Assembly: GCF_024502345.1 (NCBI RefSeq)
Contig: NZ_JALDNN010000001.1
Reading direction: 5' to 3' (one strand)
DNA from: Escherichia coli
Lineage (GTDB): Bacteria > Pseudomonadota > Gammaproteobacteria > Enterobacterales > Enterobacteriaceae
Length of the DNA stretch: 64,000 bases
This document shows, in pieces, positions 1 through 64,000 of this stretch. A program made the translations under genes and the position numbers. The number at the start of each line of letters is the position of its first letter. Position 1 is the first letter of the stretch. Under the pieces are notes generated by a model, which was not told the DNA's origin, searched no databases, and was given only the letters and a program-made list of their open reading frames with translations.

Positions 1-3000
1 ACAAGGAGCGGAATTTACATTATCACCAGAAAATGAAACTGGAATGACTCTGTTTGCCAATAACACCGTTTCAGGAGAATATAATAACGGCGGGGCAATA
101 TTTGCTAAAGAAAACTCAACGCTGAATCTTACGGATGTTATTTTTTCTGGTAACGTCGCAGGCGGCTATGGTGGCGCAATCTATTCTTCTGGTACTAACG
201 ATACCGGTGCCATCGATTTACGTGTCACTAACGCCGTGTTTCGCAATAACATCGCTAATGACGGCAAAGGTGGTGCAATTTATACCATCAATAATGATAT
301 CTATTTAAGTGATGATGTTTTTAACAATAACCAGGCATATACATCAACAAGTTACAGTGATGGCGATGGCGGCGCAATCGATGTCACAGATAATAATAGC
401 GACAGCAAGCATCCTTCAGGTTATACGATAATAAATAACACTGCCTTTACAAATAACACTGCCGAAGGTTATGGCGGGGCGATATATACCAATAGCGCGA
501 CGGCTCCCTATCTTATTGATATTTCTGTTGATGACAGCTACAGCCAGAACGGAGGCGTGTTAGTCGATGAGAACAATAGCGCAGCAGGCTATGGAGATGG
601 TCCTTCCTCTGCGGCGGGTGGCTTTATGTATCTCGGCTTAAGTGAAGTTACCTTTGATATTGCCGACGGAAAAACGCTGGTTATCGGCAATACAGAGAAT
701 GACGGAGCTGTTGACTCTATTGCTGGTACCGGGTTGATCACCAAAACAGGTTCCGGCGATCTGGTACTTAATGCAGATAACAATGACTTTACTGGTGAGA
801 TGCAGATTGAAAACGGTGAAGTTATTCTGGGCCGCAGCAACTCCCTGATGAATGTCGGAGATACTCATTGCCAGGACGATCCGCAAGACTGCTACGGTCT
901 GACGATAGGGAGTATTGATAAGTACCAGAATCAGGCAGAGCTAAACGTTGGCTCGACCCAACAAACTTTTGTGCACGCATTGACGGGCTTTCAGAATGGC
1001 ACTTTAAATATCGATGCTGGTGGCAACGTTACTGTTAATCAGGGCAGTTTTGCTGGCATCATCGAAGGTGCTGGTCAGCTCACCATTGCGCAAAACGGCA
1101 GCTACGTGCTGGCAGGGGCGCAGTCGATGGCGCTAACCGGCGATATAGTCGTTGATGATGGTGCGGTGCTTTTGCTGGAAGCCGACGCGGCAGATCTTAC
1201 CGCTCTCCAGGACGATCCGCAGTCGATCGTGTTAAACGGCGGTGTGCTCGATCTCTCTGATTTCTCCACCTGGCAGAGCGGCACATCATACAATGATGGC
1301 CTTGAAGTCAGTGGCAGCAGCGGAACGGTTATCGGCAGTCAGGATGTGGTAGATCTTGCAGGCGGAAACGATATGCATATCGGCGGCGACGGGAAAGATG
1401 GCGTCTACGTGGTGATCGATGCGGGTGACGGGCAGGTCAGCCTGGCAAATGACAATCAATACCTCGGCACAACGCAAATCGCTTCCGGTACGCTGATGGT
1501 GAGCGACAACTCGCAGCTTGGAGATACCCATTATAACCGCCAGGTTATCTTTACCGATAAGCCACAAGAAAGCGTGATGGAGATTACTGCCAATGTCGAT
1601 ACTCGCTCTACAACGACTGAGCATGGGCGTGATATTGAAATGCGCGCCGACGGTGAAGTGGCAGTTGATGCGGGGGTAGACACGCAGTGGGGCGCACTGA
1701 TGGCTGACAGCAGCGGGCAGCATCATGATGAGGGTAGCACATTGACGAAAACGGGGGCGGGTACGCTGGAGCTGACCGCCAGCGGTACAACGCAGTCGGC
1801 GGTACGTGTCGAAGAAGGCACCCTGAAAGGTGATGTTGCTGATATCCTTCCTTATGCTTCATCACTGTGGGTTGGTGACGGGGCAACGTTCGAGACTGGC
1901 GCGGATCAGGATATTCAGTCTATCGATGCTACTTCCAGCGGCACTATCGACATCAGCGATGGTACGGTTTTGCGCCTGACCGGGCAGGATACTTCCGTCG
2001 CCCTTGATGCCTCACTGTTTAACGGCGATGGGACGCTGGTAAATGCTACCGATGGCGTGACGTTGACAGGCGAGCTTAATACCAACCTTGAAACTGACAG
2101 CCTGACCTATCTTGCTGACGTGACGGTTAATGGTGATCTGACCAATACGTCCGGTGCGGTTAGCCTGCAAAATGGCGTCGCTGGCGATACGCTGACGGTA
2201 AACGGTGATTATACCGGCGGCGGTACGCTACTGTTCGACAGCGAATTAAACGGCGATGACTCGGTAAGCGATCAATTGGTGATGAACGGTAATACTGCTG
2301 GCAACACAACTGTGGTGGTTAACTCCATTACAGGGATTGGTGAGCCGACATCGACAGGCATTAAAGTGGTTGATTTCGCAGCTGATCCCACGCAGTTTCA
2401 AAACAATGCACAGTTCAGTCTGGCTGGCAGTGGCTACGTCAACATGGGAGCGTATGACTACACGCTAGTGGAAGATAACAACGACTGGTATCTGCGATCG
2501 CAAGAAGTAACGCCGCCATCGCCACCTGAGCCAGACCCGACTCCCGATCCTGATCCCACGCCGGATCCTGACCCAACCCCCGACCCGGCCCCTACGCCTG
2601 CTTACCAGCCGGTGCTGAATGCCAAAGTTGGCGGTTATCTCAATAACCTGCGGGCGGCAAATCAGGCGTTTATGATGGAGCGACGCGATCACGCTGGTAG
2701 CGATGGTCAGACGCTGAATTTACGTGTTATCGGCGGACGTTATCATTACACGGCGGCAGGGCAACTGGCTCAGCAGGAAGACACTTCTACGGTGCAGCTT
2801 AGCGGTGACCTGTTTAGCGGGCGCTGGGGCGATGATGGCGAGTGGATGCTTGGGATTGTAGGTGGCTACAGCGATAACCAGGGCGACAGCCGCTCGAGTA
2901 TGACCGGAACTCGCGCCGATAACCAGAACCACGGTTATGCCGTTGGGCTGACCTCAAGCTGGTATCAGCACGGTAATCAGAAGCAGGGGGCCTGGCTGGA

Positions 3001-3508
3001 TAGCTGGCTGCAATACGCGTGGTTTAACAATGATGTTTCCGAACAAGACGATGGCGTGGATCATTACCATTCGTCGGGGATTATCGCCTCGCTGGAAGCG
3101 GGGTATCAGTGGTTACCGGGGCGTGGTGTGGTGATTGAACCGCAGGCGCAGGTGATTTATCAGGGCGTGCAGCAGGATGATTTTACCGCCGCTAACCGTG
3201 CGCGCGTGTCACAATCGCAGGGTGATGATATTCAGACGCGGCTGGGTTTACACAGCGAATGGCGTACCGCTGTTCATGTCATACCAACATTAGATCTGAA
3301 TTATTATCACGATCCCCATTCGACGGAAATTGAAGAGGATGGCAGCACTATCAGTGACGATGCGGTGAAGCAATGGGGTGAAATAAAAGTGGGAGTCACG
3401 GGCAATATCAGTCAGCGAGTGTCCCTGCGCGGCAGCGTGGCGTGGCAGAAAGGGAGTGATGATTTTGCCCAGACGGCAGGGTTTTTGTCGATGACGGCGA
3501 AATGGTAA
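1..3508 (+). CDS. yfaL: AIDA-type autotransporter adhesin, 5' end outside window (open frame runs to position 2)
   Basis: Long ORF with repeated GGAIY passenger motifs, Pro-rich PDPTPDPDPT linker (about 2521-2590) and a C-terminal beta-barrel ending in W; position next to ubiG/gyrA as in K-12. Confidence 0.85.
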   Translation, partial: QGAEFTLSPENETGMTLFANNTVSGEYNNGGAIFAKENSTLNLTDVIFSGNVAGGYGGAIYSSGTNDTGAIDLRVTNAVFRNNIANDGKGGAIYTINNDIYLSDDVFNNNQAYTSTSYSDGDGGAIDVTDNNSDSKHPSGYTIINNTAFTNNTAEGYGGAIYTNSATAPYLIDISVDDSYSQNGGVLVDENNSAAGYGDGPSSAAGGFMYLGLSEVTFDIADGKTLVIGNTENDGAVDSIAGTGLITKTGSGDLVLNADNNDFTGEMQIENGEVILGRSNSLMNVGDTHCQDDPQDCYGLTIGSIDKYQNQAELNVGSTQQTFVHALTGFQNGTLNIDAGGNVTVNQGSFAGIIEGAGQLTIAQNGSYVLAGAQSMALTGDIVVDDGAVLLLEADAADLTALQDDPQSIVLNGGVLDLSDFSTWQSGTSYNDGLEVSGSSGTVIGSQDVVDLAGGNDMHIGGDGKDGVYVVIDAGDGQVSLANDNQYLGTTQIASGTLMVSDNSQLGDTHYNRQVIFTDKPQESVMEITANVDTRSTTTEHGRDIEMRADGEVAVDAGVDTQWGALMADSSGQHHDEGSTLTKTGAGTLELTASGTTQSAVRVEEGTLKGDVADILPYASSLWVGDGATFETGADQDIQSIDATSSGTIDISDGTVLRLTGQDTSVALDASLFNGDGTLVNATDGVTLTGELNTNLETDSLTYLADVTVNGDLTNTSGAVSLQNGVAGDTLTVNGDYTGGGTLLFDSELNGDDSVSDQLVMNGNTAGNTTVVVNSITGIGEPTSTGIKVVDFAADPTQFQNNAQFSLAGSGYVNMGAYDYTLVEDNNDWYLRSQEVTPPSPPEPDPTPDPDPTPDPDPTPDPAPTPAYQPVLNAKVGGYLNNLRAANQAFMMERRDHAGSDGQTLNLRVIGGRYHYTAAGQLAQQEDTSTVQLSGDLFSGRWGDDGEWMLGIVGGYSDNQGDSRSSMTGTRADNQNHGYAVGLTSSWYQHGNQKQGAWLDSWLQYAWFNNDVSEQDDGVDHYHSSGIIASLEAGYQWLPGRGVVIEPQAQVIYQGVQQDDFTAANRARVSQSQGDDIQTRLGLHSEWRTAVHVIPTLDLNYYHDPHSTEIEEDGSTISDDAVKQWGEIKVGVTGNISQRVSLRGSVAWQKGSDDFAQTAGFLSMTAKW

Positions 3509-3520
3509 TCGCTGTCTGAC

Positions 3521-3615
3521 CATCACTATTGCCGGATGCGGCGTAAACGCCTTATCTGGCCTACGGAGAGCATTTGTAGGCCTGATAAGACGCGGCAAGC
3601 GTCGCATCAGGCATT
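3521..3615. repeat. REP/BIME palindromic elements (inverted pair)
   Basis: gccggatgcggcgtaaacgccttatctggcctac followed by inverted gtaggcctgataagacgcg...gcgtcgcatcaggc, matching REP consensus. Confidence 0.7.
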
Positions 3616-3648
3616 GGCGCGGTTGCCGGATGAATCCAAACAACAACC

Positions 3649-4371
3649 TCACTTATTCTGCGTGTGCAGCATATAGTTCACATCCACGCCGGGGCCGAGT
3701 TTAAAAGTATTAGTGATCGGGTTGTAATGTAGCCCGGTTATATGTCGCTCTTTAAGGCTTGTCTGATCTACCCAGCCAAGCAGCTCTGCCGGTTTAATAA
3801 ACTTCTTCACATCATGCGTGCCTTTGGGCACCATGCGCAAAATATATTCCGCGCCAACCACCGCCATCAGCCATGACTTGCCGTTGCGGTTAAGCGTCGA
3901 GAAAAAGACATCGCCGCCCGGTTTCACCAGTTGCGCACAGGCTCTGACCACTGACTGCGGATCGGGGACGTGCTCCAGCATCTCCATGCAGGTCACCACA
4001 TCATACTGCCCGGCATGTTTTGCCGCGTGCTCTTCCACGGTTTCCTGCACGTAATCCACCTGAATGCCGCTTTCCAGCGCGTGCAGCTTTGCCACCTGCA
4101 ATGGCTCAAAGCCCATATCCAGACCGGTCACCGTCGCGCCTTCGCGCGCCATACTCTCGGCCAGAATGCCGCCGCCACAACCGACATCGAGCACCTTTTT
4201 GCCAAATAAGCCGCCAGCACGCTCGGCAATATAGCCCAGACGCAGCGGGTTAATGCGGTGCAGCGGTTTGAACTCACCTTCCAGATCCCACCAGCGGGAG
4301 GCGACGGCTTCAAATTTAGCGATCTCTTCGTGGTCTACGTTATGGTTTACCGGCGATTTTTCGGCATTCAT
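3649..4371 (-). CDS. ubiG: ubiquinone biosynthesis O-methyltransferase
   Basis: Translation [23 protein letters not shown]... with SAM-binding VLDVGCGGG motif; 240 aa from the internal Met of the 256-aa track ORF. Confidence 0.93.
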
Positions 4372-4464
4372 TGGCACTTCTACTCCGTAATTGGCAAGAC
4401 AAACGAGTATATCAGGCATTGGATGTGAATAAAGCGTATAGGTTTACCTCAAACTGCGCGGCTG

Positions 4465-4473
4465 TGTTATAAT
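4465..4473 (+). promoter_or_regulatory. putative extended -10 element (TGnTATAAT) of gyrA promoter
   Basis: tgttataat about 45 nt upstream of the gyrA ATG, followed by an agaggga ribosome-binding site. Confidence 0.4.
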
Positions 4474-4517
4474 TTGCGACCTTTGAATCCGGGATACAGT
4501 AGAGGGATAGCGGTTAG

Positions 4518-7145
4518 ATGAGCGACCTTGCGAGAGAAATTACACCGGTCAACATTGAGGAAGAGCTGAAGAGCTCCTATCTGGATTATGCGATGTCGGT
4601 CATTGTTGGCCGTGCGCTGCCAGATGTCCGAGATGGCCTGAAGCCGGTACACCGTCGCGTACTTTACGCCATGAACGTACTAGGCAATGACTGGAACAAA
4701 GCCTATAAAAAATCTGCCCGTGTCGTTGGTGACGTAATCGGTAAATACCATCCCCATGGTGACTCGGCGGTTTATGACACGATCGTCCGTATGGCGCAGC
4801 CATTCTCGCTGCGTTACATGCTGGTAGACGGTCAGGGTAACTTCGGTTCCATCGACGGCGACTCTGCGGCGGCAATGCGTTATACGGAAATCCGTCTGGC
4901 GAAAATTGCCCATGAACTGATGGCCGATCTCGAAAAAGAGACGGTCGATTTTGTTGATAACTATGACGGCACGGAAAAAATTCCCGACGTCATGCCAACC
5001 AAAATTCCTAACCTGCTGGTGAACGGTTCTTCCGGTATCGCCGTAGGTATGGCAACCAACATCCCGCCGCACAACCTGACGGAAGTCATCAACGGTTGTC
5101 TGGCGTATATCGATGATGAAGACATCAGCATTGAAGGGCTGATGGAACACATCCCGGGGCCGGACTTCCCGACGGCGGCAATCATTAACGGTCGTCGCGG
5201 TATTGAAGAAGCTTACCGTACCGGTCGCGGCAAGGTGTATATCCGCGCTCGCGCAGAAGTGGAAGTTGACGCCAAAACCGGTCGTGAAACCATTATCGTC
5301 CACGAAATTCCGTATCAGGTAAACAAAGCGCGCCTGATCGAGAAGATTGCGGAACTGGTAAAAGAAAAACGCGTGGAAGGCATCAGCGCGCTGCGTGACG
5401 AGTCTGACAAAGACGGTATGCGCATCGTGATTGAAGTGAAACGCGATGCGGTCGGTGAAGTTGTGCTCAACAACCTCTACTCCCAGACCCAGTTGCAGGT
5501 TTCTTTCGGTATCAACATGGTGGCATTGCACCATGGTCAGCCGAAGATCATGAACCTGAAAGACATCATCGCGGCGTTTGTTCGTCACCGCCGTGAAGTG
5601 GTGACCCGTCGTACTATTTTCGAACTGCGTAAAGCTCGCGATCGTGCTCATATCCTTGAAGCATTAGCCGTGGCGCTGGCGAACATCGACCCGATCATCG
5701 AACTGATCCGTCATGCGCCGACGCCTGCAGAAGCGAAAACTGCGCTGGTTGCTAATCCGTGGCAGCTGGGCAACGTTGCCGCGATGCTCGAACGTGCTGG
5801 CGACGATGCTGCGCGTCCGGAATGGCTGGAGCCAGAGTTCGGCGTGCGTGATGGTCTGTACTACCTGACCGAACAGCAAGCTCAGGCGATTCTGGATCTG
5901 CGTTTGCAGAAACTGACCGGCCTTGAGCACGAAAAACTGCTCGACGAATACAAAGAGCTGCTGGATCAGATCGCGGAACTGTTGCGTATTCTTGGTAGCG
6001 CCGATCGTCTGATGGAAGTGATCCGCGAAGAGCTGGAGCTGGTTCGTGAACAGTTCGGTGACAAACGTCGTACTGAAATCACCGCCAACAGCGCAGACAT
6101 CAACCTGGAAGATCTGATCACCCAGGAAGATGTGGTCGTGACGCTCTCTCACCAGGGCTATGTTAAATATCAGCCGCTTTCTGAATACGAAGCGCAGCGT
6201 CGTGGCGGGAAAGGTAAATCTGCCGCACGTATTAAAGAAGAAGACTTTATCGACCGACTGCTGGTGGCAAACACGCACGACCATATTCTGTGCTTCTCCA
6301 GCCGTGGTCGCGTCTATTCGATGAAAGTTTACCAGTTGCCGGAGGCCACTCGTGGCGCGCGCGGTCGTCCGATCGTCAACCTGCTGCCGCTGGAGCAGGA
6401 CGAACGTATCACCGCGATCCTGCCGGTGACCGAGTTTGAAGAAGGCGTGAAAGTCTTCATGGCGACCGCTAACGGTACTGTGAAGAAAACCGTCCTCACC
6501 GAATTCAACCGTCTGCGTACCGCCGGTAAAGTGGCGATCAAACTGGTTGAAGGCGATGAGCTGATCGGCGTTGATCTGACCAGTGGCGAAGATGAAGTAA
6601 TGCTGTTCTCCGCCGAAGGTAAAGTGGTGCGCTTTAAAGAGTCTTCTGTCCGTGCGATGGGCTGCAACACCACCGGTGTTCGCGGTATTCGTTTAGGCGA
6701 AGGCGATAAAGTCGTCTCTCTGATCGTGCCTCGTGGCGATGGCGCAATCCTCACCGCAACGCAGAACGGTTATGGTAAACGTACTGCAGTGGCGGAATAC
6801 CCGACTAAGTCGCGTGCGACGAAAGGGGTTATCTCCATCAAGGTTACCGAACGTAACGGTTTAGTGGTTGGCGCGGTGCAGGTAGATGACTGCGACCAGA
6901 TCATGATGATCACCGATGCCGGTACGCTGGTACGTACGCGCGTTTCAGAAATCAGCATCGTGGGCCGTAACACCCAGGGCGTGATCCTCATCCGTACTGC
7001 GGAAGATGAAAACGTAGTGGGTCTGCAACGTGTTGCTGAACCGGTTGACGAGGAAGATCTGGATACCATCGACGGCAGTGCCGCGGAAGGGGACGATGAA
7101 ATCGCTCCGGAAGTGGACGTTGACGACGAGCCAGAAGAAGAATAA
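4518..7145 (+). CDS. gyrA: DNA gyrase subunit A
   Basis: 875-aa translation beginning [47 protein letters not shown]; acidic C-terminal tail; wild-type S83 and D87 in the QRDR. Confidence 0.98.
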
Positions 7146-7166
7146 TTTTACTTCTTCATGCCAAAA

Positions 7167-7186
7167 GGGAGCTATCTCCCTTGTTT
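7167..7186 (+). terminator. putative intrinsic terminator after gyrA
   Basis: gggag-ctat-ctccc hairpin followed by a T-rich tract. Confidence 0.4.
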
Positions 7187-7293
7187 GAATTGAAAAGTCC
7201 AGGCTGCAAAGTCTGGGCTTTTGTCGTATTAGGGCGCGGTAAAGTTTGGCTGTGTCCGTAAAAAATGGCTGGCTATACACAAGGAATGTGGCA

Positions 7294-14140
<6,847 letters not shown>

Positions 14141-15790
14141 GTGAACTGGCGCAGAATCGTCTGGCTATTGGCGTTGGTTACTCTGCCAACGCTTGCGGAG
14201 GAGACGCCGTTACAACTGGCACTGCGCGGTGCGCAGCACGATCAACTGTATCAGCTGTCGTCATCAGGCGTGACCAAAGCCTCGACATTACCTGACTCGC
14301 TCACCACGCCGTTAGGGAGTTTGTGGAAACTGTATGTTTACGCCTGGCTGGAGGATACCCATCAACCGGAGCAGCCCTACCAGTGTCGCGGAAACTCCCC
14401 GGAAGAGGTTTATTGTTGTCAGGCTGGGGAGAGCATAACGAGCGATACCGCGCTGGTACGTTCCTGTGGGCTCTATTTTGCGCCGCAGCGGTTGCATATT
14501 GGCGCAGATGTGTGGGGGCAATACTGGCAACAGCGTCAGGCACCTGCGTGGTTAGCGTCTCTTACTACGCTGAAGCCAGAAACCTCGGTAACGGTTAAAT
14601 CGCTGCTTGATTCATTAGCGACGTTACCTGCGCAAAACAAAGCTCAGGAAGTCTTACTGGATGTGGTGCTGGACGAGGCGAAAATCGGTGTCGCATCCAT
14701 GCTCGGTAGTCGGGTACGGGTGAAAACCTGGAGCTGGTTTGCCGATGATAAACAGGAAATCCGTCAGGGTGGTTTTGCTGGCTGGTTAACCGATGGTACA
14801 CCGCTGTGGGTTACTGGCAGTGGCACCAGCAAAACGGTACTGACCCGTTATGCGACGGTGCTTAATCGGGTTTTGCCAGTGTCGACGCAAGTTGCCAGTG
14901 GGCAATGTGTAGAGGTGGAGCTGTTTGCCCGCTATCCGCTGAAGAAAATCACAGCGGAAAAGAGTACGACGGCAGTAAAACCCGGCGTACTTAATGGGCG
15001 CTATCATGTGACGTTTACTAATGGTAACCACATTACGTTTGTCAGCCACGGTGAGACGACCTTACTGAGCGAAAAGGGCAAACTGAAATTGCAGTCGCAT
15101 CTCGATCGTGAAGAGTACGTTGCCAGAGTTCTGGATCGCGAGGCGAAAAGTACGCCCCCTGAGGCAGCGAAAGCCATGACCGTGGCGATTCGCACTTTTT
15201 TACAGCAAAACGCCAATCGGGAAGGCGATTGCCTGACCATCCCCGACAGCAGCGCCACGCAGCGTGTTTCTGCTTCGCCAGCGACCACGGGGGCGCGAAC
15301 GATGACCGCCTGGACGCAGGATCTCATCTATGCAGGCGATCCGGTTCATTATCATGGCAGTCGCGCTACCGAAGGGACACTTTCCTGGCGGCATGCCATG
15401 GCCCAGGCGGGGCAGGGAGAGCGTTACGACCAGATACTCGTGTTTGCTTATCCCGACAACAGCCTTAGCCGCTGGGGAGCGCCACGCTCAACCTGTCAGT
15501 TATTACCCAAAGCGAAAGCCTGGCTGGCGAAAAAAATGCCGCAGTGGCGGCGTATATTACAAGGCGAGACGGGGTACAACGAACCAGACGTGTTTGCGGT
15601 CTGTCGTTTAGTCTCAGGTTTCCCCTATACCGATCGGCAGCAGAAACGGCTGTTTATTCGTAACTTCTTTACGCTTCAGGATCGGCTGGATTTAACCCAT
15701 GAGTATCTGCACCTGGCCTTTGATGGTTATCCCACCGGGCTTGATGAGAACTATATCGAAACGCTGACCCGACAATTATTAATGGACTAA
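14141..15790 (+). CDS. yfaQ: DUF2300-family periplasmic protein
   Basis: 549-aa ORF starting with GTG immediately after the yfaS stop; signal peptide MNWRRIVWLLALVTLPTLA. Confidence 0.75.
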   Translation: MNWRRIVWLLALVTLPTLAEETPLQLALRGAQHDQLYQLSSSGVTKASTLPDSLTTPLGSLWKLYVYAWLEDTHQPEQPYQCRGNSPEEVYCCQAGESITSDTALVRSCGLYFAPQRLHIGADVWGQYWQQRQAPAWLASLTTLKPETSVTVKSLLDSLATLPAQNKAQEVLLDVVLDEAKIGVASMLGSRVRVKTWSWFADDKQEIRQGGFAGWLTDGTPLWVTGSGTSKTVLTRYATVLNRVLPVSTQVASGQCVEVELFARYPLKKITAEKSTTAVKPGVLNGRYHVTFTNGNHITFVSHGETTLLSEKGKLKLQSHLDREEYVARVLDREAKSTPPEAAKAMTVAIRTFLQQNANREGDCLTIPDSSATQRVSASPATTGARTMTAWTQDLIYAGDPVHYHGSRATEGTLSWRHAMAQAGQGERYDQILVFAYPDNSLSRWGAPRSTCQLLPKAKAWLAKKMPQWRRILQGETGYNEPDVFAVCRLVSGFPYTDRQQKRLFIRNFFTLQDRLDLTHEYLHLAFDGYPTGLDENYIETLTRQLLMD

Positions 15791-15794
15791 TGCT

Positions 15795-16571
15795 ATGCGA
15801 AAGATTTTTCTTCCGTTGTTACTGGTGGCGCTTTCGCCTGTCGCTCACAGTGAAGGTGTGCAGGAAGTCGAGATTGACGCACCGCTCTCAGGCTGGCATC
15901 CGGCAGAGGGCGAAGATGCCAGTTTTTCACAATCGATCAATTACCCGGCGTCGTCCGTCAATATGGCAGATGATCAAAATATCTCAGCGCAGATCCACGG
16001 CAAAATAAAGAATTATGCTGCGGCGGGTAAAGTTCAGCAGGGCCGGCTGGTGGTCAACGGTGCCAGTATGCCGCAGAGAATTGAATCCGATGGTTCATTT
16101 GCACGCCCTTATATTTTCACTGAAGGCAGCAACAGCGTGCAGGTCATCAGCCCAGATGGGCAAAGCCGACAAAAAATGCAGTTTTACTCAACGCTGGGCG
16201 CTGGAGTGATTCGCGCACGTTTACGGCTGGTTCTCTCGTGGGATACGGACAATACCGACCTCGATCTTCACGTTGTCACGCCCGATGGCGAACACGCCTG
16301 GTACGGTAACACCGTGCTGAAAAACAGTGGTGCACTGGATATGGATGTCACGACGGGGTATGGACCCGAGATTTTCGCCATGCCAGCGCCAGTTCACGGG
16401 CGCTATCAGGTGTATATCAACTACTACGGCGGGCGCAGCGAAACGGAATTAACCACCGCCCAACTGACGCTGATCACCGATGAAGGATCGGTCAATGAGA
16501 AACAGGAAACATTTATTGTACCGATGCGTAATGCTGGCGAGCTGACGCTGGTGAAAAGTTTTGACTGGTGA
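15795..16571 (+). CDS. yfaP: DUF2135-family secreted protein
   Basis: 258-aa ORF with signal peptide MRKIFLPLLLVALSPVAHS, last gene of the cluster. Confidence 0.75.
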   Translation: MRKIFLPLLLVALSPVAHSEGVQEVEIDAPLSGWHPAEGEDASFSQSINYPASSVNMADDQNISAQIHGKIKNYAAAGKVQQGRLVVNGASMPQRIESDGSFARPYIFTEGSNSVQVISPDGQSRQKMQFYSTLGAGVIRARLRLVLSWDTDNTDLDLHVVTPDGEHAWYGNTVLKNSGALDMDVTTGYGPEIFAMPAPVHGRYQVYINYYGGRSETELTTAQLTLITDEGSVNEKQETFIVPMRNAGELTLVKSFDW

Positions 16572-16845
16572 TCCATCCCTTCACACAACCTGGCTCTTTC
16601 TTTTTTCAGATAAGACTGCTGGGCGATCTGCCGACGCCAGGATATAACCATTAACAAGCGTCGGCAGATTGGTCATTTCTTATTTTTCGTACTGAGAACT
16701 GTCCATTTACTCCGGCTTTCCTGGTTAAGGCAATGGTTTCTAAGCGATACGCATTATTGCAATGGTGACAGAACATTGCGGTAACACGCTTTTACCGCTA
16801 CCTTAACCACACTCCATCGGTCACCTGAGGCGGAGCTTCGCCCCT

Positions 16846-19695
16846 TTGAAATACCTTGCTTCTTTTCGTACAACCCTGAAAGCCTCGCGCTACATGTTCA
16901 GAGCATTGGCGTTAGTGCTCTGGCTGTTGATTGCTTTTTCATCCGTTTTTTACATCGTTAATGCGTTACATCAGCGAGAATCGGAAATTCGTCAGGAATT
17001 TAATCTGAGTTCCGATCAGGCTCAGCGCTTTATTCAACGCACCTCTGATGTGATGAAAGAGCTGAAGTACATCGCCGAAAATCGCTTATCGGCAGAAAAC
17101 GGTGTGCTTTCCCCGCGTGGACGAGAAACGCAGGCGGATGTGCCTGCGTTTGAACCGCTGTTTGCCGACTCCGATTGTTCAGCAATGAGTAACACCTGGC
17201 GAGGTTCTCTGGAGTCATTGGCGTGGTTTATGCGCTACTGGCGCGATAATTTTTCTGCGGCTTACGATCTCAATCGGGTATTTTTAATCGGCAGCGATAA
17301 CCTCTGCATGGCCAATTTCGGTCTGCGTGATATGCCAGTGGAACGCGATACCGCGTTGAAAGCGTTGCATGAACGCATCAATAAATATCGAAATGCACCA
17401 CAAGATGATAGCGGCAGTAACCTCTACTGGATCAGCGAAGGTCCGCGCCCTGGCGTCGGGTATTTTTACGCGTTGACGCCAGTTTATCTGGCGAACCGGT
17501 TGCAGGCGCTTTTGGGTGTCGAGCAGACCATCCGGATGGAGAATTTTTTCTTACCTGGTACGTTGCCGATGGGGGTTACCATTCTTGATGAAAATGGTCA
17601 TACCCTGATTTCGCTTACCGGACCAGAAAGCAAAATTAAGGGCGATCCTCGCTGGATGCAGGAACGCTCCTGGTTTGGCTATACGGAAGGGTTCCGGGAG
17701 CTGGTGCTGAAGAAAAATCTGCCACCCTCATCGCTAAGCATCGTTTATTCGGTGCCGGTTGATAAGGTGCTGGAACGCATTCGCATGTTGATCCTTAACG
17801 CAATTTTGCTGAATGTGCTTGCCGGAGCTGCATTGTTTACTCTCGCGCGGATGTACGAGCGGCGTATTTTCATTCCGGCGGAAAGCGACGCCCTGCGACT
17901 GGAAGAACATGAGCAGTTCAATCGCAAGATTGTCGCCTCCGCGCCAGTGGGTATCTGCATTTTGCGTACCGCTGATGGCGTCAATATTTTAAGTAACGAA
18001 CTGGCGCATACCTATCTCAATATGCTTACGCATGAGGACCGCCAACGACTGACGCAAATTATCTGTGGGCAGCAGGTCAATTTTGTTGATGTCCTGACCA
18101 GCAACAATACCAATCTGCAAATCAGCTTCGTCCATTCGCGCTATCGTAATGAAAACGTGGCCATTTGTGTGCTGGTGGATGTTTCTTCGCGCGTGAAGAT
18201 GGAAGAGTCGTTGCAGGAGATGGCACAAGCAGCGGAACAGGCGAGCCAGTCAAAATCGATGTTCCTTGCCACCGTCAGTCATGAGCTGCGAACGCCGCTG
18301 TATGGCATTATCGGTAACCTGGATCTGTTGCAAACCAAAGAGTTACCGAAAGGCGTCGATCGTCTGGTGACGGCAATGAACAACTCTTCCAGCCTGTTGT
18401 TGAAAATTATCAGCGATATTCTCGATTTCTCGAAGATTGAATCAGAACAGTTGAAGATCGAACCGCGTGAGTTTTCACCGCGTGAAGTGATGAACCACAT
18501 CACCGCCAACTATTTACCGCTGGTGGTACGCAAGCAGTTAGGCTTGTACTGCTTTATTGAACCGGATGTGCCAGTGGCTTTAAATGGCGACCCGATGCGT
18601 TTACAGCAGGTCATCTCCAACCTGTTGAGTAACGCCATAAAATTCACCGATACCGGCTGTATAGTTTTGCATGTTCGCGCTGATGGCGATTATCTCTCTA
18701 TCCGTGTTCGCGATACCGGCGTGGGGATACCGGCGAAAGAAGTGGTGCGCTTGTTTGATCCCTTCTTCCAGGTCGGAACGGGCGTACAGCGAAACTTCCA
18801 GGGGACCGGTCTGGGTCTGGCGATTTGTGAAAAACTGATCAGCATGATGGACGGCGACATCTCGGTAGATTCAGAACCGGGAATGGGCAGCCAGTTTACC
18901 GTGCGTATTCCGTTGTACGGCGCTCAGTACCCGCAGAAAAAAGGCGTGGAAGGGTTGAGTGGTAAACGCTGCTGGCTGGCGGTCCGCAATGCGTCGCTCT
19001 GTCAGTTCCTGGAAACCAGTTTGCAGCGCAGCGGCATCGTCGTAACAACATACGAAGGGCAGGAACCGACTCCCGAAGATGTGTTAATTACTGACGAGGT
19101 AGTGAGTAAAAAATGGCAGGGTAGAGCGGTAGTGACCTTCTGTCGTCGCCATATTGGTATTCCGCTGGAGAAAGCGCCAGGGGAGTGGGTACACAGTGTG
19201 GCTGCTCCGCATGAGCTACCGGCATTGTTGGCGCGTATTTATTTGATCGAGATGGAGAGCGACGATCCTGCTAACGCTCTGCCGTCGACGGACAAAGCGG
19301 TCAGCGATAATGACGATATGATGATTCTGGTCGTGGATGATCATCCGATTAACCGACGTCTGCTGGCAGATCAGTTGGGATCGTTGGGCTATCAATGTAA
19401 AACCGCGAATGATGGCGTCGATGCGCTTAATGTACTTAGCAAGAATCATATTGATATCGTGCTTAGCGACGTCAACATGCCAAATATGGATGGTTACCGC
19501 TTGACGCAACGCATTCGTCAGTTGGGACTGACGTTGCCGGTAATCGGAGTAACTGCTAATGCGTTGGCTGAAGAGAAGCAGCGGTGTCTGGAGTCCGGTA
19601 TGGACAGCTGCCTGTCGAAGCCGGTAACGCTGGATGTGATAAAACAGACGCTGACGGTATATGCCGAGAGGGTCAGGAAATCGCGGGAATCGTAG
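16846..19695 (+). CDS. rcsC: hybrid sensor histidine kinase of the Rcs phosphorelay
   Basis: 949-aa ORF MKYLASFRTTLKASRYMFRALALVLWLL...; H-box SHELRTPL, ATPase motifs and C-terminal receiver domain (VVDDHPINRRLL); apparent TTG start. Confidence 0.96.
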   Translation: MKYLASFRTTLKASRYMFRALALVLWLLIAFSSVFYIVNALHQRESEIRQEFNLSSDQAQRFIQRTSDVMKELKYIAENRLSAENGVLSPRGRETQADVPAFEPLFADSDCSAMSNTWRGSLESLAWFMRYWRDNFSAAYDLNRVFLIGSDNLCMANFGLRDMPVERDTALKALHERINKYRNAPQDDSGSNLYWISEGPRPGVGYFYALTPVYLANRLQALLGVEQTIRMENFFLPGTLPMGVTILDENGHTLISLTGPESKIKGDPRWMQERSWFGYTEGFRELVLKKNLPPSSLSIVYSVPVDKVLERIRMLILNAILLNVLAGAALFTLARMYERRIFIPAESDALRLEEHEQFNRKIVASAPVGICILRTADGVNILSNELAHTYLNMLTHEDRQRLTQIICGQQVNFVDVLTSNNTNLQISFVHSRYRNENVAICVLVDVSSRVKMEESLQEMAQAAEQASQSKSMFLATVSHELRTPLYGIIGNLDLLQTKELPKGVDRLVTAMNNSSSLLLKIISDILDFSKIESEQLKIEPREFSPREVMNHITANYLPLVVRKQLGLYCFIEPDVPVALNGDPMRLQQVISNLLSNAIKFTDTGCIVLHVRADGDYLSIRVRDTGVGIPAKEVVRLFDPFFQVGTGVQRNFQGTGLGLAICEKLISMMDGDISVDSEPGMGSQFTVRIPLYGAQYPQKKGVEGLSGKRCWLAVRNASLCQFLETSLQRSGIVVTTYEGQEPTPEDVLITDEVVSKKWQGRAVVTFCRRHIGIPLEKAPGEWVHSVAAPHELPALLARIYLIEMESDDPANALPSTDKAVSDNDDMMILVVDDHPINRRLLADQLGSLGYQCKTANDGVDALNVLSKNHIDIVLSDVNMPNMDGYRLTQRIRQLGLTLPVIGVTANALAEEKQRCLESGMDSCLSKPVTLDVIKQTLTVYAERVRKSRES

Positions 19696-19890
19696 GACGG
19701 ATAAGGTGTTTATGCCGCATCCGGCATTCAGTGCAAATGCCAGATGCGACGCTGACGCGTCTTATCTGGCCTACTTTAATGTAATCTGTTGAAATAATGG
19801 GAATCGTAGGACGGATAAGGCGTTTACGCCGCATCCGGCAATCGGTGCAAATGCCAGATAAGACACTAACGCGTCTTATCTGGCCTACAG
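19696..19890. repeat. REP/BIME elements (two copies) between convergent rcsC and rcsB
   Basis: Two near-identical units gacggataaggygtttaygccgcatccggca...gccagat.agacgc...gcgtcttatctggcctac. Confidence 0.7.
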
Positions 19891-19894
19891 ATGA

Positions 19895-20545
19895 TTAGTC
19901 TTTATCTGCCGGACTTAAGGTCACAGAAGAGAGATAATTCAGCAGGGCGATATCGTTCTCGACACCCAGCTTCATCATCGCAGATTTCTTCTGGCTACTG
20001 ATGGTTTTAATACTGCGGTTCAGCTTTTTAGCGATCTCGGTCACCAGGAAGCCTTCCGCAAACAGGCGCAGAACTTCACTCTCTTTTGGCGAGAGACGCT
20101 TGTCACCGTAACCACCAGCACTGATTTTTTCCAACAGGCGAGAAACGCTTTCCGGGGTAAATTTCTTCCCTTTCTGCAGCGCGGCGAGAGCTTTCGGCAG
20201 ATCGGTCGGTGCACCTTGTTTCAGCACGATCCCTTCGATATCCAGATCCAATACCGCACTAAGAATCGCCGGGTTGTTGTTCATGGTCAGAACAATAATC
20301 GACAGGCTTGGGAAATGGCGCTTGATGTACTTAATTAAGGTAATGCCATCGCCGTACTTATCGCCAGGCATGGAGAGATCGGTAATCAACACATGCGCAT
20401 CCAGTTTCGGCAGGTTGTTGATCAGTGCTGTAGAGTCTTCAAATTCGCCGACAACATTCACCCACTCAATTTGCTCAAGTGATTTGCGAATACCGAACAA
20501 GACTATCGGATGGTCATCGGCAATAATTACGTTCATATTGTTCAT
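19895..20545 (-). CDS. rcsB: response regulator RcsB (LuxR/FixJ family)
   Basis: Translation MNNMNVIIADDHPIVLFGIRKSLEQIEWVNVVGEF... 216 aa from the internal Met of the track ORF. Confidence 0.97.
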   Translation of the reverse strand: MNNMNVIIADDHPIVLFGIRKSLEQIEWVNVVGEFEDSTALINNLPKLDAHVLITDLSMPGDKYGDGITLIKYIKRHFPSLSIIVLTMNNNPAILSAVLDLDIEGIVLKQGAPTDLPKALAALQKGKKFTPESVSRLLEKISAGGYGDKRLSPKESEVLRLFAEGFLVTEIAKKLNRSIKTISSQKKSAMMKLGVENDIALLNYLSSVTLSPADKD

Positions 20546-20561
20546 GTAATAGGCTACCTTG

Positions 20562-23234
20562 CTACAGCAAGCTCTTGACATAACTGTCAATGTCGCTGAT
20601 GTATTTTTCTATTCCTGGAACATCCTTCTCACGAATCAGATGTTCCAGCGTTTCACATAACTGCTTGCCGGGTACCAGATTTAGCATGGCAAATACGCCT
20701 TTAAGACGATGAGCCGTTTGGGCTAACGCAGCAAAGTCACTGGTTGCTGCTTCAGTATACAGCCTCTTAACATCATCCGGTACTGTGTCTACAAAGAGCG
20801 CATAATAGCCGCTGGCATGGAGTTGCGCATTTTCATCTCCGCCCAGAGGCGATTCTGTCACCTCTTCCTGCGCCAGTTGCACTTCAATTAATTGTAAGAC
20901 CGCTTCCTGCATAGCGTTGCTCATATTGAAGTTGACGCACAATTGACCAGGCCCAATTTCCCGTACGCCAGACTCATCATCGCTTAAAAGCAAGCCAGAG
21001 GCAGTAAGATTAGACGGATTATCCGTTAAAAAGATATCATAATCTTGACTAATTAATCTTTCATCGGGTGTGATACAGGTTGCACCCCAATTTTCTAACT
21101 GGCGAGTGACAATATTCCGAATTTCTGCCGAAGTAACATCCACCATTACGCAGACATCATCCAGTAAACGCTCTTCTTCCTCTTCAACTTCCGGGTCAGC
21201 TGCGAGCATTTTGATATGCACAGAGTAGCGTGTACCAAGCCCATCCCGCGTTTTGATGTTTAAATGACCGCCCAGTTTACGTGCCAGTTGATCGCTCAGC
21301 CAGAATGCCAGCGGGTCCGCCTTGCCATAGCGATCGTTTTGGGTCTGGTTGATAAACGGGAAGTGCAAATTATCCATTTCATGAATGCTTACGCCTTCTC
21401 CGGTGTCCAGAATGCGGAACGTCAGGCGGTCTTCGGAGGACTCATCCTGATCAACCTCAAGGGTGATTTTTCCCAATTGCGTTGAGGTCACGGCATATTG
21501 CATCAGTAGCAGCAAAATACGTCGTAAGGCATCGCGATCGCCACGGCGCATATCGTGTGCTTTCAGATGATTGTTAATCAGCAGTTGCAGACCTTTACGC
21601 TTGATGGCAGGCAACACTGAAGGCACAACTTCATCAATTAAATCCTGCACGGAGAACAGCACCGTCTCACTTTTCCAGCTATCGTCCGCAAGCATGTTCG
21701 CTAACTGTATTTCATCGACCAGCCGCACCAGCACATCTGCCTGATTCGCCAGTTGTTTGCTTTCCGGGGCGTTGAGTTTAGCCGCGCTCTCCGCCAGGGA
21801 CTGTGCAGGTTCTTTCAGCGCATCGCCAATGTTTTTCATAAAGGTCATCCGCCCCTGCTGGTTTTTCTCATACAGACGCTGCGCCTGCTTGAGTTTCTTG
21901 TTTACCAGCACTTCGCGATCCTGATCGCGAATAATGAAAATTTGTGTGCGCGGCGCGACCTGGCTGCGGAACATGCGGATCTCATACAGCTCGTTATTGA
22001 TCGTCGCCTGAATAATCCCCTGATGCTGTTCCGCCATGGTGGTGATGTTTTGCAGATTCAAATGCGGCAGCAAATGATCGGCAATTTTGTTACTTATGAC
22101 AGTGCGGTTCGATTCCTGATCGTGAACCAGCAGGCCGAGCGGCAGCAGTGAGACTATCTCTTCATTGATTGCCCGTAAAATGCGCAATTCGTTATTGACC
22201 GCCGTGTTGGGTAGACTTTCTGTACTGCGACTGGAGAAATGGCGGAATGTGGTATAGCCAAATAACGCCAGCGCCAGCAAACCGATGTTCAGCAGCAGTG
22301 GCAGCAGAATGTTTTGCAACGTATCCAGCAATAAGGTGCCATAAGGAACCTGCCAGACCAGTCGCATATCGGTAGAGTTGAGTGCCGAGGAGATTTCAAT
22401 CTTCGTACTGTTAAAGTGGATACTGACGCTATCCGTCCCTTCTTTCTCATTATCATTGTCTCCCGTTGCCGTCGCGTCTGGCTCAAGGCGGAAACTGTCC
22501 AGCGGCATACCCGGTGGGATCAAATCATTAATCGGCAGATCAAAAGCCACGACCGTTGCCAGATGTCCCGGCTGGTTGAACGTGGTACGTAAGGTAAAGT
22601 AATGACCGTTCTGCCAGGCCAGGCGGCGCATGTTAGAAAAACTTTCGCGTTCATCGAGGGCGTTGGCCTGTTGCAACATCTCTGCACGACGTGAATCAAC
22701 AATGTCACTGACGGTCGATTCTTTAAATCCGGAGGTGAGATCTTTGAGGGGCAGGGTTGAGATCAGTACCAGACTGTTATCCTGACCATTCAGGTAATAC
22801 ATTGACCACGGTACATTTTCTGCGCCCCACAATGTGTCCAGATAGGTGGACATCCGTTGAGTCATCTCAAGCGTTGAGTTGTCGTGAGAGCCAAAGATTA
22901 ACGCTTCCGTTTTGCGGCGCGGTTTTTCCAGATAGTAGACATCCTGTTTCAGGCGCGTCTCTTGTAAACCTTCGCCGGAGGAGGGGGAGGTCGTCGCGGC
23001 AATGTTGTCGTAGATCTGCCAGGTCACGTAACGCCAGTTATCGACGCGCTTTTGGATAGCATGGGTAATGTCGACAATCTGGTAACTTTTATCTTTCAGC
23101 CAGGCGTTAACGGCGCTTTGTACCATTACACCCATCGTCACCAGTAACACAATGATCAACAGTAAAAAGAAGCGGGTAATGCTCCCCGGTAGGAGTGAAA
23201 AGCGGGTCGTGGCCGTTGTCTCTTTCTGACGCAT
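20562..23234 (-). CDS. rcsD: phosphotransfer intermediate protein RcsD
   Basis: 890-aa membrane protein ORF immediately upstream of rcsB on the same strand; C-terminal HPt-like region. Confidence 0.93.
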   Translation of the reverse strand: MRQKETTATTRFSLLPGSITRFFLLLIIVLLVTMGVMVQSAVNAWLKDKSYQIVDITHAIQKRVDNWRYVTWQIYDNIAATTSPSSGEGLQETRLKQDVYYLEKPRRKTEALIFGSHDNSTLEMTQRMSTYLDTLWGAENVPWSMYYLNGQDNSLVLISTLPLKDLTSGFKESTVSDIVDSRRAEMLQQANALDERESFSNMRRLAWQNGHYFTLRTTFNQPGHLATVVAFDLPINDLIPPGMPLDSFRLEPDATATGDNDNEKEGTDSVSIHFNSTKIEISSALNSTDMRLVWQVPYGTLLLDTLQNILLPLLLNIGLLALALFGYTTFRHFSSRSTESLPNTAVNNELRILRAINEEIVSLLPLGLLVHDQESNRTVISNKIADHLLPHLNLQNITTMAEQHQGIIQATINNELYEIRMFRSQVAPRTQIFIIRDQDREVLVNKKLKQAQRLYEKNQQGRMTFMKNIGDALKEPAQSLAESAAKLNAPESKQLANQADVLVRLVDEIQLANMLADDSWKSETVLFSVQDLIDEVVPSVLPAIKRKGLQLLINNHLKAHDMRRGDRDALRRILLLLMQYAVTSTQLGKITLEVDQDESSEDRLTFRILDTGEGVSIHEMDNLHFPFINQTQNDRYGKADPLAFWLSDQLARKLGGHLNIKTRDGLGTRYSVHIKMLAADPEVEEEEERLLDDVCVMVDVTSAEIRNIVTRQLENWGATCITPDERLISQDYDIFLTDNPSNLTASGLLLSDDESGVREIGPGQLCVNFNMSNAMQEAVLQLIEVQLAQEEVTESPLGGDENAQLHASGYYALFVDTVPDDVKRLYTEAATSDFAALAQTAHRLKGVFAMLNLVPGKQLCETLEHLIREKDVPGIEKYISDIDSYVKSLL

Positions 23235-23545
23235 TCGTGTTTATGACCTGTTAAAACTTCGCGAAGTGATAGGGCAGTATAAAGGGTACAGTGTGAAATT
23301 CCAGACTCTTACCTGATTGATGATTCTCTATTCTCCCGTGATATTTATCATCCTGCATTGGGGGAAATAGATGTACAAGCGCCATTTTGCTGTACAAATA
23401 ACCTACGAAAAGCCCAACGAAATTAATTGCAAATAAACGAAGATTGCTGGAAATTATGCTGATGTTAATTATTTGTGAAATAGTTAACAAGCGTTATAGT
23501 TTTTCTGTGGTAGCACAGAATAATGAAAAGTGTGTAAAGAAGGGT

Positions 23546-23638
23546 AAAAAAAACCGGATGCGAGGCATCCGGTTGAAATAGGGGTAAACAGACATTCAGA
23601 AATGAATGACGGTAATAAATAAAGTTAATGATGATAGC
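23546..23638 (-). ncRNA. micF: MicF antisense sRNA
   Basis: Reverse complement reads GCTATCATCATTAACTTTATTTATTACCGTCATTCATTTCTGAATGTCTGTTTACCCCTATTTCAACCGG...GCCTCGCATCCGG followed by a T-run; divergent from ompC. Confidence 0.85.
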
Positions 23639-23972
23639 GGGAGATATTCTAGTTGCGAGTGAAGGTTTTGTTTTGACATTCAGTGCTGTCAAATACTTAA
23701 GAATAAGTTATTGATTTTAACCTTGAATTATTATTGCTTGATGTTAGGTGCTTATTTCGCCATTCCGTAATAATCTTAAAAAGTTCCCTTGCATTTACAT
23801 TTTGAAACATCTATAGCGATAAATGAAACATCTTAAAAGTTTTAGTATCATATTCGTGTTGGATTATTCTGCATTTTTGGGGAGAATGGACCTGCCGACT
23901 GATTAATGAGGGTTAATCAGTATGCAGTGGCATAAAAAAGCAAATAAAGGCATATAACAGAGGGTTAATAAC
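23639..23972. promoter_or_regulatory. micF-ompC divergent control region (expected OmpR-binding region)
   Basis: AT-rich intergenic region between the divergent micF and ompC; individual sites not resolved by eye. Confidence 0.45.
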
Positions 23973-25085
23973 ATGAAAGTTAAAGTACTGTCCCTCCTGG
24001 TCCCAGCTCTGCTGGTAGCAGGCGCAGCAAATGCTGCTGAAGTTTACAACAAAGACGGCAACAAATTAGATCTGTACGGTAAAGTAGACGGCCTGCACTA
24101 TTTCTCCGACAACGATAAGGTTGATGGCGACAAGACCTACATGCGTCTTGGCTTCAAAGGTGAAACTCAGGTTACTGACCAGCTGACCGGTTACGGCCAG
24201 TGGGAATATCAGATCCAGGGTAACGCTCCGGAAAGCGAAAACAACTCCTGGACCCGTGTGGCATTTGCTGGTCTGAAATTCCAGGACGTTGGTTCTTTCG
24301 ACTACGGTCGTAACTACGGCGTTGTTTACGACGTAACCTCCTGGACCGACGTGCTGCCAGAATTCGGTGGCGACACCTACGGTTCTGACAACTTCATGCA
24401 GCAGCGTGGTAACGGCTTCGCGACCTACCGTAACACCGACTTCTTCGGTCTGGTTGACGGCCTGAACTTTGCTGTTCAGTATCAGGGCAAAAACGGTAGC
24501 GTAAGCGGCGAAGGCATGACCAACAACGGTCGTGATGCTCTTGAGCAGAACGGTGACGGTGTTGGTGGTTCTATCACTTATGACATCGGTGAAGGCTTCA
24601 GCTTCGGTGGTGCGATCTCCAGCTCCAAACGCACCGCAGAGCAGAACAACAGTGCTCGTTTCATCGGTAATGGTGATCGTGCAGAAACCTACACTGGTGG
24701 TCTGAAATACGACGCTAACAACATCTACCTGGCTGCTCAGTACACCCAGACTTATAACGCAACTCTGGCTGGTGATTTAGGCTGGGCGAACAAAGCCCAG
24801 AACTTTGAAGTGGTTGCCCAGTATCAGTTCGACTTCGGTCTGCGTCCTTCTGTTGCTTACCTGCAGTCCAAAGGTAAAAATCTGAATGCCAACATCGCTG
24901 GTCGTACTTACGACGACGAAGATCTGGTGAAATATGTTGATGTTGGTGCTACCTACTACTTCAACAAAAACATGTCCACCTATGTTGATTACAAAATCAA
25001 CCTGCTGGACGACAATAACTTCACCCGCGCTGCTGGCATCAACACTGATGACATCGTAGCTCTGGGTCTGGTTTACCAGTTCTAA
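23973..25085 (+). CDS. ompC: outer membrane porin C
   Basis: [46 protein letters not shown]...; C-terminal LGLVYQF; 370 aa. Confidence 0.97.
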
Positions 25086-25103
25086 TCTCGATTTCTATCG
25101 AAC

Positions 25104-25126
25104 AAAGGGCCTGCGGGCCCTTTTTT
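25104..25126 (+). terminator. intrinsic terminator of ompC
   Basis: gggcc-tgcg-ggccc hairpin followed by tttttt. Confidence 0.65.
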
Positions 25127-25196
25127 CATTGTTTTCAGCGTACAAACACAGTTTTTTGGTGTACTCTTGCGACCGTTCGCATGAGGATAATCACGT

Positions 25197-26252
25197 ATGG
25201 AAATAAGCTTTACCCGCGTGGCACTGCTGGCTGCCGCGCTCTTCTTTGTTGGTTGCGATCAAAAACCACAACCCGCCAAAACCCACGCTACTGAAGTTAC
25301 CGTTCTTGAAGGCAAAACCATGGGTACCTTCTGGCGTGCCAGCATCCCGGGCATTGATGCCAAACGCAGTGCCGAACTTAAAGAAAAGATTCAGACCCAG
25401 CTGGACGCCGACGATCAGCTGCTTTCGACCTATAAAAAAGATTCCGCGCTGATGCGCTTTAACGACTCGCAAAGTTTGTCGCCGTGGCCGGTAAGTGAAG
25501 CGATGGCCGATATCGTCACCACCTCGCTGCGCATTGGCGCAAGGACCGATGGTGCGATGGATATAACCGTCGGGCCGCTGGTGAATCTGTGGGGCTTTGG
25601 CCCGGAACAACAGCCGGTTCAAATTCCGAGCCAGGAACAGATCGATGCGATGAAAGCCAAAACTGGTTTACAGCACCTTACGGTCATTAATCAGTCGCAT
25701 CAGCAATATCTGCAAAAAGACCTGCCGGATTTATATGTCGATCTCTCTACCGTCGGCGAAGGTTATGCGGCGGATCACCTGGCACGCTTGATGGAGCAGG
25801 AAGGGATTTCCCGCTATCTGGTGTCGGTGGGGGGCGCGCTGAACAGCCGTGGTATGAACGGTGAAGGCCAGCCGTGGCGGGTAGCGATTCAAAAGCCAAC
25901 CGATAAAGAAAATGCGGTTCAGGCCGTGGTGGATATCAACGGTCATGGTATTAGCACCTCTGGCAGCTACCGTAACTATTACGAACTGGACGGCAAACGT
26001 CTTTCCCATGTTATCGATCCGCAAACCGGGCGTCCCATCGAACACAATCTGGTATCCGTGACGGTGATTGCTCCGACGGCGCTGGAAGCCGATGCCTGGG
26101 ATACTGGCTTGATGGTACTCGGGCCGGAGAAAGCCAAAGAGGTTGTTCGCCGGGAAGGGCTGGCGGTTTATATGATCACCAAAGAAGGCGATAGCTTTAA
26201 AACCTGGATGTCACCACAGTTTAAAAGCTTCCTTGTCAGCGAAAAAAATTAA
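25197..26252 (+). CDS. apbE: FAD:protein FMN transferase (ApbE family lipoprotein)
   Basis: 351-aa ORF with lipoprotein signal (LLAAALFFVGC); position between ompC and ada. Confidence 0.88.
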   Translation: MEISFTRVALLAAALFFVGCDQKPQPAKTHATEVTVLEGKTMGTFWRASIPGIDAKRSAELKEKIQTQLDADDQLLSTYKKDSALMRFNDSQSLSPWPVSEAMADIVTTSLRIGARTDGAMDITVGPLVNLWGFGPEQQPVQIPSQEQIDAMKAKTGLQHLTVINQSHQQYLQKDLPDLYVDLSTVGEGYAADHLARLMEQEGISRYLVSVGGALNSRGMNGEGQPWRVAIQKPTDKENAVQAVVDINGHGISTSGSYRNYYELDGKRLSHVIDPQTGRPIEHNLVSVTVIAPTALEADAWDTGLMVLGPEKAKEVVRREGLAVYMITKEGDSFKTWMSPQFKSFLVSEKN

Positions 26253-26258
26253 AGCGCA
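26243..26258 (+). promoter_or_regulatory. putative Ada box in the ada promoter
   Basis: aaaaaattaaagcgca about 70 nt upstream of the ada ATG, resembling the AAANNAAAGCGCA Ada-binding consensus. Confidence 0.5.
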
Positions 26259-26325
26259 AGATTGTTGGTTTTTGCGTGATGGTGACCGGGCAGACTAAAG
26301 GCTATCCTTAACCAGGGAGCTGATT

Positions 26326-27390
26326 ATGAAAAAAGCCACATGCTTAACTGACGATCAACGCTGGCAATCTGTCTTAGCCCGCGACCCGAATGCCGACGGC
26401 GAATTCGTTTTCGCCGTGCGTACCACAGGCATCTTTTGCCGTCCGTCTTGCCGCGCCAGACATGCTTTGCGGGAAAACGTCTCCTTCTACGCAAATGCCA
26501 GCGAGGCACTCGCCGCTGGCTTTCGCCCCTGCAAACGTTGTCAGCCAGAAAAAGCCAATGCCCAGCAACATCGGTTGGATAAAATCACCCACGCGTGTCG
26601 ACTGCTGGAACAGGAAACGCCTGTAACGCTGGAAGCCTTAGCCGACCAGGTGGCGATGAGTCCATTTCATCTACATCGGTTGTTTAAAGCGACTACCGGA
26701 ATGACGCCTAAAGCCTGGCAACAGGCCTGGCGCGCTCGCCGTTTGCGCGAATCGCTGGCGAAAGGGGAGAGCGTGACGACGTCTATTCTTAACGCCGGAT
26801 TCCCCGACAGCAGCAGTTACTATCGCAAAGCTGACGAAACGCTGGGCATGACGGCTAAACAATTCCGTCACGGTGGCGAAAATCTGGCGGTGCGTTACGC
26901 GCTGGCTGATTGTGAGCTGGGTCGTTGCCTGGTGGCAGAAAGCGAGCGGGGGATTTGCGCGATATTGCTGGGCGATGATGACGCGACACTAATCAGCGAG
27001 TTGCAGCAGATGTTTCCCGCTGCCGACAACGCGCCTGCCGATCTGATGTTTCAGCAACATGTGCGTGAAGTGATCGCCAGCCTCAATCAACGCGATACGC
27101 CGCTGACGTTACCGCTGGACATTCGCGGCACTGCTTTTCAGCAACAAGTCTGGCAGGCACTGCGCACGATACCTTGCGGTGAAACCGTCAGTTATCAGCA
27201 ACTGGCTAACGCCATCGGCAAACCGAAAGCGGTACGGGCCGTTGCCAGCGCCTGTGCCGCCAACAAGCTGGCTATCATAATACCCTGTCATCGGGTGGTC
27301 CGTGGTGATGGCACACTTTCCGGTTACCGCTGGGGCGTGTCGCGTAAAGCGCAACTGCTGCGCCGCGAAGCTGAAAATGAGGAGAGGTAA
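26326..27390 (+). CDS. ada: bifunctional transcriptional activator / O6-methylguanine-DNA methyltransferase Ada
   Basis: 354-aa translation MKKATCLTDDQRWQSVLARDPNADGEFVFAVRTTGIFCRPSCRAR... with C-terminal PCHRV active site. Confidence 0.97.
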   Translation: MKKATCLTDDQRWQSVLARDPNADGEFVFAVRTTGIFCRPSCRARHALRENVSFYANASEALAAGFRPCKRCQPEKANAQQHRLDKITHACRLLEQETPVTLEALADQVAMSPFHLHRLFKATTGMTPKAWQQAWRARRLRESLAKGESVTTSILNAGFPDSSSYYRKADETLGMTAKQFRHGGENLAVRYALADCELGRCLVAESERGICAILLGDDDATLISELQQMFPAADNAPADLMFQQHVREVIASLNQRDTPLTLPLDIRGTAFQQQVWQALRTIPCGETVSYQQLANAIGKPKAVRAVASACAANKLAIIIPCHRVVRGDGTLSGYRWGVSRKAQLLRREAENEER

Positions 27391-28040
27391 TGTTGGATCT
27401 GTTTGCCGATGCTGAACCGTGGCAAGAGCCACTGGCGGCTGGAGCGGTAATTTTGCACCGTTTTGCTTTTAACGCTGCGGAGCAACTGATCCGCGATATT
27501 AATGACGTTGCCAGCCAGTCGCCGTTTCGCCAGATGGTCACCCCCGGGGGATATACCATGTCGGTGGCGATGACCAACTGTGGGCATCTGGGCTGGACGA
27601 GCCATCGGCAAGGTTATCTCTATTCGCCCATTGATCCGCAAACAAATAAACCGTGGCCCGCCATGCCACAGAGTTTTCATAATTTATGTCAACGTGCGGC
27701 TACGGCGGCGGGCTATCCAGATTTCCAGCCAGATGCTTGTCTTATCAACCGCTACGCTCCTGGCGCGAAACTGTCGCTGCATCAGGATAAAGACGAACCG
27801 GATCTGCGCGCGCCAATTGTTTCTGTTTCTCTGGGCTTACCCGCGATTTTTCAGTTTGGTGGCCTGAAACGTAATGATCCGCTCAAACGTTTGTTGTTGG
27901 AACATGGCGATGTGGTGATATGGGGCGGTGAATCGCGGCTGTTTTATCACGGTATTCAACCGTTGAAAGCGGGGTTTCATCCACTCACCACCGACTGCCG
28001 CTACAACCTGACATTCCGTCAGGCAGGTAAAAAAGAATAA
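27390..28040 (+). CDS. alkB: Fe(II)/2-oxoglutarate-dependent DNA/RNA demethylase AlkB
   Basis: 216-aa ORF overlapping the ada stop (TAATG); HxD...H motif (LSLHQDKDEPD ... RLFYHGI). Confidence 0.96.
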   Translation: MLDLFADAEPWQEPLAAGAVILHRFAFNAAEQLIRDINDVASQSPFRQMVTPGGYTMSVAMTNCGHLGWTSHRQGYLYSPIDPQTNKPWPAMPQSFHNLCQRAATAAGYPDFQPDACLINRYAPGAKLSLHQDKDEPDLRAPIVSVSLGLPAIFQFGGLKRNDPLKRLLLEHGDVVIWGGESRLFYHGIQPLKAGFHPLTTDCRYNLTFRQAGKKE

Positions 28041-28115
28041 AAATAAGAATTATTATTGCTGTGCGCGCGAAGATGTTTAAACTGCGGGCTGTAATTCATT
28101 GTCCGGGTTTTCTGC

Positions 28116-29759
28116 ATGGAACTTCTTGTACTTGTCTGGCGGCAGTATCGCTGGCCATTTATCAGTGTGATGGCGCTAAGCCTCGCCAGTGCGGCATTAG
28201 GCATTGGCTTAATTGCTTTTATCAATCAGCGCCTTATCGAAACGGCGGATACCAGTCTGCTGGTATTGCCGGAGTTTCTGGGATTATTGCTGCTGTTGAT
28301 GGCAGTCACTCTCGGATCGCAACTGGCGCTCACCACTTTGGGGCATCACTTCGTTTACCGACTGCGTAGTGAATTTTTCAAGCGGATTCTGGATACCAAC
28401 GTCGAGCGCATTGAACAACTCGGTAGCGCCTCGTTGCTGGCGGGATTAACCAGCGATGTGCGCAATATCACCATTGCTTTTGTGCGTCTGCCGGAACTGG
28501 TGCAGGGGATCATTCTCACTATCGGTTCAGCGGCGTATCTGTGGATGCTGTCGGGCAAAATGTTGCTGGTAACGGCTATCTGGATGGCGATCACCATCTG
28601 GGGTGGTTTTGTACTGGTGGCGCGGGTGTACAAACATATGGCGACCCTGCGTGAAACCGAAGACAAGCTGTACACGGATTTTCAAACCGTACTCGAAGGG
28701 CGCAAAGAGCTGACTCTGAATCGGGAACGCGCCGAGTATGTGTTTAACAACCTCTACATTCCTGATGCGCAAGAGTATCGCCATCATATTATCCGCGCAG
28801 ACACCTTCCATCTTAGTGCCGTGAACTGGTCAAACATCATGATGCTGGGCGCTATCGGCCTGGTGTTCTGGATGGCGAACAGTCTCGGTTGGGCTGATAC
28901 CAACGTTGCTGCGACCTATTCGTTGACACTGTTATTCCTGCGTACGCCGCTGCTTTCGGCGGTTGGCGCATTGCCGACGCTGCTGACGGCGCAGGTGGCG
29001 TTTAACAAGCTGAACAAATTCGCACTCGCGCCTTTCAAAGCAGAGTTTCCGCGCCCGCAGGCGTTTCCCAACTGGCAAACGCTGGAGCTGCGTAACGTGA
29101 CGTTTGCTTATCAGGATAACGCGTTTTCCGTTGGTCCGATTAACCTCACCATCAAACGTGGTGAACTGCTGTTTCTGATTGGCGGCAACGGTAGCGGAAA
29201 ATCGACGCTGGCGATGTTGCTGACGGGCTTGTATCAGCCACAAAGCGGCGAAATCTTGCTGGATGGCAAACCTGTCAGCGGCGAACAACCGGAAGATTAT
29301 CGCAAACTGTTTTCGGCAGTGTTTACCGATGTCTGGCTGTTTGATCAACTGCTGGGGCCGGAGGGTAAACCCGCTAACCCGCAACTGGTTGAGAAGTGGC
29401 TGGCGCAGCTGAAAATGGCTCATAAGCTTGAGTTAAGCAACGGGCGTATTGTTAACCTGAAGTTATCAAAAGGGCAGAAAAAACGCGTGGCGCTGTTGCT
29501 GGCGCTGGCAGAAGAACGCGATATTATCCTGCTGGATGAATGGGCGGCGGATCAGGATCCACACTTCCGTCGTGAGTTTTATCAGGTGTTGCTGCCGCTG
29601 ATGCAGGAGATGGGTAAAACTATTTTCGCTATCAGTCATGATGATCATTACTTTATCCACGCCGACCGCCTGCTGGAAATGCGCAATGGGCAACTTAGCG
29701 AGCTGACGGGCGAAGAGCGCGATGCCGCTTCGCGTGATGCCGTTGCCCGGACGGCATAA
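28116..29759 (+). CDS. yojI: ABC transporter, fused permease/ATPase (microcin J25 efflux type)
   Basis: 547 aa; N-terminal TM region; Walker [10 protein letters not shown], signature [12 protein letters not shown], Walker B IILLDE. Confidence 0.9.
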
Positions 29760-29964
29760 TATTACGACGCTGACCTGGCGGACTGCTGCCGTCAGGTCAA
29801 TATGCTAAAAATCCCTTCATTTCTAATAACCCTATAATTAATCAACGAAATTATAATGTTTCTAAAATTAGAATATAATTTATAAACATTATTTAAATGT
29901 TGTTACTTAAGTGTTACCGTTGATGCCGCGCAAATCTCACCTGCAATAAAGCGACTAAAAGTAA

Positions 29965-31623
<1,659 letters not shown>

Positions 31624-31627
31624 TGAT

Positions 31628-32100
31628 GTGCCACATCCGGCATGGTATGCCGGATGTGGCGTATGCTGATAAGACGCGCCAGCGTCGCATCAGGCAACCG
31701 GCTCGGGCGTTAGATGTCGGATGCGGCGTGACCGCCTTATCCGACCTACGGGGTGGAGCACTTCACAGCGGTGTAGGCCTGATAAGACGCGTCAGCGTCG
31801 CATCAGGCAACCGGCTCGGACGTTGGATGTCGGATGCGGCGTAACCGCCTTATCCGACCTACGGGGTGGAGCACTTCACAGCGGTGTAGGCCTGATAAGA
31901 CGCGTCAGCGTCGCATCAGGCAACCGGCTCGGACGTTGGATGTCGGATGCGGCGTAACCGACTTATTCGACCTACGGGGTGGAGCACTTCACAGCGGCGT
32001 AGGCCTGATAAGACGCGTCAGCGTCGCATCAGGCAACCGGCTCGGGCGTTAGATGTCGGATGCGGCGTGACCGCCTTATCCGACCTACGGGGTGACGCAC
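31628..32100. repeat. mqo terminator hairpin followed by a tandem array of about four 113-bp BIME/REP units
   Basis: Perfect 13-bp inverted repeat ccacatccggcat/atgccggatgtgg, then a 113-bp unit (gataagacgcg.cagcgtcgcatcaggcaaccggctcgg.cgtt.gatgtcggatgcggcgt.accgccttatccgacctacggggtggagcacttcacagcgg.gtaggcct) repeated with few substitutions. Confidence 0.8.
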
Positions 32101-32111
32101 TTCACAGCAGT

Positions 32112-32600
32112 TTAGCGAACTACCGCGTTGTCAATTTTCTCTTCCGCCTTCCAGACGCGGTACTTCACATCTACATTGTCTGGCGTATACACCACGATCG
32201 GCAGCTTGCTGTTGTAACGCAGCATTCCAGCATCGCCCAGATACGCGGTGACAAATTTCTTCTCTTTCTTGCCATCCGGGCAGGCCATCATCGTGGAAAC
32301 CGGCGAGCTAACTTTATCAAAGACATAATAATCATAGCCCCAGCCTTCCAGCGTTTTGCTTTCCAGCTTCCCGCCGAGACGATGCAAATTGCAATCGACT
32401 TCCAGCGTCTGACCGATTAACAGTTCTACTTTCAGGGTAGATTCATCTTCTTGCGGGGTTAACTGAATCACCTGACGCTTCATGCCTTTTTCAGCTTGTG
32501 GATAAGGCGCGATTTTTTCCAGTGGCTGGACGCTCTCTGCCGCCCAGGCGGAAGTGGTGGCGAAAGCGGCAAACAATACTGCAGGTAGAATGGTCTTCAT
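32112..32600 (-). CDS. eco: ecotin, periplasmic serine protease inhibitor
   Basis: 162-aa translation [71 protein letters not shown]... Confidence 0.95.
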
Positions 32601-33006
32601 TTTTTGCTTTCCTTCTTCATTTATAGGTTTGCACCGATGATGTCGCTGAAGGTTAACATATTCATCAGATTTATTAATTTGCTTTATGAATAACTTAAAG
32701 AATATTCAGACAATTTTACCTGCTCTTTTAGTGTTAAATTCTGATGAGAGAGCAAAACAGCAGAAATATCTCTGGTGAATTAATCGCTATATAAATATAT
32801 TTATAACCATTTGAAATGTGAGCAAAAGCCCGTTTTTGCCACGCTTCCCGCCACTCTTTTGATCCTGCTACAGGTTTTACCTCGATCGGGGTATGCATCT
32901 TTGACACATCCTTTAATATCTTAGCGGCTATAAAAATGGCTTATTAATTATGCGGTTTATTTGGTCGCTCTCAATTTTCAGAGCGCGTTAATGATGGAAG
33001 GTCAAT
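32601..33006. promoter_or_regulatory. eco/napF divergent promoter region
   Basis: 406-bp AT-rich intergenic region between divergent genes; individual Fnr/NarP sites could not be confirmed by eye. Confidence 0.35.
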
Positions 33007-33501
33007 GTGAAGATTGATGCATCCCGTCGGGGCATACTCACTGGTCGCTGGCGCAAAGCCAGTAACGGTATCCGTCCGCCCTGGTCCGGTGATGAATCTC
33101 ATTTTCTGACCCATTGCACCCGCTGCGACGCCTGTATTAATGCTTGTGAAAACAACATTCTGCAACGCGGCGCGGGCGGCTATCCGAGCGTTAATTTCAA
33201 AAATAACGAGTGCAGCTTCTGTTACGCCTGCGCGCAGGCTTGCCCCGAATCGCTATTTTCTCCGCGCCACACCAGGGCCTGGGATTTGCAGTTCACCATT
33301 GGGGACGCGTGCCTGGCGTATCAGTCAGTTGAATGCCGCCGCTGTCAGGATAGCTGTGAGCCAATGGCAATTATCTTTCGCCCGACGCTCTCCGGGATCT
33401 ACCAGCCGCAACTTAATAGCCAACTTTGCAACGGATGTGGAGCATGTGCAGCCAGCTGTCCGGTATCAGCCATAACTGCGGAGTATCTCCATGCACACTA
33501 A
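33007..33501 (+). CDS. napF: ferredoxin-type protein NapF
   Basis: 164 aa, GTG start, multiple CxxCxxCxxxCP iron-sulfur motifs. Confidence 0.93.
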   Translation: MKIDASRRGILTGRWRKASNGIRPPWSGDESHFLTHCTRCDACINACENNILQRGAGGYPSVNFKNNECSFCYACAQACPESLFSPRHTRAWDLQFTIGDACLAYQSVECRRCQDSCEPMAIIFRPTLSGIYQPQLNSQLCNGCGACAASCPVSAITAEYLHAH

Positions 33502-33754
33502 CTGGCAAGTTTGCAGCCTGGTCGTGCAGGCCAAAAGCGAACGAATTTCAGACATCAGCACCCAACTGAACGCCTTTCCCGGCTGTGAAGTTGCTGTCAG
33601 CGACGCGCCGAGCGGTCAGTTGATTGTGGTGGTGGAAGCAGAAGACAGCGAAACGCTGATCCAAACCATTGAGTCAGTACGCAACGTAGAGGGCGTGCTG
33701 GCGGTGTCGCTGGTTTATCACCAGCAGGAAGAGCAAGGTGAGGAAACACCATGA
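33491..33754 (+). CDS. napD: NapA chaperone NapD
   Basis: 87-aa ORF overlapping napF and napA ends; [17 protein letters not shown]... Confidence 0.9.
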
Positions 33755-36237
33755 AACTCAGTCGTCGTAGCTTTATGAAAGCTAACGCCGTTGCGGCCGC
33801 TGCGGCGGCTGCCGGTCTCAGCGTGCCGGGCGTTGCCCGCGCCGTTGTTGGTCAGCAGGAAGCCATCAAATGGGATAAAGCGCCGTGCCGTTTCTGCGGT
33901 ACTGGTTGCGGCGTTCTGGTCGGAACGCAGCAGGGGCGTGTGGTGGCCTGTCAGGGCGACCCGGACGCACCGGTTAACCGTGGCCTGAACTGCATTAAGG
34001 GCTATTTCCTGCCCAAGATCATGTACGGTAAAGACCGTTTGACGCAGCCGCTGCTGCGTATGAAAAACGGTAAATATGACAAAGAAGGCGAATTTACCCC
34101 AATCACCTGGGATCAGGCCTTCGATGTGATGGAAGAGAAATTCAAAACCGCCCTGAAAGAAAAAGGGCCGGAATCGATCGGTATGTTCGGTTCTGGTCAG
34201 TGGACTATCTGGGAAGGTTATGCCGCGTCCAAGCTGTTTAAAGCGGGCTTCCGTTCGAACAACATCGACCCGAACGCGCGTCACTGTATGGCGTCGGCAG
34301 TAGTTGGCTTTATGCGTACCTTTGGTATGGATGAGCCGATGGGCTGCTATGACGACATCGAGCAGGCTGACGCGTTTGTGCTGTGGGGCGCAAACATGGC
34401 GGAGATGCACCCGATCCTCTGGTCACGCATCACTAACCGTCGTCTCTCTAACCAGGACGTCACCGTGGCGGTGCTTTCAACCTACCAGCATCGTAGCTTC
34501 GAGCTGGCGGATAACGGCATCATCTTTACGCCACAGTCTGACCTGGTGATCCTGAACTACATCGCCAACTATATCATTCAAAACAATGCGATAAATCAGG
34601 ACTTCTTCAGCAAACACGTTAACCTGCGCAAAGGGGCGACGGACATCGGCTACGGTTTACGTCCGACCCATCCGCTGGAAAAAGCAGCGAAGAATCCGGG
34701 TTCTGACGCCTCCGAACCGATGAGCTTTGAAGATTACAAAGCCTTCGTTGCTGAGTATACGCTGGAAAAAACCGCTGAAATGACCGGCGTGCCGAAAGAC
34801 CAGTTAGAACAACTGGCGCAGCTGTATGCCGATCCGAACAAGAAAGTCATATCCTACTGGACGATGGGCTTCAACCAGCATACCCGTGGTGTGTGGGCCA
34901 ACAACCTGGTCTACAACCTGCACCTGCTGACCGGCAAAATTTCCCAGCCGGGTTGCGGTCCGTTCTCCCTGACCGGGCAGCCTTCCGCGTGTGGTACTGC
35001 GCGTGAAGTGGGCACCTTTGCTCACCGTCTGCCTGCGGACATGGTGGTAACTAACGAGAAACATCGTGATATCTGCGAGAAGAAGTGGAATATCCCGAGC
35101 GGCACCATTCCGGCGAAAATCGGTCTGCATGCGGTAGCACAAGACCGTGCGCTGAAAGACGGCAAGCTGAATGTTTACTGGACCATGTGTACCAACAACA
35201 TGCAGGCCGGGCCGAACATCAATGAAGAGCGTATGCCGGGCTGGCGCGATCCGCGCAACTTCATCATCGTCTCCGATCCGTATCCGACAGTCAGTGCGCT
35301 GGCCGCCGACTTGATCCTGCCGACCGCAATGTGGGTAGAGAAAGAGGGCGCTTACGGTAACGCCGAACGCCGTACTCAGTTCTGGCGTCAGCAGGTACAG
35401 GCGCCAGGCGAAGCGAAATCGGATCTCTGGCAGTTAGTCCAGTTCTCCCGCCGCTTCAAAACTGAAGAAGTATGGCCGGAAGAGCTGCTGGCGAAGAAAC
35501 CGGAACTGCGTGGCAAAACGCTGTACGAAGTTCTGTATGCCACCCCCGAAGTGAGCAAATTCCCGGTATCCGAACTGGCGGAAGATCAGCTGAACGATGA
35601 ATCCCGCGAGCTGGGCTTCTATCTGCAAAAAGGGCTGTTCGAAGAGTACGCATGGTTTGGTCGCGGTCACGGTCACGATCTCGCGCCGTTCGATGACTAC
35701 CACAAAGCGCGCGGTCTGCGCTGGCCGGTGGTGAACGGTAAAGAAACGCAGTGGCGTTACAGCGAAGGTAACGACCCGTACGTGAAAGCGGGCGAAGGCT
35801 ATAAGTTCTACGGTAAACCGGATGGTAAAGCGGTGATCTTCGCGCTGCCGTTCGAACCGGCGGCGGAAGCACCGGATGAAGAGTACGACCTGTGGCTCTC
35901 TACCGGACGCGTCCTGGAGCACTGGCACACCGGCAGTATGACTCGCCGTGTGCCGGAACTGCACCGTGCCTTCCCGGAAGCGGTCCTGTTTATTCACCCG
36001 CTGGATGCGAAAGCGCGCGATCTGCGCCGTGGCGACAAAGTGAAAGTGGTTTCTCGCCGTGGCGAAGTGATCTCGATTGTCGAAACGCGCGGTCGTAACC
36101 GTCCGCCGCAGGGCCTGGTGTACATGCCGTTCTTCGACGCCGCACAGCTGGTTAACAAACTAACGCTGGACGCGACCGATCCGCTCTCGAAAGAGACGGA
36201 CTTCAAGAAGTGCGCGGTCAAACTGGAGAAGGTGTAA
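33751..36237 (+). CDS. napA: periplasmic nitrate reductase catalytic subunit
   Basis: 828 aa; twin-arginine signal [20 protein letters not shown]; N-terminal 4Fe-4S Cys cluster; molybdopterin oxidoreductase length. Confidence 0.98.
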
Positions 36238-36243
36238 GCCATT

Positions 36244-36939
36244 ATGTCCCGGTCAGCGAAACCTCAAAATGGTCGCCGCCGCTTTCTGCGCGATGTCGTT
36301 CGCACAGCAGGCGGGCTGGCTGCCGTGGGTGTGGCGCTGGGGTTACAACAGCAAACCGCACGCGCATCTGGCGTGCGGTTGCGCCCGCCCGGAGCCATAA
36401 ACGAGAACGCCTTTGCCAGTGCCTGTGTGCGTTGCGGTCAGTGTGTTCAGGCTTGCCCTTACGACACCTTAAAACTGGCGACGCTGGCCTCTGGCCTGTC
36501 GGCGGGCACGCCATATTTTGTCGCACGGGATATTCCTTGCGAAATGTGTGAGGACATTCCGTGCGCCAAAGTGTGCCCGAGCGGTGCGCTGGATCGTGAG
36601 ATTGAATCGATCGACGACGCGCGGATGGGGCTGGCGGTACTGGTGGACCAGGAAAACTGTCTCAACTTTCAGGGGCTGCGCTGCGATGTTTGTTATCGCG
36701 AATGCCCGAAAATTGATGAGGCCATCACCCTGGAGCTGGAGCGCAACACGCGTACCGGTAAGCACGCCCGCTTTCTGCCGACGGTTCACAGCGACGCCTG
36801 TACCGGTTGCGGTAAGTGCGAAAAAGTATGCGTGCTGGAACAACCGGCAATCAAGGTGTTACCGCTGTCACTGGCGAAAGGGGAGTTAGGTCACCATTAC
36901 CGCTTCGGCTGGCTGGAGGGGAACAATGGCAAATCGTAA
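36244..36939 (+). CDS. napG: ferredoxin-type protein NapG
   Basis: 231 aa with Tat-like signal RRRFLRD and four Fe-S Cys clusters. Confidence 0.94.
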
Positions 36940-37789
36940 ACGTGACGCCGGGCGCGAGGCGCTGGAGAAAAAAGGCTGGTGGCGCAGTCACCGTTGGCTG
37001 GTGTTACGTCGCCTTTGTCAGTTCTTCGTGCTGGGGATGTTTTTGAGCGGTCCGTGGTTTGGTGTGTGGATCTTGCACGGCAACTACAGCAGTAGCCTGT
37101 TATTCGACACCGTTCCGCTGACCGATCCGCTGATGACGCTGCAAAGTCTTGCCAGTGGTCATCTGCCTGCCACGGTGGCGTTGACCGGTGCGGTGATTAT
37201 CACCGTGCTCTACGCCCTGGCAGGAAAGCGATTATTTTGCAGCTGGGTCTGCCCGCTGAACCCGATTACCGACTTAGCGAACTGGTTACGCAGGCGCTTT
37301 GACCTCAATCAGTCTGCGACGATCCCTCGCCACATTCGCTACGTGCTGTTGGTGGTCATTCTGGTGGGATCTGCCTTAACTGGCACGCTCATCTGGGAAT
37401 GGATCAACCCCGTTTCCCTGATGGGGCGTAGCCTGGTAATGGGCTTCGGCAGCGGCGCGCTGCTTATTCTCGCGCTGTTTTTATTTGATCTACTGGTCGT
37501 TGAACACGGCTGGTGCGGGCACATTTGTCCGGTTGGCGCGCTGTATGGCGTGCTGGGTAGCAAAGGTGTGATTACCGTTGCGGCCAGCGATCGGCAGAAA
37601 TGTAACCGCTGTATGGATTGTTTTCATGTTTGCCCGGAACCGCATGTGCTACGTGCCCCGGTGCTGGATGAACAAAGCCCGGTGCAGGTCACCAGCCGCG
37701 ATTGCATGACGTGCGGTCGCTGCGTGGATGTCTGTTCTGAGGATGTATTTACAATAACTACACGATGGAGTTCGGGAGCGAAATCATGA
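36926..37789 (+). CDS. napH: membrane ferredoxin-type protein NapH
   Basis: 287 aa, TM segments plus C-terminal CxxCxxC motifs. Confidence 0.94.
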
Positions 37790-38229
37790 AAAGCCATGAC
37801 CTGAAGAAAGCGCTGTGTCAATGGACGGCGATGCTGGCCCTGGTGGTAAGCGGCGCGGTTTGGGCGGCTAATGGCGTCGATTTTAGCCAGTCGCCGGAAG
37901 TATCCGGGACGCAGGAAGGGGCCATTCGGATGCCAAAAGAGCAGGATCGGATGCCGCTGAACTATGTGAATCAGCCGCCAATGATCCCGCATAGCGTTGA
38001 AGGTTATCAGGTAACGACCAATACCAACCGCTGCTTGCAGTGCCACGGTGTCGAAAGCTATCGCACCACTGGCGCGCCGCGTATCAGTCCTACTCACTTT
38101 ATGGACAGCGACGGCAAAGTGGGCGCGGAAGTGGCTCCGCGTCGTTATTTCTGTCTGCAATGTCACGTACCGCAGGCCGATACCGCGCCAATCGTGGGGA
38201 ATACCTTTACCCCATCAAATACCGAATGA
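37786..38229 (+). CDS. napB: periplasmic nitrate reductase dihaem cytochrome c subunit; final codons appear replaced at the prophage junction
   Basis: [27 protein letters not shown]... with two CxxCH motifs (CLQCH x2); ends ...NTFTPSNTE whereas the remembered reference ends ...TPSKGYGK. Confidence 0.88.
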   Translation: MKSHDLKKALCQWTAMLALVVSGAVWAANGVDFSQSPEVSGTQEGAIRMPKEQDRMPLNYVNQPPMIPHSVEGYQVTTNTNRCLQCHGVESYRTTGAPRISPTHFMDSDGKVGAEVAPRRYFCLQCHVPQADTAPIVGNTFTPSNTE

Positions 38230-38671
38230 AGTGGACTATCGAAAATTGCAGGAACTGTTCACGCGGATCGCCATCGATAAACATATTCAGCAAAAGCTTG
38301 AACATCCTCACCACCAGCTGGTGGCTACCTACCAGTCATTAAACCGCAAGTATTCAGAATTGCTGGAGGAATACAAAATCCTTCGGCGCTGCTTCTCTGT
38401 TTCCGCTCTTGTTCCTTATACCGACGTATGGACACATAAGCCTGTTCAGTTTTATCCAGGCAAACATCCATGCGAAAAACCTGCCGACATGCTGAAACAG
38501 ATCATTAGCGCCAGCAGCAGACCGGGGGATATCGTTGCCGATTTCTTTATGGGCTCTGGTTCAACTGTGAAAGCTGCAATAGAACTTGGCCGTCGGGCGA
38601 TCGGCGTAGAACTGGAGGCAGACAGGTTTATACAGACCACCGAAGAGGTGGAAAAACTGAAAAAATCATAA
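38219..38671 (+). pseudogene. 5'-truncated phage DNA N6-adenine/N4-cytosine methyltransferase (C-terminal fragment only)
   Basis: HPCEKP and DIVADFFMGSGSTVKAAIELGRRAIGVELE (FxGxG SAM-binding motif I) present; no DPPY catalytic motif and no in-frame start after the napB junction. Confidence 0.6.
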
Positions 38672-38816
38672 CGATCACCACGCTCCCCCGTTGCTGTGGT
38701 GATCACCATCTTCAGGCACCGGGAATCATCCTTAATTTTTACTTGAACATAAGAGCCCGGTTGCCTGATCCCCTTCAATCACACACAGCGCCATCCGAAC
38801 TATCGGAGGTGAGGCT

Positions 38817-39095
38817 ATGACCAGAATGAGCACCATTTACAGCAGACTTTCATATGGATCAGGAACCACGCTTGCCGGCTGCGGTGTATCAGCGAAGGCA
38901 TATGCCGAAACAGCTAAAACAGCAAAAGAGGTGTCCTGGATGTTGGCCGACAGAATTGCAGGGTTAAGCCTGAGTGACTGGGCAATTATTGTCGGTATCG
39001 CATGCACAGTTATCACCTGTGCAGTGAACTGGTATTACAGGAAAAAGGAAAGGGAGGACCGGCTTAATGGCAATGTCACCAAAGCAGAAGAATAA
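38817..39095 (+). CDS. putative holin (pinholin-like, possible dual start MTRM)
   Basis: 92-aa ORF with strong RBS ggaggtga, hydrophobic TM segment WAIIVGIACTVITCAVNWYY and charged C-terminus; directly upstream of the endolysin. Confidence 0.6.
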   Translation: MTRMSTIYSRLSYGSGTTLAGCGVSAKAYAETAKTAKEVSWMLADRIAGLSLSDWAIIVGIACTVITCAVNWYYRKKEREDRLNGNVTKAEE

Positions 39096-39615
39096 ACTGA
39101 GCGCAGCGGTCGTTGGGTTAATTCTTGCCGGGGCTTCCGCACCCGTGATTCTCGATCAGTTTCTGGATGAGAAAGAGGGTAACAGCACAACAGCGTACAA
39201 GGACGGCTCTGGTATATGGACCATTTGTCGTGGCGCTACGATGGTTGATGGCAAGCCAGTAGTTCAGGGCATGAAGCTGTCTGCTGAGAAATGTTCCAAG
39301 GTGAACGCCATAGAACGCGACAAGGCGCTGGCGTGGGTCGAGCGAAACATCAAGGTGCCACTGACCGAACCACAGAAAGCCGGGATCGCGTCTTTCTGCC
39401 CATATAACATCGGTCCCGGAAAATGTTTCCCATCTACGTTCTATAAGCGAATAAATGCTGGCGACCGTGAAGGTGCCTGTGAAGCGATCCGCTGGTGGAT
39501 AAAAGACGGTGGTCGCGATTGTCGTCTGACCAAAGGGCAGAAGAACGGTTGCTATGGTCAGGTTGAACGGCGAGACCAGGAAAGCGCGTTGACGTGCTGG
39601 GGGATAGACCAGTGA
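39067..39615 (+). CDS. SAR endolysin (T4-lysozyme-like muramidase with N-terminal signal-anchor-release domain)
   Basis: N-terminal [19 protein letters not shown] hydrophobic segment followed by the E-x8-D-x5-T catalytic triad context ([20 protein letters not shown]). Confidence 0.85.
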
Positions 39616-40127
39616 GCCTGCGCTATCAGTTCATTGTTATTTTGTTGCTGGTGGCCGTTGCATTCTTCGCGGGTAGTGTATGGAGCAGCCGCGGTTGGGA
39701 AAAGAAGTGGGCCGAGCGTGACAGCGTAGAATCATCGCAAACAGCGAACGCACAGACCGCCGCTCGCATGATTGAACAAGGGCGTATTATTGCCCGTGAT
39801 GAGGCTGTAAAAGATGCACAAGCACAAGCCGCTAAATCCGCTGCCACTGCTGCTGGCCTGTCTGCCACTGTTAACCAGCTGCGTACCGAAGCAACAAAGC
39901 TTGCCACTCGCCTGGACGCCGCAAAGCACACCGCAGATCTTGCCACTGCCGTCAGAAGCAAAACAGCCGGAGCCGACGCCGCAGTGCTCGCCGACATGCT
40001 CGGACGCCTTGCAGAAGAAGCTCGATATTATGCTGAGCGATCTGACGAAAGCTACCGGGCAGGAATGACGTGTGAGCGCATTTACGACTCAGTGAGGCAG
40101 TCAAACAACAACAGGGTTAGAAGATGA
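39594..40127 (+). CDS. i-spanin Rz
   Basis: N-terminal TM ([15 protein letters not shown]) plus coiled-coil Ala/Gln-rich periplasmic domain; overlaps the endolysin end; contains the embedded Rz1 frame. Confidence 0.75.
39814..40068 (+). CDS. o-spanin Rz1 (lipoprotein) embedded in the +1 frame of Rz
   Basis: Signal peptide with lipobox-like LLTSC, then a Pro-rich mature region; entirely inside Rz. Confidence 0.65.
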
Positions 40128-40354
40128 ACGCAGAAAACCTAAGTGAAGCGTATTACCTCAATAACGATATAAAAGAACTACAACTTCAGAAAAGCATACT
40201 GGAAAGTGGTGCCGGACTTGGTGTGACAATCCAGTCTACCTATCAGGATAACGCCTTTCTTGATGCCATACGCCCGCATGCAGTGGCTGAACTTGATCGC
40301 CGTATTGTGGAGAAGAAAAAAAACCTCTCCACTCTGGGTGTTACATTCTCTTAA
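40124..40354 (+). CDS. hypothetical small prophage protein (76 aa)
   Basis: ORF starting 4 nt before the Rz stop (translational coupling); no recognisable motif. Confidence 0.35.
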
Positions 40355-40738
40355 ATGAGAACAACAATAAAAGGTTATGTCTGCTTTGCCACATTCTGAG
40401 AGTATGAGTTTTATTTGGTAGTCAATCAGTTACTTTATTGGTTTGCTTTCCGATGGAAGATAGATGTTTCCACAGAAGGGGCAAATTAACGTTATATTGT
40501 TTTTTATTCTCGACAGACTGTGCTTTGACTGGCGGGAGCAATGAGGACAAGTACTTTTCACATGGCGTAAAGTACGCATCTTGATATCTTTGAGTATCGA
40601 CATGTTGATTGTCCTGGTGGGCGGTTAACAACCATACACCACATGTTGGCTAATAGCTTCTTTTATAACCGTTACGATGTAGTCGTTAGCCATAATCAAT
40701 CAAGCCTCGCAATAGCGGGGCTTTTTAACAACTGAGGA

Positions 40739-40942
40739 ATGAGCATTACAGTAGTTCTTACAGCTAAGCAGATTGAAGACCTGGCTGCCTTCGCAAAAGA
40801 AGATGGCCAGCCACAATATACCATCACTACCGGAACAATCCCTGAGTTCGAAGCGGATGATGGCGAGGTTATCCCTGAGTACACCGGGCTGATTGCCTAT
40901 TCCGAGTCGCTAGAGCATAGCGTTCTACAGCTCGATAACTAA
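40739..40942 (+). CDS. hypothetical small acidic prophage protein (67 aa); a degenerate paralogue lies at about 42.78-42.96 kb
   Basis: ORF with the motif F-E-ADDG-x-I-P-x-Y-TGL; a similar C-terminal fragment (FDADDGTLSPNTLGLL...) recurs at 42823-42962. Confidence 0.35.
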   Translation: MSITVVLTAKQIEDLAAFAKEDGQPQYTITTGTIPEFEADDGEVIPEYTGLIAYSESLEHSVLQLDN

Positions 40943-40989
40943 CGAATCAACATAACTTTCCATCCGCCATGACACCACAATGCTCGTAG

Positions 40990-41110
40990 ACATGCCAGGA
41001 AGCCTGGCAGAAGAAGCTCGATACCATGCTGAACGCGCTGATGAAAACTACCGAGCAGGAATGACATGTGAGCGGATTTATGAGTCCGTAAAAATACTAA
41101 CAATGAACCG
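40990..41110 (+). pseudogene. remnant 3' end of a second Rz/Rz1 spanin gene
   Basis: Translates to ...[29 protein letters not shown]..., about 80 percent identical to the Rz C-terminus at 40000-40127; no upstream gene body. Confidence 0.6.
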
Positions 41111-41129
41111 TAGAGGAAAAATAATAGCT

Positions 41130-41514
41130 CTATAAATTAAGATGTTGACGGTTTTCGTGGATAAATTTGTGAATTTTTACTATGAAGGAAATACGACTCT
41201 TCCTTGAGTCAAAATCCCTGACAACTTAGGGTGATAGATAAAGGTCTTACGCAGCATGACATAATTTTCGATTTAAGCTATTTAAATTAATTTTTAAGAT
41301 CAAAACCCACTGAGATTTACTTACAAAACTAAACCTTGCTATGTCTGGTTAATCATGCGTTAATGAATGTCTGGTTTGTAACGAATTTATCTGAAGCAGT
41401 CGCTGTAATAATTTTATTCCTTGTTCCTGTTGAGATTTCCTTGTTAGCTTTTCTCTCTGATAAATTTTTTTCGGACCATTCTGCCCAAGGGCTTACTCAA
41501 TAAAGGTAATGTTT
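41130..41514 (+). promoter_or_regulatory. long AT-rich leader/promoter region upstream of the cold-shock gene
   Basis: About 380 bp AT-rich non-coding sequence before csp, as is typical of the long 5' UTRs of cspA-family genes. Confidence 0.35.
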
Positions 41515-41727
41515 ATGTCTAATAAAATGACTGGTTTAGTTAAATGGTTTAATCCTGAAAAAGGTTTTGGTTTTATCACTCCAAAAGATGGTAGTAAAGA
41601 TGTGTTTGTTCACTTCTCTGCTATCCAGAGTAATGATTTCAAGACGTTGAATGAGAATCAGGAAGTTGAATTTAGTGTTGAACAGGGACCTAAAGGCCCC
41701 ACGGCAGTTAATGTCGTGGCTGTATAA
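41515..41727 (+). CDS. cold-shock protein, CspA family (prophage-borne, CspB/CspI-like)
   Basis: [70 protein letters not shown] with RNP1/RNP2 motifs. Confidence 0.9.
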
Positions 41728-41931
41728 GGTAACTGTTATTACTAATAATATTCACTTCAGATGTCCGTGTTGCCACGGATCTCAGTACCGAACGTCAAAC
41801 TTTGATGTTACTGAAAAAAATCCTTTCGGAGCAAAATGTATTTTTTGCAAATCAACAATGATTACATTTGATAATATTGCACTGTACATTCGTTCTGGTC
41901 AGTCTTCGTTAGAATTCAGAAAATAAATTTC

Positions 41932-41953
41932 AGGCTCCTTATGGAGCCTTTTT
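41932..41953 (+). terminator. intrinsic terminator
   Basis: aggctcc-ttat-ggagcct hairpin followed by ttttt. Confidence 0.6.
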
Positions 41954-41999
41954 TGTATGCTGAACCGACAATCTCTGTAAGAGACATCACGGTAAAATT

Positions 42000-42230
42000 A
42001 TGAAAAAAGTCATCGTTTTTTTTAATGCAGAACCAGCAGTTGTTGTAACCGTAATGAAAGGTATTACTACGATAATGCGTGAGTTTCCCAATGGGGAAAA
42101 AGCACACCTACCCGTGATGTCAGCGGGATTTCCATCTCTGACAGGAGACCATAAAATAGTTTATGTAGCCTCTGATCGTGATGTCAGTTCAGAAGAGATC
42201 CTCGAGGCAGCCTCGAAGCTTTTGAAATGA
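42000..42230 (+). CDS. YmcE-like small protein (76 aa)
   Basis: 76-aa ORF immediately upstream of a gnsA/B-like gene, the same arrangement and size as ymcE-gnsA in K-12; identity not verified. Confidence 0.4.
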   Translation: MKKVIVFFNAEPAVVVTVMKGITTIMREFPNGEKAHLPVMSAGFPSLTGDHKIVYVASDRDVSSEEILEAASKLLK

Positions 42231-42434
42231 GATCTGGTTGTTTCGTGACCGACCCGGATTTTAGTACAGTGGTTTGTGTGGTCGCGAGCTCTTTTGCATG
42301 AAGATTGTACTGCAAACTATTGATAATTGAGTCTTTCTATTCTATCTTTTAAACATATCAGCGCTTATACAAGTGCTCTACGGGGAATGTAACATGCCTG
42401 GCGTTGATACGTTAGAGATCAAGAGAGGTAAACA

Positions 42435-42608
42435 ATGAACGTCGAAGATTTAAAAAGAAAAACTGAAGCGGATATTTCTGAATTCATCACAAAAAAAATT
42501 ATTGAACTCAAAAAAAAGACAGGAAAAGAAGTTTCCGATATCCAGTTTAATGCTCGTGAAAAAATGACTGGGCTTGAAAGCTATGATATTAAAATCACAT
42601 TAATCTAA
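42435..42608 (+). CDS. GnsA/GnsB-family protein (57 aa; below the ORF-track size cutoff)
   Basis: Manual translation MNVEDLKRKTEADISEFITKKIIELKKKTGKEVSDIQFNAREKMTGLESYDIKITLI, close to remembered GnsA/GnsB sequences. Confidence 0.8.
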   Translation: MNVEDLKRKTEADISEFITKKIIELKKKTGKEVSDIQFNAREKMTGLESYDIKITLI

Positions 42609-43049
42609 TTGTTATAAGACTCAGTTCGAGTGAAAAAGCATTATCTTGAAAGGTAATGCTTTTTTATTTCTGTCATAAAATTTAGAACGTTGTCAAAGCC
42701 TTCACTTCTAACCACAGATTTTCTGCTTACCTTTTAACGGGTCCTCCTTGACGATTCTGACCATCGAGGGGCAGCAGCGGCGCGGGATTTGGAGCATTTT
42801 TGATTCTTCACGCAACCATTTCAGCATTTGATGCTGATGACGGAACACTATCCCCGAATACACTGGGTTTGTTGCATTCTCTGATTCAAAAGAACACGGT
42901 GTGCTTCAACTTGGCTGAGCAGGCATTACAGCAGACATTCACTGAGTGCCTGCGACAAAGTTAAATGGCATCAAGCATGCGATGATGATTGATTAATAAT
43001 TGAGCTATGCATGGTATAATAAGCCCCATTCATTGAAAGGTTAACCACC

Positions 43050-43214
43050 ATGTCATTTTTCGATTATGCAATGCAGCGTGTTGGGCTTGCAGCCAATACG
43101 ACTGTCATGTGCCCGATATGCGGACATAAATCCACACACTCGACCACGAAAGTACGCCAACAACAGGCGTTACTTTGCCCTAAATGTAAATCGCTGTTTG
43201 TCATTCACAGATAA
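43050..43214 (+). CDS. hypothetical small zinc-ribbon protein (about 54 aa; below track cutoff)
   Basis: Manual translation MSFFDYAMQRVGLAANTTVMCPICGHKSTHSTTKVRQQQALLCPKCKSLFVIHR with CPxCG...CPKC; followed by terminator hairpins. Confidence 0.3.
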   Translation: MSFFDYAMQRVGLAANTTVMCPICGHKSTHSTTKVRQQQALLCPKCKSLFVIHR

Positions 43215-43233
43215 CATGCGACCTGCTGAATAT

Positions 43234-43256
43234 AACCGCCTACGGGCGGTTTTTTA
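43234..43256 (+). terminator. intrinsic terminator (a second hairpin gccactttcgagtggc + T-run follows at about 43271-43293)
   Basis: ccgcc-tacg-ggcgg hairpin followed by tttttt. Confidence 0.6.
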
Positions 43257-43370
43257 TTGCCATCACAAAGGCCACTTTCGAGTGGCTTTTTTAATGGTCA
43301 TCACGACGGGTATTACAGCAGGAATTACTGAGTGCCTGCGATAATGCTCAATATTTTTATCGGAGTGAAT

Positions 43371-43559
43371 ATGCCACCGCGCACACCGAAGGCCGGCCTG
43401 AAAGGGGCGATACAAAAAAGGGAAAAAATGAAAAGACATAAGCGAAATAAAAAAGCCACCACATCTGCAAATGTGATGGCTGGCATTCGGATTAATTCAG
43501 GTTGGCTGAATAAGTTAGCCGCAGATATTACTAAAATAATTAATGAAGCATGTCCCTAA
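43371..43559 (+). CDS. hypothetical small highly basic protein (62 aa)
   Basis: ggag RBS 5 nt before the ATG; translation MPPRTPKAGLKGAIQKREKMKRHKRNKKATTSANVMAGIRINSGWLNKLAADITKIINEACP. Confidence 0.35.
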   Translation: MPPRTPKAGLKGAIQKREKMKRHKRNKKATTSANVMAGIRINSGWLNKLAADITKIINEACP

Positions 43560-43947
43560 TCTCATCTGAGATATCTCTTGGCCCTGCAGGCTGAGGCGCA
43601 ACCAACCGGGTCGGAAGTCTCTCGAAGAAACCACCACCACCATGATGATGAAAACCCCGGTTATTTTTATAACTATTGAAGTTACTGTCGGTAGTGAGAA
43701 GGATGTTGCACTGGTGCGAGCAGTCAACAACAACGACATCACCTGCATTCAGGTGCATTCGTTTGTGAAGAAATTGCATAAGTCTCCTTATCAAGAGGCA
43801 ATCAGCACTCCTCTCAAGGCTGGTACGCCAACGTCCCACCGCTGACGGGCTGAGCCATTACCTTACCCAGACTCAACGATAAGTAACATCCTGATATTCA
43901 GACAGTAACTGTAATCGATAATGCTGAAGAATAGGCAGTAAATACAG

Positions 43948-44595
43948 GTGACTGATATGGCAACACTGAAGGATTTATCAAACCAGTTAAAGCAACTGCA
44001 AAAGCAAATCCCGTTTGCCACAGCTCAGGCGATGACAAAAGTTGTACGCCAGATTGAGTTGGCTCAGAAGACGGCATTCGAACGACATCTGGAGAGCCCC
44101 ACGCCGTTTACCGTTAAATCAGTTGGTTCGGTGGCGGCAAGAAAGAACAATCTGACCGCAAAGGTTTTTGTCCGTGATACCGCTGCTGGTTATCTGGAAC
44201 CATTCGAGTTTGGCGGAGAGCACAAGCTCAATAGCCAGGCTCTATTAAATCCCAAGAACGTTAAGCTAAACAAATACGGCAACATGCCGCGTAATAAGCT
44301 CTCACAGCTTAAAGCAAAGGAAAATGTATTCGTAGGTGAGGTTGATGGCGTTAACGCTGTCTGGCAGCGTAAGAAGCCGATGAAAGCTAAGAAGCGACGG
44401 GCCAAACGTTCCGCTAACGGGACGCGAAGACCGAAACGCAAACAGCGTTCTCCAAAGCTTTTGATCCGGTTTGGTGATGCGCTACCTGTGACTCCAGTGC
44501 TGGGGTATATGGATAGGGCCCGTACCATGGCGAACGCACTGCTACCGTCTGCTTTAAATCAGGCGATAGCAGAAGCCATCAGGACGGCAAAATAA
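43948..44595 (+). CDS. hypothetical prophage protein (215 aa) with Lys/Arg-rich segment
   Basis: ORF with a central basic tract KKPMKAKKRRAKRSANGTRRPKRKQRSPK; no recognisable catalytic motif. Confidence 0.45.
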   Translation: MTDMATLKDLSNQLKQLQKQIPFATAQAMTKVVRQIELAQKTAFERHLESPTPFTVKSVGSVAARKNNLTAKVFVRDTAAGYLEPFEFGGEHKLNSQALLNPKNVKLNKYGNMPRNKLSQLKAKENVFVGEVDGVNAVWQRKKPMKAKKRRAKRSANGTRRPKRKQRSPKLLIRFGDALPVTPVLGYMDRARTMANALLPSALNQAIAEAIRTAK

Positions 44596-44605
44596 AAGCA
44601 GTAAC

Positions 44606-45109
44606 TTATAAGTTAATTTCGCAAGCTTTTATGAAGCTGTTTACTGCAGTTGTCGATCCAGAAACATTGGCTGACATGGAATGCTGGTTTCCGCCATCCT
44701 TTGTTTGCACACCAACTAACACTTTGGATTTCGCCCCCTGAAGCTGCTTAAGCACTGTTTTCAGTTGGTCCGTGTCATCCGATTGAATCTGGAGGCTCTG
44801 AACATTACGTCTTGAAAGGGTAGCATCGAGCTTCACTGCGGTATTCCCGTCGACCTTCATTATCAGGTCCATTGGTACCTCTGATAGTGATTCGGTGCTT
44901 TTATCCATTTCAACGTATGCCGCCGATAGCTTTTCTTTAGTGCAGTCAAACACAATGGCGCCATTGTCGGATGAAACCTCGCCAAGCATCATTGCTTTCT
45001 TACCACCAGAGAAAAGGTCATCTTCAGTATTAGTTACCCACTGGGCATGAGCAATTGGTGATGCCAGCACTGCGGCTACGAAAGTTATTTTGATTATATT
45101 GTTACCCAT
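44606..45109 (-). CDS. secreted/periplasmic protein, moron-like, opposite strand to the phage late genes
   Basis: Signal peptide MGNNIIKITFVAAVLASPIAHA then a soluble domain; convergent with the neighbouring phage genes (Bor-like placement, but no lipobox). Confidence 0.5.
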   Translation of the reverse strand: MGNNIIKITFVAAVLASPIAHAQWVTNTEDDLFSGGKKAMMLGEVSSDNGAIVFDCTKEKLSAAYVEMDKSTESLSEVPMDLIMKVDGNTAVKLDATLSRRNVQSLQIQSDDTDQLKTVLKQLQGAKSKVLVGVQTKDGGNQHSMSANVSGSTTAVNSFIKACEINL

Positions 45110-45253
45110 TACATTCTCCTTGTATTGAATAGGAATAATCATAGTCGGAGCGAATGGTCGAAGCCATTAAAAAAATGGGTCCTTCCTGAGACTTTTGTAA
45201 GGCACGGGCATTGCGCGCCGCGGTGTTTTCCTAGCTACAACTTTCAGATTTGT

Positions 45254-45402
45254 GTCCCATGTCCCACCTCTGGCGATCATTACGGACACCTCGCCAGCTC
45301 TGGCTATTCCAGTTTATTCCAGTGGGACATTCTGGTGGGACATGGCAAAAATGTCCCAGGCGAATGTCCCACCCCAGAAAATGTCCCAGGTGATGTCCCA
45401 TG
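45254..45402. promoter_or_regulatory. array of 8 copies of (A)TGTCCCA, 6 direct and 2 inverted; putative cosB-type binding sites
   Basis: Motif at 45254, 45261, 45322 (inverted), 45335 (inverted), 45351, 45364, 45381 and 45393, the last overlapping the terminase small-subunit ATG; GC-rich gcgcgccgcgg lies just upstream (about 45212-45225). Confidence 0.45.
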
Positions 45403-45969
45403 ACCACGATGAACCAGAGTCAGTACGCACAACATTCAGGTGTGGATCGCAAAACAATTGGTCGGTGGATTAAAGCCGGGCGCTTCATTGTGATGGACGG
45501 AGACCTGATTGACGTAGAGGCCAGCGATGCGGCATTGAAGAAAAACCGCGATGGCAAAGACCCGCGCGCCTCGAACGCGAAGAAAAAGAAAACTCCCGTC
45601 GTTAGCGATAACGATGATGACGGTGATGAAATCAATAAAACTGTCCGCCAGATAATGCTCACTGAAGGGGCAGATCTTTCGAGAGAGGAAGCGGGACGTA
45701 TCCGCGAGAATTACATGGCCCTGCAGGCAAAGCTGCAGTATGAAAAAGACAGCGGCCAGCTTATTGAGCTGACAGCAGCCGAGGAGGTTTTATTCAACGC
45801 CTTTCGCCAACAGCGTGATGCCTGGCTTAACTGGCCGTCCAGGGTGGCGCCGCTAATGGCTGCTGATCTGGATGTACCGGCGGACAGGATGACAGAGGTG
45901 CTGATTGAACATGTCCACAAACACATCTCAGTCCTCGGAGAGCCAGAGTTTAACCCGGCAGAAGATTGA
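45400..45969 (+). CDS. terminase small subunit (lambda Nu1-like)
   Basis: N-terminal winged-helix region (RKTIGRWIKAG) and C-terminal resemblance to lambda Nu1; immediately upstream of the large subunit. Confidence 0.75.
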   Translation: MTTMNQSQYAQHSGVDRKTIGRWIKAGRFIVMDGDLIDVEASDAALKKNRDGKDPRASNAKKKKTPVVSDNDDDGDEINKTVRQIMLTEGADLSREEAGRIRENYMALQAKLQYEKDSGQLIELTAAEEVLFNAFRQQRDAWLNWPSRVAPLMAADLDVPADRMTEVLIEHVHKHISVLGEPEFNPAED

Positions 45970-48034
45970 GCGTCTTGAATTAAGCGTCCGCAAAGGCTGG
46001 ACACCCCCGCCGCGTATCAGTGTGCCGCAGTGGGCAGATGACTATCGTAAGCTGGCAAAAGAGGCTGGGAGCACTTCGGGAAACTGGGAAACATCGACGG
46101 TAGAAATTGCCCGCGGACCGATGCTTGCCGCGACGGAGTCCGGGGTTCATATCATCACTGTAATGTGCTGTACCCAGTTGATGAAGACAGCACTGCTGGA
46201 AAACCTTTTTGGCTATTTTGCCCACCTCGATCCTTGTCCGATACTGCTGCTGCAGCCGAAAGAAGAAGCCGCTGAACAGTTTTCGAAAGAGCGTATTAGC
46301 CCGCTGGTAAGGGTGACGCCGGTACTGCGTAAAATCATCGGTGATTCGAAACAGAAAAGCTCGAAAGAAACCATTCTTTACAAGGCATTCACTGGCGGAT
46401 TTCTGGCGCTGGCGGGTGCTGGTAGCCCTGATAACCTTGCGCGTCGTCCGATTCGTGTCCTGCTGGCGGATGAAGTGGACAAGTACCCGATAACCCGCGA
46501 AGGCGATCCAATTGCGCTGGCCGAAGAGCGTACAGCGACATTTGGCCTGACCTGGCTGTCTGTACGCGCCTGTTCGCCGACGGTGGAGGATGAGAGCCGC
46601 ATTGCTGACAGCTACGCCGACTCCGATCAGCGCCGGGCATCTGTGGTTTGCCCGCACTGTGGCCACCGCCAGTTCCCCGACTTTTTCAAACACGTTCAGT
46701 GGCCGAAAGAGGGAGATAAACACCTGACTAAATCGGCGATGCTCTATTGCGAATGCTGTGGTAGTGGCTGGTCCGAAGGACAGCGCCTCAGAGCTCTGCA
46801 CACTATTCGATGGCATCAGACGCGCCCATTTGAGTGCTGCGGGGAGCGGCACTCACCGCTGATGGATTATGACCTTGCCTGGCGGGCGGCAGACGAGGGC
46901 AGCGTTGAAAAGGTCTGGCAATGGTCAGAGTCGGAACGGCATGCGGTCTATCGCGCAATCTGCCCCTCCTGTGGAAAGGAGGCAGTCGATAACCACCACG
47001 CGGGGTACCAGGCATCCAAGCTTTTCAGCCCCTGGCAAAAAGATAAGCCGTCGGATATTGCGAAAAAATATATCGATGCGAAGGGCGATCCGGATAAGGA
47101 ACAGGCGTGGTGGAATACCCAGATGGGGCTTCCGCACCGACCTAATCATGGGAAACAGCTCCCTGTTGATGTTCTGCTGGCGCGCCGGGAAATATTTCCG
47201 GCCGTCGTTCCGGACGGGGTGGCATTGTTAACAGCTGGAGTTGATACCCAGGACGATCGCTTCGAAATTACGATCACCGGCTGGGGGAGAGATGAAGAAT
47301 CGTGGTCGGTCGCGCATGACGTTATTTATGGTGACCTTGAGACGGAAGAACCCTGGAAGCGACTGGATGCATACCTGAAACAGATCTGGCGACGTGGTGA
47401 CGGGCGCGGCCTGAATATCATGGCAACGTGCATGGACTCCGGTGGCCACCATACGCAGAAGGTATACGAATTCGCCAAAGAGCGTCTTGGCCGTCGTGTC
47501 TGGGCAATTAAGGGGGAGTCTGCACAGGGAGGTAAACGCAATCCTGTCTGGCCGACCAAACGACCATCATCGAAAAGCAAAGCCAGTTTCCGCCCTGTCA
47601 TTCTGGGGGTTAACTCAGCGAAAGACGTGATACGCGGTCGCCTGCATCTTGAGCCACCCAAACCTGGCGCCGCCGCTGCGGGTTATATGCATTTTCCTGA
47701 CGATCGCGATCTCGGGTACTTCAATCAGCTGCTGGCGGAGCGACTGGTTTACAAAGTCATTTCCGGGCAGCGGTACAGTATCTGGGAAGCAATACCAGGA
47801 CGAGCTAACGAAGCGCTTGACTGCCTCGTTTACAGCTATGCCGCGCTGTGCGGTCTCAAACATATGGGGTTAAAACTCAACGTCCGGGCCGCCAACCTCG
47901 AAGCCGATCCGGATAAGTTCCTGCCAGCGCCAGTTGGACAGGAAGAAAAAATCAATTACGAGCTGCCGGGTGCGGTTATTGAAGAACCAGCGCCGGTCAA
48001 ACGTAAGCGAATATCGCAACTCCTGCCGAAATAA
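45905..48034 (+). CDS. terminase large subunit (lambda gpA-like)
   Basis: 709 aa; conserved blocks shared with lambda gpA (VPQWADDYRKL, CPHCGHRQF, LTAGVDTQDDRFEITITGWG, ATCMDSGGHHT, NEALDCLVYSYAA). Confidence 0.9.
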   Translation: MNMSTNTSQSSESQSLTRQKIERLELSVRKGWTPPPRISVPQWADDYRKLAKEAGSTSGNWETSTVEIARGPMLAATESGVHIITVMCCTQLMKTALLENLFGYFAHLDPCPILLLQPKEEAAEQFSKERISPLVRVTPVLRKIIGDSKQKSSKETILYKAFTGGFLALAGAGSPDNLARRPIRVLLADEVDKYPITREGDPIALAEERTATFGLTWLSVRACSPTVEDESRIADSYADSDQRRASVVCPHCGHRQFPDFFKHVQWPKEGDKHLTKSAMLYCECCGSGWSEGQRLRALHTIRWHQTRPFECCGERHSPLMDYDLAWRAADEGSVEKVWQWSESERHAVYRAICPSCGKEAVDNHHAGYQASKLFSPWQKDKPSDIAKKYIDAKGDPDKEQAWWNTQMGLPHRPNHGKQLPVDVLLARREIFPAVVPDGVALLTAGVDTQDDRFEITITGWGRDEESWSVAHDVIYGDLETEEPWKRLDAYLKQIWRRGDGRGLNIMATCMDSGGHHTQKVYEFAKERLGRRVWAIKGESAQGGKRNPVWPTKRPSSKSKASFRPVILGVNSAKDVIRGRLHLEPPKPGAAAAGYMHFPDDRDLGYFNQLLAERLVYKVISGQRYSIWEAIPGRANEALDCLVYSYAALCGLKHMGLKLNVRAANLEADPDKFLPAPVGQEEKINYELPGAVIEEPAPVKRKRISQLLPK

Positions 48035-48042
48035 GGAAAATC

Positions 48043-48306
48043 ATGTTCAACCGGAACACCAGCCTGCTTGCCGGCGCAATGACTGACGATCAGCTCAGGG
48101 ATGCGCTTGCGAAAGCTCAGCAGGCGTACATTGATTTAGCAACCGGGAGCCACGGTGTTTCGTTTTCCTATACGCAGGGAGACGGGACGCGATCAGTGTC
48201 CTATCAGCAAAGCACCCTGGCTGATCTGCTGGCCCTGATTCAACTTCTGCAGGCGCAACTGGGGATTATCTCTCGTCCCCGGAAACCAGCGAGGTTTAGA
48301 TTCTGA
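48043..48306 (+). CDS. head-tail joining protein (gpW-like)
   Basis: 87-aa ORF between terminase and portal, the same size and position as lambda W. Confidence 0.6.
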   Translation: MFNRNTSLLAGAMTDDQLRDALAKAQQAYIDLATGSHGVSFSYTQGDGTRSVSYQQSTLADLLALIQLLQAQLGIISRPRKPARFRF

Positions 48307-49943
48307 TGAATAAAGTACAGATACTGGGCTCTGATGGGCAGCCGTTGCGACAGCAGCGTCCCTCTATGCTGGTGGGGGGGAGCCGCGTACCTTATGACGC
48401 AGCTGACTCTTTCAGCGATCAACTGGCGAACTGGCAACCCGCGCTGTGGTCCCCGGACAATGAAATTAACATTTACCGGGATCGCATCGTGTCCCGCGCA
48501 CGCGATCTGGTCCGTAATGACGGCTGGGCAAACGGTGCGGTCACACGTCTGCTGGATAATGCGGTTGGTGCCAACTTCCGCCCCATCATGAAACCCGATT
48601 ACCGTGTTCTCAGAATGATCACCGGAAACAAGGCGTTTGATGCGTCCTGGGCGGAAGAGTACGGAAAAGCACTGGACGGGCACTGGCGGACCTGGAGTAA
48701 CGATCCTGGCCGGTATTGTGATGTTGAACGAAAACTCACCGTGTCGCAGATGTTACGCCTGGGATTTCGTCACAAGCTTATTGACGGGGATGCTCTGGCC
48801 ATTCTCCAGTACAGAACTGACAGGCTTGGTCCCGGAAGAGGGCGTTACGCCACCACGGTACAGATTGTCGATCCTGACCGCCTCAGTAATCCTCAGCAGA
48901 ATTTCGATATGCCAAATGTCCGTGGTGGCGTTGAAATTGATGCGGACGGTGCGCCGGTTGCTTACCACATCAGGGAGGCCCATATCGGTGACTGGTGGAG
49001 CGGGGCTAAAACCATGACGTGGCAGCGTATCCCGCGTGAAACTGACTGGGGCCGCCCGCATGTGGTTCACGATTTTGATCATGAGCGTGGCGCGCAGCAC
49101 CGTGGTAACGGCATCCTGACTCCGGTTATTCAGCGTCTGAAAATGCTGGTGAAGTATGACCAGAGTGAGCTTGAGGCAGCAATTCTTAATGCCATATTTG
49201 CCGCTTACATTGAGTCACCCTATGACCCTGCGATGGTTCAGTCTGCCCTGGGCGAGACCTATGACGAGTCGGAGTTAGGCACTTATCAGGACGGGCGTGT
49301 TGAGTTCCATAACGATCGGCGTCTGACACTTCAGAATGGTGCCCGAATGCCCATTCTTTATCCTGGTGAGAAAATCACGACGGTTAACGCGGCGCGGCCC
49401 TACAGCAATTTTGAAGTCTTCGAATCTGCTGTTCTCCGTAATTTTTCTTCAGGAACAGGGTTGTCCCCACAGCAGGTCACCCAGGACTGGTCTGACGTTA
49501 ACTACAGTTCTGCACGCTCCTCGTTGCTGGAGGCATGGAAAACACTGACTCGCCGCCGGGACGATTTTTCTACCGGCTTCGCTCAGCCCATTCTCACCGC
49601 CTTTGTTGAAGAAGTTCACGACAATGAGGATTTACCCCTGCCCGCAGGCGCACCTGATTTTGTTGACGCCAGAGCCGCGTATTCTCGCGCGCGCTGGATG
49701 GGGCCAGGGCGCGGCTGGGTGGATCCGGTTGCAGAGAAAAAAGGCGCCATTCTTGGTCTGGATGCCGGACTTTCCACCCTCGAGATTGAGGTGGGTGAAA
49801 ACGTCGGTGAAGACTGGGAAGAAGTGCTTGATCAGCGCCAGAGAGAAATTGAGTCATGTCTTAAACGCGGATTACCGCTTCCGAGCTGGGCACAGGCTGA
49901 CCAGTTTGCGAGCCAGACCATTACCGATCCGGAGGAAAAGTGA
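48306..49943 (+). CDS. portal protein (lambda gpB-like)
   Basis: 545-aa ORF following gpW, upstream of an S49-type protease. Confidence 0.8.
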   Translation: MNKVQILGSDGQPLRQQRPSMLVGGSRVPYDAADSFSDQLANWQPALWSPDNEINIYRDRIVSRARDLVRNDGWANGAVTRLLDNAVGANFRPIMKPDYRVLRMITGNKAFDASWAEEYGKALDGHWRTWSNDPGRYCDVERKLTVSQMLRLGFRHKLIDGDALAILQYRTDRLGPGRGRYATTVQIVDPDRLSNPQQNFDMPNVRGGVEIDADGAPVAYHIREAHIGDWWSGAKTMTWQRIPRETDWGRPHVVHDFDHERGAQHRGNGILTPVIQRLKMLVKYDQSELEAAILNAIFAAYIESPYDPAMVQSALGETYDESELGTYQDGRVEFHNDRRLTLQNGARMPILYPGEKITTVNAARPYSNFEVFESAVLRNFSSGTGLSPQQVTQDWSDVNYSSARSSLLEAWKTLTRRRDDFSTGFAQPILTAFVEEVHDNEDLPLPAGAPDFVDARAAYSRARWMGPGRGWVDPVAEKKGAILGLDAGLSTLEIEVGENVGEDWEEVLDQRQREIESCLKRGLPLPSWAQADQFASQTITDPEEK

Positions 49944-50806
49944 ATCTACCCCATCTGGCCCAGCGATTATTTAACACCCCGCTGGCGCTGCACCCGAGTA
50001 AAGCCGAAGTCATCATGGCATCCGTAATGGACCGATTTGGTATCAGTAAAATCGAATCTTCTCTTGCCATGGAGGATGACTGGTACGGATATGACGATAA
50101 CCGGGGACGTGAATCCCGTAGTGATCCGGGTTATGACAATGTGCTGGGTGTCGCCGTCATCCCGATATGCGGAACGCTGGTGCAAAAACTGGGCAGTCTG
50201 CGTCCGTACAGTGGAATGACAGGGTATGACGGCATTCGTCAGGCGTTTCTTACTGCGATGGAAGATCCCGACATTTCGGGCATTTGCCTGGATATCGACT
50301 CACCCGGCGGCGAGGTCGCTGGATGCTTCGATCTGGTTGATGTCATTTACGGCTCCCGGGGGAAAAAGCCTATCCATGCCATTCTGACGGAAAGCGCTTA
50401 TTCCGCTGCGTATGCCATTGCCAGTGCAGCGGACCGGATTTCTGTTCCGCGCACCGGCGGAGTGGGTTCTGTGGGTGTGATCACCATGCACCTTGACTGG
50501 ACGCAGCGGATTAAAGATGACGGTCTTAAAGTTACGATCATCACCTATGGATCCCGCAAGGCTGAAGGTTCGCCGCTGAGAGAGTTGTCAGATGAAGCTC
50601 TGGCCGCCATCCAGCAGGACATTAACACCATGGGCGAATTGTTTGTGAACACTGTTGCCAGAAACCGGGGGATTAGCGCAAAGGTTATAAAAAGTACCCA
50701 GGCCGCCTGTTTTATGGCTGCTGATGGCGTTGAAATTGGACTGGCTGATGAGGTGTGTCCTCCTGACGCTGCGTTCAAAAACTTACTTGAAAAAACAGGA
50801 GCCTGA
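49940..50806 (+). CDS. head maturation protease (S49/ClpP-like, lambda gpC-like)
   Basis: GICLDIDSPGGEVAG ... ILTESAYSAAYAIASAADRI resembles SppA-type serine peptidase motifs. Confidence 0.8.
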   Translation: MNLPHLAQRLFNTPLALHPSKAEVIMASVMDRFGISKIESSLAMEDDWYGYDDNRGRESRSDPGYDNVLGVAVIPICGTLVQKLGSLRPYSGMTGYDGIRQAFLTAMEDPDISGICLDIDSPGGEVAGCFDLVDVIYGSRGKKPIHAILTESAYSAAYAIASAADRISVPRTGGVGSVGVITMHLDWTQRIKDDGLKVTIITYGSRKAEGSPLRELSDEALAAIQQDINTMGELFVNTVARNRGISAKVIKSTQAACFMAADGVEIGLADEVCPPDAAFKNLLEKTGA

Positions 50807-50807
50807 A

Positions 50808-51398
50808 ATGGCAAAGAAAAAGACGTTTAGTTTTGCTCACCTCATTGGTCTTGGCCCTTCCGCTTCTGAGGAAGAAGAGGATAAAAAAGCCAAAAAAGCG
50901 AAAGCCCGTCGCGCGGAAGAGGACGAGCGCGAAGATGATGCCGATGATGATGAGCGCGACGACGACGCGGAAGAAGACGAACGCGACGATGATGCTGAAG
51001 ATGACGGCGATGATCCGGATGCGTCAGAAGATGATGATTCTGAAGACGACGGCGACGACGATCGCAAAGAGAGTAAGGCGGTAAAAAATGCACGCGCTGC
51101 TGAGCGTAAACGCTGCGCCCGTATTTTCGGCAGTAAGCATGCAGCTGCGAATCCTTCACTGGCCGCGTCACTGGCTTTCAATACCGGGATGAGTTCTGCG
51201 GCAGCAATTAATGTCCTAGCCTCTTCGGCTCCGGCCGCAGCCGCATCTCAGCCATCCCGTAAACGCTCTCTCGATCAGCGTATGCAGGAAAGCCACCAGG
51301 TCCGGCTTAATCCGGATAGCGGACAGAAAGAGACCGGAAAGTCTGCGCTGGTAAGTAAAATGACCGGCCTCTACAACTCCACAAGAGGAGAGAAATAA
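50808..51398 (+). CDS. acidic low-complexity head protein (possible scaffold)
   Basis: aggag RBS; Asp/Glu-rich repeats (EDEREDDADDDERDDDAEEDERDDDAEDDGDD) then an Ala/Ser-rich tail; sits between protease and decoration/capsid genes. Confidence 0.5.
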   Translation: MAKKKTFSFAHLIGLGPSASEEEEDKKAKKAKARRAEEDEREDDADDDERDDDAEEDERDDDAEDDGDDPDASEDDDSEDDGDDDRKESKAVKNARAAERKRCARIFGSKHAAANPSLAASLAFNTGMSSAAAINVLASSAPAAAASQPSRKRSLDQRMQESHQVRLNPDSGQKETGKSALVSKMTGLYNSTRGEK

Positions 51399-51802
51399 TG
51401 GATCAGTTTGGTCAGAATGCGTTTGCGCCTGGCATGAAGAGCGCGCTGTTTGTTCCGGATCAGCTTGTCGCTGGCACGCTCCAGCTGGTGACTGACACCG
51501 GGATCATTACGGGCGGTGCCTTTAAGCGTGGTACTGTCCTGGGCCTGGTGGCTGCCAGCGGGAAATACACGCAATGTGTGAAAACGGCTGAAGATGGCAG
51601 TCAGTTACCCGTTGCTATTCTGGTTGATGATGTTGATGCATCGTCTTCCGATCAGAACGGCGGCCTGTATCTGATGGGGGAATTCAACCAGCACCGAATT
51701 ATTTTTGATAACTCCTGGACGACCGCTGACCTGAAAAAAGCGCTCCGACCGCTGGCTATCTTCCTGAAAGACAGTGACCAGGCACCTGTAACCACCTCCT
51801 GA
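51398..51802 (+). CDS. head decoration protein (gpD-like)
   Basis: 134-aa ORF immediately upstream of the major capsid gene. Confidence 0.55.
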   Translation: MDQFGQNAFAPGMKSALFVPDQLVAGTLQLVTDTGIITGGAFKRGTVLGLVAASGKYTQCVKTAEDGSQLPVAILVDDVDASSSDQNGGLYLMGEFNQHRIIFDNSWTTADLKKALRPLAIFLKDSDQAPVTTS

Positions 51803-51899
51803 TTTCCCCCACGGCTCTCCTGACGAATGCTTTAACCGGCAGGGGCTGGCTCGTTTAAATTTTTTGCCAGCTGCGGCTGGCACTATCAAGAGACTGAAT

Positions 51900-52949
51900 A
51901 TGGAAAATATTTTTGATACCAGCGTGCTGGTGCAGGTTGTTCCTAACCTGAAAACCAGTCAGAACTGGCTGCTCGATCGCTTCTTCCCGAATGTCGTGAC
52001 TTACGAGACTGAAGAAGTGGCGATTGATGTTGATGTCGGCCTGCGTCGTATGGCGCCGTTCGTCTCCCCGCTGGTGGAAGGTAAGCTGGTCGAATCCCGT
52101 AAATACCAGACCAATACCTTCAAACCGGCATACATCAAAGATAAGCGCGCGCCGGACCTGCGCAAACCTATCCGCCGCCAGATTGGTGAGCGTATTGGCG
52201 GGGAATATACCGCTGCCGAGCGCGAAATGCTGAACCTTCAGTTTGAAATGACTGACCAGATTGACATGATCAACCGTCGTCTGGAATGGATGGCGGCGAG
52301 TGCGCTGGTGTCTGGGACCGTAACCGTCGCCGGGGAGGGCTATGAAACTAAGGTGGTGGATTTCGGGCGTGCTTCGGATCTGACCATCACTCTTAGCGGC
52401 TCGGATAAATGGCCACTGACCGTTGCAGCTGGCGCTACCAATACCCAGCCATCAGATGACATTGAAATCTGGCAGACTACTTTCCTGAAAGAGTCCGGCT
52501 CTGTCGCCACGGATCTGGTCTTTACGAATAAGTCATGGCGTGCATTCCGACTGGATACCACCATCAAGGATAACGCCATTACATTCCCGGCGCTGAGCCC
52601 GTTTGGTAACCAGATTAACGCCGGCCCACAGGTAATGAAGGGCGCAATTTATAAAGGGCGCTGGGGTAACTTTGACCTCTGGTTATATAACGACTGGTTT
52701 ATTGACCCGCTGGACAACGTCGAGAAGCCTATGATCCCCGATGGCGCTGTCATTATGAGTGGTGCCGATCTGATGGGTACCCGCGCCTTTGGCGTTATCC
52801 TGGACCCGGCTTTCAACTACGGTCCGCTGGCTTATGCGCCAAAATCCTGGGTGAAAGAAGATCCAGCCCAGCGTCTTATCCTGATGCAATCCTCCCCGCT
52901 GGTAATTCCGAGCCGGGTAAATGCATCCCTCTGCGCAACGGTGGTCTGA
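51900..52949 (+). CDS. major capsid protein (lambda gpE-like)
   Basis: About 350 aa; LDRFFPN and MQSSPLVIPS resemble lambda gpE LRLFFRE and IQSAPLMLLA. Confidence 0.8.
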   Translation: MENIFDTSVLVQVVPNLKTSQNWLLDRFFPNVVTYETEEVAIDVDVGLRRMAPFVSPLVEGKLVESRKYQTNTFKPAYIKDKRAPDLRKPIRRQIGERIGGEYTAAEREMLNLQFEMTDQIDMINRRLEWMAASALVSGTVTVAGEGYETKVVDFGRASDLTITLSGSDKWPLTVAAGATNTQPSDDIEIWQTTFLKESGSVATDLVFTNKSWRAFRLDTTIKDNAITFPALSPFGNQINAGPQVMKGAIYKGRWGNFDLWLYNDWFIDPLDNVEKPMIPDGAVIMSGADLMGTRAFGVILDPAFNYGPLAYAPKSWVKEDPAQRLILMQSSPLVIPSRVNASLCATVV

Positions 52950-52950
52950 T

Positions 52951-53331
52951 ATGGCAAAACAACCTAATACCGGGCTGGCTGATGATCTGAATGCAGAAGG
53001 ATCTGCCAAAGACGGCCTGAGCGTTGACAACCTGAATGCTGGCGATAACACCCAGGAAAAACAGCCTTTGAGCAAAACAGATGATGCCGAATTGTCTGTT
53101 GATGACGATGGTGGTGACGAAAAATCCGGAGACACTGAATCGCAGGAGTATGTGGTGTTGAAAGGGAATTGCATTCGTCATGACGGGGAGATGTACCGCG
53201 AAAATATGCGCATCCCTGTAACCGGCAAAGATGCTGAGCGTCTTCTGCAGTCCGGCGTTATTGCTGATGTTGATGTGCTTCGTAAGCGAGTTCTTGCTTC
53301 TCAGCCATCAGTTTCAGTTACGACAGGGTAA
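52951..53331 (+). CDS. hypothetical head protein (FI-like position)
   Basis: About 126-aa acidic ORF after the capsid gene. Confidence 0.4.
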   Translation: MAKQPNTGLADDLNAEGSAKDGLSVDNLNAGDNTQEKQPLSKTDDAELSVDDDGGDEKSGDTESQEYVVLKGNCIRHDGEMYRENMRIPVTGKDAERLLQSGVIADVDVLRKRVLASQPSVSVTTG

Positions 53332-53335
53332 TGAC

Positions 53336-53695
53336 ATGGGCGTGGACTGGGATTCTCATCTTCTGAGTCCGCTGCATGATGTCTTTGGCGATGAGCACGA
53401 GTACCGTCCACGTAACGGTACTCCTTTTACAATTAACGGGATTTTTGACCGTGGTTATGCGCAGGTTGCTGAAAACCTTGATGGCGATTCAGAAATTAAC
53501 ACCTCCAGCCCGATGTTGGGTGTGCGCGATGCTGAATTTCGCAAGCTGGGTAAATCGCAACCTGCTGTATCTGACCGGGTATTTATAAAGACGGTCGGTG
53601 GTCACATCATCAATCAGTTATTTGTTGTGTCAAACGTCGAACCCGACAGTCATGGCGGATCTCGTCTTGTCCTCAATGTGGTAAAACCGCGATGA
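53336..53695 (+). CDS. head-tail connector/head completion protein (FII-like position)
   Basis: About 119-aa ORF by position in the head-to-tail transition. Confidence 0.4.
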   Translation: MGVDWDSHLLSPLHDVFGDEHEYRPRNGTPFTINGIFDRGYAQVAENLDGDSEINTSSPMLGVRDAEFRKLGKSQPAVSDRVFIKTVGGHIINQLFVVSNVEPDSHGGSRLVLNVVKPR

Positions 53696-54237
53696 ATTCA
53701 GCAGCGATACGGCAAATGGTTGTCACTGCACTAACCGGGACAACCAGCGCGGGCGACCGCGTATTCTCTCCACGCGACTGGTCAACTTCACCAGATATGT
53801 ATCCTGTGTTGTTGGTTCAGACGCCTTTTGAACAGAAAAAATCACAGGGGCGTAATACCCCTGCTTTTACCACCCTCACCACTGTCAGGATCACTGGGCG
53901 CGTTCAGGAGTATGACGGCGATACAGTGGATGATGGAGCCATGCGGGCAGAGCTGGCGCTTGAAAGCCTTCGCGAGCAGGTGGAGCGCGCGGTGATCAAC
54001 AGCTACGAACTGACGCGGAATATTCAGAAATACGCGGAAGTTCGTTCAACCATCAATGTTGATTCAGAAGGAGAGGCCCATATGGGGCAGCTTCTTTTCG
54101 AGATCGATATAGAGCATTACCAGGGGCCGGAAGATTTTTATCCTGTCCAGTCGGTTCCCCTTGAGGGCATGGATATTGCGGTCGACATGCCAGACGGCAC
54201 AGTTAAACCGGGTATCAGCCTCAATCTTCAGGAGTAA
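53692..54237 (+). CDS. putative tail completion/neck protein
   Basis: 181-aa ORF overlapping the neighbouring stop codon; by position. Confidence 0.4.
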   Translation: MNSAAIRQMVVTALTGTTSAGDRVFSPRDWSTSPDMYPVLLVQTPFEQKKSQGRNTPAFTTLTTVRITGRVQEYDGDTVDDGAMRAELALESLREQVERAVINSYELTRNIQKYAEVRSTINVDSEGEAHMGQLLFEIDIEHYQGPEDFYPVQSVPLEGMDIAVDMPDGTVKPGISLNLQE

Positions 54238-54240
54238 TCC

Positions 54241-54438
54241 ATGTTTGTTAAGCCGAACAACGGGCTCAGCGTTCGCTGCCCCGTCAAGGGCATCCCATTG
54301 CCTAAAGAGGGTGCTGAAGTACCTGACAATATTTTCTGGCGTCGCCGTCTGAGCGATGGGGACGTGATCCTCTCTAAAAAGGATGAGGGCGCGCCAGAGA
54401 AACAATCATTACCTAAAAAAGCGGGAGAAAATGAATGA
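54241..54438 (+). CDS. hypothetical small protein (65 aa)
   Basis: ORF immediately upstream of, and overlapping, the sheath gene. Confidence 0.3.
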   Translation: MFVKPNNGLSVRCPVKGIPLPKEGAEVPDNIFWRRRLSDGDVILSKKDEGAPEKQSLPKKAGENE

Positions 54439-55937
54439 CCGTACCTTTCGCTCGTGTTCCCGATAACCTGCGGGTAGGGCTTTTCTTCGTTGAGTTTGAT
54501 AACTCAATGGCGAATAACGCCACTGCCACGCAGCGCACCCTGCTTATCGGTGGGATGCTCAGTACCGGCTCAACCCTCCCTGGTATTCCGCAGCGAGTTT
54601 CCTCTTCGGATACCGTCGGTGAGCTGACAGGAAAAGGGGGAATTCTGCAGGCCATGATGGCGGCGTATCAGAAAAATGATACCGCAGCCGAAGTCTGGAT
54701 CCTGCCGCTGGAGGAAGACTCCGATTCCATGGTGGCTGCAACCGGCACCATTAGAGTGAGCAGCGCACCGACGGAAACCGGAGTGATCTCCCTTTATATT
54801 GCTGGTGAGCGCATTCAGTTGACCGTTGTAGCAACAGATACGGTGGCAGCGATCGCCACCTCTCTGGCCGCGGCGATTAACGCAAAAACCACGCTACCTG
54901 TAACCGCCAGTGCGACTACGGATACCGTAACCCTGACCGCGAAGAATCTTGGTGCTACGGGTAATGGGATCGACATTCGCCTGAACTTCCTCGGCTTACC
55001 TGGAGGCGAGTCCACACCTGCAGGCCTGGAACTGACGATTACTGCTATGTCTAACGGAGTCGGGGCTCCGGATATTACCGGCGAGCTGGCAAACCTGCAG
55101 GATCGGACATTCGATTTCATCATCAACCCTTACGACGATACAACCTCGTTGAATGTGATGAAGGAGTTCCTGTCAGACACTGGCGGTCGCTGGGCATGGG
55201 ACAAGCAGCTTTATGGCCATTCCTTTGGTACAACCACCGGGACTTACGCCCAGCTCGGTACCAAAGGTGAGCTGCGCAATAACCAGCATGAGACCCTGCT
55301 GGGCGTAAATAAATCGCCGTCCCCTTCCTGGGCATGGTCTGCAGCTTACACCGGCGCAGCTGCGGTGAGTCTGCGTAATGACCCCGGCCGCCCGCTACAG
55401 TCGCTCGCTGTTCAGGGGGTGCTTGCGCCAGAACTGCAGGATCGCTTTGAGCTGACCGAGCGTAACAATCTGCTGTACAGCGGCATTTCGACATTTACGG
55501 TCGATGACGATGGCACGGTGCGCATTGAAAACCTGATCACCACCTACCAGAAAAACAGCTATGGCGATGCAGATGACAGTTATCTGGAAGTGGAGACGCT
55601 GTTCAGCCTGATGTTTGTGACCCGCTACCTGCGCACAGCGGTGACCAGCAAGTTTGGCCGTATGAAGCTTGCTGCGGATGGAACCCGATTTGCACCTGGC
55701 GCGGCGATCGTCACGCCAAACATTATCAAGGCCGATCAGATTGCCGAGTACCAGACTCTGGTATGGAACGGTTATGCGCAGGATGCGGAGGCATTCGCAA
55801 AAAATATCATCGTCGAGCAGAACGCCAAAAATCCGAACCGCGTCGATGTGCTGTGGCCGGGAACCCTCATGAACCAGTTGCGCATTTTCGCGCTGCTCAA
55901 TCAGTTCCGCACTCGGGCTGAATCAACAGGAGCTTAA
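54435..55937 (+). CDS. contractile tail sheath protein (Mu gpL-like)
   Basis: 500-aa protein followed by a 123-aa tube-size gene, a frameshifted chaperone and the tape measure: the canonical myovirus order. Confidence 0.7.
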   Translation: MTVPFARVPDNLRVGLFFVEFDNSMANNATATQRTLLIGGMLSTGSTLPGIPQRVSSSDTVGELTGKGGILQAMMAAYQKNDTAAEVWILPLEEDSDSMVAATGTIRVSSAPTETGVISLYIAGERIQLTVVATDTVAAIATSLAAAINAKTTLPVTASATTDTVTLTAKNLGATGNGIDIRLNFLGLPGGESTPAGLELTITAMSNGVGAPDITGELANLQDRTFDFIINPYDDTTSLNVMKEFLSDTGGRWAWDKQLYGHSFGTTTGTYAQLGTKGELRNNQHETLLGVNKSPSPSWAWSAAYTGAAAVSLRNDPGRPLQSLAVQGVLAPELQDRFELTERNNLLYSGISTFTVDDDGTVRIENLITTYQKNSYGDADDSYLEVETLFSLMFVTRYLRTAVTSKFGRMKLAADGTRFAPGAAIVTPNIIKADQIAEYQTLVWNGYAQDAEAFAKNIIVEQNAKNPNRVDVLWPGTLMNQLRIFALLNQFRTRAESTGA

Positions 55938-55940
55938 ACG

Positions 55941-56312
55941 ATGGCAGGTGATACTACTAACCGCCTGGCGGGAACCGCCTATGTCACTGTTAACGGTGTG
56001 ACGGTAATGGTGGAGGGCTCGTTTAAATACCAGGCTGCCACCGTAAACCGTACCACCCTGACAGGGATGGATGGTGTGCACGGATATAAGGAAAAACCTG
56101 TGGCGCCATACATTTCTGCCCGACTGCGTGACAGTGGCGGAACGAATGTGCAGGGCTTTAACCAGCAGACGAACGTCAACGTGATCGCCGAGCTGGCTAA
56201 CGGGAAAACTATCATTGGCCGTTCACTCTGGACGGTCAACGTCCAGGAAGTGGAAAGCGAAGATGCAGTATTTGATGTTCGCTGGGAAGGCCGCGACGTA
56301 ACGGAGAACTAA
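55941..56312 (+). CDS. tail tube protein
   Basis: 123-aa ORF directly after the sheath. Confidence 0.65.
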   Translation: MAGDTTNRLAGTAYVTVNGVTVMVEGSFKYQAATVNRTTLTGMDGVHGYKEKPVAPYISARLRDSGGTNVQGFNQQTNVNVIAELANGKTIIGRSLWTVNVQEVESEDAVFDVRWEGRDVTEN

Positions 56313-56313
56313 G

Positions 56314-56741
56314 ATGGCTGAGATTGAACGCGTTAAAACCATTCCATTAACCGTAGCGCTGGATGATGCTGCGGAGAAGACCACTTATACGCAGCTGGAG
56401 CTGAAAGCACCCACGCTAAGCCAGGCTGAGCAGTTTTACGAGAAACAGGCTGCGTCAACGTCGCTCGCGGCGATGCGCCTGCTTATTGCGCTGGTTTCCG
56501 GTACGCGTGAAAGCGTACTGCAGCCGATGGATTTTCTCGACTTCCGTAAGTGTGAGGAGTATCTGCTCAGTTTTTTGACCTGGAAGCCCTGACAACCTGG
56601 CAGGAAATGGCCGCTGACGTCACCTTCTATTTCCGCTGGTCTGAGGACAGGGCGTGGGGAATGACCCGCGCCCGGCTGAAATGGTGGGTGGCGCAGGCAT
56701 CCCGGATAAACAAGCTTAGGAAACCTGAAGACGATGAGTAA
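56314..56741 (+). CDS. tail assembly chaperone with programmed -1 frameshift (short form ends 56592; extended form to 56741)
   Basis: Slippery heptamer T-TTT-TTG at 56571-56577 in frame X-XXY-YYZ; the -1 frame stays open for 56 codons and ends 5 nt inside the tape-measure ORF. Confidence 0.65.
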
Positions 56742-58662
56742 TTCTTTTGATTTTGAGCTGGTGGCCAGCGACCAGGTTAGCGAGGCTATAGACCGCATTA
56801 ATGAGGCTGTCCGTGACCTGGAGCCGAAGCTAGATAAAACTAAAGAAGGGCTCAAGTTAGGCGGTCAGGAAACAGCCGACGGACTGAGCGGTTTTATTTC
56901 TCGCCTCGAGAATATGTCGAAGAGCGCGCGGGATAACGTGCAGTTTATTGGCGACATGGTTCCCCCACTGAAAATGGTGGGGGAGCTCACGGGGAAGATG
57001 GGGGCGCTGGGGTTAGCCGGTGCTGCCGGCTACGGACTGAAACAGGTCGCTTATGGATTTCGGGAGGCATCCCGTCAGGCCTATAATCTTGATGTCTCGG
57101 CAAAAAATGCGGGAATGCGCGTTGACGATTTTACCCGACTTTCCGGGGCAATGCGTATTCTTGGGGCAGACAGCGAGAGCGCTAATGCATCAATAGAAGG
57201 TATTTTCAAAGCATTCAATGAGGCTGCCAGTGGTAAAAACGAGGGGGTTATGGCAGCGATGGCGCAAATTGGTGCTCAAATCCAAAAAAACAGCGATGGT
57301 TCAGTAAATACCCTTAAAACACTGGAGTCTATCGCAAAAATTTTTCCAACCTTGCGACCTGAACAGCAGAAGTCCGCCGCTGATGCACTTGGGCTGACGC
57401 CCGAATTGCTGGCGCTAATGCGTGACGGTGAGCGCATGAAAAAGCTGCTGGCGAAATCGGATGAATTTGGTCTGACTGTGGATCCGGCACTAAATCAGCA
57501 ATTGAGTGAAGTGAACGGCACTATGAATGAGCTCAGCGCATCCTGGGATGGTCTGTGGCAACGTTCAAAAAACAAGGCACTTAAGACCATTCTTTCGGAT
57601 GGTTCAGTCAAAGACGGCCTTGAAGGTGTTACCGATCTGTTCACTAATGGTGATTTTACTGGGCTGTCTCATGCTCTCGGTTTTATCAACAGCAATGATG
57701 CTGAGAAACTACGGCGCATTCAGAACGATAAGGAACTTTATAACAGCTTACCCCGCAGTGAACGTGGGCAGGTTGACGCGGGTTTCATGACTGATGCTGT
57801 AAGAAAGCGGTACGATGCGAATTACCGCGCGACCGATTCTGCGATTCAATTGCAGAATGACTTATCCGCTATCAGCCAGCCACAATCCAACGTTGCACGC
57901 GGCAATGTTCCTTACGGGGAAACAAGGAATAACGCAATTGGCTTCAGAAATAATAATCCCGGTAATTTGAGGGCTGCAGCAAACGCAACGGGTAAAAATG
58001 GCGGATTTTCTACCTTTGCGAATGATGCCGACGGAAGAGCTGCAATGGCGAGACAGCTGATGTTGTATGGTGACAGGGGGAATAATACTCTGGATGGGAT
58101 TATTCATACCTATGCTCCGCAATCAGAGAATAATACTCGTGCATATATTGATTCCGTATCAAAAAGTACTGGGTTTGGAGCGCAGCAGCGTATTAATCTC
58201 CACGATCCTGATGTGTTAAAAACACTGATGGCAGCAATGATTAAACATGAAAGCGGAGCACAGCCGTATACCGAAAATGAACTGAGCGATTCTGTCCGGA
58301 CGGCCATCATTGACGATCGGTGGAAGGGTTTACGTAGCCCGGAAGTTCTGGCTCAACAGCGATATGATATTATCTCAGGTTCGCAAACTGGAAATCGTGA
58401 CTCCAGCACTCTTAGTAACCCGAGTGATGAAACTGATATTCTCTCAGGCTCGCAGAACAGAAATCGGGAATCCATCATTCTGAGTGATACGGGTAAGAAA
58501 AGTGATGAAAGTGTACTCGGCGACAATCTGGCTAAGTCTCTTAAAGAGGCAATGTCAGAACAACCACTTAAGCTCGAAATCACAATGGTTAATGATAAGG
58601 GTGAGCGAAAAACCTATAATGCGGAAAATAATGGCAGAATAACAACGGCCATGAATTACTGA
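56734..58662 (+). CDS. tail tape measure protein
   Basis: 642-aa ORF directly after the frameshifted chaperone pair; helical Ala/Leu-rich N-terminal part. Confidence 0.7.
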   Translation: MSNSFDFELVASDQVSEAIDRINEAVRDLEPKLDKTKEGLKLGGQETADGLSGFISRLENMSKSARDNVQFIGDMVPPLKMVGELTGKMGALGLAGAAGYGLKQVAYGFREASRQAYNLDVSAKNAGMRVDDFTRLSGAMRILGADSESANASIEGIFKAFNEAASGKNEGVMAAMAQIGAQIQKNSDGSVNTLKTLESIAKIFPTLRPEQQKSAADALGLTPELLALMRDGERMKKLLAKSDEFGLTVDPALNQQLSEVNGTMNELSASWDGLWQRSKNKALKTILSDGSVKDGLEGVTDLFTNGDFTGLSHALGFINSNDAEKLRRIQNDKELYNSLPRSERGQVDAGFMTDAVRKRYDANYRATDSAIQLQNDLSAISQPQSNVARGNVPYGETRNNAIGFRNNNPGNLRAAANATGKNGGFSTFANDADGRAAMARQLMLYGDRGNNTLDGIIHTYAPQSENNTRAYIDSVSKSTGFGAQQRINLHDPDVLKTLMAAMIKHESGAQPYTENELSDSVRTAIIDDRWKGLRSPEVLAQQRYDIISGSQTGNRDSSTLSNPSDETDILSGSQNRNRESIILSDTGKKSDESVLGDNLAKSLKEAMSEQPLKLEITMVNDKGERKTYNAENNGRITTAMNY

Positions 58663-58967
58663 TCACTGTCGTCATTTCGTTAAGGAAGAAGTTATGAATG
58701 AAAAAGTTTTTGGAGCAAAAGCCATTTAGACTCCAAAGGTTTTTGCGCTTGTTTACCTGGTAATTGGCATTTTCCTCGTTTTTTCTGTTGTCTCAATGAA
58801 TTTCACGGCGATTACGATATCGGTGGTAAGTGCATTGCTTTTACGTGTGCTTTATGAGTTCCTAATGAACTCATTCAAGGCGACTGAGCATCTTTACAGG
58901 ATCGCCGAATCTCTTGACCGTAATGGATCCAGCGATAAATAGATAAGTCATTTCAGTGCATATGTAA

Positions 58968-58990
58968 ACCGCCGACATGGCGGTTTTTTT
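58968..58990 (+). terminator. intrinsic terminator inside the tail module
   Basis: accgcc-gacat-ggcggt hairpin followed by ttttttt. Confidence 0.6.
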
Positions 58991-59002
58991 ATTTCCGGAG
59001 GC

Positions 59003-60409
59003 GTGATGCCGTCAATTATCCAGGACGCAATAACTTCTCTTTTGGGGGGAGATACCAGCGATGACTGGCAGGGGCAGTTACGGCCCAGCTCATTCAGAGG
59101 TGTGCCATTTGCAATTGTTGCTGAGGAAGGGAGCCACGGCCGACGCCAGGCGGTACATGAATATCCCTACCGTGATACAGCCTGGATAGAGGATATCGGG
59201 CGGGCAACACGGCGATTTGTTATTCGCGGTTTCTTGATCCAGAACAGCCAGGTTTACGGCGGCGGCGATGCTATCACGCAGCGCCAGTCACTGATTGAAG
59301 CCTGTGAACAAAAAGGTAGCGGTACGCTTGTCCATCCGACACTGGGCGAATTAACGGTTTCCATCCCTGAGAATGGTTTGCGTATTTCCGGTTCGATGGA
59401 GAACGGGCGAGTATTTGAATTTACCCTGATGGCAATTGAATCAGGGCTTAAAGTGTTTGCTGTCACGGGCAGTACCGTTGCAGGCGCCACGGTGAAAACC
59501 AACTATCTGAAACTGGTCAGCACTGCTGTGCTGAGCACGATTGCCAGAGTTAAGAGTGAAATCCGCGGTGTCACACAGGCTATAAACACCATCAGAGGCA
59601 CGGTCACGTTCTGGACTAACATGGTTGACAGCACCATCAGTCAGGTCACGAATCTCAGCAATGTCCTGAACTCCACGTTCGGGAATACCCGGTACGGACG
59701 TTACAGTAAAGGCTCTGTGGGCGGTAGTTCCTCTGCTGTTGCTGGCAAATCGTCAGTTGCTGATGTGGATGATGAGAGAGCACTGGCTGACAAGGTAACA
59801 GCCCAGTCGGTAATGGACCGGAAAAATGTTACCGACAGGTCGAGCCAGCTTAGCAGCTCCAACACACCTGATGAGTTTGTCCAGGGCGTCGCCGACGTGG
59901 TAAACGCAATTCTTAACAGCGCCGGCAGCGTTAATGACCGAATCACAGCGCTGGAAAAACTGGCTAATTCAATCAGCACGGAGTACCAGCAGTCCGACAG
60001 CAGCAAAGCGATTTCGGCGACCATGAACACGCTGATTGTTGTGCTATGTACTGGTGCCATGACCAGTGCCGCTGCGGACTCCAGACCAGCCAGTACAGAC
60101 GAGGCAGAAGAGTTAACTCAACGAGTTTCTGTGCAACTTGATACGGCGCTGGTTCTGGCTGGAGACCGCGCGGACGATGATATGTATAACGCGCTTCTCG
60201 CCGTCAGATCGGCATTCCTTTCTACGATGAGTGAGCGTGCTTCTGGTCTGAGCGAGCTTCTGCAGGTTACTACCGCTCAGCCGCTTCCGGCGCTGACGCT
60301 GGCAAACCGATTATACCAGGATGCCACCCGTGCAGATGAACTGGTACAGGAAGCGCGCGTACCGCATCCGGCGTTTATGCCGACAACCATGAAGGTACTG
60401 AGGCAATGA
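59003..60409 (+). CDS. tail/baseplate protein (Mu gpN DNA-circulation-like position)
   Basis: 468-aa ORF, first gene after the tape measure. Confidence 0.5.
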   Translation: MMPSIIQDAITSLLGGDTSDDWQGQLRPSSFRGVPFAIVAEEGSHGRRQAVHEYPYRDTAWIEDIGRATRRFVIRGFLIQNSQVYGGGDAITQRQSLIEACEQKGSGTLVHPTLGELTVSIPENGLRISGSMENGRVFEFTLMAIESGLKVFAVTGSTVAGATVKTNYLKLVSTAVLSTIARVKSEIRGVTQAINTIRGTVTFWTNMVDSTISQVTNLSNVLNSTFGNTRYGRYSKGSVGGSSSAVAGKSSVADVDDERALADKVTAQSVMDRKNVTDRSSQLSSSNTPDEFVQGVADVVNAILNSAGSVNDRITALEKLANSISTEYQQSDSSKAISATMNTLIVVLCTGAMTSAAADSRPASTDEAEELTQRVSVQLDTALVLAGDRADDDMYNALLAVRSAFLSTMSERASGLSELLQVTTAQPLPALTLANRLYQDATRADELVQEARVPHPAFMPTTMKVLRQ

Positions 60410-61491
60410 ATGCAGACAGCGATCTGGATGTTGTTTCTTTGACGGTCGACGGCAAAATCATCGAGGGGTGGGATTCTGTCCGGGTAACGCGGGGTATTGA
60501 GCGTTTTCCCTCTGATTTCGATCTTGGGCTAATGGATTACTTCCCTGGCAACGAAGATCGTCAACTCGTTGAAGAGGGAATGTCTTGTGAAGTTCGTATC
60601 GGAGATGATCTGACACTGACGGGATATGTTGATGACTGGGAACCCGCACTATCGCGCTCCCGCCATGAGGTCCGCGCCACGGGCAGGAGCAGATGTCAGG
60701 ACCTGGTGGATTGCTCAGCCGAGTGGCCTAACAACGTCATCAATGCCAGTAATGCGCTTGAAATTGCTTCTCGCCTGGCATCCTACTACGGCATCACCGT
60801 AACCACGGATGTTGATGAACTTGTGAAGGTACCCCAGTTCACTCTGAACTGGGGTGAGTCTCCGCAAGAAGTCATCGATCGGGTGGCCAGATGGTCTGCT
60901 CTGCTTTACTACGATCAGCCCGATGGAAACCTGTTACTGACCCGGGTGGGAACACGTCGTGCGGCAAGTGGGATAGCCGAAGGGGTAAATGTCGAGCAGG
61001 CATACTACCGCAAATCGATGGCTGACAGGTTTTCAGATTATGTCGGTGTATCAATGAGCGTTTCTCCAATTGCAGGGTATTCGCCTGATACGGCCTATGA
61101 CGCTGTGACTCTGGCAACGGCGAGAGATCCGGAGGCCGCCCGCATGCGGTACCGAAAACATATATCGATTGTGGAAAGTACCCTGATGGCTACTCAACAG
61201 GCACAAAGTGCGATCGACTGGGAAATGAACCGGCGGTACGGACGTTCAAAACAGCTCTCGGTAACCATCGATTCCTGGCGGGATAAAGACGGGAAACTGT
61301 GGGAACCAAACACATTGATCCCCGTTGATCTTCCCACCTTACGGTTGCCGAAGACTGAATTGCTACTGGCAGAAGTCACCTATATGCGCGATGACTACGG
61401 CACCCATGCACGCATGACGCTGATGCCGCCTGAAGCATTCTCCGTTCAGCCATATGCCTTCTACCAGAACCTGGCGGGATTCAATACATGA
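60406..61491 (+). CDS. baseplate hub/tail protein (Mu gpP-like position)
   Basis: 361-aa ORF overlapping neighbouring stop codons. Confidence 0.5.
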   Translation: MNADSDLDVVSLTVDGKIIEGWDSVRVTRGIERFPSDFDLGLMDYFPGNEDRQLVEEGMSCEVRIGDDLTLTGYVDDWEPALSRSRHEVRATGRSRCQDLVDCSAEWPNNVINASNALEIASRLASYYGITVTTDVDELVKVPQFTLNWGESPQEVIDRVARWSALLYYDQPDGNLLLTRVGTRRAASGIAEGVNVEQAYYRKSMADRFSDYVGVSMSVSPIAGYSPDTAYDAVTLATARDPEAARMRYRKHISIVESTLMATQQAQSAIDWEMNRRYGRSKQLSVTIDSWRDKDGKLWEPNTLIPVDLPTLRLPKTELLLAEVTYMRDDYGTHARMTLMPPEAFSVQPYAFYQNLAGFNT

Positions 61492-62072
61492 AGCAACTAT
61501 TTAAACATGCAGCGACCAGGATCGCCGGCATGCTGGGGATTGGCCGGATCACGGCTATGAAAGATGGTGGGGTGGTGCAGTCTATCCAGTACCAGACTCC
61601 GCTGGAGGTGGCCAGCGCTCCGCGGATGGCAGAATTTGGCTTTTCATCCGGCCTGCCGTCAGGGACTGACGTGGTTCTGGCTTTTATTGGCGGTGATCGT
61701 TCCAGCGCGGTGGTAATTGCGTCCAACCATCAGGGGTTCCGTCATACAGGCCTGAAAGCGGGCGAAACGGTCATGTATAACCAGTGGGGCCTTAATATTC
61801 TCCTGACGGAGAAGGGGATCTTCCTGGATGCAAAGGGCCAGAATGTTGAGGTCAATAACGCCACTAACGTGACCATCAATGCCAGCCAGGGGATCCTTGC
61901 AAATACCCCGATCCTGAGGTGCACGGGTGACATTGTTGATAACTGTGAAACCAATACCCGAACACTGAAAGAGCTGCGGGATGCACATAATGACCATGAT
62001 CATGTGGTTAAAAATGCCCAGAGTGGCAATGACAATATCCGCAGCCAAAAAACAGAGGATCAGGTGACATGA
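61488..62072 (+). CDS. baseplate spike/assembly protein (gpV-like)
   Basis: 194-aa ORF by size and position. Confidence 0.5.
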   Translation: MKQLFKHAATRIAGMLGIGRITAMKDGGVVQSIQYQTPLEVASAPRMAEFGFSSGLPSGTDVVLAFIGGDRSSAVVIASNHQGFRHTGLKAGETVMYNQWGLNILLTEKGIFLDAKGQNVEVNNATNVTINASQGILANTPILRCTGDIVDNCETNTRTLKELRDAHNDHDHVVKNAQSGNDNIRSQKTEDQVT

Positions 62073-62506
62073 GTGACATCGCTTCATTCTGGAATGTGGA
62101 TGAGATGTTTGCTGACTGGCAGAAAGGGCTGGGTGAACTCACCACGGGGAACGATTTACAGACTGCAATACTGGACAGCCTGTTTACCGACAGGCTGGCG
62201 CGCGCTGACGATGATTATGAGGATAGCGATCGCCGCGGCTGGTGGGGGGATTCCGGGGAGGAATCCCAACTGGGATCCCGGCTGTGGCTGCTACGGCGGA
62301 AAAAACTGACCCCGGATGTAGCAAAAAAAGCGGAGGAATACTCGAGTGAAGCGCTCAACTGGTTAAAGGTTGATGGCGTTGTCAGCGAGGTTATTCCTGT
62401 TGCAAGGATCGTCCTGCCTGACCGGCTCAATCTCATTATCCGCTATCAGGCACCGGGGAAGGACTGGCAGGAATTCAGGTTTTACTGGATATGGGAGCAA
62501 CGTTAA
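62069..62506 (+). CDS. baseplate wedge protein (GPW/gp25-like)
   Basis: 145-aa ORF upstream of the J-like gene. Confidence 0.5.
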   Translation: MSDIASFWNVDEMFADWQKGLGELTTGNDLQTAILDSLFTDRLARADDDYEDSDRRGWWGDSGEESQLGSRLWLLRRKKLTPDVAKKAEEYSSEALNWLKVDGVVSEVIPVARIVLPDRLNLIIRYQAPGKDWQEFRFYWIWEQR

Positions 62507-62507
62507 T

Positions 62508-63650
62508 ATGCCGTTTAAACGACCGACGCTGAGCGAACTCCGCGACGGAAACCGGAAATTTATGCAGGCGGAGCTTGAGGATGTTGGTGCGCTCCTGCGC
62601 TTCGCGAACCTGAAGGTACTGGCTGACATGGATGCGGGGATGGGGCATCTGCATTACGCCTACCTTGACTATATTGCCCTGCAGACAAACCCGTTTACCT
62701 CTACCGATGAGTATCTCGCCGGGTGGATGGCCCTTAAGCAGGTATTCAGAAAACCAGCTGCAGCGGCGAAGTCGCCTGCGGTACAGGCTAGTGGCAGTGT
62801 TGACTGTATTATCCCTGTTGGCTCGATCATTAACCGCGGGGACGGATACCAGTACCGGACGGATGCAGATCTTAAAATTCAGGCAGATGGATTTGGTATC
62901 GTCGCGGTGACGGCCATACTGCCGGATATTACCAGTGATGTAACGGGTGGAGGCGCGCGCGGTAACGCTGATGCCGGGACCATAATGACCCTGGACGCGA
63001 ATATTGCTGGCGTGGATCCACAGGTAACGTTACTGTCCGCTGCGACCGGCGGAGCCGATATTGAAACGGAAGAGGATTTTCGCAGTCGTGGCTTGCTGGC
63101 ATGGCAGAATCCGCCTCAGGGTGGAAGCGACGCCGATTATAAAAAATGGGCGCTTGAGGTTTCGGGCGTCACCCGCGCGTGGGTAAAGCGGCGTCTGAAC
63201 GGGGCCGGGACCGTTGGCGTGTATATCATGTGTGATCGGAATGACAATGGTGGGTTTCCGGTCGGTACCGACGGAATATCCCAACTTGAGGACTGGGGGG
63301 CTGTTAAAGCCACCGGAGACCAGCTCGCTGTCGCCGACCACATCTATCCGCAGCAGACAGACACTGCCATTGTTTTCGTATGTTCCCCGATCAAGAAAGT
63401 CATCAATATTGAAATCTCTGGGATCAAAAATGCCGACAGCACCACAGTTCAGGGGATAAAAGACGCGCTGACGGCGCTGTTTTTTGATGAAGCTAACCCT
63501 GATGGTTCCGGGAAAGTTTACCTCTCTGATATTAACGGGAGTATCGGCGGTGTTAGCGGCACGACGGGCTATATTCTTAACTCTCCGACGGCCAATATCA
63601 CCTTTGCTGTTGGCGAAATTCCGGTGCTTGGCGGGGTGAATTTTGTATGA
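62508..63650 (+). CDS. baseplate J-like protein
   Basis: About 380-aa ORF from the internal Met MPFKRPTLSELRDG; size and position match baseplate J. Confidence 0.55.
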   Translation: MPFKRPTLSELRDGNRKFMQAELEDVGALLRFANLKVLADMDAGMGHLHYAYLDYIALQTNPFTSTDEYLAGWMALKQVFRKPAAAAKSPAVQASGSVDCIIPVGSIINRGDGYQYRTDADLKIQADGFGIVAVTAILPDITSDVTGGGARGNADAGTIMTLDANIAGVDPQVTLLSAATGGADIETEEDFRSRGLLAWQNPPQGGSDADYKKWALEVSGVTRAWVKRRLNGAGTVGVYIMCDRNDNGGFPVGTDGISQLEDWGAVKATGDQLAVADHIYPQQTDTAIVFVCSPIKKVINIEISGIKNADSTTVQGIKDALTALFFDEANPDGSGKVYLSDINGSIGGVSGTTGYILNSPTANITFAVGEIPVLGGVNFV

Positions 63651-64000
63651 GCCTCTTTTCAAAAAATGATTATGCCGGTGCGCTTGGTGCGCTGCTACCG
63701 ACGGGCAGGGCGTGGCCCCGGTCGCAAAGAACGGTACAGGCTGCGGTATTACGGGCACTGGGCAGCGCGTTTCAGCGTTCTGACAACGATGCGCAAAGCC
63801 TGATTACTGGTGCTTTTCCCCCTACAGCGACGGTAATGTTGTCAGAATGGGAAAGCTCTCTGGGGTTACCAGATGATTGTGCGATTGGTGAATCCGGTGG
63901 CGTCAGCGATCGCCAGCGCGCCGTGGTGGCAAAGTTAATCAGCACCGGCGGCCTGAACCGCGATTATTACATCCGGGTGGCTGCAGCTCTTGGTTATACC
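63647..64000 (+). CDS. tail/baseplate protein (YmfQ / Mu gp48-like), 3' end outside window
   Basis: ATGA overlap with the preceding gene; open frame MSLFSKNDYAGALGALLPTGRAWPRSQ... runs to the window end. Confidence 0.5.
   Translation, partial: MSLFSKNDYAGALGALLPTGRAWPRSQRTVQAAVLRALGSAFQRSDNDAQSLITGAFPPTATVMLSEWESSLGLPDDCAIGESGGVSDRQRAVVAKLISTGGLNRDYYIRVAAALGYT

Follow-up and report, generated by a model that had tools for sequence, protein, structure and literature searches.

Results

gyrA and its surroundings

The window, by which we mean the whole 64,000-nucleotide stretch of Escherichia coli DNA analyzed here, carries at 4518–7145 on the plus strand a gyrA coding sequence that opens with ATG, runs for 875 codons, and closes with a TAA stop; it encodes DNA gyrase subunit A. 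As a whole, the protein scored 1309.7 bits against the gyrA equivalog profile TIGR01063 (cutoff 877) and 1258.7 against NF004043 (cutoff 902), and all parC models fell below their own cutoffs, including the Gram-negative parC model TIGR01062 (581.5, with a cutoff of 628.9). The breakage-reunion domain (Pfam DNA_topoisoIV, PF00521) covers residues 32–507 of GyrA, and DNA_gyraseA_C (PF03989) is present six times, as in a six-bladed C-terminal beta-pinwheel. Codon read-out placed the catalytic Tyr122 at the TAT codon at 4881–4883 (plus strand), adjoining the CGT codon of Arg121 (4878–4883 for the pair), and the GyrA box, QRRGGKG, at residues 560–566 in the C-terminal domain (6195–6215, plus strand). 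The paralogue ParC (subunit A of topoisomerase IV) resembles GyrA in its N-terminal breakage-reunion domain, DNA_topoisoIV, and in a quinolone contact, Ser80/Glu84, equivalent to that of GyrA, but it does not have the GyrA box found in the window protein.

When aligned with the full-length E. coli GyrA of PDB 6RKS, residues 1–875 matched residues 1–875 without gaps and with one mismatch, at residue 678. A search of 5,426 complete E. coli genomes gave the matching gene with the annotation gyrA in 5,425. The surroundings are those of the standard chromosomal synteny, with yfaL, the divergent ubiG, gyrA, yfaA, yfaT, an alpha-2-macroglobulin gene, yfaQ, and yfaP, and the order ubiG (minus strand), gyrA (plus), and yfaA (plus) is the same in K-12 and in E. 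coli O125ac:K+:H10 strain C 236-04A (NZ_CP109924.1). By every test run, the gene at 4518–7145 is the chromosomal E. coli gyrA.

The 146-bp region between ubiG and gyrA (4372–4517, read on the plus strand) holds the gyrA promoter, the 5′ UTR, and an AGAGGG Shine-Dalgarno-like motif, and is identical to that of K-12, which rules out a shift in gyrA expression caused by a change in the promoter or 5′ UTR. A generic sigma-70 scan missed the gyrA promoter and is uninformative at this site; the −35 element of this promoter is poor. Just 3′ of the stop codon, a consensus scan alone picked out a terminator-like hairpin (7165–7182, plus strand). Long antisense ORFs lie within gyrA, such as one of 323 amino acids on the minus strand at 4680–5651, and we regarded them as shadow ORFs of the kind common in highly expressed genes. 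Further upstream, at 44–3508, is yfaL/ehaC, which encodes an autotransporter adhesin of the AIDA-I family and has lost its 5′ end at the window edge, as the window starts inside the gene.

The allele compared with K-12 and strain C 236-04A

The gyrA gene of K-12 MG1655 (b2231, NP_416734.1) has the same 875 amino acids in length and the same start and stop, and 874 of the 875 residues are identical. MG1655 also shares the amino acids of the quinolone resistance-determining region (QRDR), Tyr122, the GyrA box, the 146-bp upstream region, and the neighbors ubiG and yfaA; GyrA of PDB 6RKS, 6RKU, 6RKV, and 6RKW counts with it as the closest known relative. At the nucleotide level, the two genes differ at 36 positions (98.63% identity), all synonymous or near-synonymous, and the only amino acid difference is D678E: codon 678 (6549–6551, plus strand), in the C-terminal domain, reads GAA for Glu in the alignment to K-12 and PDB 6RKS, in place of the Asp of K-12. 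The nucleotide differences cluster in gyrA bases 200–600 and 1400–2400, a distribution that suggests a mosaic or recombinant history of the allele.

The gyrA gene of strain C 236-04A (WP_001281251.1) has 100% nucleotide identity to that of the window. This exact nucleotide allele is rare, with 100.0% identity in 2 of 5,425 complete genomes (the second with slightly fewer bits), and only 355 of the 5,425 carry a gyrA that is at least 99% identical.

The QRDR is wild type

The QRDR, codons 67–106 (4716–4835, plus strand), has the same amino acids as in K-12. Codon 83 (4764–4766, plus strand) is TCG, encoding Ser, and codon 87 (4776–4778, plus strand) is GAC, encoding Asp, both wild type. The initial annotation had quoted the string from H78 to T88 with Ser83 and Asp87 unmutated, and the codon read-out matches it exactly: H78 CAT, P79 CCC, H80 CAT, G81 GGT, D82 GAC, S83 TCG, A84 GCG, V85 GTT, Y86 TAT, D87 GAC, and T88 ACG. 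The codon-level alignment to a reference gyrA that it had proposed as a check, carried out here with K-12, gave only silent differences in the QRDR, namely V85 GTC>GTT, R91 CGC>CGT, and Y100 TAT>TAC, with no other change in this region. No substitution relative to K-12 was found in residues 67–106 or at residues 51, 119, and 196, and A51, A67, G81, D82, A84, Q106, A119, and A196, each a reported resistance site, are all equal to K-12. R462, the site of CcdB resistance, is unmutated too.

Fluoroquinolone-resistant alleles (S83L or S83L plus D87N, for example in ST131, ST410, and ST405) belong to the same gene and locus but read TTG at codon 83, where the window reads TCG, and in some cases also AAC at codon 87, where it reads GAC; D678E occurs in some of the resistant lineages as well.

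To place the QRDR in the population, complete E. coli genomes were queried with 31-mers by megablast with an exact word of 28 bases, so that any hit had to agree at the diagnostic bases. Over codons 78–88, the wild-type sequence was found with GTT at codon 85, as in the window, in 2,039 genomes and with GTC in 639, so that both forms together account for at least 2,678 of the 5,426 genomes of this biased collection (49%), compared with 2,303 of 5,426 (42%) for the S83L (TTG) 31-mer and about 8% for other variants. With about half of the complete genomes carrying it, a wild-type QRDR is a coin-flip outcome and therefore no surprise; it is the ancestral, ordinary state, unremarkable at a prior of about 50%.

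Other loci in the window

From base 1 to about position 38,219, the 38 kb in which gyrA lies are collinear with NZ_CP109924.1 at ~99.9% identity. The window has an intact 562-codon ORF for yfaA (DUF2138) at 7294–8982, which in NZ_CP109924.1 is annotated as frameshifted, with a 1-nt indel at window position 7814. The yfaS homologue is an intact alpha-2-macroglobulin gene of 1,504 amino acids, whereas yfaS of K-12 is a pseudogene. Between yfaP and rcsC (16571–16846), where the K-12 map presumably places the ato operon, atoSCDAEB is absent, and it is absent from NZ_CP109924.1 too. Tandem repeats of ~113 bp and REP/BIME type, with an Rfam match to naRNA4, are present as two copies in the rcsC-rcsB intergenic region (19695–19885) and as four copies between mqo and eco (31660–32115), one copy more than NZ_CP109924.1 has between mqo and eco. 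The antisense sRNA micF, upstream of ompC on the minus strand (23546–23639), is intact, with a score of 116.8 bits, and at 23651, just beyond it, the window differs from NZ_CP109924.1 by one SNP.

At ~38,216–38,229, napB breaks off five codons short of its natural end, and what follows in place of those codons is the interior of a truncated phage N6/N4 DNA-methylase gene. The fragment corresponds to the 3′ part of the gene (positions 132–215 of the 221 in the Pfam profile) and shares 99.8% identity with a gene of a Nissle 1917 prophage. Where the window switches to prophage DNA, at ~38,219, NZ_CP109924.1 continues normally through napB-napC-ccm; the window contains no napC, ccmA-H, or narP. 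The junction has a microhomology of ~4 bp and was absent from all 5,426 complete E. coli genomes searched. It may reflect a deletion or inversion particular to this strain, or else a chimera created in assembly; the gyrA call is unaffected either way.

The prophage extends from 38220 to the window end at 64000 and is lambdoid with an SfV/Mu-like contractile tail. After the methylase fragment come genes for a holin, a lysozyme, and a DUF2514 (Rz-like) protein, then a low-GC cargo region, and after it the genes for terminase, portal, S49 protease, capsid, tail sheath and tube, tape measure, a DNA-circularisation protein, and baseplate; no integrase or early genes were found between napB and the lysis genes. 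The same late-gene module adjoins yciI/tonB in NZ_CP147109.1. The cargo region (40100–44000) has a GC content of 35–45% and many small ORFs, and it includes a CspA-like cold-shock gene (41509–41727) with a full cspA 5′ UTR thermoregulator (Rfam RF01766, 41370–41786). The ORFs of the lysis and cargo regions match the methylase fragment, holin, lysozyme, DUF2514, a cold-shock domain, YmcF-like proteins, or nothing. For about 3 kb of the cargo region, the complete E. coli genomes offered no close counterpart; the identity to known lambdoid phages is only ~75%, and HannyBb, mEp460, and 2H10 are among the phages at this level.

Discussion

In this work, gene identity, residue numbering, codon states, protein and promoter identity to K-12, and population frequencies were computed for gyrA. 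We are highly confident that the gene at 4518–7145 is the chromosomal GyrA gene of E. coli in its quinolone-susceptible, wild-type form, from which no target-mediated resistance is expected, and no sequence evidence against this reading was found. That the gyrA QRDR is wild type is the kind of result that is already known; it is a correct routine annotation and adds nothing new on biology.

For enzyme function and drug sensitivity, we infer from the established knowledge of E. coli gyrase. GyrA would assemble with GyrB into an A2B2 enzyme in which Tyr122 carries out DNA cleavage and which supercoils DNA negatively in an ATP-dependent manner, and the C-terminal beta-pinwheel with its GyrA box would wrap the DNA. 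Quinolones stabilise the gyrase-DNA cleavage complex. Fluoroquinolones would bind this complex via a water-metal ion bridge anchored at Ser83 and Asp87, and in E. coli gyrase the bridge is anchored by both the serine and the acidic residue (PMC9917921). With both residues intact, the drug-binding site is predicted to be unaltered and the target fully drug-sensitive. As these anchors are intact, gyrA should therefore add no target-mediated resistance, in keeping with the prediction of the initial annotation that no gyrA-mediated quinolone resistance would be found, which is supported by a QRDR equal to that of K-12 along its whole length and by the susceptibility data for the D678E allele discussed below.

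This reading depends on residues 83 and 87 being the canonical ones, and a miscount that placed a substitution at position 83 or 87 was the outcome named beforehand as able to overturn it. An alternative start or an indel could in principle shift the numbering and hide a substitution at the canonical positions, but we give this next to no chance: the ORF has the length of K-12 gyrA with no indels, the start context is identical to that of K-12, and a stop codon in the same frame immediately precedes the gyrA ATG, therefore no N-terminal extension can shift the numbering of GyrA. Together with the gapless alignments to PDB 6RKS and K-12, this stop rules out both a miscount and an alternative start. 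It is likewise very improbable that D678E or the silent QRDR changes alter quinolone susceptibility or gyrase function, so that the allele would not be functionally wild type. D678E does sit in the C-terminal DNA-wrapping domain, and it has been reported alongside S83L/D87N in ST405, ST38, ST448, and ST1193, with isolates of the first three being resistant (PMC10638923). However, its co-occurrence with S83L/D87N follows sequence type, which is the behavior of a lineage marker, the change from Asp to Glu is conservative, and the residue is outside the QRDR and far from the drug pocket. In a pan-genome machine-learning study, an allele whose sole difference from the reference was D678E occurred in 152 fluoroquinolone-susceptible isolates and in 1 that was resistant; for D678E combined with A828S, the counts were 637 susceptible and 3 resistant (PMC7067475), an association with susceptibility in both cases. 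As for the silent changes, GTT at codon 85 is the commoner of the two wild-type forms, and a full-text literature search on the changes at codons 85, 91, and 100 returned nothing usable. A subtler effect, in which D678E or the unusual synonymous pattern shifts the supercoiling set-point or quinolone tolerance of the gyrase, would mean that the allele is not strictly "wild type" in function, and we hold it to be just as improbable. We therefore treat D678E as a probable neutral lineage polymorphism, on the basis of the association data.

A wild-type QRDR could also be a misleading predictor if the strain were quinolone non-susceptible through determinants other than gyrA. We consider this unlikely, while giving it more weight than the alternatives above. 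Candidate determinants lie outside the 64-kb window, in gyrB, parC/parE, efflux up-regulation, porin loss, or the plasmid genes qnr, aac(6′)-Ib-cr, qepA, and oqxAB, and the prophage and rearrangement seen within the window show that this genome is not a plain copy of K-12. The phenotype of the strain thus still depends on loci located elsewhere, namely gyrB, parC, parE, marR/acrR/soxR, and plasmid genes. Within the window, by contrast, nothing points to such a route: a local tblastn of GyrA across the 64 kb matched only gyrA itself, with no second gyrA/parC-like gene, a crude periodicity scan of the same 64 kb found no qnr-like pentapeptide-repeat ORF, the ORFs of the prophage lysis and cargo regions match only phage, cold-shock, or unknown families, and the envelope-permeability loci ompC, rcsC/B/D, yojI, and micF are intact. 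In E. coli, parC mutations almost always come after gyrA S83 mutations, and plasmid determinants by themselves confer only low-level quinolone resistance.

In conclusion, the window carries the chromosomal E. coli gyrA with Ser83 and Asp87 intact, in what we take with high confidence to be its quinolone-susceptible form. In E. coli, gyrA S83L is nearly always the first step toward high-level fluoroquinolone resistance. The practical value of the finding is confined to genotype-based resistance prediction, where a wild-type QRDR makes high-level fluoroquinolone resistance very unlikely for this strain.

Follow-up and report, generated by a model that had tools for sequence, protein, structure and literature searches.

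In Escherichia coli K-12, the genes atoSC-atoDAEB (b2219-b2224), which form the system for acetoacetate and short-chain fatty acids, are located between yfaP and rcsC. In a stretch of 64,000 nucleotides from another E. coli chromosome, which will be hereafter referred to as the window, yfaP and rcsC are adjacent. This arrangement raises the question of whether the ato genes were lost from the site or had never entered it, what became of the sequence at the junction, and whether the genes could be located elsewhere in the genome. Here, we compared the window with complete genomes of E. coli and with other Escherichia species. The window very probably carries an old deletion, of single origin, of the chromosomal atoSC-atoDAEB block.

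On its + strand, the window has yfaA, yfaT, a yfaS-type gene, yfaQ, yfaP and rcsC, and yfaP is the final gene of the yfaA-yfaT-yfaS-yfaQ-yfaP cluster. Downstream of rcsC, rcsB and rcsD are found on the minus strand, followed by ompC. Both yfaP and rcsC are intact and co-directional, and the limits of their open reading frames (ORFs) match the RefSeq annotation of a genome that is 99.9% identical; yfaP is annotated at identical coordinates in NZ_CP109924.1. The best match of the window is the O125ac:H10 strain C 236-04A, a human isolate, with which positions 1-38219 are collinear at 99.9%. No ORF of 80 or more amino acids was found within the spacer between yfaP and rcsC. In K-12 (strain NCM3722), the 7,490 bp from the yfaP stop codon to the rcsC start comprise atoB, atoE, atoA, atoD, atoC and atoS, all on the opposite strand. 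The initial annotation had described the adjacency with a spacer of 274 bp, which the ORF limits (16572-16845) reproduce exactly, and had placed the ato genes between yfaP and rcsC in K-12, which is right in NCM3722. It had also stated that atoSC-atoDAEB is absent at the site. The comparison with the K-12 interval bears this out, as does a tblastn search of the 64-kb window with the K-12 Ato proteins, in which no ato gene was found and only rcsC and rcsD gave matches, through their paralogous kinase and receiver domains. The K-12 alignment that it had proposed for defining the indel breakpoints was run; the missing segment begins immediately past the yfaP stop codon and reaches approximately atoS codon 50, and solid homology is found again at ~16770.

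Table 1 Features of the yfaP-rcsC locus, with positions in the window.
Feature	Positions	Strand	Description
yfaQ	14141-15790	+	ORF
yfaP	15795-16571	+	Intact ORF of 258 aa, 98% identical to K-12 YfaP
yfaP-rcsC spacer	16572-16845		274 bp, compared with 7,490 bp in K-12; net loss 7,216 bp
Left breakpoint zone	16572-16596		K-12 homology solid through 16572, then weak (CCTTCAC vs CCTTCGC)
atoS remnant, codons ~23-50	16597-16676	-	72.5% DNA identity to K-12 atoS
Hairpin	16620-16675	+	Perfect core of 12 bp, loop of 20 nt
T-rich run TTTCTTATTTTT	16676-16687	+	Directly 3' of the extended stem
atoS remnant, first codons	16677-16690	-	ATG changed to ACG (CGT on the + strand, 16688-16690), from alignments
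Former atoS-rcsC intergenic DNA	16691-16770		50-62% identity to K-12, with an 11-bp gap
rcsC upstream region	16771-16845	+	100% identical to K-12
rcsC	16846-19695	+	Intact, 949 aa, TTG start, 99.7% identical to K-12 RcsC

The spacer retains a short piece of the lost block. Segment 16597-16664 has 78% identity over 69 nt to the 5' part of the K-12 atoS coding sequence (blastn, E = 2.6e-9), at the syntenic place and in the correct orientation, and a variant atoS allele matched the remnant with E = 8e-6 in a search of a 28-Gb collection. Compared with the K-12 ato locus, which occupies the same chromosomal site and has flanks 96-100% identical to those of the window, the window lacks the whole 7.2-kb block except for a decayed stretch of less than 100 nt from the 5' end of atoS. 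Two further gaps relative to K-12 interrupt the remaining sequence. The first, of 52 bp (about atoS codons 6-22), is located between 16676 and 16677, and the second, of 11 bp, is inside the former atoS-rcsC intergenic zone; homology to K-12 across 16677-16722 is uncertain. The differences between the remnant and K-12 atoS are distributed 7:10:10 over the three codon positions; of the codon changes, 14 are nonsynonymous and 3 synonymous, and the reading frame of the remnant is broken after SEK. This even spread, together with the frame break, points to the decay of a pseudogene and not to a diverged functional allele, and the presence of an atoS 5' remnant in the spacer argues for a deletion instead of an ancestral empty site. 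No intact atoS of the window type, from which the remnant could derive, was found: all Escherichia AtoS N-termini retrieved are of the K-12 type, and the 88% AtoS allele P0120 departs from this type only beyond the N-terminus. At the junction itself, no IS end, terminal repeats or transposase fragment was found, and the spacer consists only of atoS-derived and unique sequence. A 20-mer, TTTTTCAGATAAGACTGCTG (16602-16621), is shared without change by the remnant, E. whittamii and intact K-12 atoS, with surroundings that are 30-40% diverged. The core of this 20-mer, CAGATAAGAC, is also one arm of the rcsC/rcsB terminator repeat (19855-19864), probably by chance.

In K-12, the terminator between yfaP and atoB is a hairpin, CACCCGATA...TATCGGGTG, with a T-run, which folds at -25.9 kcal/mol. 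This hairpin is absent from the window. We propose that the ancestor had the K-12 arrangement, in which yfaP would have been followed by the terminator, by atoB-E-A-D-C-S, and then by the divergently transcribed rcsC. A deletion of ~7.2 kb, from just past the yfaP stop codon to about atoS codon 50, would have eliminated the yfaP/atoB terminator and left rcsC head-to-tail with yfaP. The additional gaps of 52 bp and 11 bp would have arisen inside the remaining sequence, and the leftover atoS would have decayed as a pseudogene. The product would be the 274-bp haplotype that now segregates in E. coli and that is found also in E. whittamii.

The breakpoints and gaps are the same in four E. coli carriers, which are a handful of SNPs apart; the carriers aligned with the window were S19-651, E8, EF7-18-51 and E. 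whittamii. E. whittamii has the same breakpoints and the same 52-bp and 11-bp gaps, and its remnant is 93.8% identical to segment 16597-16676 of the window. Its flanks are 85-94% identical overall to those of the window, and the JC distances at four-fold sites, 0.34-0.60, correspond to species-level divergence. The sharing of both the breakpoints and the internal gaps indicates that the deletion is old. The copy of E. whittamii has an in-frame stop in the remnant, by which a small protein encoded there was ruled out.

The atoS remnant also contains an inverted repeat, whose existence the initial annotation had recognized but whose length it had given as 8 bp. The perfect repeat is of 12 bp, ATCTGCCGACGC (16626-16637) and GCGTCGGCAGAT (16658-16669), with a loop of 20 nt, and it can be extended to a stem of 17 base pairs (16620-16637 and 16658-16675). 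An arm of at least 8 bp occurred in 7.5% of dinucleotide shuffles of the spacer and would thus not be noteworthy, whereas an arm of 12 bp occurred in one of 5,000. Only three perfect repeats of at least 12 bp are found in the window, this one included, and the other two are located at the 3' ends of genes, at the convergent junction of rcsC and rcsB and after mqo. The hairpin folds as RNA at -29.7 kcal/mol (z = -4.6), and none of 200 shuffles was as stable; the equivalent segments of K-12 atoS and of E. whittamii fold at -14.1 and -21.0 kcal/mol, respectively. The T-rich run TTTCTTATTTTT begins at 16676, adjoining the extended stem but 7 nt past the perfect 12-bp core, and it stands beside the hairpin because the 52-bp gap brought the two together. 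A REP/BIME element or another dispersed repeat was ruled out, as the core of the spacer has a median of 1 matching place per genome (maximum 2).

In several characteristics, the hairpin resembles intrinsic terminators such as that of K-12 yfaP/atoB and the bidirectional one of rcsC/rcsB. It has a G+C-rich perfect stem, and its distance from the final gene of the operon is 50-100 nt; the T-rich tract, which adjoins the extended stem but not the perfect core, may be a further resemblance. It differs from them by its loop, which is of 20 nt instead of 3-8 nt. A scan for consensus promoters and terminators detected no promoter and passed over the repeat, whose loop exceeds the limit of 3-8 nt used in the scan. 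As a putative terminator, the 12-bp hairpin with the T-run may end the transcripts of the yfa operon before rcsC and replace the lost terminator; this assignment is far weaker than that of the deletion, and we consider it less likely than not.

It is an even bet that the 12-bp repeat has no function and is a by-product of neutral decay, perhaps through the template-switch 'quasipalindrome correction' of a weak repeat in atoS. A proto-repeat is found at the same place in K-12 atoS, with 5 Watson-Crick and 3 G-T pairs out of 12 (counted by hand from the alignment), and the arms differ from K-12 at 10 of 24 positions, compared with 5 of 20 in the loop. In E. whittamii, the arms have two uncompensated mismatches and the T-run is weaker. 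The absence of any Rfam match at E <= 1 in 16300-17100, and a loop length that is atypical of terminators, point in the same direction. However, the position and the T-run of the repeat resemble those of the two other long perfect repeats, both at gene ends, and between E. coli and E. whittamii the block around it has diverged far less than the adjacent four-fold sites. Only 5 of the 80 nt of the hairpin block differ between the two species, whereas the adjacent four-fold sites differ at 6 of 23 positions at the end of yfaP and at 8 of 21 at the start of rcsC (P = 4e-7 at p = 0.29). Such low divergence is compatible with an acquired function, most simply that of a replacement terminator, although it could come instead from a short recombination tract and not from selection. 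We consider it rather unlikely that the 80-bp remnant block was reshaped after the deletion into a hairpin with a T-run, possibly by template-switch correction of the weak repeat, and is now selected as a terminator or insulator. If true, selection on the block would explain why its divergence between E. coli and E. whittamii is about five times lower than that of the neighbouring synonymous sites.

Further 3' in the spacer, GGTTAAGG (16723-16730) is one of the few islands in the diverged zone that are conserved between both haplotypes. It is complementary to CCTTAACC (16801-16808), in the invariant region upstream of rcsC, and a 7-bp hairpin, GCGGTAA...TTACCGC (16778-16798), is located between the two. 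These elements may form a structure in an rcsC leader.

A scan for YfaP in species-representative genomes gave four informative Escherichia loci, in E. whittamii, E. albertii, Escherichia sp. MOD1-EC7003 and E. coli E69. E. albertii has a K-12-type terminator after yfaP, in a contig that ends 64 nt past yfaP, and E. coli E69 is ato-positive. Beyond these four loci, E. ruysiae and E. marmotae have an AtoS of the K-12 type. Escherichia sp. MOD1-EC7003 (L010, 10780-11536) has K-12-type sequence and an ato deletion with different breakpoints, in which atoS codons 1-90 (91% identity at the amino acid level), the last ~40 nt of atoB and the K-12-type yfaP terminator are kept. The K-12-type loci of these other species, together with the deletion in MOD1-EC7003, indicate that the ancestral state was ato-positive and that loss or erosion was repeated. 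There is very little room for the opposite history, in which the window would be an ancestral empty site and K-12 and its relatives would have gained ato by horizontal insertion. The divergence from K-12 does end abruptly, at ~16770, the two haplotype classes are very different within a zone of 200 bp, and the ato block is mobile as a unit, being found on the LAA island with its limits at the stop codon of atoB and 29 nt upstream of atoS; all three would suit an insertion. Nevertheless, the spacer holds the 5' remnant of atoS, with its start codon lost and its frame broken, which largely refutes an empty site, and K-12-type sequence is present at this place in E. albertii (left junction), E. 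ruysiae, E. marmotae and MOD1-EC7003, the last being a second, independent deletion from the K-12-type state.

A REP-like sequence is inserted after yfaP in MOD1-EC7003. Eroded ato loci are found at the native site in several E. coli contigs that encode the 88% AtoS allele P0120 (L025, L026 and L027): in one, no atoD, atoE or atoB is called, and in one, atoE is absent and both atoD and atoB are truncated. In L026, atoB directly adjoins gyrA, and the whole yfa cluster is missing.

The age of the deletion is less simple to read from the divergence of the remnant zone, which differs by 28-50% from K-12-type sequence and by 6-22% between E. coli and E. whittamii. At four-fold sites, the distances of the window are 0.02-0.05 to K-12 and 0.44-0.54 to E. 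albertii. With a constant neutral clock, the deletion would precede the radiation of the genus, which is at odds with the intact K-12-type loci in several Escherichia species. Possible reasons for the excess divergence are a long-lived trans-species polymorphism with recombination or introgression between species, an early mutational burst, and a partial non-homology of 16677-16722.

Within E. coli, the junction is frequent. A 1-kb query spanning it was contiguous in 1,537 of the 5,426 complete genomes (28%), and in nearly all remaining genomes the query splits at its positions 568-571, which correspond to 16767-16770 of the window; atoD-atoA is present in 3,925 of the 5,426. Contiguous junctions are found in O157:H7 EDL933 and Sakai, O55:H7, O111:H8 and O169:H41, while the ato genes are present in K-12, Nissle 1917 and E2348/69. 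Across 1,536 genomes, the identity of the 199-bp spacer core is 97-100%, and nearly all carriers have no annotated feature in it; one has a 41-aa 'hypothetical protein' there. The O157:H7 strains EDL933 and Sakai, O55:H7 and many B1 strains (O111:H8, O169:H41 ETEC) have the same 274-bp spacer, breakpoints, atoS remnant and 12-bp repeat, and in O157:H7 and O55:H7 the 199-bp core is 100% identical to that of the window. There is no difference of substance between the window and the junctions of the O157:H7 type, and the flanks of the window are closest to those of O125ac:H10 C 236-04A (99.9%). What the initial annotation had called a strain-level difference in gene content is indeed a gene-content polymorphism, but one at the level of lineages, which includes the O157:H7 references among its 1,537 carriers. 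The loss of ato at yfaP-rcsC is thus real but ordinary; it is already visible in reference genomes and holds nothing surprising for a specialist. A literature search found no paper that explicitly describes the chromosomal ato-deletion haplotype.

The presence of the junction in a genome does not by itself decide whether the ato genes are absent from it. In LEE-negative STEC, module I of the LAA island carries atoS, atoC and atoDAEB beside hes at pheV (PMC5539235, PMC6174562, PMC13340028), as ORF6-11 of the island (PMC5539235; PMC6174562). Module I (Montero et al. 2017, PMC5539235) likewise presents the ato block as a unit of presence or absence in E. coli, but it is located outside the window, and its ato copy is of the K-12 type (98.2%). 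At least 36 genomes carry both the junction and atoDA (1,537 + 3,925 - 5,426). In one of these, 2011C-3911, which is located at the low-identity end of the atoDA ranking, rcsC and yfaP are 274 bp apart on the chromosome and a full ato block is also present. The order of its island is yqgA, tRNA-Phe, integrase, sisA, phosphoethanolamine transferase, hes, atoS, atoC, atoD, atoA, atoE, atoB and IS66. The ato block (L035, 7467-14746) comprises 7,280 bp with 98.2% identity to K-12 and has no yfaP or rcsC flank, being located between hes and a fragment of IS66. Its homology to K-12 has one limit exactly at the stop codon of atoB and the other 29 nt upstream of the ATG of atoS, and because of these exact boundaries it is not the reciprocal product of the deletion in the window. 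Since 2011C-3911 has both the junction and an island-borne ato block, adjacency alone is no proof of the absence of ato from a genome. The refuting condition named in the initial annotation, ato genes at another place in the genome, is thus observed in a minority of the genomes that have this junction.

For the source genome of the window, an ato block elsewhere, for instance on an LAA-type island at pheV, selC or thrW, is highly improbable, even with the precedent of 2011C-3911, where the full atoSC-atoDAEB is beside hes on LAA at pheV, and of the other genomes that combine the junction with atoDA. In the 60 closest complete genomes, no atoDA was found elsewhere on the chromosome: a chimeric query of the junction plus atoDA matched a single place in each, which makes an island-borne copy in the source strain unlikely. 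Moreover, LAA is typical of LEE-negative B1 STEC (PMC5539235), whereas the best match of the window is the O125ac:H10 human isolate. A chimeric query of the atoS 5' end plus hes did not have LAA genomes among its top matches.

The spacer query matches two places in S19-651. This strain has an LAA-like island (L033/L034, 3,570,000-3,626,000) with an integrase, a sisA-like gene, a phosphoethanolamine transferase, a hes-like gene and two-partner secretion genes, and the island adjoins an integrative conjugative element of the SPI-7 type. No ato sequence was found in this LAA-like island, and IS600 is located at the place expected for atoS.

An assembly artefact at yfaP-rcsC is ruled out by the 1,537 complete genomes with the junction and by the collinearity of 1-38219 at 99.9%. 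The collinearity with the closest genome ends at 38219/38220, 16 nt before the napB stop codon. From 38220, the sequence starts in the middle of a phage DNA-methyltransferase gene, which is followed by genes for an endolysin, Rz, the terminase large subunit, portal, major head, tape measure and baseplate. This junction was contiguous in none of the 5,421 complete E. coli genomes with a match, and the phage half matches a prophage gene of Nissle 1917. The junction resembles an end-to-end joining of two contigs, or an assembly error, more than an ordinary insertion of a prophage, and the 207-aa ORF at 38048-38671 spans the join as a fusion. Between mqo and eco, the window has a tandem repeat with a unit of 113 bp (31666-32115; 4.0 copies, 94% match) that contains a REP-like sequence, is 72-74% similar to 19691-19840 just downstream of rcsC, and has one copy fewer in the closest complete genome. 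The yfaS-type alpha-2-macroglobulin gene (9521-14140) is intact, with an ORF of 1,539 aa that is annotated as 9626-14140 in the closest genome; yfaS of K-12 is a pseudogene with an internal stop. In the closest genome, yfaA is annotated as frameshifted (region 7246-8982 of the window).

From the established role of the ato genes in K-12, a strain with this junction and without an island-borne copy would likely have no use of acetoacetate and short-chain fatty acids that depends on AtoDA, AtoE and AtoB, and no AtoSC signalling. To a polymorphism that is already visible in reference genomes, the present analysis adds the atoS remnant, the haplotype of E. whittamii, an independent loss in another Escherichia, the length and low divergence of the repeat, and the coexistence of the junction with island-borne ato. 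The junction marks O157:H7, O55:H7, many B1 strains and the source strain of the window, and these lineages should lack AtoSC signalling and AtoDAEB-dependent substrate use, unless an LAA island restores them. Because ato is missing there, metabolic models based on K-12 and the assumptions of ato engineering do not transfer to these lineages. For the evolution of the genus, the locus is an example of an old deletion haplotype that extends across species, of repeated independent erosion, and of the same block riding on a pathogenicity island.

Follow-up and report, generated by a model that had tools for sequence, protein, structure and literature searches.

A 370-codon ompC allele of Escherichia coli with the features of a loop-cassette recombinant

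The window, a 64,000-nt stretch of the E. coli contig NZ_JALDNN010000001.1, carries an ORF of 1113 nt (370 codons and a TAA stop, with no internal stops in the ORF list and the translation) that is an intact E. coli ompC orthologue at its canonical locus (Table 1). OmpC is a trimeric, cation-selective diffusion channel, the expression of which depends on OmpR/EnvZ. The product of the ORF scored 755.2 bits against the NCBIfam model NF007841 'porin OmpC' (cut-off 484), whereas its scores against the OmpF and PhoE models (473 and 461 bits, respectively) were below the cut-off of each of these models; the score against the Pfam family PF00267 (Porin_1) was 473 bits. No result spoke against the identification as ompC. 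The neighbouring genes are arranged in the order rcsD–micF–ompC–apbE–ada–alkB, as in the annotations of K-12 and of the complete genome C 236-04A, with rcsD upstream of ompC and on the opposite strand. The start codon and the Shine-Dalgarno region are identical in K-12 and in the window, and so are the last 10 residues of the protein, which end in YQF (pairwise alignment). Removal of the signal peptide leaves a mature protein of 349 aa. The C-terminal aromatic residue (YQF) serves as the outer-membrane assembly signal of OmpC, which also has a Sec signal peptide. The region between micF and ompC is expected to hold the ompC promoter and 5' UTR, as is established for the ompC/micF locus. A lone A/G change with respect to C 236-04A was seen at position 23651, proximal to the micF promoter and 12 nt upstream of the Rfam-mapped 5' end of micF.

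Table 1. Features of the ompC locus in the window (residues in precursor numbering)
Feature	Residues	Position in window	Strand	Basis and remarks
micF antisense sRNA gene, divergent from ompC		23546..23639	−	Full-length match to Rfam RF00033, 116.8 bits against a gathering score of 79
micF–ompC intergenic region		23640..23972	+	E. coli-type; last ~300 nt 99-100% identical to K-12 (sliding identity, alignment to C 236-04A)
ompC ORF	1-370	23973..25085	+	ORF list, translation
Signal peptide	1-21	23973..24035	+	Identical to K-12 (pairwise alignment); mature OmpC chains in the PDB begin at query residue 22
Loop L1	46-55			DSSP on AF2 model
Loop L2	83-91			DSSP on AF2 model
Constriction loop L3	116-144	24318..24404	+	Identical to K-12; no change between residues 89 and 175
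Extracellular loop L4	172-195	24486..24557	+	4 codons fewer than K-12, 'GFTS' missing after codon 180; alignment, AF2 topology
Strand beta8	196-206			DSSP on AF2 model
Insertion at I205-G206	205-206	24585..24590	+	+1 codon, 'DIGEGF' vs K-12 'DY-EGF'; periplasmic end of beta8, adjoining turn T4
Turn T4	207-208			DSSP on AF2 model
Strand beta9	209-219			DSSP on AF2 model
Extracellular loop L5	220-235	24630..24677	+	+1 codon vs K-12, 'NNSARF' vs 'NTAA-Y' around residue 229
Loop L6	262-273			DSSP on AF2 model
Extracellular loop L7	303-315	24879..24917	+	+5 codons vs K-12, 'NANIA' (residues 305-309, nt 24885-24899)
Loop L8	344-360			DSSP on AF2 model
3' mosaic block, E. fergusonii-like		24513..25067	+	ompC nt ~541-1095; site counts, sliding identity tables
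Intrinsic terminator-like hairpin AAAGGGCCTGCGGGCCCTTT and T run		25104..25130 (hairpin 25104-25123)	+	Consensus scan; 19 nt past the ompC stop
apbE ORF		25197-26252		ORF list

The initial annotation had given 370 codons for the window gene and 367 aa for K-12 OmpC. Both lengths were confirmed: the ompC gene of K-12 MG1655 (b2215, 2311646..2312749) spans 1104 nt and has 367 codons, so the reference itself is not 370 aa long. The difference of three codons had been placed most likely in the surface loops. Alignment to K-12 OmpC and mapping onto the loops revealed not one indel but four in-frame events (−4, +1, +1 and +5) that add up to a net gain of three codons. The placement in surface loops held for 10 of the 11 indel residues, which fall in L4, L5 and L7, but not for the remaining one, which is in the beta8-beta9 hairpin, at its periplasmic end. 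This insertion, at I205-G206, is the sole indel of the four that is not exposed at the surface; it lies between L4 and L5 and is hence periplasmic by topology. The 'GFTS' segment that is missing from the window allele contains the only Phe of the K-12 L4.

Substitutions followed a similar pattern. Aside from the indels, the two proteins differ by 29 substitutions, 22 of which are in loops L1, L2 and L4-L8, and they are 92% identical over the aligned residues. Counting all alignment columns, 32 of the 40 that differ from K-12 are in extracellular loops (Fisher p = 2e-9): eight in L4, six each in L5 and L7, three each in L1, L2, L6 and L8, and none in L3. The other eight are in strands, and four of these flank turn T4. 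The locus, the signal peptide, the 16-stranded barrel, L3 and the C-terminal YQF are common to the window protein and K-12 OmpC (PDB 2J1N). At the DNA level, the window gene is 87-88% identical to that of K-12, whereas the flanks are 98-99% identical.

Since residue-level boundaries of the OmpC loops could be taken from the literature only in part, we assigned them by DSSP on an AF2 model of the window protein; they are thus predicted boundaries, not those of a crystal structure of this allele. The model was built with an alignment of 71 sequences, which included diverse porins from a representative search, and reached a pLDDT of 91.5 and a pTM of 0.86. It replaced a run with a shallow alignment of 11 E. 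coli alleles that was unusable (pLDDT 26). In Foldseek comparisons with the solved OmpC structures 2XE1, 2J1N and 2XE5 the target-normalised TM-scores were 0.95-0.97 and the rmsd values 1.4-1.8 Å (0.96 and 1.8 Å for K-12 OmpC, 2J1N). In this predicted model, DSSP found 16 main strands, the first of which is split in two, and an extra short hairpin within L7; the barrel fits the porin pattern of long loops on the extracellular side, short turns on the periplasmic side and an L3 that folds inwards. The placement of the three large variable segments in L4, L5 and L7 agrees with that of Beck et al. 2016 (PMC5056734).

With the window gene as a megablast query, ompC was found in 5,425 of 5,426 complete E. 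coli genomes. We sampled 59 full-length matches at even steps down the ranking and recorded the span of the gene: 1092 nt in three genomes, 1095 in seven, 1104 in 25, 1106 in one (a probable frameshift), 1107 in four, 1113 in one, 1122 in six, 1125 in three, 1128 in six and 1131 in three. The sampled genes thus range from 363 to 376 codons, and the mode of 367 accounts for less than half of the sample. A product of 370 aa is in the middle of this range, and its length is thus no signal. The class of the window allele, defined by at least 99% nucleotide identity, comprises 29 of the 5,426 complete genomes; all have a gene of 1113 nt that is at least 99.5% identical to the window ompC, with 2-6 silent or near-silent differences. 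Among them are O125ac:H10, O169:H41 ETEC and O78 as well as a number of isolates from poultry. Outside this class, the most similar allele is only 92.8% identical to the window gene.

Over the 24 kb upstream of ompC, the identity between the window and C 236-04A, the closest genome, is 100.0%; the ompC of C 236-04A is 99.8% identical in nucleotide sequence, with only two synonymous changes (G83, GGT/GGC, and Y170, TAT/TAC). Because these differences are only synonymous, the window OmpC is the same protein as WP_000865563.1, the RefSeq accession of the ompC product of both C 236-04A and O169:H41 F6326-C1. The exact sequence is present on at least 1000 contigs and bears the UniRef name B0LTA0_ECOLX. 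WP_000865563.1 (strain KTE196) also serves as the exemplar of the L5 variant a9 in the S2 Table of Beck et al. 2016 (PMC5056734), and in the nomenclature of that table the window protein has L4 variant c4 (KNGSVSGEG…), L5 variant a9 (RTAEQN…) and L7 variant l. The window ompC is an ordinary allele, catalogued years ago, of a gene known to be hypervariable. That the length difference is an artefact, caused by a sequencing or assembly error or by a mis-called start codon, is barely conceivable: every indel is a multiple of three, the start codon and the signal peptide are those of K-12, the same gene recurs in the 29 independent complete genomes, and the identical protein is annotated by RefSeq. 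We found no point in support of such an artefact.

A further difference between the window and C 236-04A was noticed in yfaA (7246-8982), which is an uninterrupted ORF of 578 aa from a TTG start in the window, whereas the annotation of C 236-04A, otherwise 100.0% identical, lists it as a pseudogene with a frameshift. The 24,000-nt query aligned to 23,999 nt of that genome, that is, there is a single 1-nt indel somewhere in the stretch, and the discrepancy in yfaA may stem from a miscounted homopolymer in the sequence of either record.

To describe the ancestry of the allele, we compared the window locus with those of ten E. coli strains and K-12. In 10 of these 11 comparisons the flanks (rcsD, the intergenic region, apbE and ada/alkB) were 96-99.8% identical, the exception being E. 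coli MB53, whereas ompC itself was only 87-93% identical to the other allele classes. A divergent ompC between flanks of high identity is the pattern known for a hypervariable locus that undergoes recombination. In protein clusters at 90% identity, the representative of the cluster that contains the window OmpC is a 371-aa OmpC of Escherichia fergusonii, 95% identical to it. Compared with the locus of one E. fergusonii assembly (L013), the window was 56-88% identical in the flanks and about 92-93% identical over the whole of ompC, and in sliding windows over ompC nt ~690-1140 the identity was 94-98%.

The positions at which K-12 and E. fergusonii L013 differ were used as informative sites, and the window gene was scored for which of the two it matched. 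K-12 was matched at 19 sites and E. fergusonii at two in ompC nt 1-240; the corresponding numbers were 2 and 7 in nt 241-300 (L2), 11 and 7 in nt 301-540, 10 and 60 in nt 541-1095, and 12 and 2 in nt 1096-1200. From these counts, the window ompC is a mosaic, in which the first ~40% of the gene, like the DNA on either side of it, is of the E. coli type and nt ~541-1095 belong to an allele lineage shared with E. fergusonii and other Escherichia species. This 3' block holds the indels of turn T4, L5 and L7 as well as the substitutions in L6 and L8; the L4 deletion is outside it.

The OmpC proteins of the type found in E. fergusonii, DEC1A and MB53 (371 aa; WP_000865540.1 and WP_040063065.1 types) share with the window protein 95% amino acid identity, L7, the 'TLAGD' of L6 and the 'NNFTRAAG' of L8, and in nt 541-1095 the DNA is about 95% identical. 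Unlike them, the window protein has the short c4 L4 (without 'TGV'), an L5 that is two residues longer and a 5' part of the E. coli type. The apbE gene of the window is also of the E. coli type, whereas in MB53 the fergusonii-like tract extends through apbE. It has been described that ompC of E. coli evolves as a mosaic, through local recombination of the segments that encode the loops (bioRxiv 10.1101/2021.09.21.461324; Beck et al. 2016, PMC5056734), and the porin genes in these reports exhibit loop-focused variation, many combinations of loops and incongruence between the gene tree and the strains. The window ompC is the same in kind and adds one further example, with an explicit map of the breakpoints.

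The label 'E. fergusonii-like' is derived from the single assembly L013. To see whether E. fergusonii is the species-typical source of the L7 insert, we scanned 100,044 species-representative genomes with a degenerate DNA pattern for the L7 coding motif; the scan returned two matches, E. whittamii Sa2BVA5 (L016) and a divergent Escherichia labelled E. coli (L015, with a 371-aa OmpC). Neither match was in a record titled E. fergusonii; the label hence names an allele lineage and not a proven donor, and the donor lineage is uncertain. The direction and the timing of the recombination events are likewise estimates drawn from a handful of genomes.

The extra codons could also have arisen in place, by small slippage or duplication indels under diversifying selection, without the import of loop cassettes. 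The L5 variant a9 (NNSARFIG) could indeed be derived from a8 (NNYG-IG) by a 2-codon indel and substitutions, so that recombination was probably accompanied by some local mutation. As an account of the whole allele, we nevertheless regard origin in place as unlikely. The L7 insert is located within a block of ~550 nt in which the change of ancestry extends to silent sites and to sites that code for strands (60 vs 10 informative sites), the same L7 is present in E. fergusonii as well as in the two genomes matched by the scan, and the same protein occurs on E. coli backgrounds with flanks that are 1.4% apart.

The ompC gene of E. whittamii Sa2BVA5 was 99.64% identical to that of the window over all 1113 nt, and its 370-aa product differs by one substitution, E223D. 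More than ~170 nt upstream of ompC, the E. whittamii DNA was only 50-98% identical to the window (82% over 641 aligned nt), whereas the first 178 nt of apbE were 98% identical. In the E. whittamii locus (L016 1-2055) a 5' breakpoint was seen ~150 nt upstream of the ompC start codon, and E. coli-like sequence runs on into apbE. On balance we favour the view that the c4/a9/l receptor allele recently crossed species boundaries within Escherichia and that its 3' half is derived from the E. fergusonii-like lineage. Since apbE sequence of the E. coli type is part of the shared tract, E. coli would more likely be the source of the transfer and E. whittamii the recipient. If true, this would be a concrete, datable inter-species exchange of a receptor for phages and contact-dependent inhibition (CDI), possibly driven by shared phage pressure. 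At the same locus, E. coli MB53 (L003 3001-5300) has a tract of ~2.3 kb or longer that begins at the start of ompC and extends through apbE. Its identity to E. fergusonii L013 is 94-100%, whereas in apbE it is only 69-87% identical to K-12; this tract looks like a clear inter-species import.

We consider the best overall explanation, with a probability of about 90%, to be that the window carries an intact ompC that is a loop-cassette recombinant, in which a change of surface recognition is to be expected. On this reading, the gene is a functional-looking chromosomal osmoporin allele between micF/rcsD and apbE that encodes a general porin with a 16-stranded beta-barrel. Its three additional codons reflect another combination of variable loops, with the further residue at turn T4, and the loop cassettes belong to the standing variation in Escherichia that is reshuffled by homologous recombination. 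Because the barrel, the signal peptide and L3 are conserved, the protein would be expected to form a trimeric osmoporin with pore properties like those of K-12 OmpC. Regulation of ompC is probably unchanged with respect to K-12, because the ~300 nt upstream are nearly the same in both (Table 1).

The initial annotation had described the surface loops as being under phage and immune selection, which is plausible: the diversity of the OmpC loops has been attributed to phage, immune and CDI pressure (PMC5056734; bioRxiv 10.1101/2021.09.21.461324). L4 and L5 determine the recognition of OmpC by CdiA-EC536 (PMC5056734). Loops L1, L4 and L5 matter for phage T4, and L4 matters for Tu1b, SS4 and Hy2 (bioRxiv 10.1101/2021.09.21.461324); the Phe in L4 of K-12 OmpC has been reported as needed for the adsorption of phage T4 (PMC5221442). 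In O157, an antibody epitope that is specific to the strain is built from L6 and L7 of OmpC (PMC8426304). Judging from this literature, the altered surface of the window protein (L1, L2 and L4-L8) would be predicted to change how OmpC-dependent phages, toxins of the CdiA-EC536 type and antibodies recognise it. Since the allele is without the Phe-bearing segment of L4 and its long L7 is uncommon, predictions of host range should not carry over to the window strain the susceptibility to phages or CDI that is deduced from K-12. Beyond bookkeeping, the allele matters little, as loop polymorphism, its recombinational origin and its link to phages, CDI and antibodies have already been published; the 3' block of E. 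fergusonii-like sequence and the occurrence of the allele in E. whittamii illustrate, on a small scale, a mosaic evolution that is already known.

A prophage near ompC had been put forward as relevant to the allele. The late region of a prophage is really present, beginning 13 kb downstream of ompC, but its relevance to the allele was not supported. Synteny with C 236-04A stops at 38219, 16 nt short of the end of napB, and phage DNA begins at 38220. It encodes the C-terminal ~150 residues of a DNA methyltransferase, a holin and an endolysin, followed by an AT-rich region with csp-like small genes and then, on to the end of the window, by the large terminase subunit, the portal, the major capsid protein, the tail sheath, the tape measure and the baseplate. 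In comparison with a phage collection, this region gave short, patchy matches only. C 236-04A has an uninterrupted napB-napC-ccm region and no prophage at that site.

The allele might be tied functionally to this prophage, for example as a receptor variant for escape or for use. OmpC is a documented phage receptor, as had been pointed out, both for phages such as T4, for which the loops named above matter, and in PDB 9wcb, in which the central tail fibre (gpJ) of a phage is bound to OmpC. A tie of this kind is nonetheless very improbable. C 236-04A, the closest relative, has an identical OmpC and 100.0% identical upstream DNA without such a prophage, and the protein is spread over many lineages, with a copy that differs by a single substitution in another species. 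Moreover, receptor choice acts in trans, and chromosomal proximity has no mechanistic bearing on the use of a receptor. No tail-fibre gene of the prophage was found within the window; such genes are located beyond the end of the window, so the receptor of the prophage cannot be deduced from it. Nor did we find a second, prophage-borne porin (lc/nmpC-like) in the window, where tblastn returned ompC alone.

The junction at 38219/38220 was inspected separately (38200-38700). The 3' end of napB is fused there to the middle of a phage DNA-methyltransferase gene, of which only the C-terminal ~150 residues match, compared with a gene of 350 aa in E. coli 027_SK3. At the junction the napB ORF has 154 aa rather than 149 aa and is not followed by napC-ccm. 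The junction has no att site, no integrase gene and no obvious microhomology. Its structure suggests that a deletion or rearrangement cost the prophage its early half and interrupted the nap operon; truncated at its left end, the prophage is probably defective. The segment 40100-44000, which separates the lysis cassette from the packaging genes, is AT-rich (35-45% GC), and none of its ORFs exceeds 99 aa. This segment is covered to 80% or more by no complete E. coli genome and is therefore rare in RefSeq, and parts of it resemble small genes of the cspI/ynfN/ymcF type (80% identity).

Follow-up and report, generated by a model that had tools for sequence, protein, structure and literature searches.

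A four-unit strain allele of the BIME-2 array REP161 between the convergent genes mqo and eco of Escherichia coli

The spacer between the convergent genes mqo and eco in an Escherichia coli genome is occupied by a tandem array of 113-bp units, and this array is a four-unit strain allele of REP161, a BIME-2 situated between the 3' ends of the two genes. REP161 is already known as a published gyrase-cleaved BIME-2 with a well-known copy-number polymorphism, and the new part is this allele. The best explanation for the whole, to which a probability of about 90% is given, is a four-unit REP161 BIME-2 allele which has gyrase sites, plays a role in the 3' untranslated region (UTR) of eco and gains and loses units. 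The locus was included in a gyrase target study in 1997, considered here as far as it is quoted in a later paper, and again in 2019, and it also appears in recent REP and terminator tables. REP161 is the EcoCyc name of the eco-mqo cluster in K-12; since the RefSeq records carry no repeat_region features at the locus, the name comes from the literature. The DNA analysed, hereafter called the window, is a stretch of 64,000 nucleotides from contig NZ_JALDNN010000001.1 (RefSeq assembly GCF_024502345.1), and coordinates refer to it unless another genome is named.

The gene mqo, encoding malate:quinone oxidoreductase, is on the plus strand at 29977..31623 (NCBIfam NF003603, 1266 bits, full length), and its coding sequence ends with the stop codon at 31621-31623. 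The gene eco, encoding ecotin, is on the minus strand at 32112..32600 (NCBIfam NF002987, 262 bits), and its translation ends with KIDNAVVR and the stop codon at 32114-32112. The spacer between the two convergent stop codons, 31624-32111, is 488 bp in length. The outer neighbours are yojI and napA, and the window contains the K-12 yojI-mqo-eco-nap region in reverse orientation. A preliminary description of this DNA had placed about four tandem 113-bp units between mqo and eco and had named beforehand, as the test, their alignment to each other at high identity, and both points are borne out. Tandem Repeats Finder gives a single array at 31666-32115 with a period of 113, 4.0 copies, 94% matches, 0% indels and a score of 802, which fills the spacer, and a repeat search gives 224-nt copies at a spacing of 113 nt with 94-100% identity. 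Any two of the four units share 98-104 of 107 positions. At lags of 113 and 226 the self-match fraction is 0.88 and 0.84, respectively, as against at most 0.39 at all other lags, and the top self-match at any lag in 1000 shuffles is 0.387, so the array is far beyond chance. Its G + C content is 62% versus 52% in the window. As to the span, 31628-32100 had been given; the place is right and the right end is slightly short, because the last unit reaches 32111.

When the register is started at GTAGGC, every unit consists of a Z2 REP on the minus strand (36 nt), a 20-nt linker, a Y REP on the plus strand (34 nt) and a 23-nt linker, with Z2 and Y joined head-to-head by the 20-nt linker and tail-to-tail by the 23-nt linker. 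Unit 1 (31660..31772) has its Z2 REP at 31660-31695 and its Y REP at 31716-31749, with linkers at 31696-31715 and 31750-31772. In unit 2 (31773..31885) the REPs are at 31773-31808 (Z2) and 31829-31862 (Y) and the linkers at 31809-31828 and 31863-31885, and in unit 3 (31886..31998) they are at 31886-31921 (Z2), 31942-31975 (Y), 31922-31941 and 31976-31998, respectively. Unit 4, the terminal one (31999..32111), has Z2 at 31999-32034, a linker at 32035-32054, Y at 32055-32088 and a last 23 nt at 32089-32111. Canonical Y and Z2 REP sequences for comparison were taken from the literature (PMC11208160), and the REPs on the minus strand align to the Z2 consensus without gaps and agree with it at 35-36 of 37 positions, and those on the plus strand agree with the Y consensus at 30-32 of 35. 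The window contains 14 instances of the REP head pattern GCCKGATGCGRCG at up to one mismatch, versus 0.6 expected, and 9 of the 14 fall in the mqo-eco spacer in strictly alternating orientation. The Y REPs have a stem variant, GTCGGAT...ATCCGAC versus the canonical GCCGGAT...ATCCGGC, which is changed on both sides, so pairing is kept; the Y REP of unit 3 has, in addition, two private substitutions.

A single unit folds as the two expected hairpins on either strand, with -53.6 kcal/mol on the plus and -48.1 kcal/mol on the minus strand (z about -3.5 and -3.7). When covariation was analysed with 18 distinct units, 95% of the cells were paired, a value equalled by shuffles, with one double change only and too little variation to be informative. 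In the eco-sense RNA the tail-to-tail linker has 10 C versus 5 G in 23 nt, a C-rich composition which may be compatible with some Rho loading, and this is only a hint. BIME-2 elements are described as Y and Z2 REPs in inverted orientation with a short linker, present in well-conserved tandem copies of strain-variable number, and their linkers vary in length and sequence (PMC3333891). The array of the window contains Y and Z2 REPs in alternating orientation, in multiple tandem copies whose number varies between strains; its head-to-head linker is short, 20 nt, and carries neither the L motif nor the IHF site of BIME-1; and it is extragenic, between convergent stop codons. The statement that the units are built of inverted REP-type palindromes agrees with these data, and the same locus of K-12 is a BIME-2.

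The array might instead be regarded as a BIME-1, that is, an IHF-binding element of the RIB/RIP type which bends DNA at the 3' ends of transcription units. IHF binding is established for BIME-1 L linkers, and the preliminary description stated in general terms that such arrays can bind IHF. According to the literature this is a property of BIME-1, which has Z1 and Y with a long L linker and is a single-copy element (PMC3333891). In the window, however, the minus-strand REPs are full-length, gapless Z2 and no Z1-length REP is present, the head-to-head linker is 20 nt, the copies are four in tandem, and the IHF consensus WATCAANNNNTTR has no match in 31624-32111, its three matches in the whole window being all outside the spacer and at chance level. 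BIME-1 membership was rejected on these grounds, the claim of IHF binding by the array has to be withdrawn, and such an element is highly improbable here. Another thought is that the array encodes real repeat proteins, or that it is an artefact of assembly. Open reading frames (ORFs) of 72 to 157 codons do exist on the plus strand, and they form a ladder with starts at 31721, 31834 and 31947, that is, 113 apart. However, three ladder ORFs scanned against NCBIfam had no family match, the RefSeq records inspected all lack an annotated CDS in the spacer, every spacer frame contains 4 to 9 stops, and the period of 113, being 3 x 37 + 2, is not divisible by 3, so that the frame changes from one unit to the next. 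As for an assembly artefact, the identical four-unit allele is found in an independent complete genome, NZ_CP080085.1 (100% over 1,201 bp), and clean multiples of the unit occur in thousands of genomes. The chance that either is true is practically negligible; judged from the sequence, the ladder ORFs are artefacts of the repeat, as had been supposed when they were called spurious, and the array is non-coding.

At the mqo end a stem-loop (31626..31665) comes before the array. Its perfect 14-bp stem (31630-31643 and 31647-31660, with the loop GGT) begins 6 nt past the mqo stop codon and is lengthened to 18 pairs in the plus-strand RNA by two G-U pairs (-29.2 kcal/mol, z -5.8; the other of the two fold energies is -27.8 kcal/mol, z -6.9). 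The arms resemble the Y-REP head (GCCGGATGTGGCG) at 12 of 13 positions, and the stem-loop is without full REP status, with 20-22 of 35 matches to the consensus. The adjoining Z2 foot of unit 1 is degenerate, GTATG-C versus GTAGGCC. Escherichia sp. MOD1-EC7003, which belongs to a cryptic clade, has a canonical CAGGCCTAC at the first foot, with the stem-loop directly after it, so the first foot of E. coli looks like a later decay. At the other end the last unit runs directly up to the eco stop codon. Its closing 23 nt, GGGGTGACGCACTTCACAGCAGT, show homology to the tail-to-tail linkers inside the array, GGGGTGGAGCACTTCACAGCGGT, which means that the amplified unit takes in the 23 nt immediately 3' of eco.

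In a consensus scan of 31300-32700 the spacer yielded neither a sigma-70-like promoter nor a terminator made of a stem and a U-tract, and the stem-loop, with its strong stem and no U-tract, falls outside the definition of an intrinsic (Rho-independent) terminator. It had been called the mqo terminator hairpin, yet a consensus scan sees no U-tract, and the name is upheld from another side. A published table of overlapping bidirectional terminators, reproduced in the supplement of Harris et al. 2026 (10.64898/2026.03.23.713779), lists eco:mqo of K-12 among experimentally derived terminators at 2305063-2305108, in a row flagged REP161, with 46 nt, a stem of 18, a loop of 3, -33.4 kcal/mol, log phase and only 2 U per flank. 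The stem-loop of the window is orthologous to this mapped overlap terminator. Consequently, its role as a terminator rests on the published K-12 mapping, not on sequence rules, and by this mapping it would act like a terminator or a 3'-end barrier outside the canonical definition. Because there is no U-tract, the mapped 3' ends could also be products of exonuclease trimming and not of true termination. In K-12, accordingly, the mqo transcripts stop a little beyond the stem-loop, and those of eco traverse the entire array and overlap with them up to this same stem-loop, so that there the array is the eco 3' UTR and is mostly outside the mqo mRNA.

The number of units was said in the preliminary description to vary between strains, and the comparison proposed there was run as a survey of 5,426 complete E. 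coli genomes. The query consisted of flanks only (700 bp of mqo and 700 bp of eco), and 60 evenly spaced ranking rows were sampled, 59 of which had both flanks joined in one place. In all of these 59 genomes the length of the spacer is 149 + 113(n-1) bp, where n is the number of units. One unit is present in 41 of the 59, three units in 2, four in 1, five in 3, six in 9, seven in 2 and eight in 1; this sampled distribution is strongly bimodal, with about 63-70% having one unit and an expanded mode of six, and two-unit alleles are rare. An internal-junction query, which is present only if n is at least 2, was fully matched in 2,007 of the 5,426 genomes, so at least 37% have two or more units, and up to 11 junctions in one genome imply about 12 units. 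The same query had no plasmid matches among the 5,426 complete genomes, and genomes of the K-12 type have exactly 5 junction places, which means that the linker is nowhere else in the chromosome. About 63% of the complete genomes manage on one unit, which argues that extra units add little.

Alleles of 1, 2, 3, 4, 5, 6, 7 and 8 units were confirmed by sequence, so the variation between strains is real. In every one of these alleles the hairpin, the degenerate foot of the first unit and the 23 nt next to eco are preserved, and the differences consist of whole internal units. When the distinct units are designated u00, u01 and so on, the order in the window is u00 u01 u02 u03, and that in C 236-04A, the flanks of which are 100% identical to those of the window, is u00 u02 u03. 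MG1655 has u04 u05 u06 u05 u07 u08, the K-12-like laboratory strain TUM22763 u04 u05 u06 u05 u08, the locus L006 u12 u05 u06 u05 u08, the locus L005 u10 u11 u05 u08 and strain B u10 u11 u11 u05 u06 u05 u08. The unit u07 equals the terminal u08 except for its right end, which is that of an internal unit; this marks a duplication of the last unit. In addition, "a small expansion of REP161" has been described between the K-12 derivatives DH1 and ER1821R (PMC4982283). As far as the unit orders tell, this whole-unit pattern is of the kind that arises from unequal crossing-over or slippage between near-identical units. TnpA-REP cleaves and recombines BIMEs in vitro (PMC3333891), and on this in vitro basis it may contribute to unit gain and loss. 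Furthermore, a mobilome study found REP161 to be exonuclease-protected under stress, yet no circular junctions were seen.

The outgroups were searched for by means of the back-translated ecotin C-terminus, which returned only E. albertii and Escherichia sp. MOD1-EC7003; no E. coli representative was returned though the window matches the pattern, and the sampling, with two outgroups, is thin. E. albertii NBRC 107761 has a homologous array directly past the eco stop codon (locus L010, 9851-10584), with a period of 113, 6.5 copies, 90% matches and a three-unit super-period of 340 bp. It has the same Y-REP variant, GTCGGATG...ATCCGAC, as E. coli, but it has two clearly different linker types and is without the long hairpin of the E. 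coli type at the mqo end. MOD1-EC7003 has one unit and the hairpin. The identity between units is 88-99% within E. coli, 88-96% within E. albertii and 86-93% between the species, and two E. albertii units with the CAGAT linker have an identity of 0.92-0.93 to E. coli units versus 0.919 to their own neighbours. These values, obtained with two outgroups only, hint that the split of E. coli and E. albertii may be younger than an array containing two or more types of unit, and that the single-unit alleles may be collapses.

Gyrase binding, which the preliminary description also ascribed to such arrays, has been demonstrated for the same locus of K-12, which the enzyme cleaves in vivo independently of transcription. 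The locus appears in Table DS3 of Sutormin et al. (PMC6379681) as "BIMEs2 ... eco>-<mqo" with 654 bp, and by Topo-seq it has 11 gyrase cleavage sites with ciprofloxacin, 7 with rifampicin + ciprofloxacin, 2 with microcin B17 and 5 with oxolinic acid (PMC6379681). "6 cuts" are given for it in Espeli & Boccard 1997, as quoted in the same paper. The interval holds 11 of the 104 ciprofloxacin sites across all 263 BIME-2 intervals of K-12 (PMC6379681), and it is among the most heavily gyrase-cleaved BIME-2s of this strain. Gyrase cleavage is far commoner in Y than in Z2 REPs, and the BIME-2 gyrase signal rises once transcription is blocked by rifampicin (PMC6379681). For the four-unit allele of the window, cleavage is to be expected by extrapolation from the six-unit array of K-12, the Y REPs being conserved, and its transcript ends and transcript stability are likewise extrapolated from K-12.

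In the study of Harris et al. (10.64898/2026.03.23.713779) REP325 is a partly Rho-dependent attenuator or terminator and stabilises the mRNA upstream of it. Expression of both members of a convergent gene pair is higher where REPs lie between them, and REP-adjacent genes show, genome-wide, no longer mRNA half-lives. From such data the following mechanism may be proposed. The four Y REPs would give about four gyrase sites in the window strain, and these would be strong, transcription-independent and placed where convergent transcription piles up positive supercoils, so that the supercoils would be absorbed there. In the eco 3' UTR the REP hairpins and the terminal hairpin would jointly slow 3'-exonucleolytic decay, and, by analogy with REP325, they would partly attenuate eco read-through into antisense mqo. 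The units are 88-99% identical, and their number would shift when homologous recombination between them is unequal or when replication slips from one to another, perhaps with the assistance of TnpA-REP; most of such changes would have little or no phenotypic effect. At the K-12 locus the direct evidence is for gyrase binding and cleavage, and the other functions are suggested by REP325 and the genome-wide data.

It is possible, if rather doubtful, that the array is an essentially neutral or selfish repeat, in which REP doublets amplify and recombine and the effects on gyrase and transcript ends are incidental, with no selected host function. The survey lends itself to such a view with one unit in 41 of the 59 sampled genomes and about 63% overall, a copy number of 1 to about 12 without obvious constraint and a drift of the number even among K-12 laboratory derivatives; the lack of a genome-wide REP effect on half-life and the prediction of REP161 as a RAYT-associated REPIN cluster point in the same direction. 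However, all E. coli alleles inspected retain a unit, as do E. albertii and the cryptic Escherichia clade, the REP stems remain paired (95% of cells, with shuffles as high), and the K-12 locus is heavily gyrase-cleaved with its 11 of 104 ciprofloxacin sites across the 263 BIME-2 intervals. At the opposite extreme, the REP161 unit number may be a heritable, reversible dial and not neutral, which is unlikely. If this were true, the Y REP count would determine how many strong, transcription-independent gyrase sites there are between the two convergent genes, as well as how long the eco 3' UTR is and how it is structured, local supercoiling and the expression of eco and mqo would be tuned in a lineage-specific manner, and the multi-unit array of E. 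albertii would mean long-term maintenance and not a repeated accident.

A third possibility concerns the RNA: the eco 3' UTR might be processed into naRNA4-like Y-linker-Z2 RNAs which bind HU, bridge cruciform DNA and condense the chromosome, a role that has been suggested for REP325. The Y-linker-Z2 doublets of all four units match Rfam naRNA4 (RF02564) on the minus strand, which is the eco orientation, at 31664-31746, 31776-31859, 31889-31972 and 32002-32085, with scores of 61.8, 75.3, 62.0 and 73.2 bits versus a gathering score of 59.5, and the units score only 30-44 bits on the plus strand. K-12 data put the array inside the eco transcript, and according to a proposal of Qian et al. 2015 the role of REP325 could extend to its homologous sequences. 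The alignment to RF02564, however, contains a 7-nt linker insertion (20 nt here versus 13 nt in the model), and the model also matches an unrelated two-unit BIME-2 in the window at 19695-19885, so a match shows only the Y-linker-Z2 shape and not a specific function. Moreover, the condensation of the nucleoid in dependence on HU is disputed even for REP325 (10.64898/2026.03.23.713779): the 2026 re-examination found no stable ternary complex of HU, cruciform DNA and naRNA4, no change of the nucleoid on deletion or overexpression of REP325 and no REP-REP contacts in Hi-C. A source of naRNA4-like RNAs is hence quite unlikely, and the four-unit REP161 allele with gyrase sites and a role in the eco 3' UTR is preferred.

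As a discovery the allele matters little. For annotation, the array explains a block of false ORFs and marks a region prone to assembly and copy-number errors. In addition, genomes which are otherwise similar carry from 1 to about 12 units at this locus, a natural series by which the effects of BIME-2 copy number on supercoiling and on 3' UTR function are testable.

Among known systems the nearest is REP161 of K-12 MG1655 itself (2304394-2305107 in that genome), which shares with the window the flanking genes, the hairpin at the mqo stop codon, the 113-bp unit architecture and the boundaries of the first and last units. The two differ in the number of units, six in K-12 versus four, the K-12 spacer of 714 bp being equal to 488 + 2 x 113. 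None of the variants u00-u03 of the window is present in K-12, and in the outer hairpin stem the window has GT where K-12 has AC, with a minus-strand pairing of 14 versus 18 bp. BIME-1 resembles REP161 in having an inverted REP pair in an extragenic 3' region, but it contains Z1, its long linker is conserved and includes an IHF site, and it occurs singly; REP161 has none of these features. The RRS or "replication risk sequences", which are GC-rich repeats of 222 bp, came into consideration on account of size and BIME-2 context and were rejected, since they are located at dusC and lysO. REP325, which is situated at yjdM-yjdN and is the source of naRNA1-6 and of the RF02564 seed, is likewise a BIME-2 of tandem Y/Z2 doublets in a 3' UTR. 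However, REP325 has a 77-bp doublet, a linker of about 13 nt, as against 20 nt in REP161, and a constant inter-unit spacer; it sits between tandem genes, whereas REP161 sits between convergent ones; and, unlike in REP325, the tail-to-tail linker of REP161 is locus-specific, the 5 junction matches of K-12 being all at eco-mqo.

REP161 is also related in appearance to the REPIN/RAYT systems, because its unit is a REP doublet with GTAG/CTAC feet, and it has been reported as a REPIN cluster predicted by RAREFAN. These feet are the determinants of recognition and cleavage by TnpA-REP (PMC3333891), and in the array of the window they are present in all Y REPs and in three of the four Z2 REPs. In contrast, the changes of REP161 between strains are gains and losses of whole units in place, and for these ordinary homologous recombination is an equally good explanation. 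Finally, IS621, an IS110-family bridge-RNA recombinase, has as its natural target ATCAGGCCTAC within REP (PMC11208160). The array carries three natural target sites of this recombinase, exact copies of the 11-mer on the minus strand at the internal Z2 feet (31773-31783, 31886-31896 and 31999-32009), and a natural IS621 insertion is found in strain 2017-02-2CC exactly between ATCAGGC and CTAC of the eco-mqo array.

The number of 113-bp units in the BIME-2 array between mqo and eco is apparently bimodal among 5,426 complete E. coli genomes, about two thirds of which carry a single unit, and six is the commonest number among the expanded alleles. Two-unit alleles are rare: they were found in none of 59 sampled genomes (0/59), and a single example came to light afterwards, in strain C11. 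Strains with an expanded allele include K-12, B, C41(DE3), HB101 and HS-like strains; O157:H7, O104:H4, O111 and Nissle 1917 have single-unit alleles. This distribution suggests that unit number may be linked to lineage. RefSeq ecotin, the eco product, differs by genome, being annotated as 162 or 169 aa long (comparison loci L003, L005 and L008 versus L004, L006 and L007); the difference comes from the use of another start codon, 7 codons further upstream, and has no connection with the array.

In strain 2017-02-2CC (NZ_AP027764.1, 2233-4000 of locus L009) the array is interrupted by IS621, an element of the IS110 family with a bridge-RNA recombinase. The insertion point reads ...GTGTAG/IS/GCCTGATAAG, and the same junction read on the minus strand, ATCAGGC/CTAC, is the published natural IS621 target 11-mer (PMC11208160). 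Three exact copies of this 11-mer are present in the window's own array, at 31773-31783, 31886-31896 and 31999-32009, and a fourth, at 3576-3586, is in a separate REP outside it.

Other REP clusters in the window are a two-unit BIME-2 on the plus strand (19695-19771 and 19809-19885), which passes the gathering score of the Rfam naRNA4 model RF02564 with 70-74 bits, and a Y/Z2 REP pair at 3531-3612. These clusters show that RF02564 picks up BIME-2 doublets generally.

The stem pairs of the Y REP were compared at columns 59/84, 60/83 and 63/80 of an alignment that combines the window's units with those of K-12 and of further alleles. The third pair is C-G in 9 units, C-A in 8 and T-A in K-12 unit 1, the last being a double, compensatory change. 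The C-A form allows G-U pairing in the minus-strand RNA only, and other changes in K-12 units 5 and 6 allow it in the plus-strand RNA only; the aligned units, which are too few for statistics, show no consistent preference for either strand.

As for the rest of the window, the MicF sRNA (23546-23639, minus strand; RF00033, 116.8 bits) lies beside ompC, as expected for this chromosomal region. A breakpoint is located near 38216, at the 3' end of napB and a truncated phage methyltransferase, whose ORF (38048-38671) matches the phage family profile from position 30 onward only. The stretch 37400-39400 occurs in one piece in none of the 5,426 complete genomes; its napH/napB part is present in 5,421 of them, and the sequence from 38216 on maps to other places. 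The napC and ccm genes are absent. Either the nap operon of this strain has been altered by a prophage insertion or rearrangement peculiar to it, or the window is chimeric. From the breakpoint on (38.2-64 kb), the window is a myovirus-type prophage with genes for endolysin, large terminase, portal, tail sheath, tape measure and baseplate. Within it, a full-length cspA thermoregulator match (41370-41786, plus strand; RF01766, 142.8 bits) overlaps a CspG/CspA-like cold-shock gene of 72 aa (41509-41727).

A homologous array is found in E. albertii NBRC 107761 (9851-10640 of locus L010). It has 6.5 units with a three-unit super-period of 340 bp, and its head-to-head linkers are of two alternating types. 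Its mqo end has neither the long hairpin nor the initial Z2 REP that E. coli has there.

Follow-up and report, generated by a model that had tools for sequence, protein, structure and literature searches.

A junction between napB and a truncated phage methyltransferase gene in Escherichia coli, probably left by a deletion that removed one arm of a prophage and adjacent host genes

The grounding of a prophage by a deletion that takes neighbouring host genes with it is a well-known process and belongs to routine prophage decay. The cryptic or defective prophages Rac, DLP12, Qin and e14 of E. coli K-12, and the classical lambda-prophage deletions with one end in a flanking host gene, resemble the locus described here, as we propose to read it, in the loss of one prophage arm with a non-inducible element as the outcome, and the lambda deletions also remove adjacent host genes. 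They differ from it in that the event proposed here would be very recent, with flanks ~99.9–100% identical to intact relatives, in that the remaining 25 kb of late region is undamaged, and in that the presumed host loss includes the whole ccm operon.

Among the closest known systems are prophages that occupy the tRNA-Pro gene (proL). That of ECONIH4 and its surroundings read ccmC...ccmH, narP, yejO, attL, two small genes, int, early genes, cI, Q, a 350-aa methyltransferase gene, lysis, head, tail, invertase, DinI, tRNA-Pro and yejM, and the same site and order recur in ST536, EC09, SZQ1, CX21 and others; the proL integrase adjoins yejO-narP-ccm in 10/10 contexts listed. Like the DNA studied here, the prophages of ECONIH4, ST536/EC09, SZQ1 and CX21 carry a methyltransferase gene (350 aa, PF01555) followed by holin, lysozyme, Rz, terminase, head and tail genes, and in ECONIH4 and ST536 the head-tail module is shared with it at 98.9–99.8% and lies just beyond nap-ccm-narP-yejO in matching orientation. 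Unlike it, they have Q and small ORFs ahead of the methyltransferase gene and are complete, attL, int, the immunity genes and Q included, whereas in the present locus nothing of the phage remains ahead of methyltransferase codon 201; at DNA level, their alleles of the methyltransferase and lysis genes are ~75–80% identical to it. In ECONIH4 yejO is disrupted by IS2 (L021 5380–9307) and in SZQ1 (L043) it has an internal stop, and the gene seems commonly to decay beside the proL att site. A literature search on proL/yejO prophages found nothing relevant.

A further group of relatives is integrated at yecE, in Nissle 1917, 027_SK3 and GCA_902166445.1. Their methyltransferase and holin genes are 99.9% identical to those found here, and in GCA_902166445.1 the stretch from methyltransferase through cargo and terminase to portal is 99.92% identical. 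Unlike the present locus, these prophages are full length and integrated ~0.35 Mb away, at yecE, and those of Nissle and 027_SK3 have a siphovirus-type late region.

The locus lies in a 64,000-nt stretch of E. coli DNA, hereafter the window, in which chromosomal DNA gives way to phage DNA within napB. Two contigs are used repeatedly for comparison, L006 (GCA_902166445.1 contig CABHKF010000004.1) and L008 (a contig of Logan SRR33442710). The features of the window are as follows.

1–38219: ordinary E. coli chromosome, gene order rcsC, rcsB/D, ompC, apbE, ada, alkB, yojI, mqo, eco, napF, D, A, G, H, B
29977–31623: mqo
32112–32600, minus strand: eco
33007–37789, plus strand: intact napF, napD, napA, napG and napH (full-length ORFs; 99.8–99.9% identical to the nap genes of C 236-04A and 19SZHZ869Rt)
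37786–38229, plus strand: napB with an altered 3' end, codons 1–144 native, then N-T-E-stop from phage DNA
38219/38220: novel junction, ...CCATCAAA / TACCGAATG..., last nap base 38219 and first phage base 38220 (alignment and megablast end points)
38220–38671, plus strand: 3' fragment (codons 201–350) of a beta-class N6/N4 DNA methyltransferase gene, a pseudogene remnant (alignment and Pfam)
38673–38704, plus strand: strong, GC-rich hairpin (GATCACCAC...GTGGTGATC) between the methyltransferase and holin genes, not followed by a U tract
38817–40127, plus strand: lysis cassette, with holin (38817–39095), lysozyme (39067–39615) and a DUF2514 Rz-like protein (39594–40127)
40124–45142: small cargo ORFs, 99.9% identical to L006 and L008, among them a minus-strand gene of 178 aa
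41509–41727: CspA-family cold-shock gene in the cargo block
42435–42608: GnsA/B-like gene in the cargo block
43948–44595: PHROG 'minor tail protein' in the cargo block
45400–64000, plus strand: intact late region running off the window end (full-length ORFs; alignments to ECONIH4 and NCTC_13148)

Over the 25 kb up to 38219, the closest backbones are strains C 236-04A and 19SZHZ869Rt, with 99.9% and 99.8% identity to the window, and the ORF calls give nap products of normal length (NapF 164 aa, NapD 87, NapA 828, NapG 231, NapH 287). An earlier sequence-only reading of this DNA had described napFDAGHB as intact up to the last codons of napB, the NapB end as deviating from the reference, and napC as no longer following, and in all three respects it was right. 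NapB equals the reference over residues 1–144 and keeps both of its CxxCH haem motifs (CLQCH), while its final five residues (KGYGK) are swapped for three (NTE), giving ...TFTPSNTE-stop in the window vs ...TFTPSKGYGK-stop in the closest-backbone reference. Protein look-up with either of two possible starts of this altered NapB returned no exact record, and its maturation would depend on ccm, genes that the window does not contain. The gene directly after napB is not napC; alignment places the methyltransferase fragment there. Further upstream, tandem REP/BIME-like units in the mqo-eco spacer (31620–32100) give rise to overlapping look-alike ORFs (…RRIRQPAR.LDVGCGVT.LSDLRG…), and alignments to other strains split into several pieces at this cluster.

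A four-way alignment resolves the join to a single base. Identity to reference napB stops at 38219 (...CCCCATCAAA) and identity to the intact phage methyltransferase gene begins at 38220 (TACCGAATGAAG...). Across the join the window reads ...ACCCCATCAAA / TACCGAATGAAG..., where reference napB-napC has ...ACCCCATCAAA AGGTTACGGGAAATAAG and the intact methyltransferase genes of L006 and L008 have ...CCAATGGCAAC TACCGAATGAAG... at the same place. The sequence-only reading had put the start of the fragment at about 38219 and proposed aligning the region to an uninterrupted napB-napC reference; that alignment fixes the boundary at 38219/38220, exactly where it had been placed. The join cuts two coding sequences, one of the host (napB) and one of the phage (methyltransferase), and at this point the two parents share an imperfect CAA similarity only, with no usable microhomology. 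Given a join without homology, the deletion favoured below would be an event of illegitimate end-joining.

Site-specific integration leaves a different signature. No tRNA genes occur in the window, and the proL att core, a 49-bp repeat (TTTTGGTCGGCACGAGAGGATTTGAACCTCCGACCCCCGACACCCCATG) derived from both ends of the ECONIH4 prophage, has no match in it even with 3 mismatches allowed; no integrase stands beside the junction, where the methyltransferase fragment and lysis genes come next. A clean Int/att junction was rejected on the absence of att core, tRNA and adjoining integrase and on the position of the join inside two ORFs. Likewise, an IS or transposon rearrangement and a Mu-like phage end were rejected, as the phage side starts mid-gene in DNA that is continuous in relatives and no IS ORFs or terminal repeats were found near the join.

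Megablast of window 37600–38900 against 5,426 complete E. coli genomes found the junction in none of the 5,421 genomes that matched, each of which matches the nap side or the phage side. Among the matches listed, those on the nap side end at 38219, and no genome covers at least 80% of the query. The junction 34-mer has no exact match in genome_contigs and metagenome_contigs. Because not one of the 5,421 matching genomes spans it, the junction is not a chance pattern; it is previously unrecorded and a unique marker of the strain. The same uniqueness, against 5,426 complete genomes and two contig collections, also speaks for an assembly or cloning chimera, in which a nap contig was misjoined to a prophage contig: no other genome has the junction, hence there is no independent support for its biological origin, the altered NapB and methyltransferase fragment ORFs are without record as called genes, and both sides are pristine. 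However, no repeat at the join could mislead an assembler, the sequence is free of Ns, the ORFs around the join are of high quality, and a random misjoin would hardly take the form of a correctly oriented flank deletion at a real att site. We regard a chimera as very unlikely.

The phage side opens in the middle of a gene which, in its intact form in Nissle 1917 and L006, is 1,053 nt long (350 aa), with the Q region before it and the holin gene after it. The fragment begins at nt 602 of 1053, the second base of codon 201 of 350, and is identical to the Nissle and L006 proteins at 149/149 positions over residues 202–350. It keeps HPCEKP and the AdoMet-binding motif I (FMGSGS, FxGxG); the catalytic motif IV DPPY, at residues 34–37 of the intact 350-aa relative, is missing, as is the native start, 601 nt upstream of the break. 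The Pfam model PF01555 (N6_N4_Mtase) is matched at positions 132–215 of 221 by the fragment and at 1–215 by the intact protein. A C-terminal part with HPCEKP and motif I, but no DPPY and no start codon, is what had been read from the sequence, and it now corresponds to residues 201–350 of 350. The fragment is a pseudogene remnant and not a functional PF01555 member. Two plausible gene calls for it gave no exact-protein record, and a 207-aa ORF at 38048–38671 was rejected as a gene, since it reads through napB out of frame and then on into the fragment.

What follows the break is nearly indistinguishable from intact phages. Over window 38216–49615, identity is 99.99% to L008 (1 mismatch in 11.4 kb) and 99.92% to L006. 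Upstream of the shared DNA, L006 has the full methyltransferase gene, SDH protease, Q, DUF968, Ant, RusA, Dam and a cI/cro region; the L008 contig starts at the second codon of the methyltransferase gene, which is thus essentially complete there, with no upstream sequence. That contig end at the methyltransferase start suggests that the early region is repeated in the L008 sample, e.g. in two related prophages. The loss of the early region that had been proposed is supported by these 99.9% identical intact relatives, which carry the methyltransferase 5' half, Q and early genes. In the window, the methyltransferase fragment stops at 38671 and the holin gene opens 146 bp further on, at 38817; the space between holds no gene, and thus no integrase, repressor or Q, as had also been stated. 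Because the retained phage part is undamaged and essentially identical to circulating intact phages, the rearrangement is, on this comparison, recent.

The late region encodes small and large terminase, gpW, portal, S49 protease, decoration, major capsid, sheath, tube, tape measure and baseplate proteins, with a lambda-type head and a contractile tail of the Mu/e14 type. Window 45176–62059 aligns without gaps to the ECONIH4 prophage at 99.8% identity, with all annotated CDSs intact there, and window 50000–64000 is 99.9% identical to NCTC_13148. Between the lysis and packaging genes sits the cargo block 40900–43600, which as a whole has no megablast match in complete E. coli genomes; L006 and L008 contain it, and L012 has part of it, the L012 contig stopping inside the csp gene. 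Two small Cys-x2-Cys...Cys-x2-Cys ORFs are listed with it (40430–40603 on the minus strand, and 43050–43214). A 119-nt direct repeat of 82% identity (39975–40093 and 40971–41089) places a second copy of the 3' end of the DUF2514 (Rz-like) gene ~1 kb downstream; the copies bracket ORFs 40124–40354 and 40739–40942 (PHROGs with no function assigned), and the duplication looks like a moron insertion or a recombination scar.

The head-tail module, whose boundary in the window is at ~45176, occurs at three chromosomal sites: kch/yciI, the commonest (KMi029, NCTC_13148, NCTC9040), yecE (GCA_902166445.1, L006/L036, seen as far as the portal gene) and proL (ECONIH4, ST536, EC09). A near-identical module (98.9–99.9% over window 50000–64000) is thus joined to three integrase/att modules (loci L002, L003, L021/L022, L036 and L044), and SNPs in the tail module fail to separate proL copies (99.8%) from kch/yciI copies (99.9%). 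The presence of head-tail relatives at kch/yciI in KMi029, NCTC_13148 and NCTC9040, and a strand topology in the window that, reasoned from gene orders, fits a kch/yciI prophage, would be compatible with a ~1 Mb chromosomal inversion with its ends in napB and in the methyltransferase gene of such a prophage. Yet this would require a homology-free event, asymmetric about the terminus, and the kch/yciI phages examined differ in the early region, with lysis and methyltransferase alleles 77–92% identical or absent. The inversion also carries the same penalty for a coincidental position near an att site as the insertion considered below, and we hold it to be highly improbable.

The methyltransferase-lysis allele of the window was located only at yecE (Nissle, 027_SK3, GCA_902166445.1, ERZ27246995). 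No proL prophage with this exact allele was found among ECONIH4, ST536, SZQ1 and CX21, and the methyltransferase alleles of these four show ~75–77% DNA identity to the window. All located copies of the allele thus belong to yecE-integrating phages, which favours an illegitimate, Int-independent Campbell-type insertion of a whole circular phage, e.g. of the yecE type, by a crossover between its methyltransferase gene and the napB 3' end. Such an insertion would look the same as a deletion inside the window, and it is in keeping with an intact visible late region and with a phage side that hardly differs from intact phages in circulation (1 mismatch in 11.4 kb vs L008). It predicts a complete, circularly permuted prophage, with the methyltransferase 5' half, the napB tail (AGGTTACGGGAAATAA) and napC-ccm ~45–50 kb downstream; we give a low probability to a return of napC and the 5' half of the methyltransferase gene at the far prophage end. 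Against it, a very rare Int-independent integration is required, and lambdoid prophages integrated through an internal gene are, to our knowledge, essentially unreported in natural isolates. Further to that, the family has a genuine att site 10.6 kb from the break, which falls on the int side of that site and in matching orientation; the insertion would have to explain this as coincidence. We therefore consider it unlikely. A deletion from a prophage at yecE itself, the site of the window's methyltransferase allele, would have a strand topology of the deletion type, but the interval from there to napB holds argS (next to yecE) and yejM (next to proL). This interval, ~0.35 Mb on the K-12 map, also holds pgsA, metG and folE. 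The haploid loss of essential genes would be lethal, and a yecE deletion is effectively excluded on viability.

The phages of the two sites are not separate lineages in all their parts. CX21, at proL, shares 97–98% identical early and head modules with the Nissle yecE prophage, and L023, likewise at proL, has a 978-bp immunity segment that is 100% identical in phages of the Nissle type; modules therefore move between proL and yecE phages.

The explanation we favour, and consider probable, is that the junction is the scar of a single illegitimate deletion of ~26–31 kb from an ancestor that was a proL lysogen. In this ancestor, proL (tRNA-Pro) would have been occupied by a lambdoid prophage whose head was of lambda type and whose contractile tail was of Mu/e14 type, in the order napB-napC-ccmABCDEFGH-narP-yejO-attL-int-early genes-cI/cro-replication-Q-methyltransferase-lysis-head-tail-attR(proL)-yejM. 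One deletion, joining a break late in napB (codon 145) to methyltransferase codon 201, would reproduce the window exactly. Lost with it would be ~10.6 kb of host DNA, with napC, ccmA-H, narP and yejO, and, as measured on L036, L021 and L044, ~16–20 kb of phage DNA, with attL, int, the genes for immunity and replication, Q and methyltransferase codons 1–200.

Several observations point this way. One phage gene and one host gene are truncated, and in ECONIH4 and ST536, both proL lysogens, the DNA missing here forms one uninterrupted stretch. On the closest backbones the napB break is ~10.6 kb from tRNA-Pro, and the genes between (napC, ccmA-H, narP and yejO) are all non-essential. For a random rearrangement to fall so near the family's att site, on the int side and in the right orientation, our rough estimate is well under 1%. 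The sequence-only reading had likewise preferred a deletion junction in a defective prophage to a clean att site, and the two cut coding sequences, with no att core or tRNA, support that preference. Counting against a proL origin are the position of the far prophage end, expected 5–6 kb past base 64000 and so outside the window, and the state of the closest backbones, C 236-04A and 19SZHZ869Rt, which have no prophage at proL. Our confidence is not higher because the methyltransferase-lysis allele of the window has been located only in yecE prophages.

On the deletion explanation, the remaining phage genes would have no upstream promoter of their own; they now come straight after the nap operon, and no recognisable intrinsic terminator separates the two. 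A scan of 37700–39200 found no promoter-like sites and three terminator-like matches, inside napH, napB and the holin gene, which is about the chance rate; in the methyltransferase-holin spacer it found no terminator-like sites, and the 166-nt spacer region has a fold z of -4.45. With this arrangement, transcription from the nap promoter could conceivably continue into the holin gene, and Rho-dependent termination in the untranslated 590 nt would be equally plausible. We think it quite improbable, taking the two together, that the locus represents either a transcriptional fusion that sets an intact 25-kb late operon (holin, endolysin, spanin, head, contractile tail) behind napFDAGHB or an Int-independent integration of a whole phage. 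If the fusion were true, lysis and the production of particles or tailocin-like structures could come under FNR, anaerobic or nitrate control via the nap promoter.

The consequences of the deletion would be wider for host and phage alike. It had been proposed from the sequence that napC is uncoupled from the nap promoter and that periplasmic nitrate reduction is impaired; the first part stands insofar as napC does not follow napB, but if the deletion is right, napC has not been uncoupled but deleted, together with ccmABCDEFGH, narP and yejO. We infer that the prophage of this strain sat at proL, from which it would follow that napC, the sole ccm operon, narP and yejO were lost in one step, and that the prophage is unable to excise, replicate or trigger its late genes via Q. 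Such a strain would make no c-type cytochromes and would have no Nap, no formate-dependent nitrite reduction (Nrf) and no TMAO respiration via TorC and TorY, a respiratory defect much larger than the one proposed earlier. The prophage, for its part, would be locked in place, without int/xis, immunity region, replication genes, Q and late promoter, and the locus would offer a snapshot of prophage grounding in which the control arm is gone and the structural arm is still pristine.

Follow-up and report, generated by a model that had tools for sequence, protein, structure and literature searches.

The probable late half of a ΦNP/BZS1-type prophage, with lambda-type head and Mu-type tail genes, joined to napB in Escherichia coli

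Temperate phages of E. coli that combine a lambda-type head with a Mu-type tail are common and have already been described. The true exemplars of the combination, and the closest isolated phages to the element reported here, are Citrobacter ΦNP (OR565852; a C. rodentium prophage) and Serratia vB_SspM_BZS1 (MT843275; hereafter BZS1), not SfV. Both are temperate myoviruses by electron microscopy (ΦNP, PMC6456863; BZS1, PMC7556043), and 12-nt 5' cohesive ends have been determined experimentally for BZS1 (PMC7556043). Their shared late gene order starts with a methylase (ΦNP) or lysis genes, a 215-aa protein, cosN GCATTGCGCGCC, and terS, runs on through gpA-type terL, W, B, C, scaffold, D, E, FII-like, terminator-like, and DUF2635 genes, and then takes in sheath, tube, frameshifted chaperone, tape measure, and gp43–48.

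The window (the whole 64-kb stretch of E. coli DNA analysed) contains, at 38220–64000, a lysis cassette, a low-GC cargo region, a cos site, 10 lambda-type packaging/head genes, and 12 Mu-type contractile-tail genes, and the reading frames of all its late genes (lysis, head, and tail) are intact. In our reading (probability roughly 0.7), this region comes from a temperate, lambdoid myovirus prophage of the ΦNP/BZS1 type, of which the late half remains after a deletion of ~30 kb took away the left arm. The element is ordinary and probably defective; what is new, going by the alignment, is its left end (~38217), a junction that is not an attachment site.

From terS to gp48, the window and both exemplars have collinear homologues with 33–93% aa identity, preceded by the same cosN; the major capsid protein (MCP) is 88% identical to that of ΦNP and 92% to that of BZS1, and the sheath 72% and 64%. 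The terminase subunits, however, are only 33–49% identical to those of ΦNP and BZS1, whose integration sites (ssrA and tRNA-Lys), early regions, and cargo are unlike those of the window element, and the window copy, unlike either phage, has no left arm. The ICTV yardstick for a genus is ~70% nucleotide similarity across the genome; megablast of 45400–64000 found no similarity of that level to ΦNP or BZS1, and against 50,697 phage records just 6% of the query aligned (the MCP gene alone), with an identity of 79%.

Much closer DNA matches come from E. coli prophages, among which the structural module is very widespread. A structural block 99.3–99.8% identical, with full-length proteins, occurs at tRNA-Pro/yejM (ECONIH4, NZ_CP026399; a complete prophage of 45.6 kb) and at kch/yciI (NCTC9040 and KMi029), the identity starting 32 bp upstream of cosN and running to the window end. 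For ECONIH4, DNA identity is 99.81% over 45176–64000, and 18 of 18 structural proteins are full length and 98.9–100% identical. All three prophages still have int and Q as well as their immunity and replication genes, and the last part of each is an invertible tail-fibre segment accompanied by a recombinase of the Gin/Pin type.

Packaging and head genes

The packaging and head features are as follows.

45208..45219, + strand: cosN GCATTGCGCGCC, identical to the BZS1 12-nt 5' cohesive end
45253..45400, no strand: cosB-like array in which ATGTCCCA occurs seven times, in either orientation, after cosN and before the terS start codon
45400..45969, + strand: terminase small subunit (TerS), 189 aa (PHROG 57, E 4.6e-36)
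45911..48034, + strand: terminase large subunit (TerL), lambda gpA family (Pfam GpA_ATPase 3.8e-63, GpA_nuclease 2.9e-78)
48043..48306, + strand: gpW-like head–tail adaptor (PHROG 75; identical homologues named 'gpW family' by PGAP)
48306..49943, + strand: portal, lambda gpB type (PHROG 21; lambda B, E 2e-66)
49940..50806, + strand: S49 prohead protease, lambda gpC type (PHROG 53)
50808..51398, + strand: candidate scaffold, at the position of lambda Nu3
51398..51802, + strand: head decoration protein, lambda gpD family (Pfam HDPD 3.9e-20)
51900..52949, + strand: MCP, lambda gpE family (PHROG 29)
52951..53695, + strand: two head-completion genes, for a 126-aa protein at the FI position and a 119-aa FII-like head-closure protein (53336–53695; PHROG 82 (Hc1), with Pfam Phage_attach on homologues)

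The initial annotation had described a mosaic of a lambda-like packaging/head module and a Mu-like contractile tail, and the genes that it listed are each found in place, on the + strand, with E-values far beyond chance. Its head assignment is borne out by the GpA domains of TerL, the HDPD decoration protein, and the gpE-like capsid. BLAST of the head genes gives matches in lambda, at 29% identity for TerL (with 92% of its length aligned), 31% for the portal, 36% for the protease, and 30% for the capsid, but none in Mu or SfV. The reverse holds for the tail genes, which have matches in Mu (37% identity for the sheath) and SfV (41%) and none in lambda. Gene types B, C, D, and E follow one another in lambda order, together with gpW and FII connectors, and the capsid protein also matches PDB 7vi9 (a 341-residue major capsid protein; E 1.4e-32), which we take to be lambda gpE; proteins near-identical to it bear Pfam Phage_cap_E.

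Lambda (Nu1-A-W-B-C-Nu3-D-E-FI-FII, with cos) shares with the window its gene order and the families of A, W, B, C, D, E, and FII, as well as packaging by cos with a 12-nt overhang, here read from sequence. The likeness has limits: identity is only 29–36%, the tail is not lambda's, and the window protease and scaffold are separate genes whereas those of lambda are nested. The scaffold role of 50808..51398 is suggested by gene position, and its product has weak PHROG matches with protease families, in their C-terminal (Nu3) part. The small terminase subunit had been called Nu1; it does stand at the Nu1 position, but the family name does not hold, as the protein has no Pfam match and no tblastn match to lambda Nu1, its sole match being PHROG 57 'terminase small subunit'. 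It is 33–34% identical to the TerS proteins of ΦNP and BZS1.

Both ΦNP and the NCTC9040 prophage have the cosN 12-mer GCATTGCGCGCC upstream of terS as well, and its exact match to the BZS1 overhang predicts cleavage here to 12-nt 5' cohesive ends. All seven matches to ATGTCCCA in the 64-kb window fall within the 142 bp of the array, as compared to 1.9 expected for the whole window; these repeats may be binding sites for the small terminase subunit.

The contractile tail and the working of an intact relative

The tail genes, all on the + strand, begin at the joint with the head module.

53692..54237, + strand: candidate tail terminator, 181 aa
54241..56312, + strand: DUF2635 (Mu gp38-like), sheath, and tube genes
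54435–55937, + strand: tail sheath, 500 aa (PHROG E 4.8e-187; Pfam Phage_sheath_1 and _1C)
55941–56312, + strand: tail tube, 123 aa
56314–56592, + strand: tail assembly chaperone, 92 aa, with a predicted -1 frameshift extension
56734..58662, + strand: tape measure, 642 aa (PHROG 2276 and 873)
59006..64000, + strand: Mu-type baseplate genes, namely the six that follow
59006–60409, + strand: gp43/DNA_circ_N
60406–61491, + strand: gp44/P
61488–62072, + strand: gp45
62069–62506, + strand: gp46
62508–63650, + strand: gp47/Baseplate_J (J-like)
63647 onwards, + strand: gp48-like, cut by the window end

The window therefore stops within the tail module, inside the gp48-like gene, and the right end of the element lies beyond it, as had been proposed. 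PHROG matches and Pfam labels (precomputed, and taken from near-identical proteins) agree with a myovirus tail of the Mu type. In particular, the 500-aa protein proposed as the sheath is a full-length homologue of a solved one (PDB 9khy, the phage Mu terminator/trunk structure; E 4.9e-94) and is 37% identical to the product of Mu gene L over 99% of its length. The order gp38-L-M-chaperone-tape measure-gp43-gp44-gp45-gp46-gp47-gp48 is that of Mu, whose tail module (gp37–gp48, L, M, N, and P) has 12 genes in the same order as the window. BLAST matches to Mu gp38, sheath (L), gp43, gp44, gp46, gp47, and gp48 have 30–39% identity, and the window tube, chaperone, tape measure, and terminator candidate have no BLAST match in Mu. 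The gp47-like protein matches PDB 9ki1_H (baseplate protein gp47; E 1e-29), which is taken to be from Mu on account of its entry set and 360-residue length. The tape measure contains a lytic-transglycosylase-like segment (residues ~393–541).

The 181-aa candidate terminator does not resemble Mu gp37 or SfV orf9 in sequence; its AlphaFold model is of moderate confidence (pLDDT 63), and the top Foldseek matches are almost all terminators (lambda gpU, T5 p142, and Mu 9khy_1). The chaperone, which had been annotated as frameshifted, indeed contains a slippery heptamer (T_TTT_TTG at 56571–56577) followed by an open -1 frame, and both heptamer and extension are conserved in ΦNP, BZS1, and SfV; a programmed -1 frameshift would extend the protein to 56741.

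We considered a Mu-like phage in the sense of a whole virus (Muvirus-like) and rejected it: there is a cos site, the head genes find no match in Mu, and the complete relatives have lambdoid early regions and a tyrosine integrase. Unlike Mu, the element has no transposase and no headful packaging, and head and lifestyle are lambdoid. The initial annotation had also likened the architecture to that of SfV, and here only part of the comparison stands. The SfV group (SfV, SfI, SfII, SfIV, ST64B, and phiP27) does share the lambdoid layout and the Mu-like contractile tail; sheath identity to the group is 40–42%, and other SfV tail proteins are 25–50% identical. Yet the SfV head is of the HK97 type (577-aa TerL, 424-aa portal, 200-aa protease, 409-aa MCP), has no W, D, or E, and gives no match to these head genes, so the element falls outside that group. 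No gtr cargo is visible within the window (its attP-side position lies beyond 64000), and the relatives at proL or yciI have an invertase or DinI, not gtr, at that position next to attP.

The working of an intact relative can be sketched from what is established for the lambda and Mu families. Late transcription, antiterminated by Q, would read through the lysis genes. Terminase (the small subunit with the gpA-type large subunit) would bind the repeat array beside cosN and nick cosN to leave the 12-nt 5' cohesive ends, and DNA would be pumped through the gpB-type portal into a gpE-type capsid built on the Nu3-like scaffold and matured by the S49 protease, with trimers of the gpD-type decoration protein to stabilise it. 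After closure by the gpW-like and FII-like proteins, the head would dock on a separately assembled Mu-type contractile tail made with the terminator, sheath, tube, -1-frameshift chaperone, tape measure with its transglycosylase segment, and gp43–48 baseplate. For the window element, we directly observed the gene content, the homologies, the match of the cos sequence, and the frameshift signal.

Lysis and cargo genes and the left junction

Upstream of cosN, the element contains the following features.

38217..38220, no strand: junction of the napB 3' end with a phage DNA methyltransferase gene (three-way alignment)
38231..38671, + strand: N6/N4-type DNA methyltransferase, 3' ~40% of the gene, truncated and out of frame with napB
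38817..40127, + strand: lysis cassette, with holin (38817–39095), lysozyme (39067–39615), and Rz (39594–40127, with an embedded candidate Rz1)
40124..45142, no strand: cargo region of low GC (40–42%), which includes two YnfU-family zinc proteins and the four features that follow
40980–41135: 3' fragment of a second Rz
41370–41786: CspG-like cold-shock gene with a cspA thermoregulator leader
43948–44595: conserved 215-aa 'minor tail' protein, 71–76% identical to the ΦNP and BZS1 proteins at the same position
44606–45142, - strand: 178-aa protein with no function assigned

The holin/lysin genes have 88% nucleotide identity to their mEp237 counterparts, and Pfam Phage_holin_2_3 and Phage_lysozyme are found on identical or near-identical proteins. 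The methyltransferase fragment is 83% identical at the aa level to the ΦNP dam gene and 76% to SfV orf48; SfV has this same methyltransferase between Q and holin.

The start that had been placed at 38220 is where homology to chromosomal napB ends and phage homology begins (the latter at 38216 in the alignment). What begins there is not a whole prophage: it lacks the left arm, and it starts at an illegitimate junction. By alignment to a full-length methyltransferase gene (L003 19404–20456), the 3' end of napB is joined to nucleotide ~598 of a 1053-nt gene through 3 bp of microhomology (CAA), a mid-gene breakpoint rather than an attachment site, which gives a variant NapB C-terminus (...TPSNTE, then stop). 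To the left of 38217 the window is plain chromosomal E. coli DNA, yfaL to napB, and hence holds no integrase, att site, repressor, replication, or Q gene.

ECONIH4 suggests how the junction may have arisen. There the order is nap-ccm-narP-yejO-attL-int...Q-methylase-lysis-head-tail-invertase-tRNA-Pro-yejM, in the same orientation as in the window, and a 49-nt repeat, which corresponds to the tRNA-Pro 3' end, flanks the prophage. As napB is only ~10.6 kb from this att site, a single deletion yields exactly the junction observed. The element would most likely have been integrated at tRNA-Pro (proL)/yejM as in ECONIH4, a placement drawn from this comparison, the right end lying beyond the window. 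One illegitimate deletion of ~30 kb would then have taken out napC, ccmA–H, narP, yejO, attL, int, and xis, the genes for immunity and replication, Q, the promoter for late transcription, and the methyltransferase gene's 5' part, leaving a prophage presumably unable to excise, replicate, or turn on its own late genes. That the late genes are silent is suggested by the missing Q and by terminator-like hairpins at 41932–41949 and 43234–43251. The presence of the same structural module in prophages at kch/yciI is an observation against the proL site.

Other readings of the junction

The napB::methyltransferase junction occurs in none of 5,426 complete E. coli genomes, and the proteins that it would create were not found in a large protein collection. 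Such uniqueness would fit an assembly chimera, with a complete prophage located elsewhere, a reading that we consider unlikely. Chimeric joins usually arise in repeats, but the two sides share only 3 bp here and are non-repetitive at the breakpoint; moreover, napB lies 10.6 kb from a proven att site of this prophage, in the orientation that a simple deletion predicts, which would be improbable for a random misjoin.

Quite unlikely, too, is an inversion of ~1 Mb that broke napB at one end and, at the other, the methyltransferase gene of a prophage at kch/yciI–tonB, oriented oppositely to nap. It would give the same napB'::'methylase-lysis-head-tail order, and the int-to-Q arm and napC-ccm would then still exist elsewhere in the genome. 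Many E. coli genomes do have the structural module at kch/yciI, at 99.3% identity, presumably (from K-12 map gene orders) in the orientation relative to nap that is opposite to that of the proL site. Against this, sites ~1 Mb apart would have to recombine illegitimately over 3 bp and the inversion would be asymmetric about the terminus, an event much rarer than a 30-kb deletion beside a known att site; besides, the best DNA match of the structural block is to the proL-located prophage.

The intact late frames, and a window that stops before the right end of the element, would also suit a complete inducible prophage with its integrase and early genes beyond the window, but we regard this as very improbable: every complete relative examined has int and the early region upstream of Q-methylase-lysis, with tail fibres last, and the left boundary cuts a gene mid-way instead of falling at an att repeat. 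Just as hard to credit is a domesticated, particle-producing (tailocin-like or GTA-like) element kept by the host after loss of its mobility genes, even with structural and lysis frames intact despite the lost left arm, because near-identity (99.8%) to a complete prophage indicates recent truncation rather than long conservation, no other genome searched has the junction, no regulator is present to drive expression, and the tailocins known to us have no head genes.

The deletion reading leaves room for variation in the part that was lost. The lysis and cargo part of the window (38.2–45.2 kb) differs from that of ECONIH4, as it does from those of NCTC9040 and KMi029, and the lost left arm may have been unlike that of ECONIH4.

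Head and tail modules

The genes named in the initial annotation all lie on the + strand at the positions assigned to them, as judged by PHROG profiles and by Pfam labels precomputed on identical or near-identical proteins. On the head side, the profiles identify a terminase small subunit, a large subunit (TerL; E 2.8e-233), an Ad1/gpW adaptor, a portal, an S49 head protease, a decoration protein, a major head protein and a head-closure protein, and the precomputed labels are Phage_cap_E and Phage_attach. On the tail side, they identify a sheath (500 aa, E 4.8e-187), a tube (123 aa), a tail assembly protein, a tape measure, and baseplate hub and wedge proteins; the labels here are DUF2635, Phage_sheath_1/1C, Tail_tube, Phage_TAC_7, DNA_circ_N and GpP-like, with Phage_Mu_Gp45, GP46, Baseplate_J and Phage_Mu_Gp48 on the baseplate genes. 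We also compared the genes one by one, by tblastn, with those of lambda, Mu, the Shigella phage SfV, the Citrobacter phage ΦNP and the Serratia phage vB_SspM_BZS1 (BZS1). Among the first three phages, the sequence matches split the modules cleanly, head genes matching lambda only and tail genes matching Mu and SfV.

Matches of window genes in lambda, Mu and SfV (tblastn)
TerL: lambda 29% (gpA); Mu none; SfV none
portal: lambda 31% (gpB); Mu none; SfV none
protease: lambda 36% (gpC); Mu none; SfV none
capsid: lambda 30% (gpE); Mu none; SfV none
sheath: lambda none; Mu 37%; SfV 41%
gp38-like (DUF2635): lambda none; Mu 39%; SfV 50%
gp43-like: lambda none; Mu 32%; SfV 40%
gp44-like: lambda none; Mu 30%; SfV 32%
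gp46-like: lambda none; Mu 39%; SfV 44%
gp47-like: lambda none; Mu 30%; SfV 32%
gp48-like: lambda none; Mu 38%; SfV 35%

The proposed likeness of terminase and capsid to lambda gpA and gpE is borne out by these values, by the Pfam domains GpA_ATPase and GpA_nuclease on TerL, and by the match of the capsid protein to PDB 7vi9 (E 1.4e-32), presumably lambda gpE given its length of 341 residues. The decoration protein is assigned to Pfam HDPD, the lambda gpD family, and the head proteins, when examined for non-lambdoid affinity, fell into lambda families instead. The small terminase subunit had been called Nu1, but shows no recognisable similarity to it; sequence searches of the PDB matched neither TerL nor the FII-like protein. 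The 500-aa protein, tested for a sheath fold, matches PDB 9khy, the phage Mu terminator/trunk structure (E 4.9e-94), and the gp47-like or J-like baseplate protein (62508-63650) matches PDB 9ki1_H, “baseplate protein gp47”, presumably that of Mu given the entry set and the 360-residue length. The tail is indeed of the Mu-like contractile kind, its sheath and its gp38-, gp43-, gp44-, gp46-, gp47- and gp48-like genes all matching Mu at 30-39%.

The frameshift predicted for the tail chaperone is also real. The 92-aa chaperone ORF carries a T_TTT_TTG heptamer at 56571-56577, from which the -1 frame runs on as far as 56741, into the start of the tape-measure gene; heptamer and extension are both kept in ΦNP, BZS1 and SfV despite chaperone identity of about 50% or less. 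Residues ~393-541 of the tape measure (57910-58356) form a lytic-transglycosylase-like segment (PHROG 873, 7182), which suggests that this protein digests peptidoglycan while the tail penetrates.

Two genes meet at the joint between the modules:
53336-53695: lambda-type FII-like gene
53692-54237: 181-aa ORF lacking a Pfam family, publicly annotated only as “ATP-binding protein”

A sequence search of the PDB gave no match to the 181-aa protein, and sequence and profile comparisons of its family with the positional equivalents Mu gp37 and SfV orf9 were negative. Its AlphaFold model is of moderate confidence only (pLDDT 63, pTM 0.59). Because the Foldseek matches of this model are almost uniformly tail terminators (lambda gpU, T5 p142, R4C terminator, Mu 9khy_1 and T4 gp15), we provisionally assign the protein as the tail terminator, which would offer the docking surface for the lambda-type head-completion proteins.

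Relatives, cos site and spread

At the nucleotide level, megablast against isolated phages gave the structural block essentially no matches, and relatives emerged at the protein level. The closest isolated phages are ΦNP (capsid 88%, sheath 72% identity) and BZS1 (capsid 92%, sheath 64%), both with collinear homologues of the entire terS-to-gp48 block and both with contractile tails seen by electron microscopy (PMC6456863; PMC7556043). Because these phages carry the block and such tails, the combination of head and tail has already been described in isolated phages; modular phage evolution is known to join lambda-type heads to Mu-type contractile tails, and the case is of little biological import. 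SfV, which had been offered as the exemplar, fits only in part. It shares with the element a Mu-like tail, a lambdoid layout and a methyltransferase gene between Q and holin, and nothing more, whereas its head module is HK97-type (TerL 577 aa, portal 424 aa, protease 200 aa, capsid 409 aa; W, D and E absent) and does not match the window head genes. The original observation is thus confirmed and its core interpretation supported, with corrections on SfV and Nu1. The practical gains are the corrected analogy, exact coordinates for the cos site, the repeat array beside it and the chaperone frameshift, a probable tail-terminator role for the 181-aa joint protein, and the flagging of a probable truncation.

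The 12-nt 5' overhang of BZS1 has been determined by experiment as GCATTGCGCGCC (PMC7556043). This sequence is matched exactly by 45208-45219 of the window, which lies 180 bp ahead of terS, and it recurs at the equivalent position in ΦNP and in the prophage of E. coli NCTC9040. Counting both orientations, the 64 kb contain seven copies of ATGTCCCA, and every one of them sits between cosN and the terS start codon (45253-45400); 1.9 copies would be expected in the whole window. By analogy with lambda cosB, these repeats may be cosB sites that bind the small terminase subunit; to our knowledge, such candidates are undescribed for the ΦNP/BZS1-type phage group.

Near-identical copies of the module are public and annotated in many E. 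coli genomes. The structural block was matched in 177 of 5,426 complete E. coli genomes (about 40 of them at an identity of at least 95%), and 5,193 blocks of the assembly collection list a J-like protein of exactly this sequence. Complete prophages with the block occupy two sites, kch/yciI-tonB (E. coli NCTC9040 and KMi029, the latter with RecE/RecT in its early region) and tRNA-Pro/yejM (E. coli ECONIH4). The module is also found at tRNA-Pro/yejM in L007 (CP043597.1) and L009 (CP017990.1), locus coordinates 1-14200, with 97.5% nucleotide identity and an identical J-like protein; because the chromosome flanks of these two are just 77-80% identical to E. coli, the sequence comparison indicates that the tail module has recently spread between genera. 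Between the tape-measure and gp43-like genes (58694-58942), an in-frame stop in the window leaves a 48-aa ORF; an 82-aa ORF is called at this position in L007, L009 and NCTC9040, and ECONIH4 has no annotated gene there.

Lysis and cargo region

The region from lysis genes to cos (40.1-45.2 kb) is low in GC and is typical lambdoid cargo. Its features include the following:
40430-40603 (-) and 43050-43214 (+): two YnfU-family zinc-binding small proteins (NCBIfam NF038384, 76 and 73 bits)
40980-41135: second, partial copy of the Rz C-terminus (3' fragment), ~850 bp downstream of the intact Rz gene
41509-41727: CspG-like cold-shock gene with the full cspA thermoregulator 5' leader (Rfam RF01766, 142.8 bits; whole unit 41370-41786)
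41651-41926 (+): third CxxC-rich small ORF
44606-45142 (-): 178-aa protein just upstream of cos (PHROG 19473, unknown function, E 4.9e-99)

The lysis cassette forms a mosaic unit of its own: an identical 92-aa holin occurs in many unrelated lambdoid prophages, none of which adjoins nap. The second Rz fragment looks like the scar of an older recombination between lysis cassettes. A 215-aa cargo protein is kept at the matching position in ΦNP and BZS1. In a PADLOC scan of the cargo ORFs we found no credible defence system, the sole notable match being the cold-shock domain. The N-terminus of the 178-aa protein is hydrophobic and, by eye, signal-peptide-like.

The napB junction and probable truncation

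Ordinary chromosomal genes fill the window's left 38 kb (yfaL, gyrA, rcsCBD, ompC, apbE, ada, alkB, yojI, mqo, eco and napFDAGHB, named by comparison with the annotation of E. coli O125ac:H10 strain C 236-04A), and the first 22 kb is 100% identical to that strain's chromosome. The napA coordinate offset implies that the window has 114 bp more than strain C 236-04A somewhere within 22000-33751. In that strain the nap operon runs on into napC, followed by ccmA-H, narP, yejO, tRNA-Pro and yejM. In the window, nap homology ends ~17 nt short of the napB end, at roughly 38217, and phage sequence follows: napB is fused to a phage methyltransferase gene (1053 nt) at nt ~598 of the latter, with 3 bp common to both sides.
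37786-38229: napB, with variant C-terminus ...TPSNTE* (variant end at 38217-38229)

NapB has this variant C-terminus because the nap operon is broken at the junction; exact-protein look-ups of the variant and of two versions of the truncated methyltransferase ORF returned zero matches. There is no phage-like sequence upstream of the junction within the window, and no tRNA gene in its 64 kb, hence no att-site tRNA in view. This left boundary is not an att site.

ECONIH4 carries a complete relative of 45.6 kb, with 49 nt of the tRNA-Pro 3' end repeated at its borders, in the order nap-ccm-narP-yejO-attL-int-xis-early-Q-methyltransferase-lysis-cos-head-tail-fibres-invertase-DinI-tRNA-Pro-yejM and in the window's orientation. 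Identity to this prophage is 99.81% over window 45176-64000, and each of the 18 structural proteins is complete and 98.9-100% identical to its counterpart there. A single deletion from napB into the methyltransferase gene of such a prophage would give the observed junction, removing about 10.6-12 kb of host DNA and about 19.7 kb of prophage. We favour this deletion, with a probability of about 0.65-0.7, because napB lies so near a proven att site for ECONIH4-type prophages, in the predicted orientation. The copies at kch/yciI bring in an alternative, an illegitimate inversion of ~1 Mb involving a copy located there; two others are that the napB::methyltransferase junction is an assembly chimera, and that the element is a complete prophage of non-canonical layout. 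The right end, which bears on the choice between the deletion and these three, lies outside the window. A simple inversion at the proL (tRNA-Pro) site is rejected, since the 5' part of the methyltransferase gene would then follow napB as its reverse complement, unlike the junction observed.

The element is flagged as probably truncated, although prophage callers would score it “intact” from gene content. Without int/xis, repressor, replication genes, Q and the late promoter, it would be unable to excise, replicate or activate its late operon, and transcripts reading through from nap would run into terminator-like hairpins at 41932-41949 and 43234-43251. The intact reading frames are most simply explained by a recent truncation. 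The full head and packaging module rules out a tailocin. We think it quite improbable that the truncated element is a stably retained, cos-bearing and complete lysis, head and tail gene set which a co-resident lambdoid phage activates through Q in trans or by recombination, gaining virion parts or mosaic late regions, with the deletion also marking a natural E. coli lineage without ccm, NapC and NarP.

The truncating junction is the sole feature specific to the window and is of strain-level interest. A genuine deletion would mean that the strain has lost napC, ccmA-H (the ccm operon), narP and also yejO; c-type cytochrome maturation and periplasmic nitrate respiration would be abolished, a strain-level phenotype that adds no new principle. 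The nap region of ECONIH4 has been damaged independently, napA being split by an IS4321-family element and yejO by IS2 (1982-3304 and 15601-16829 of locus L018).
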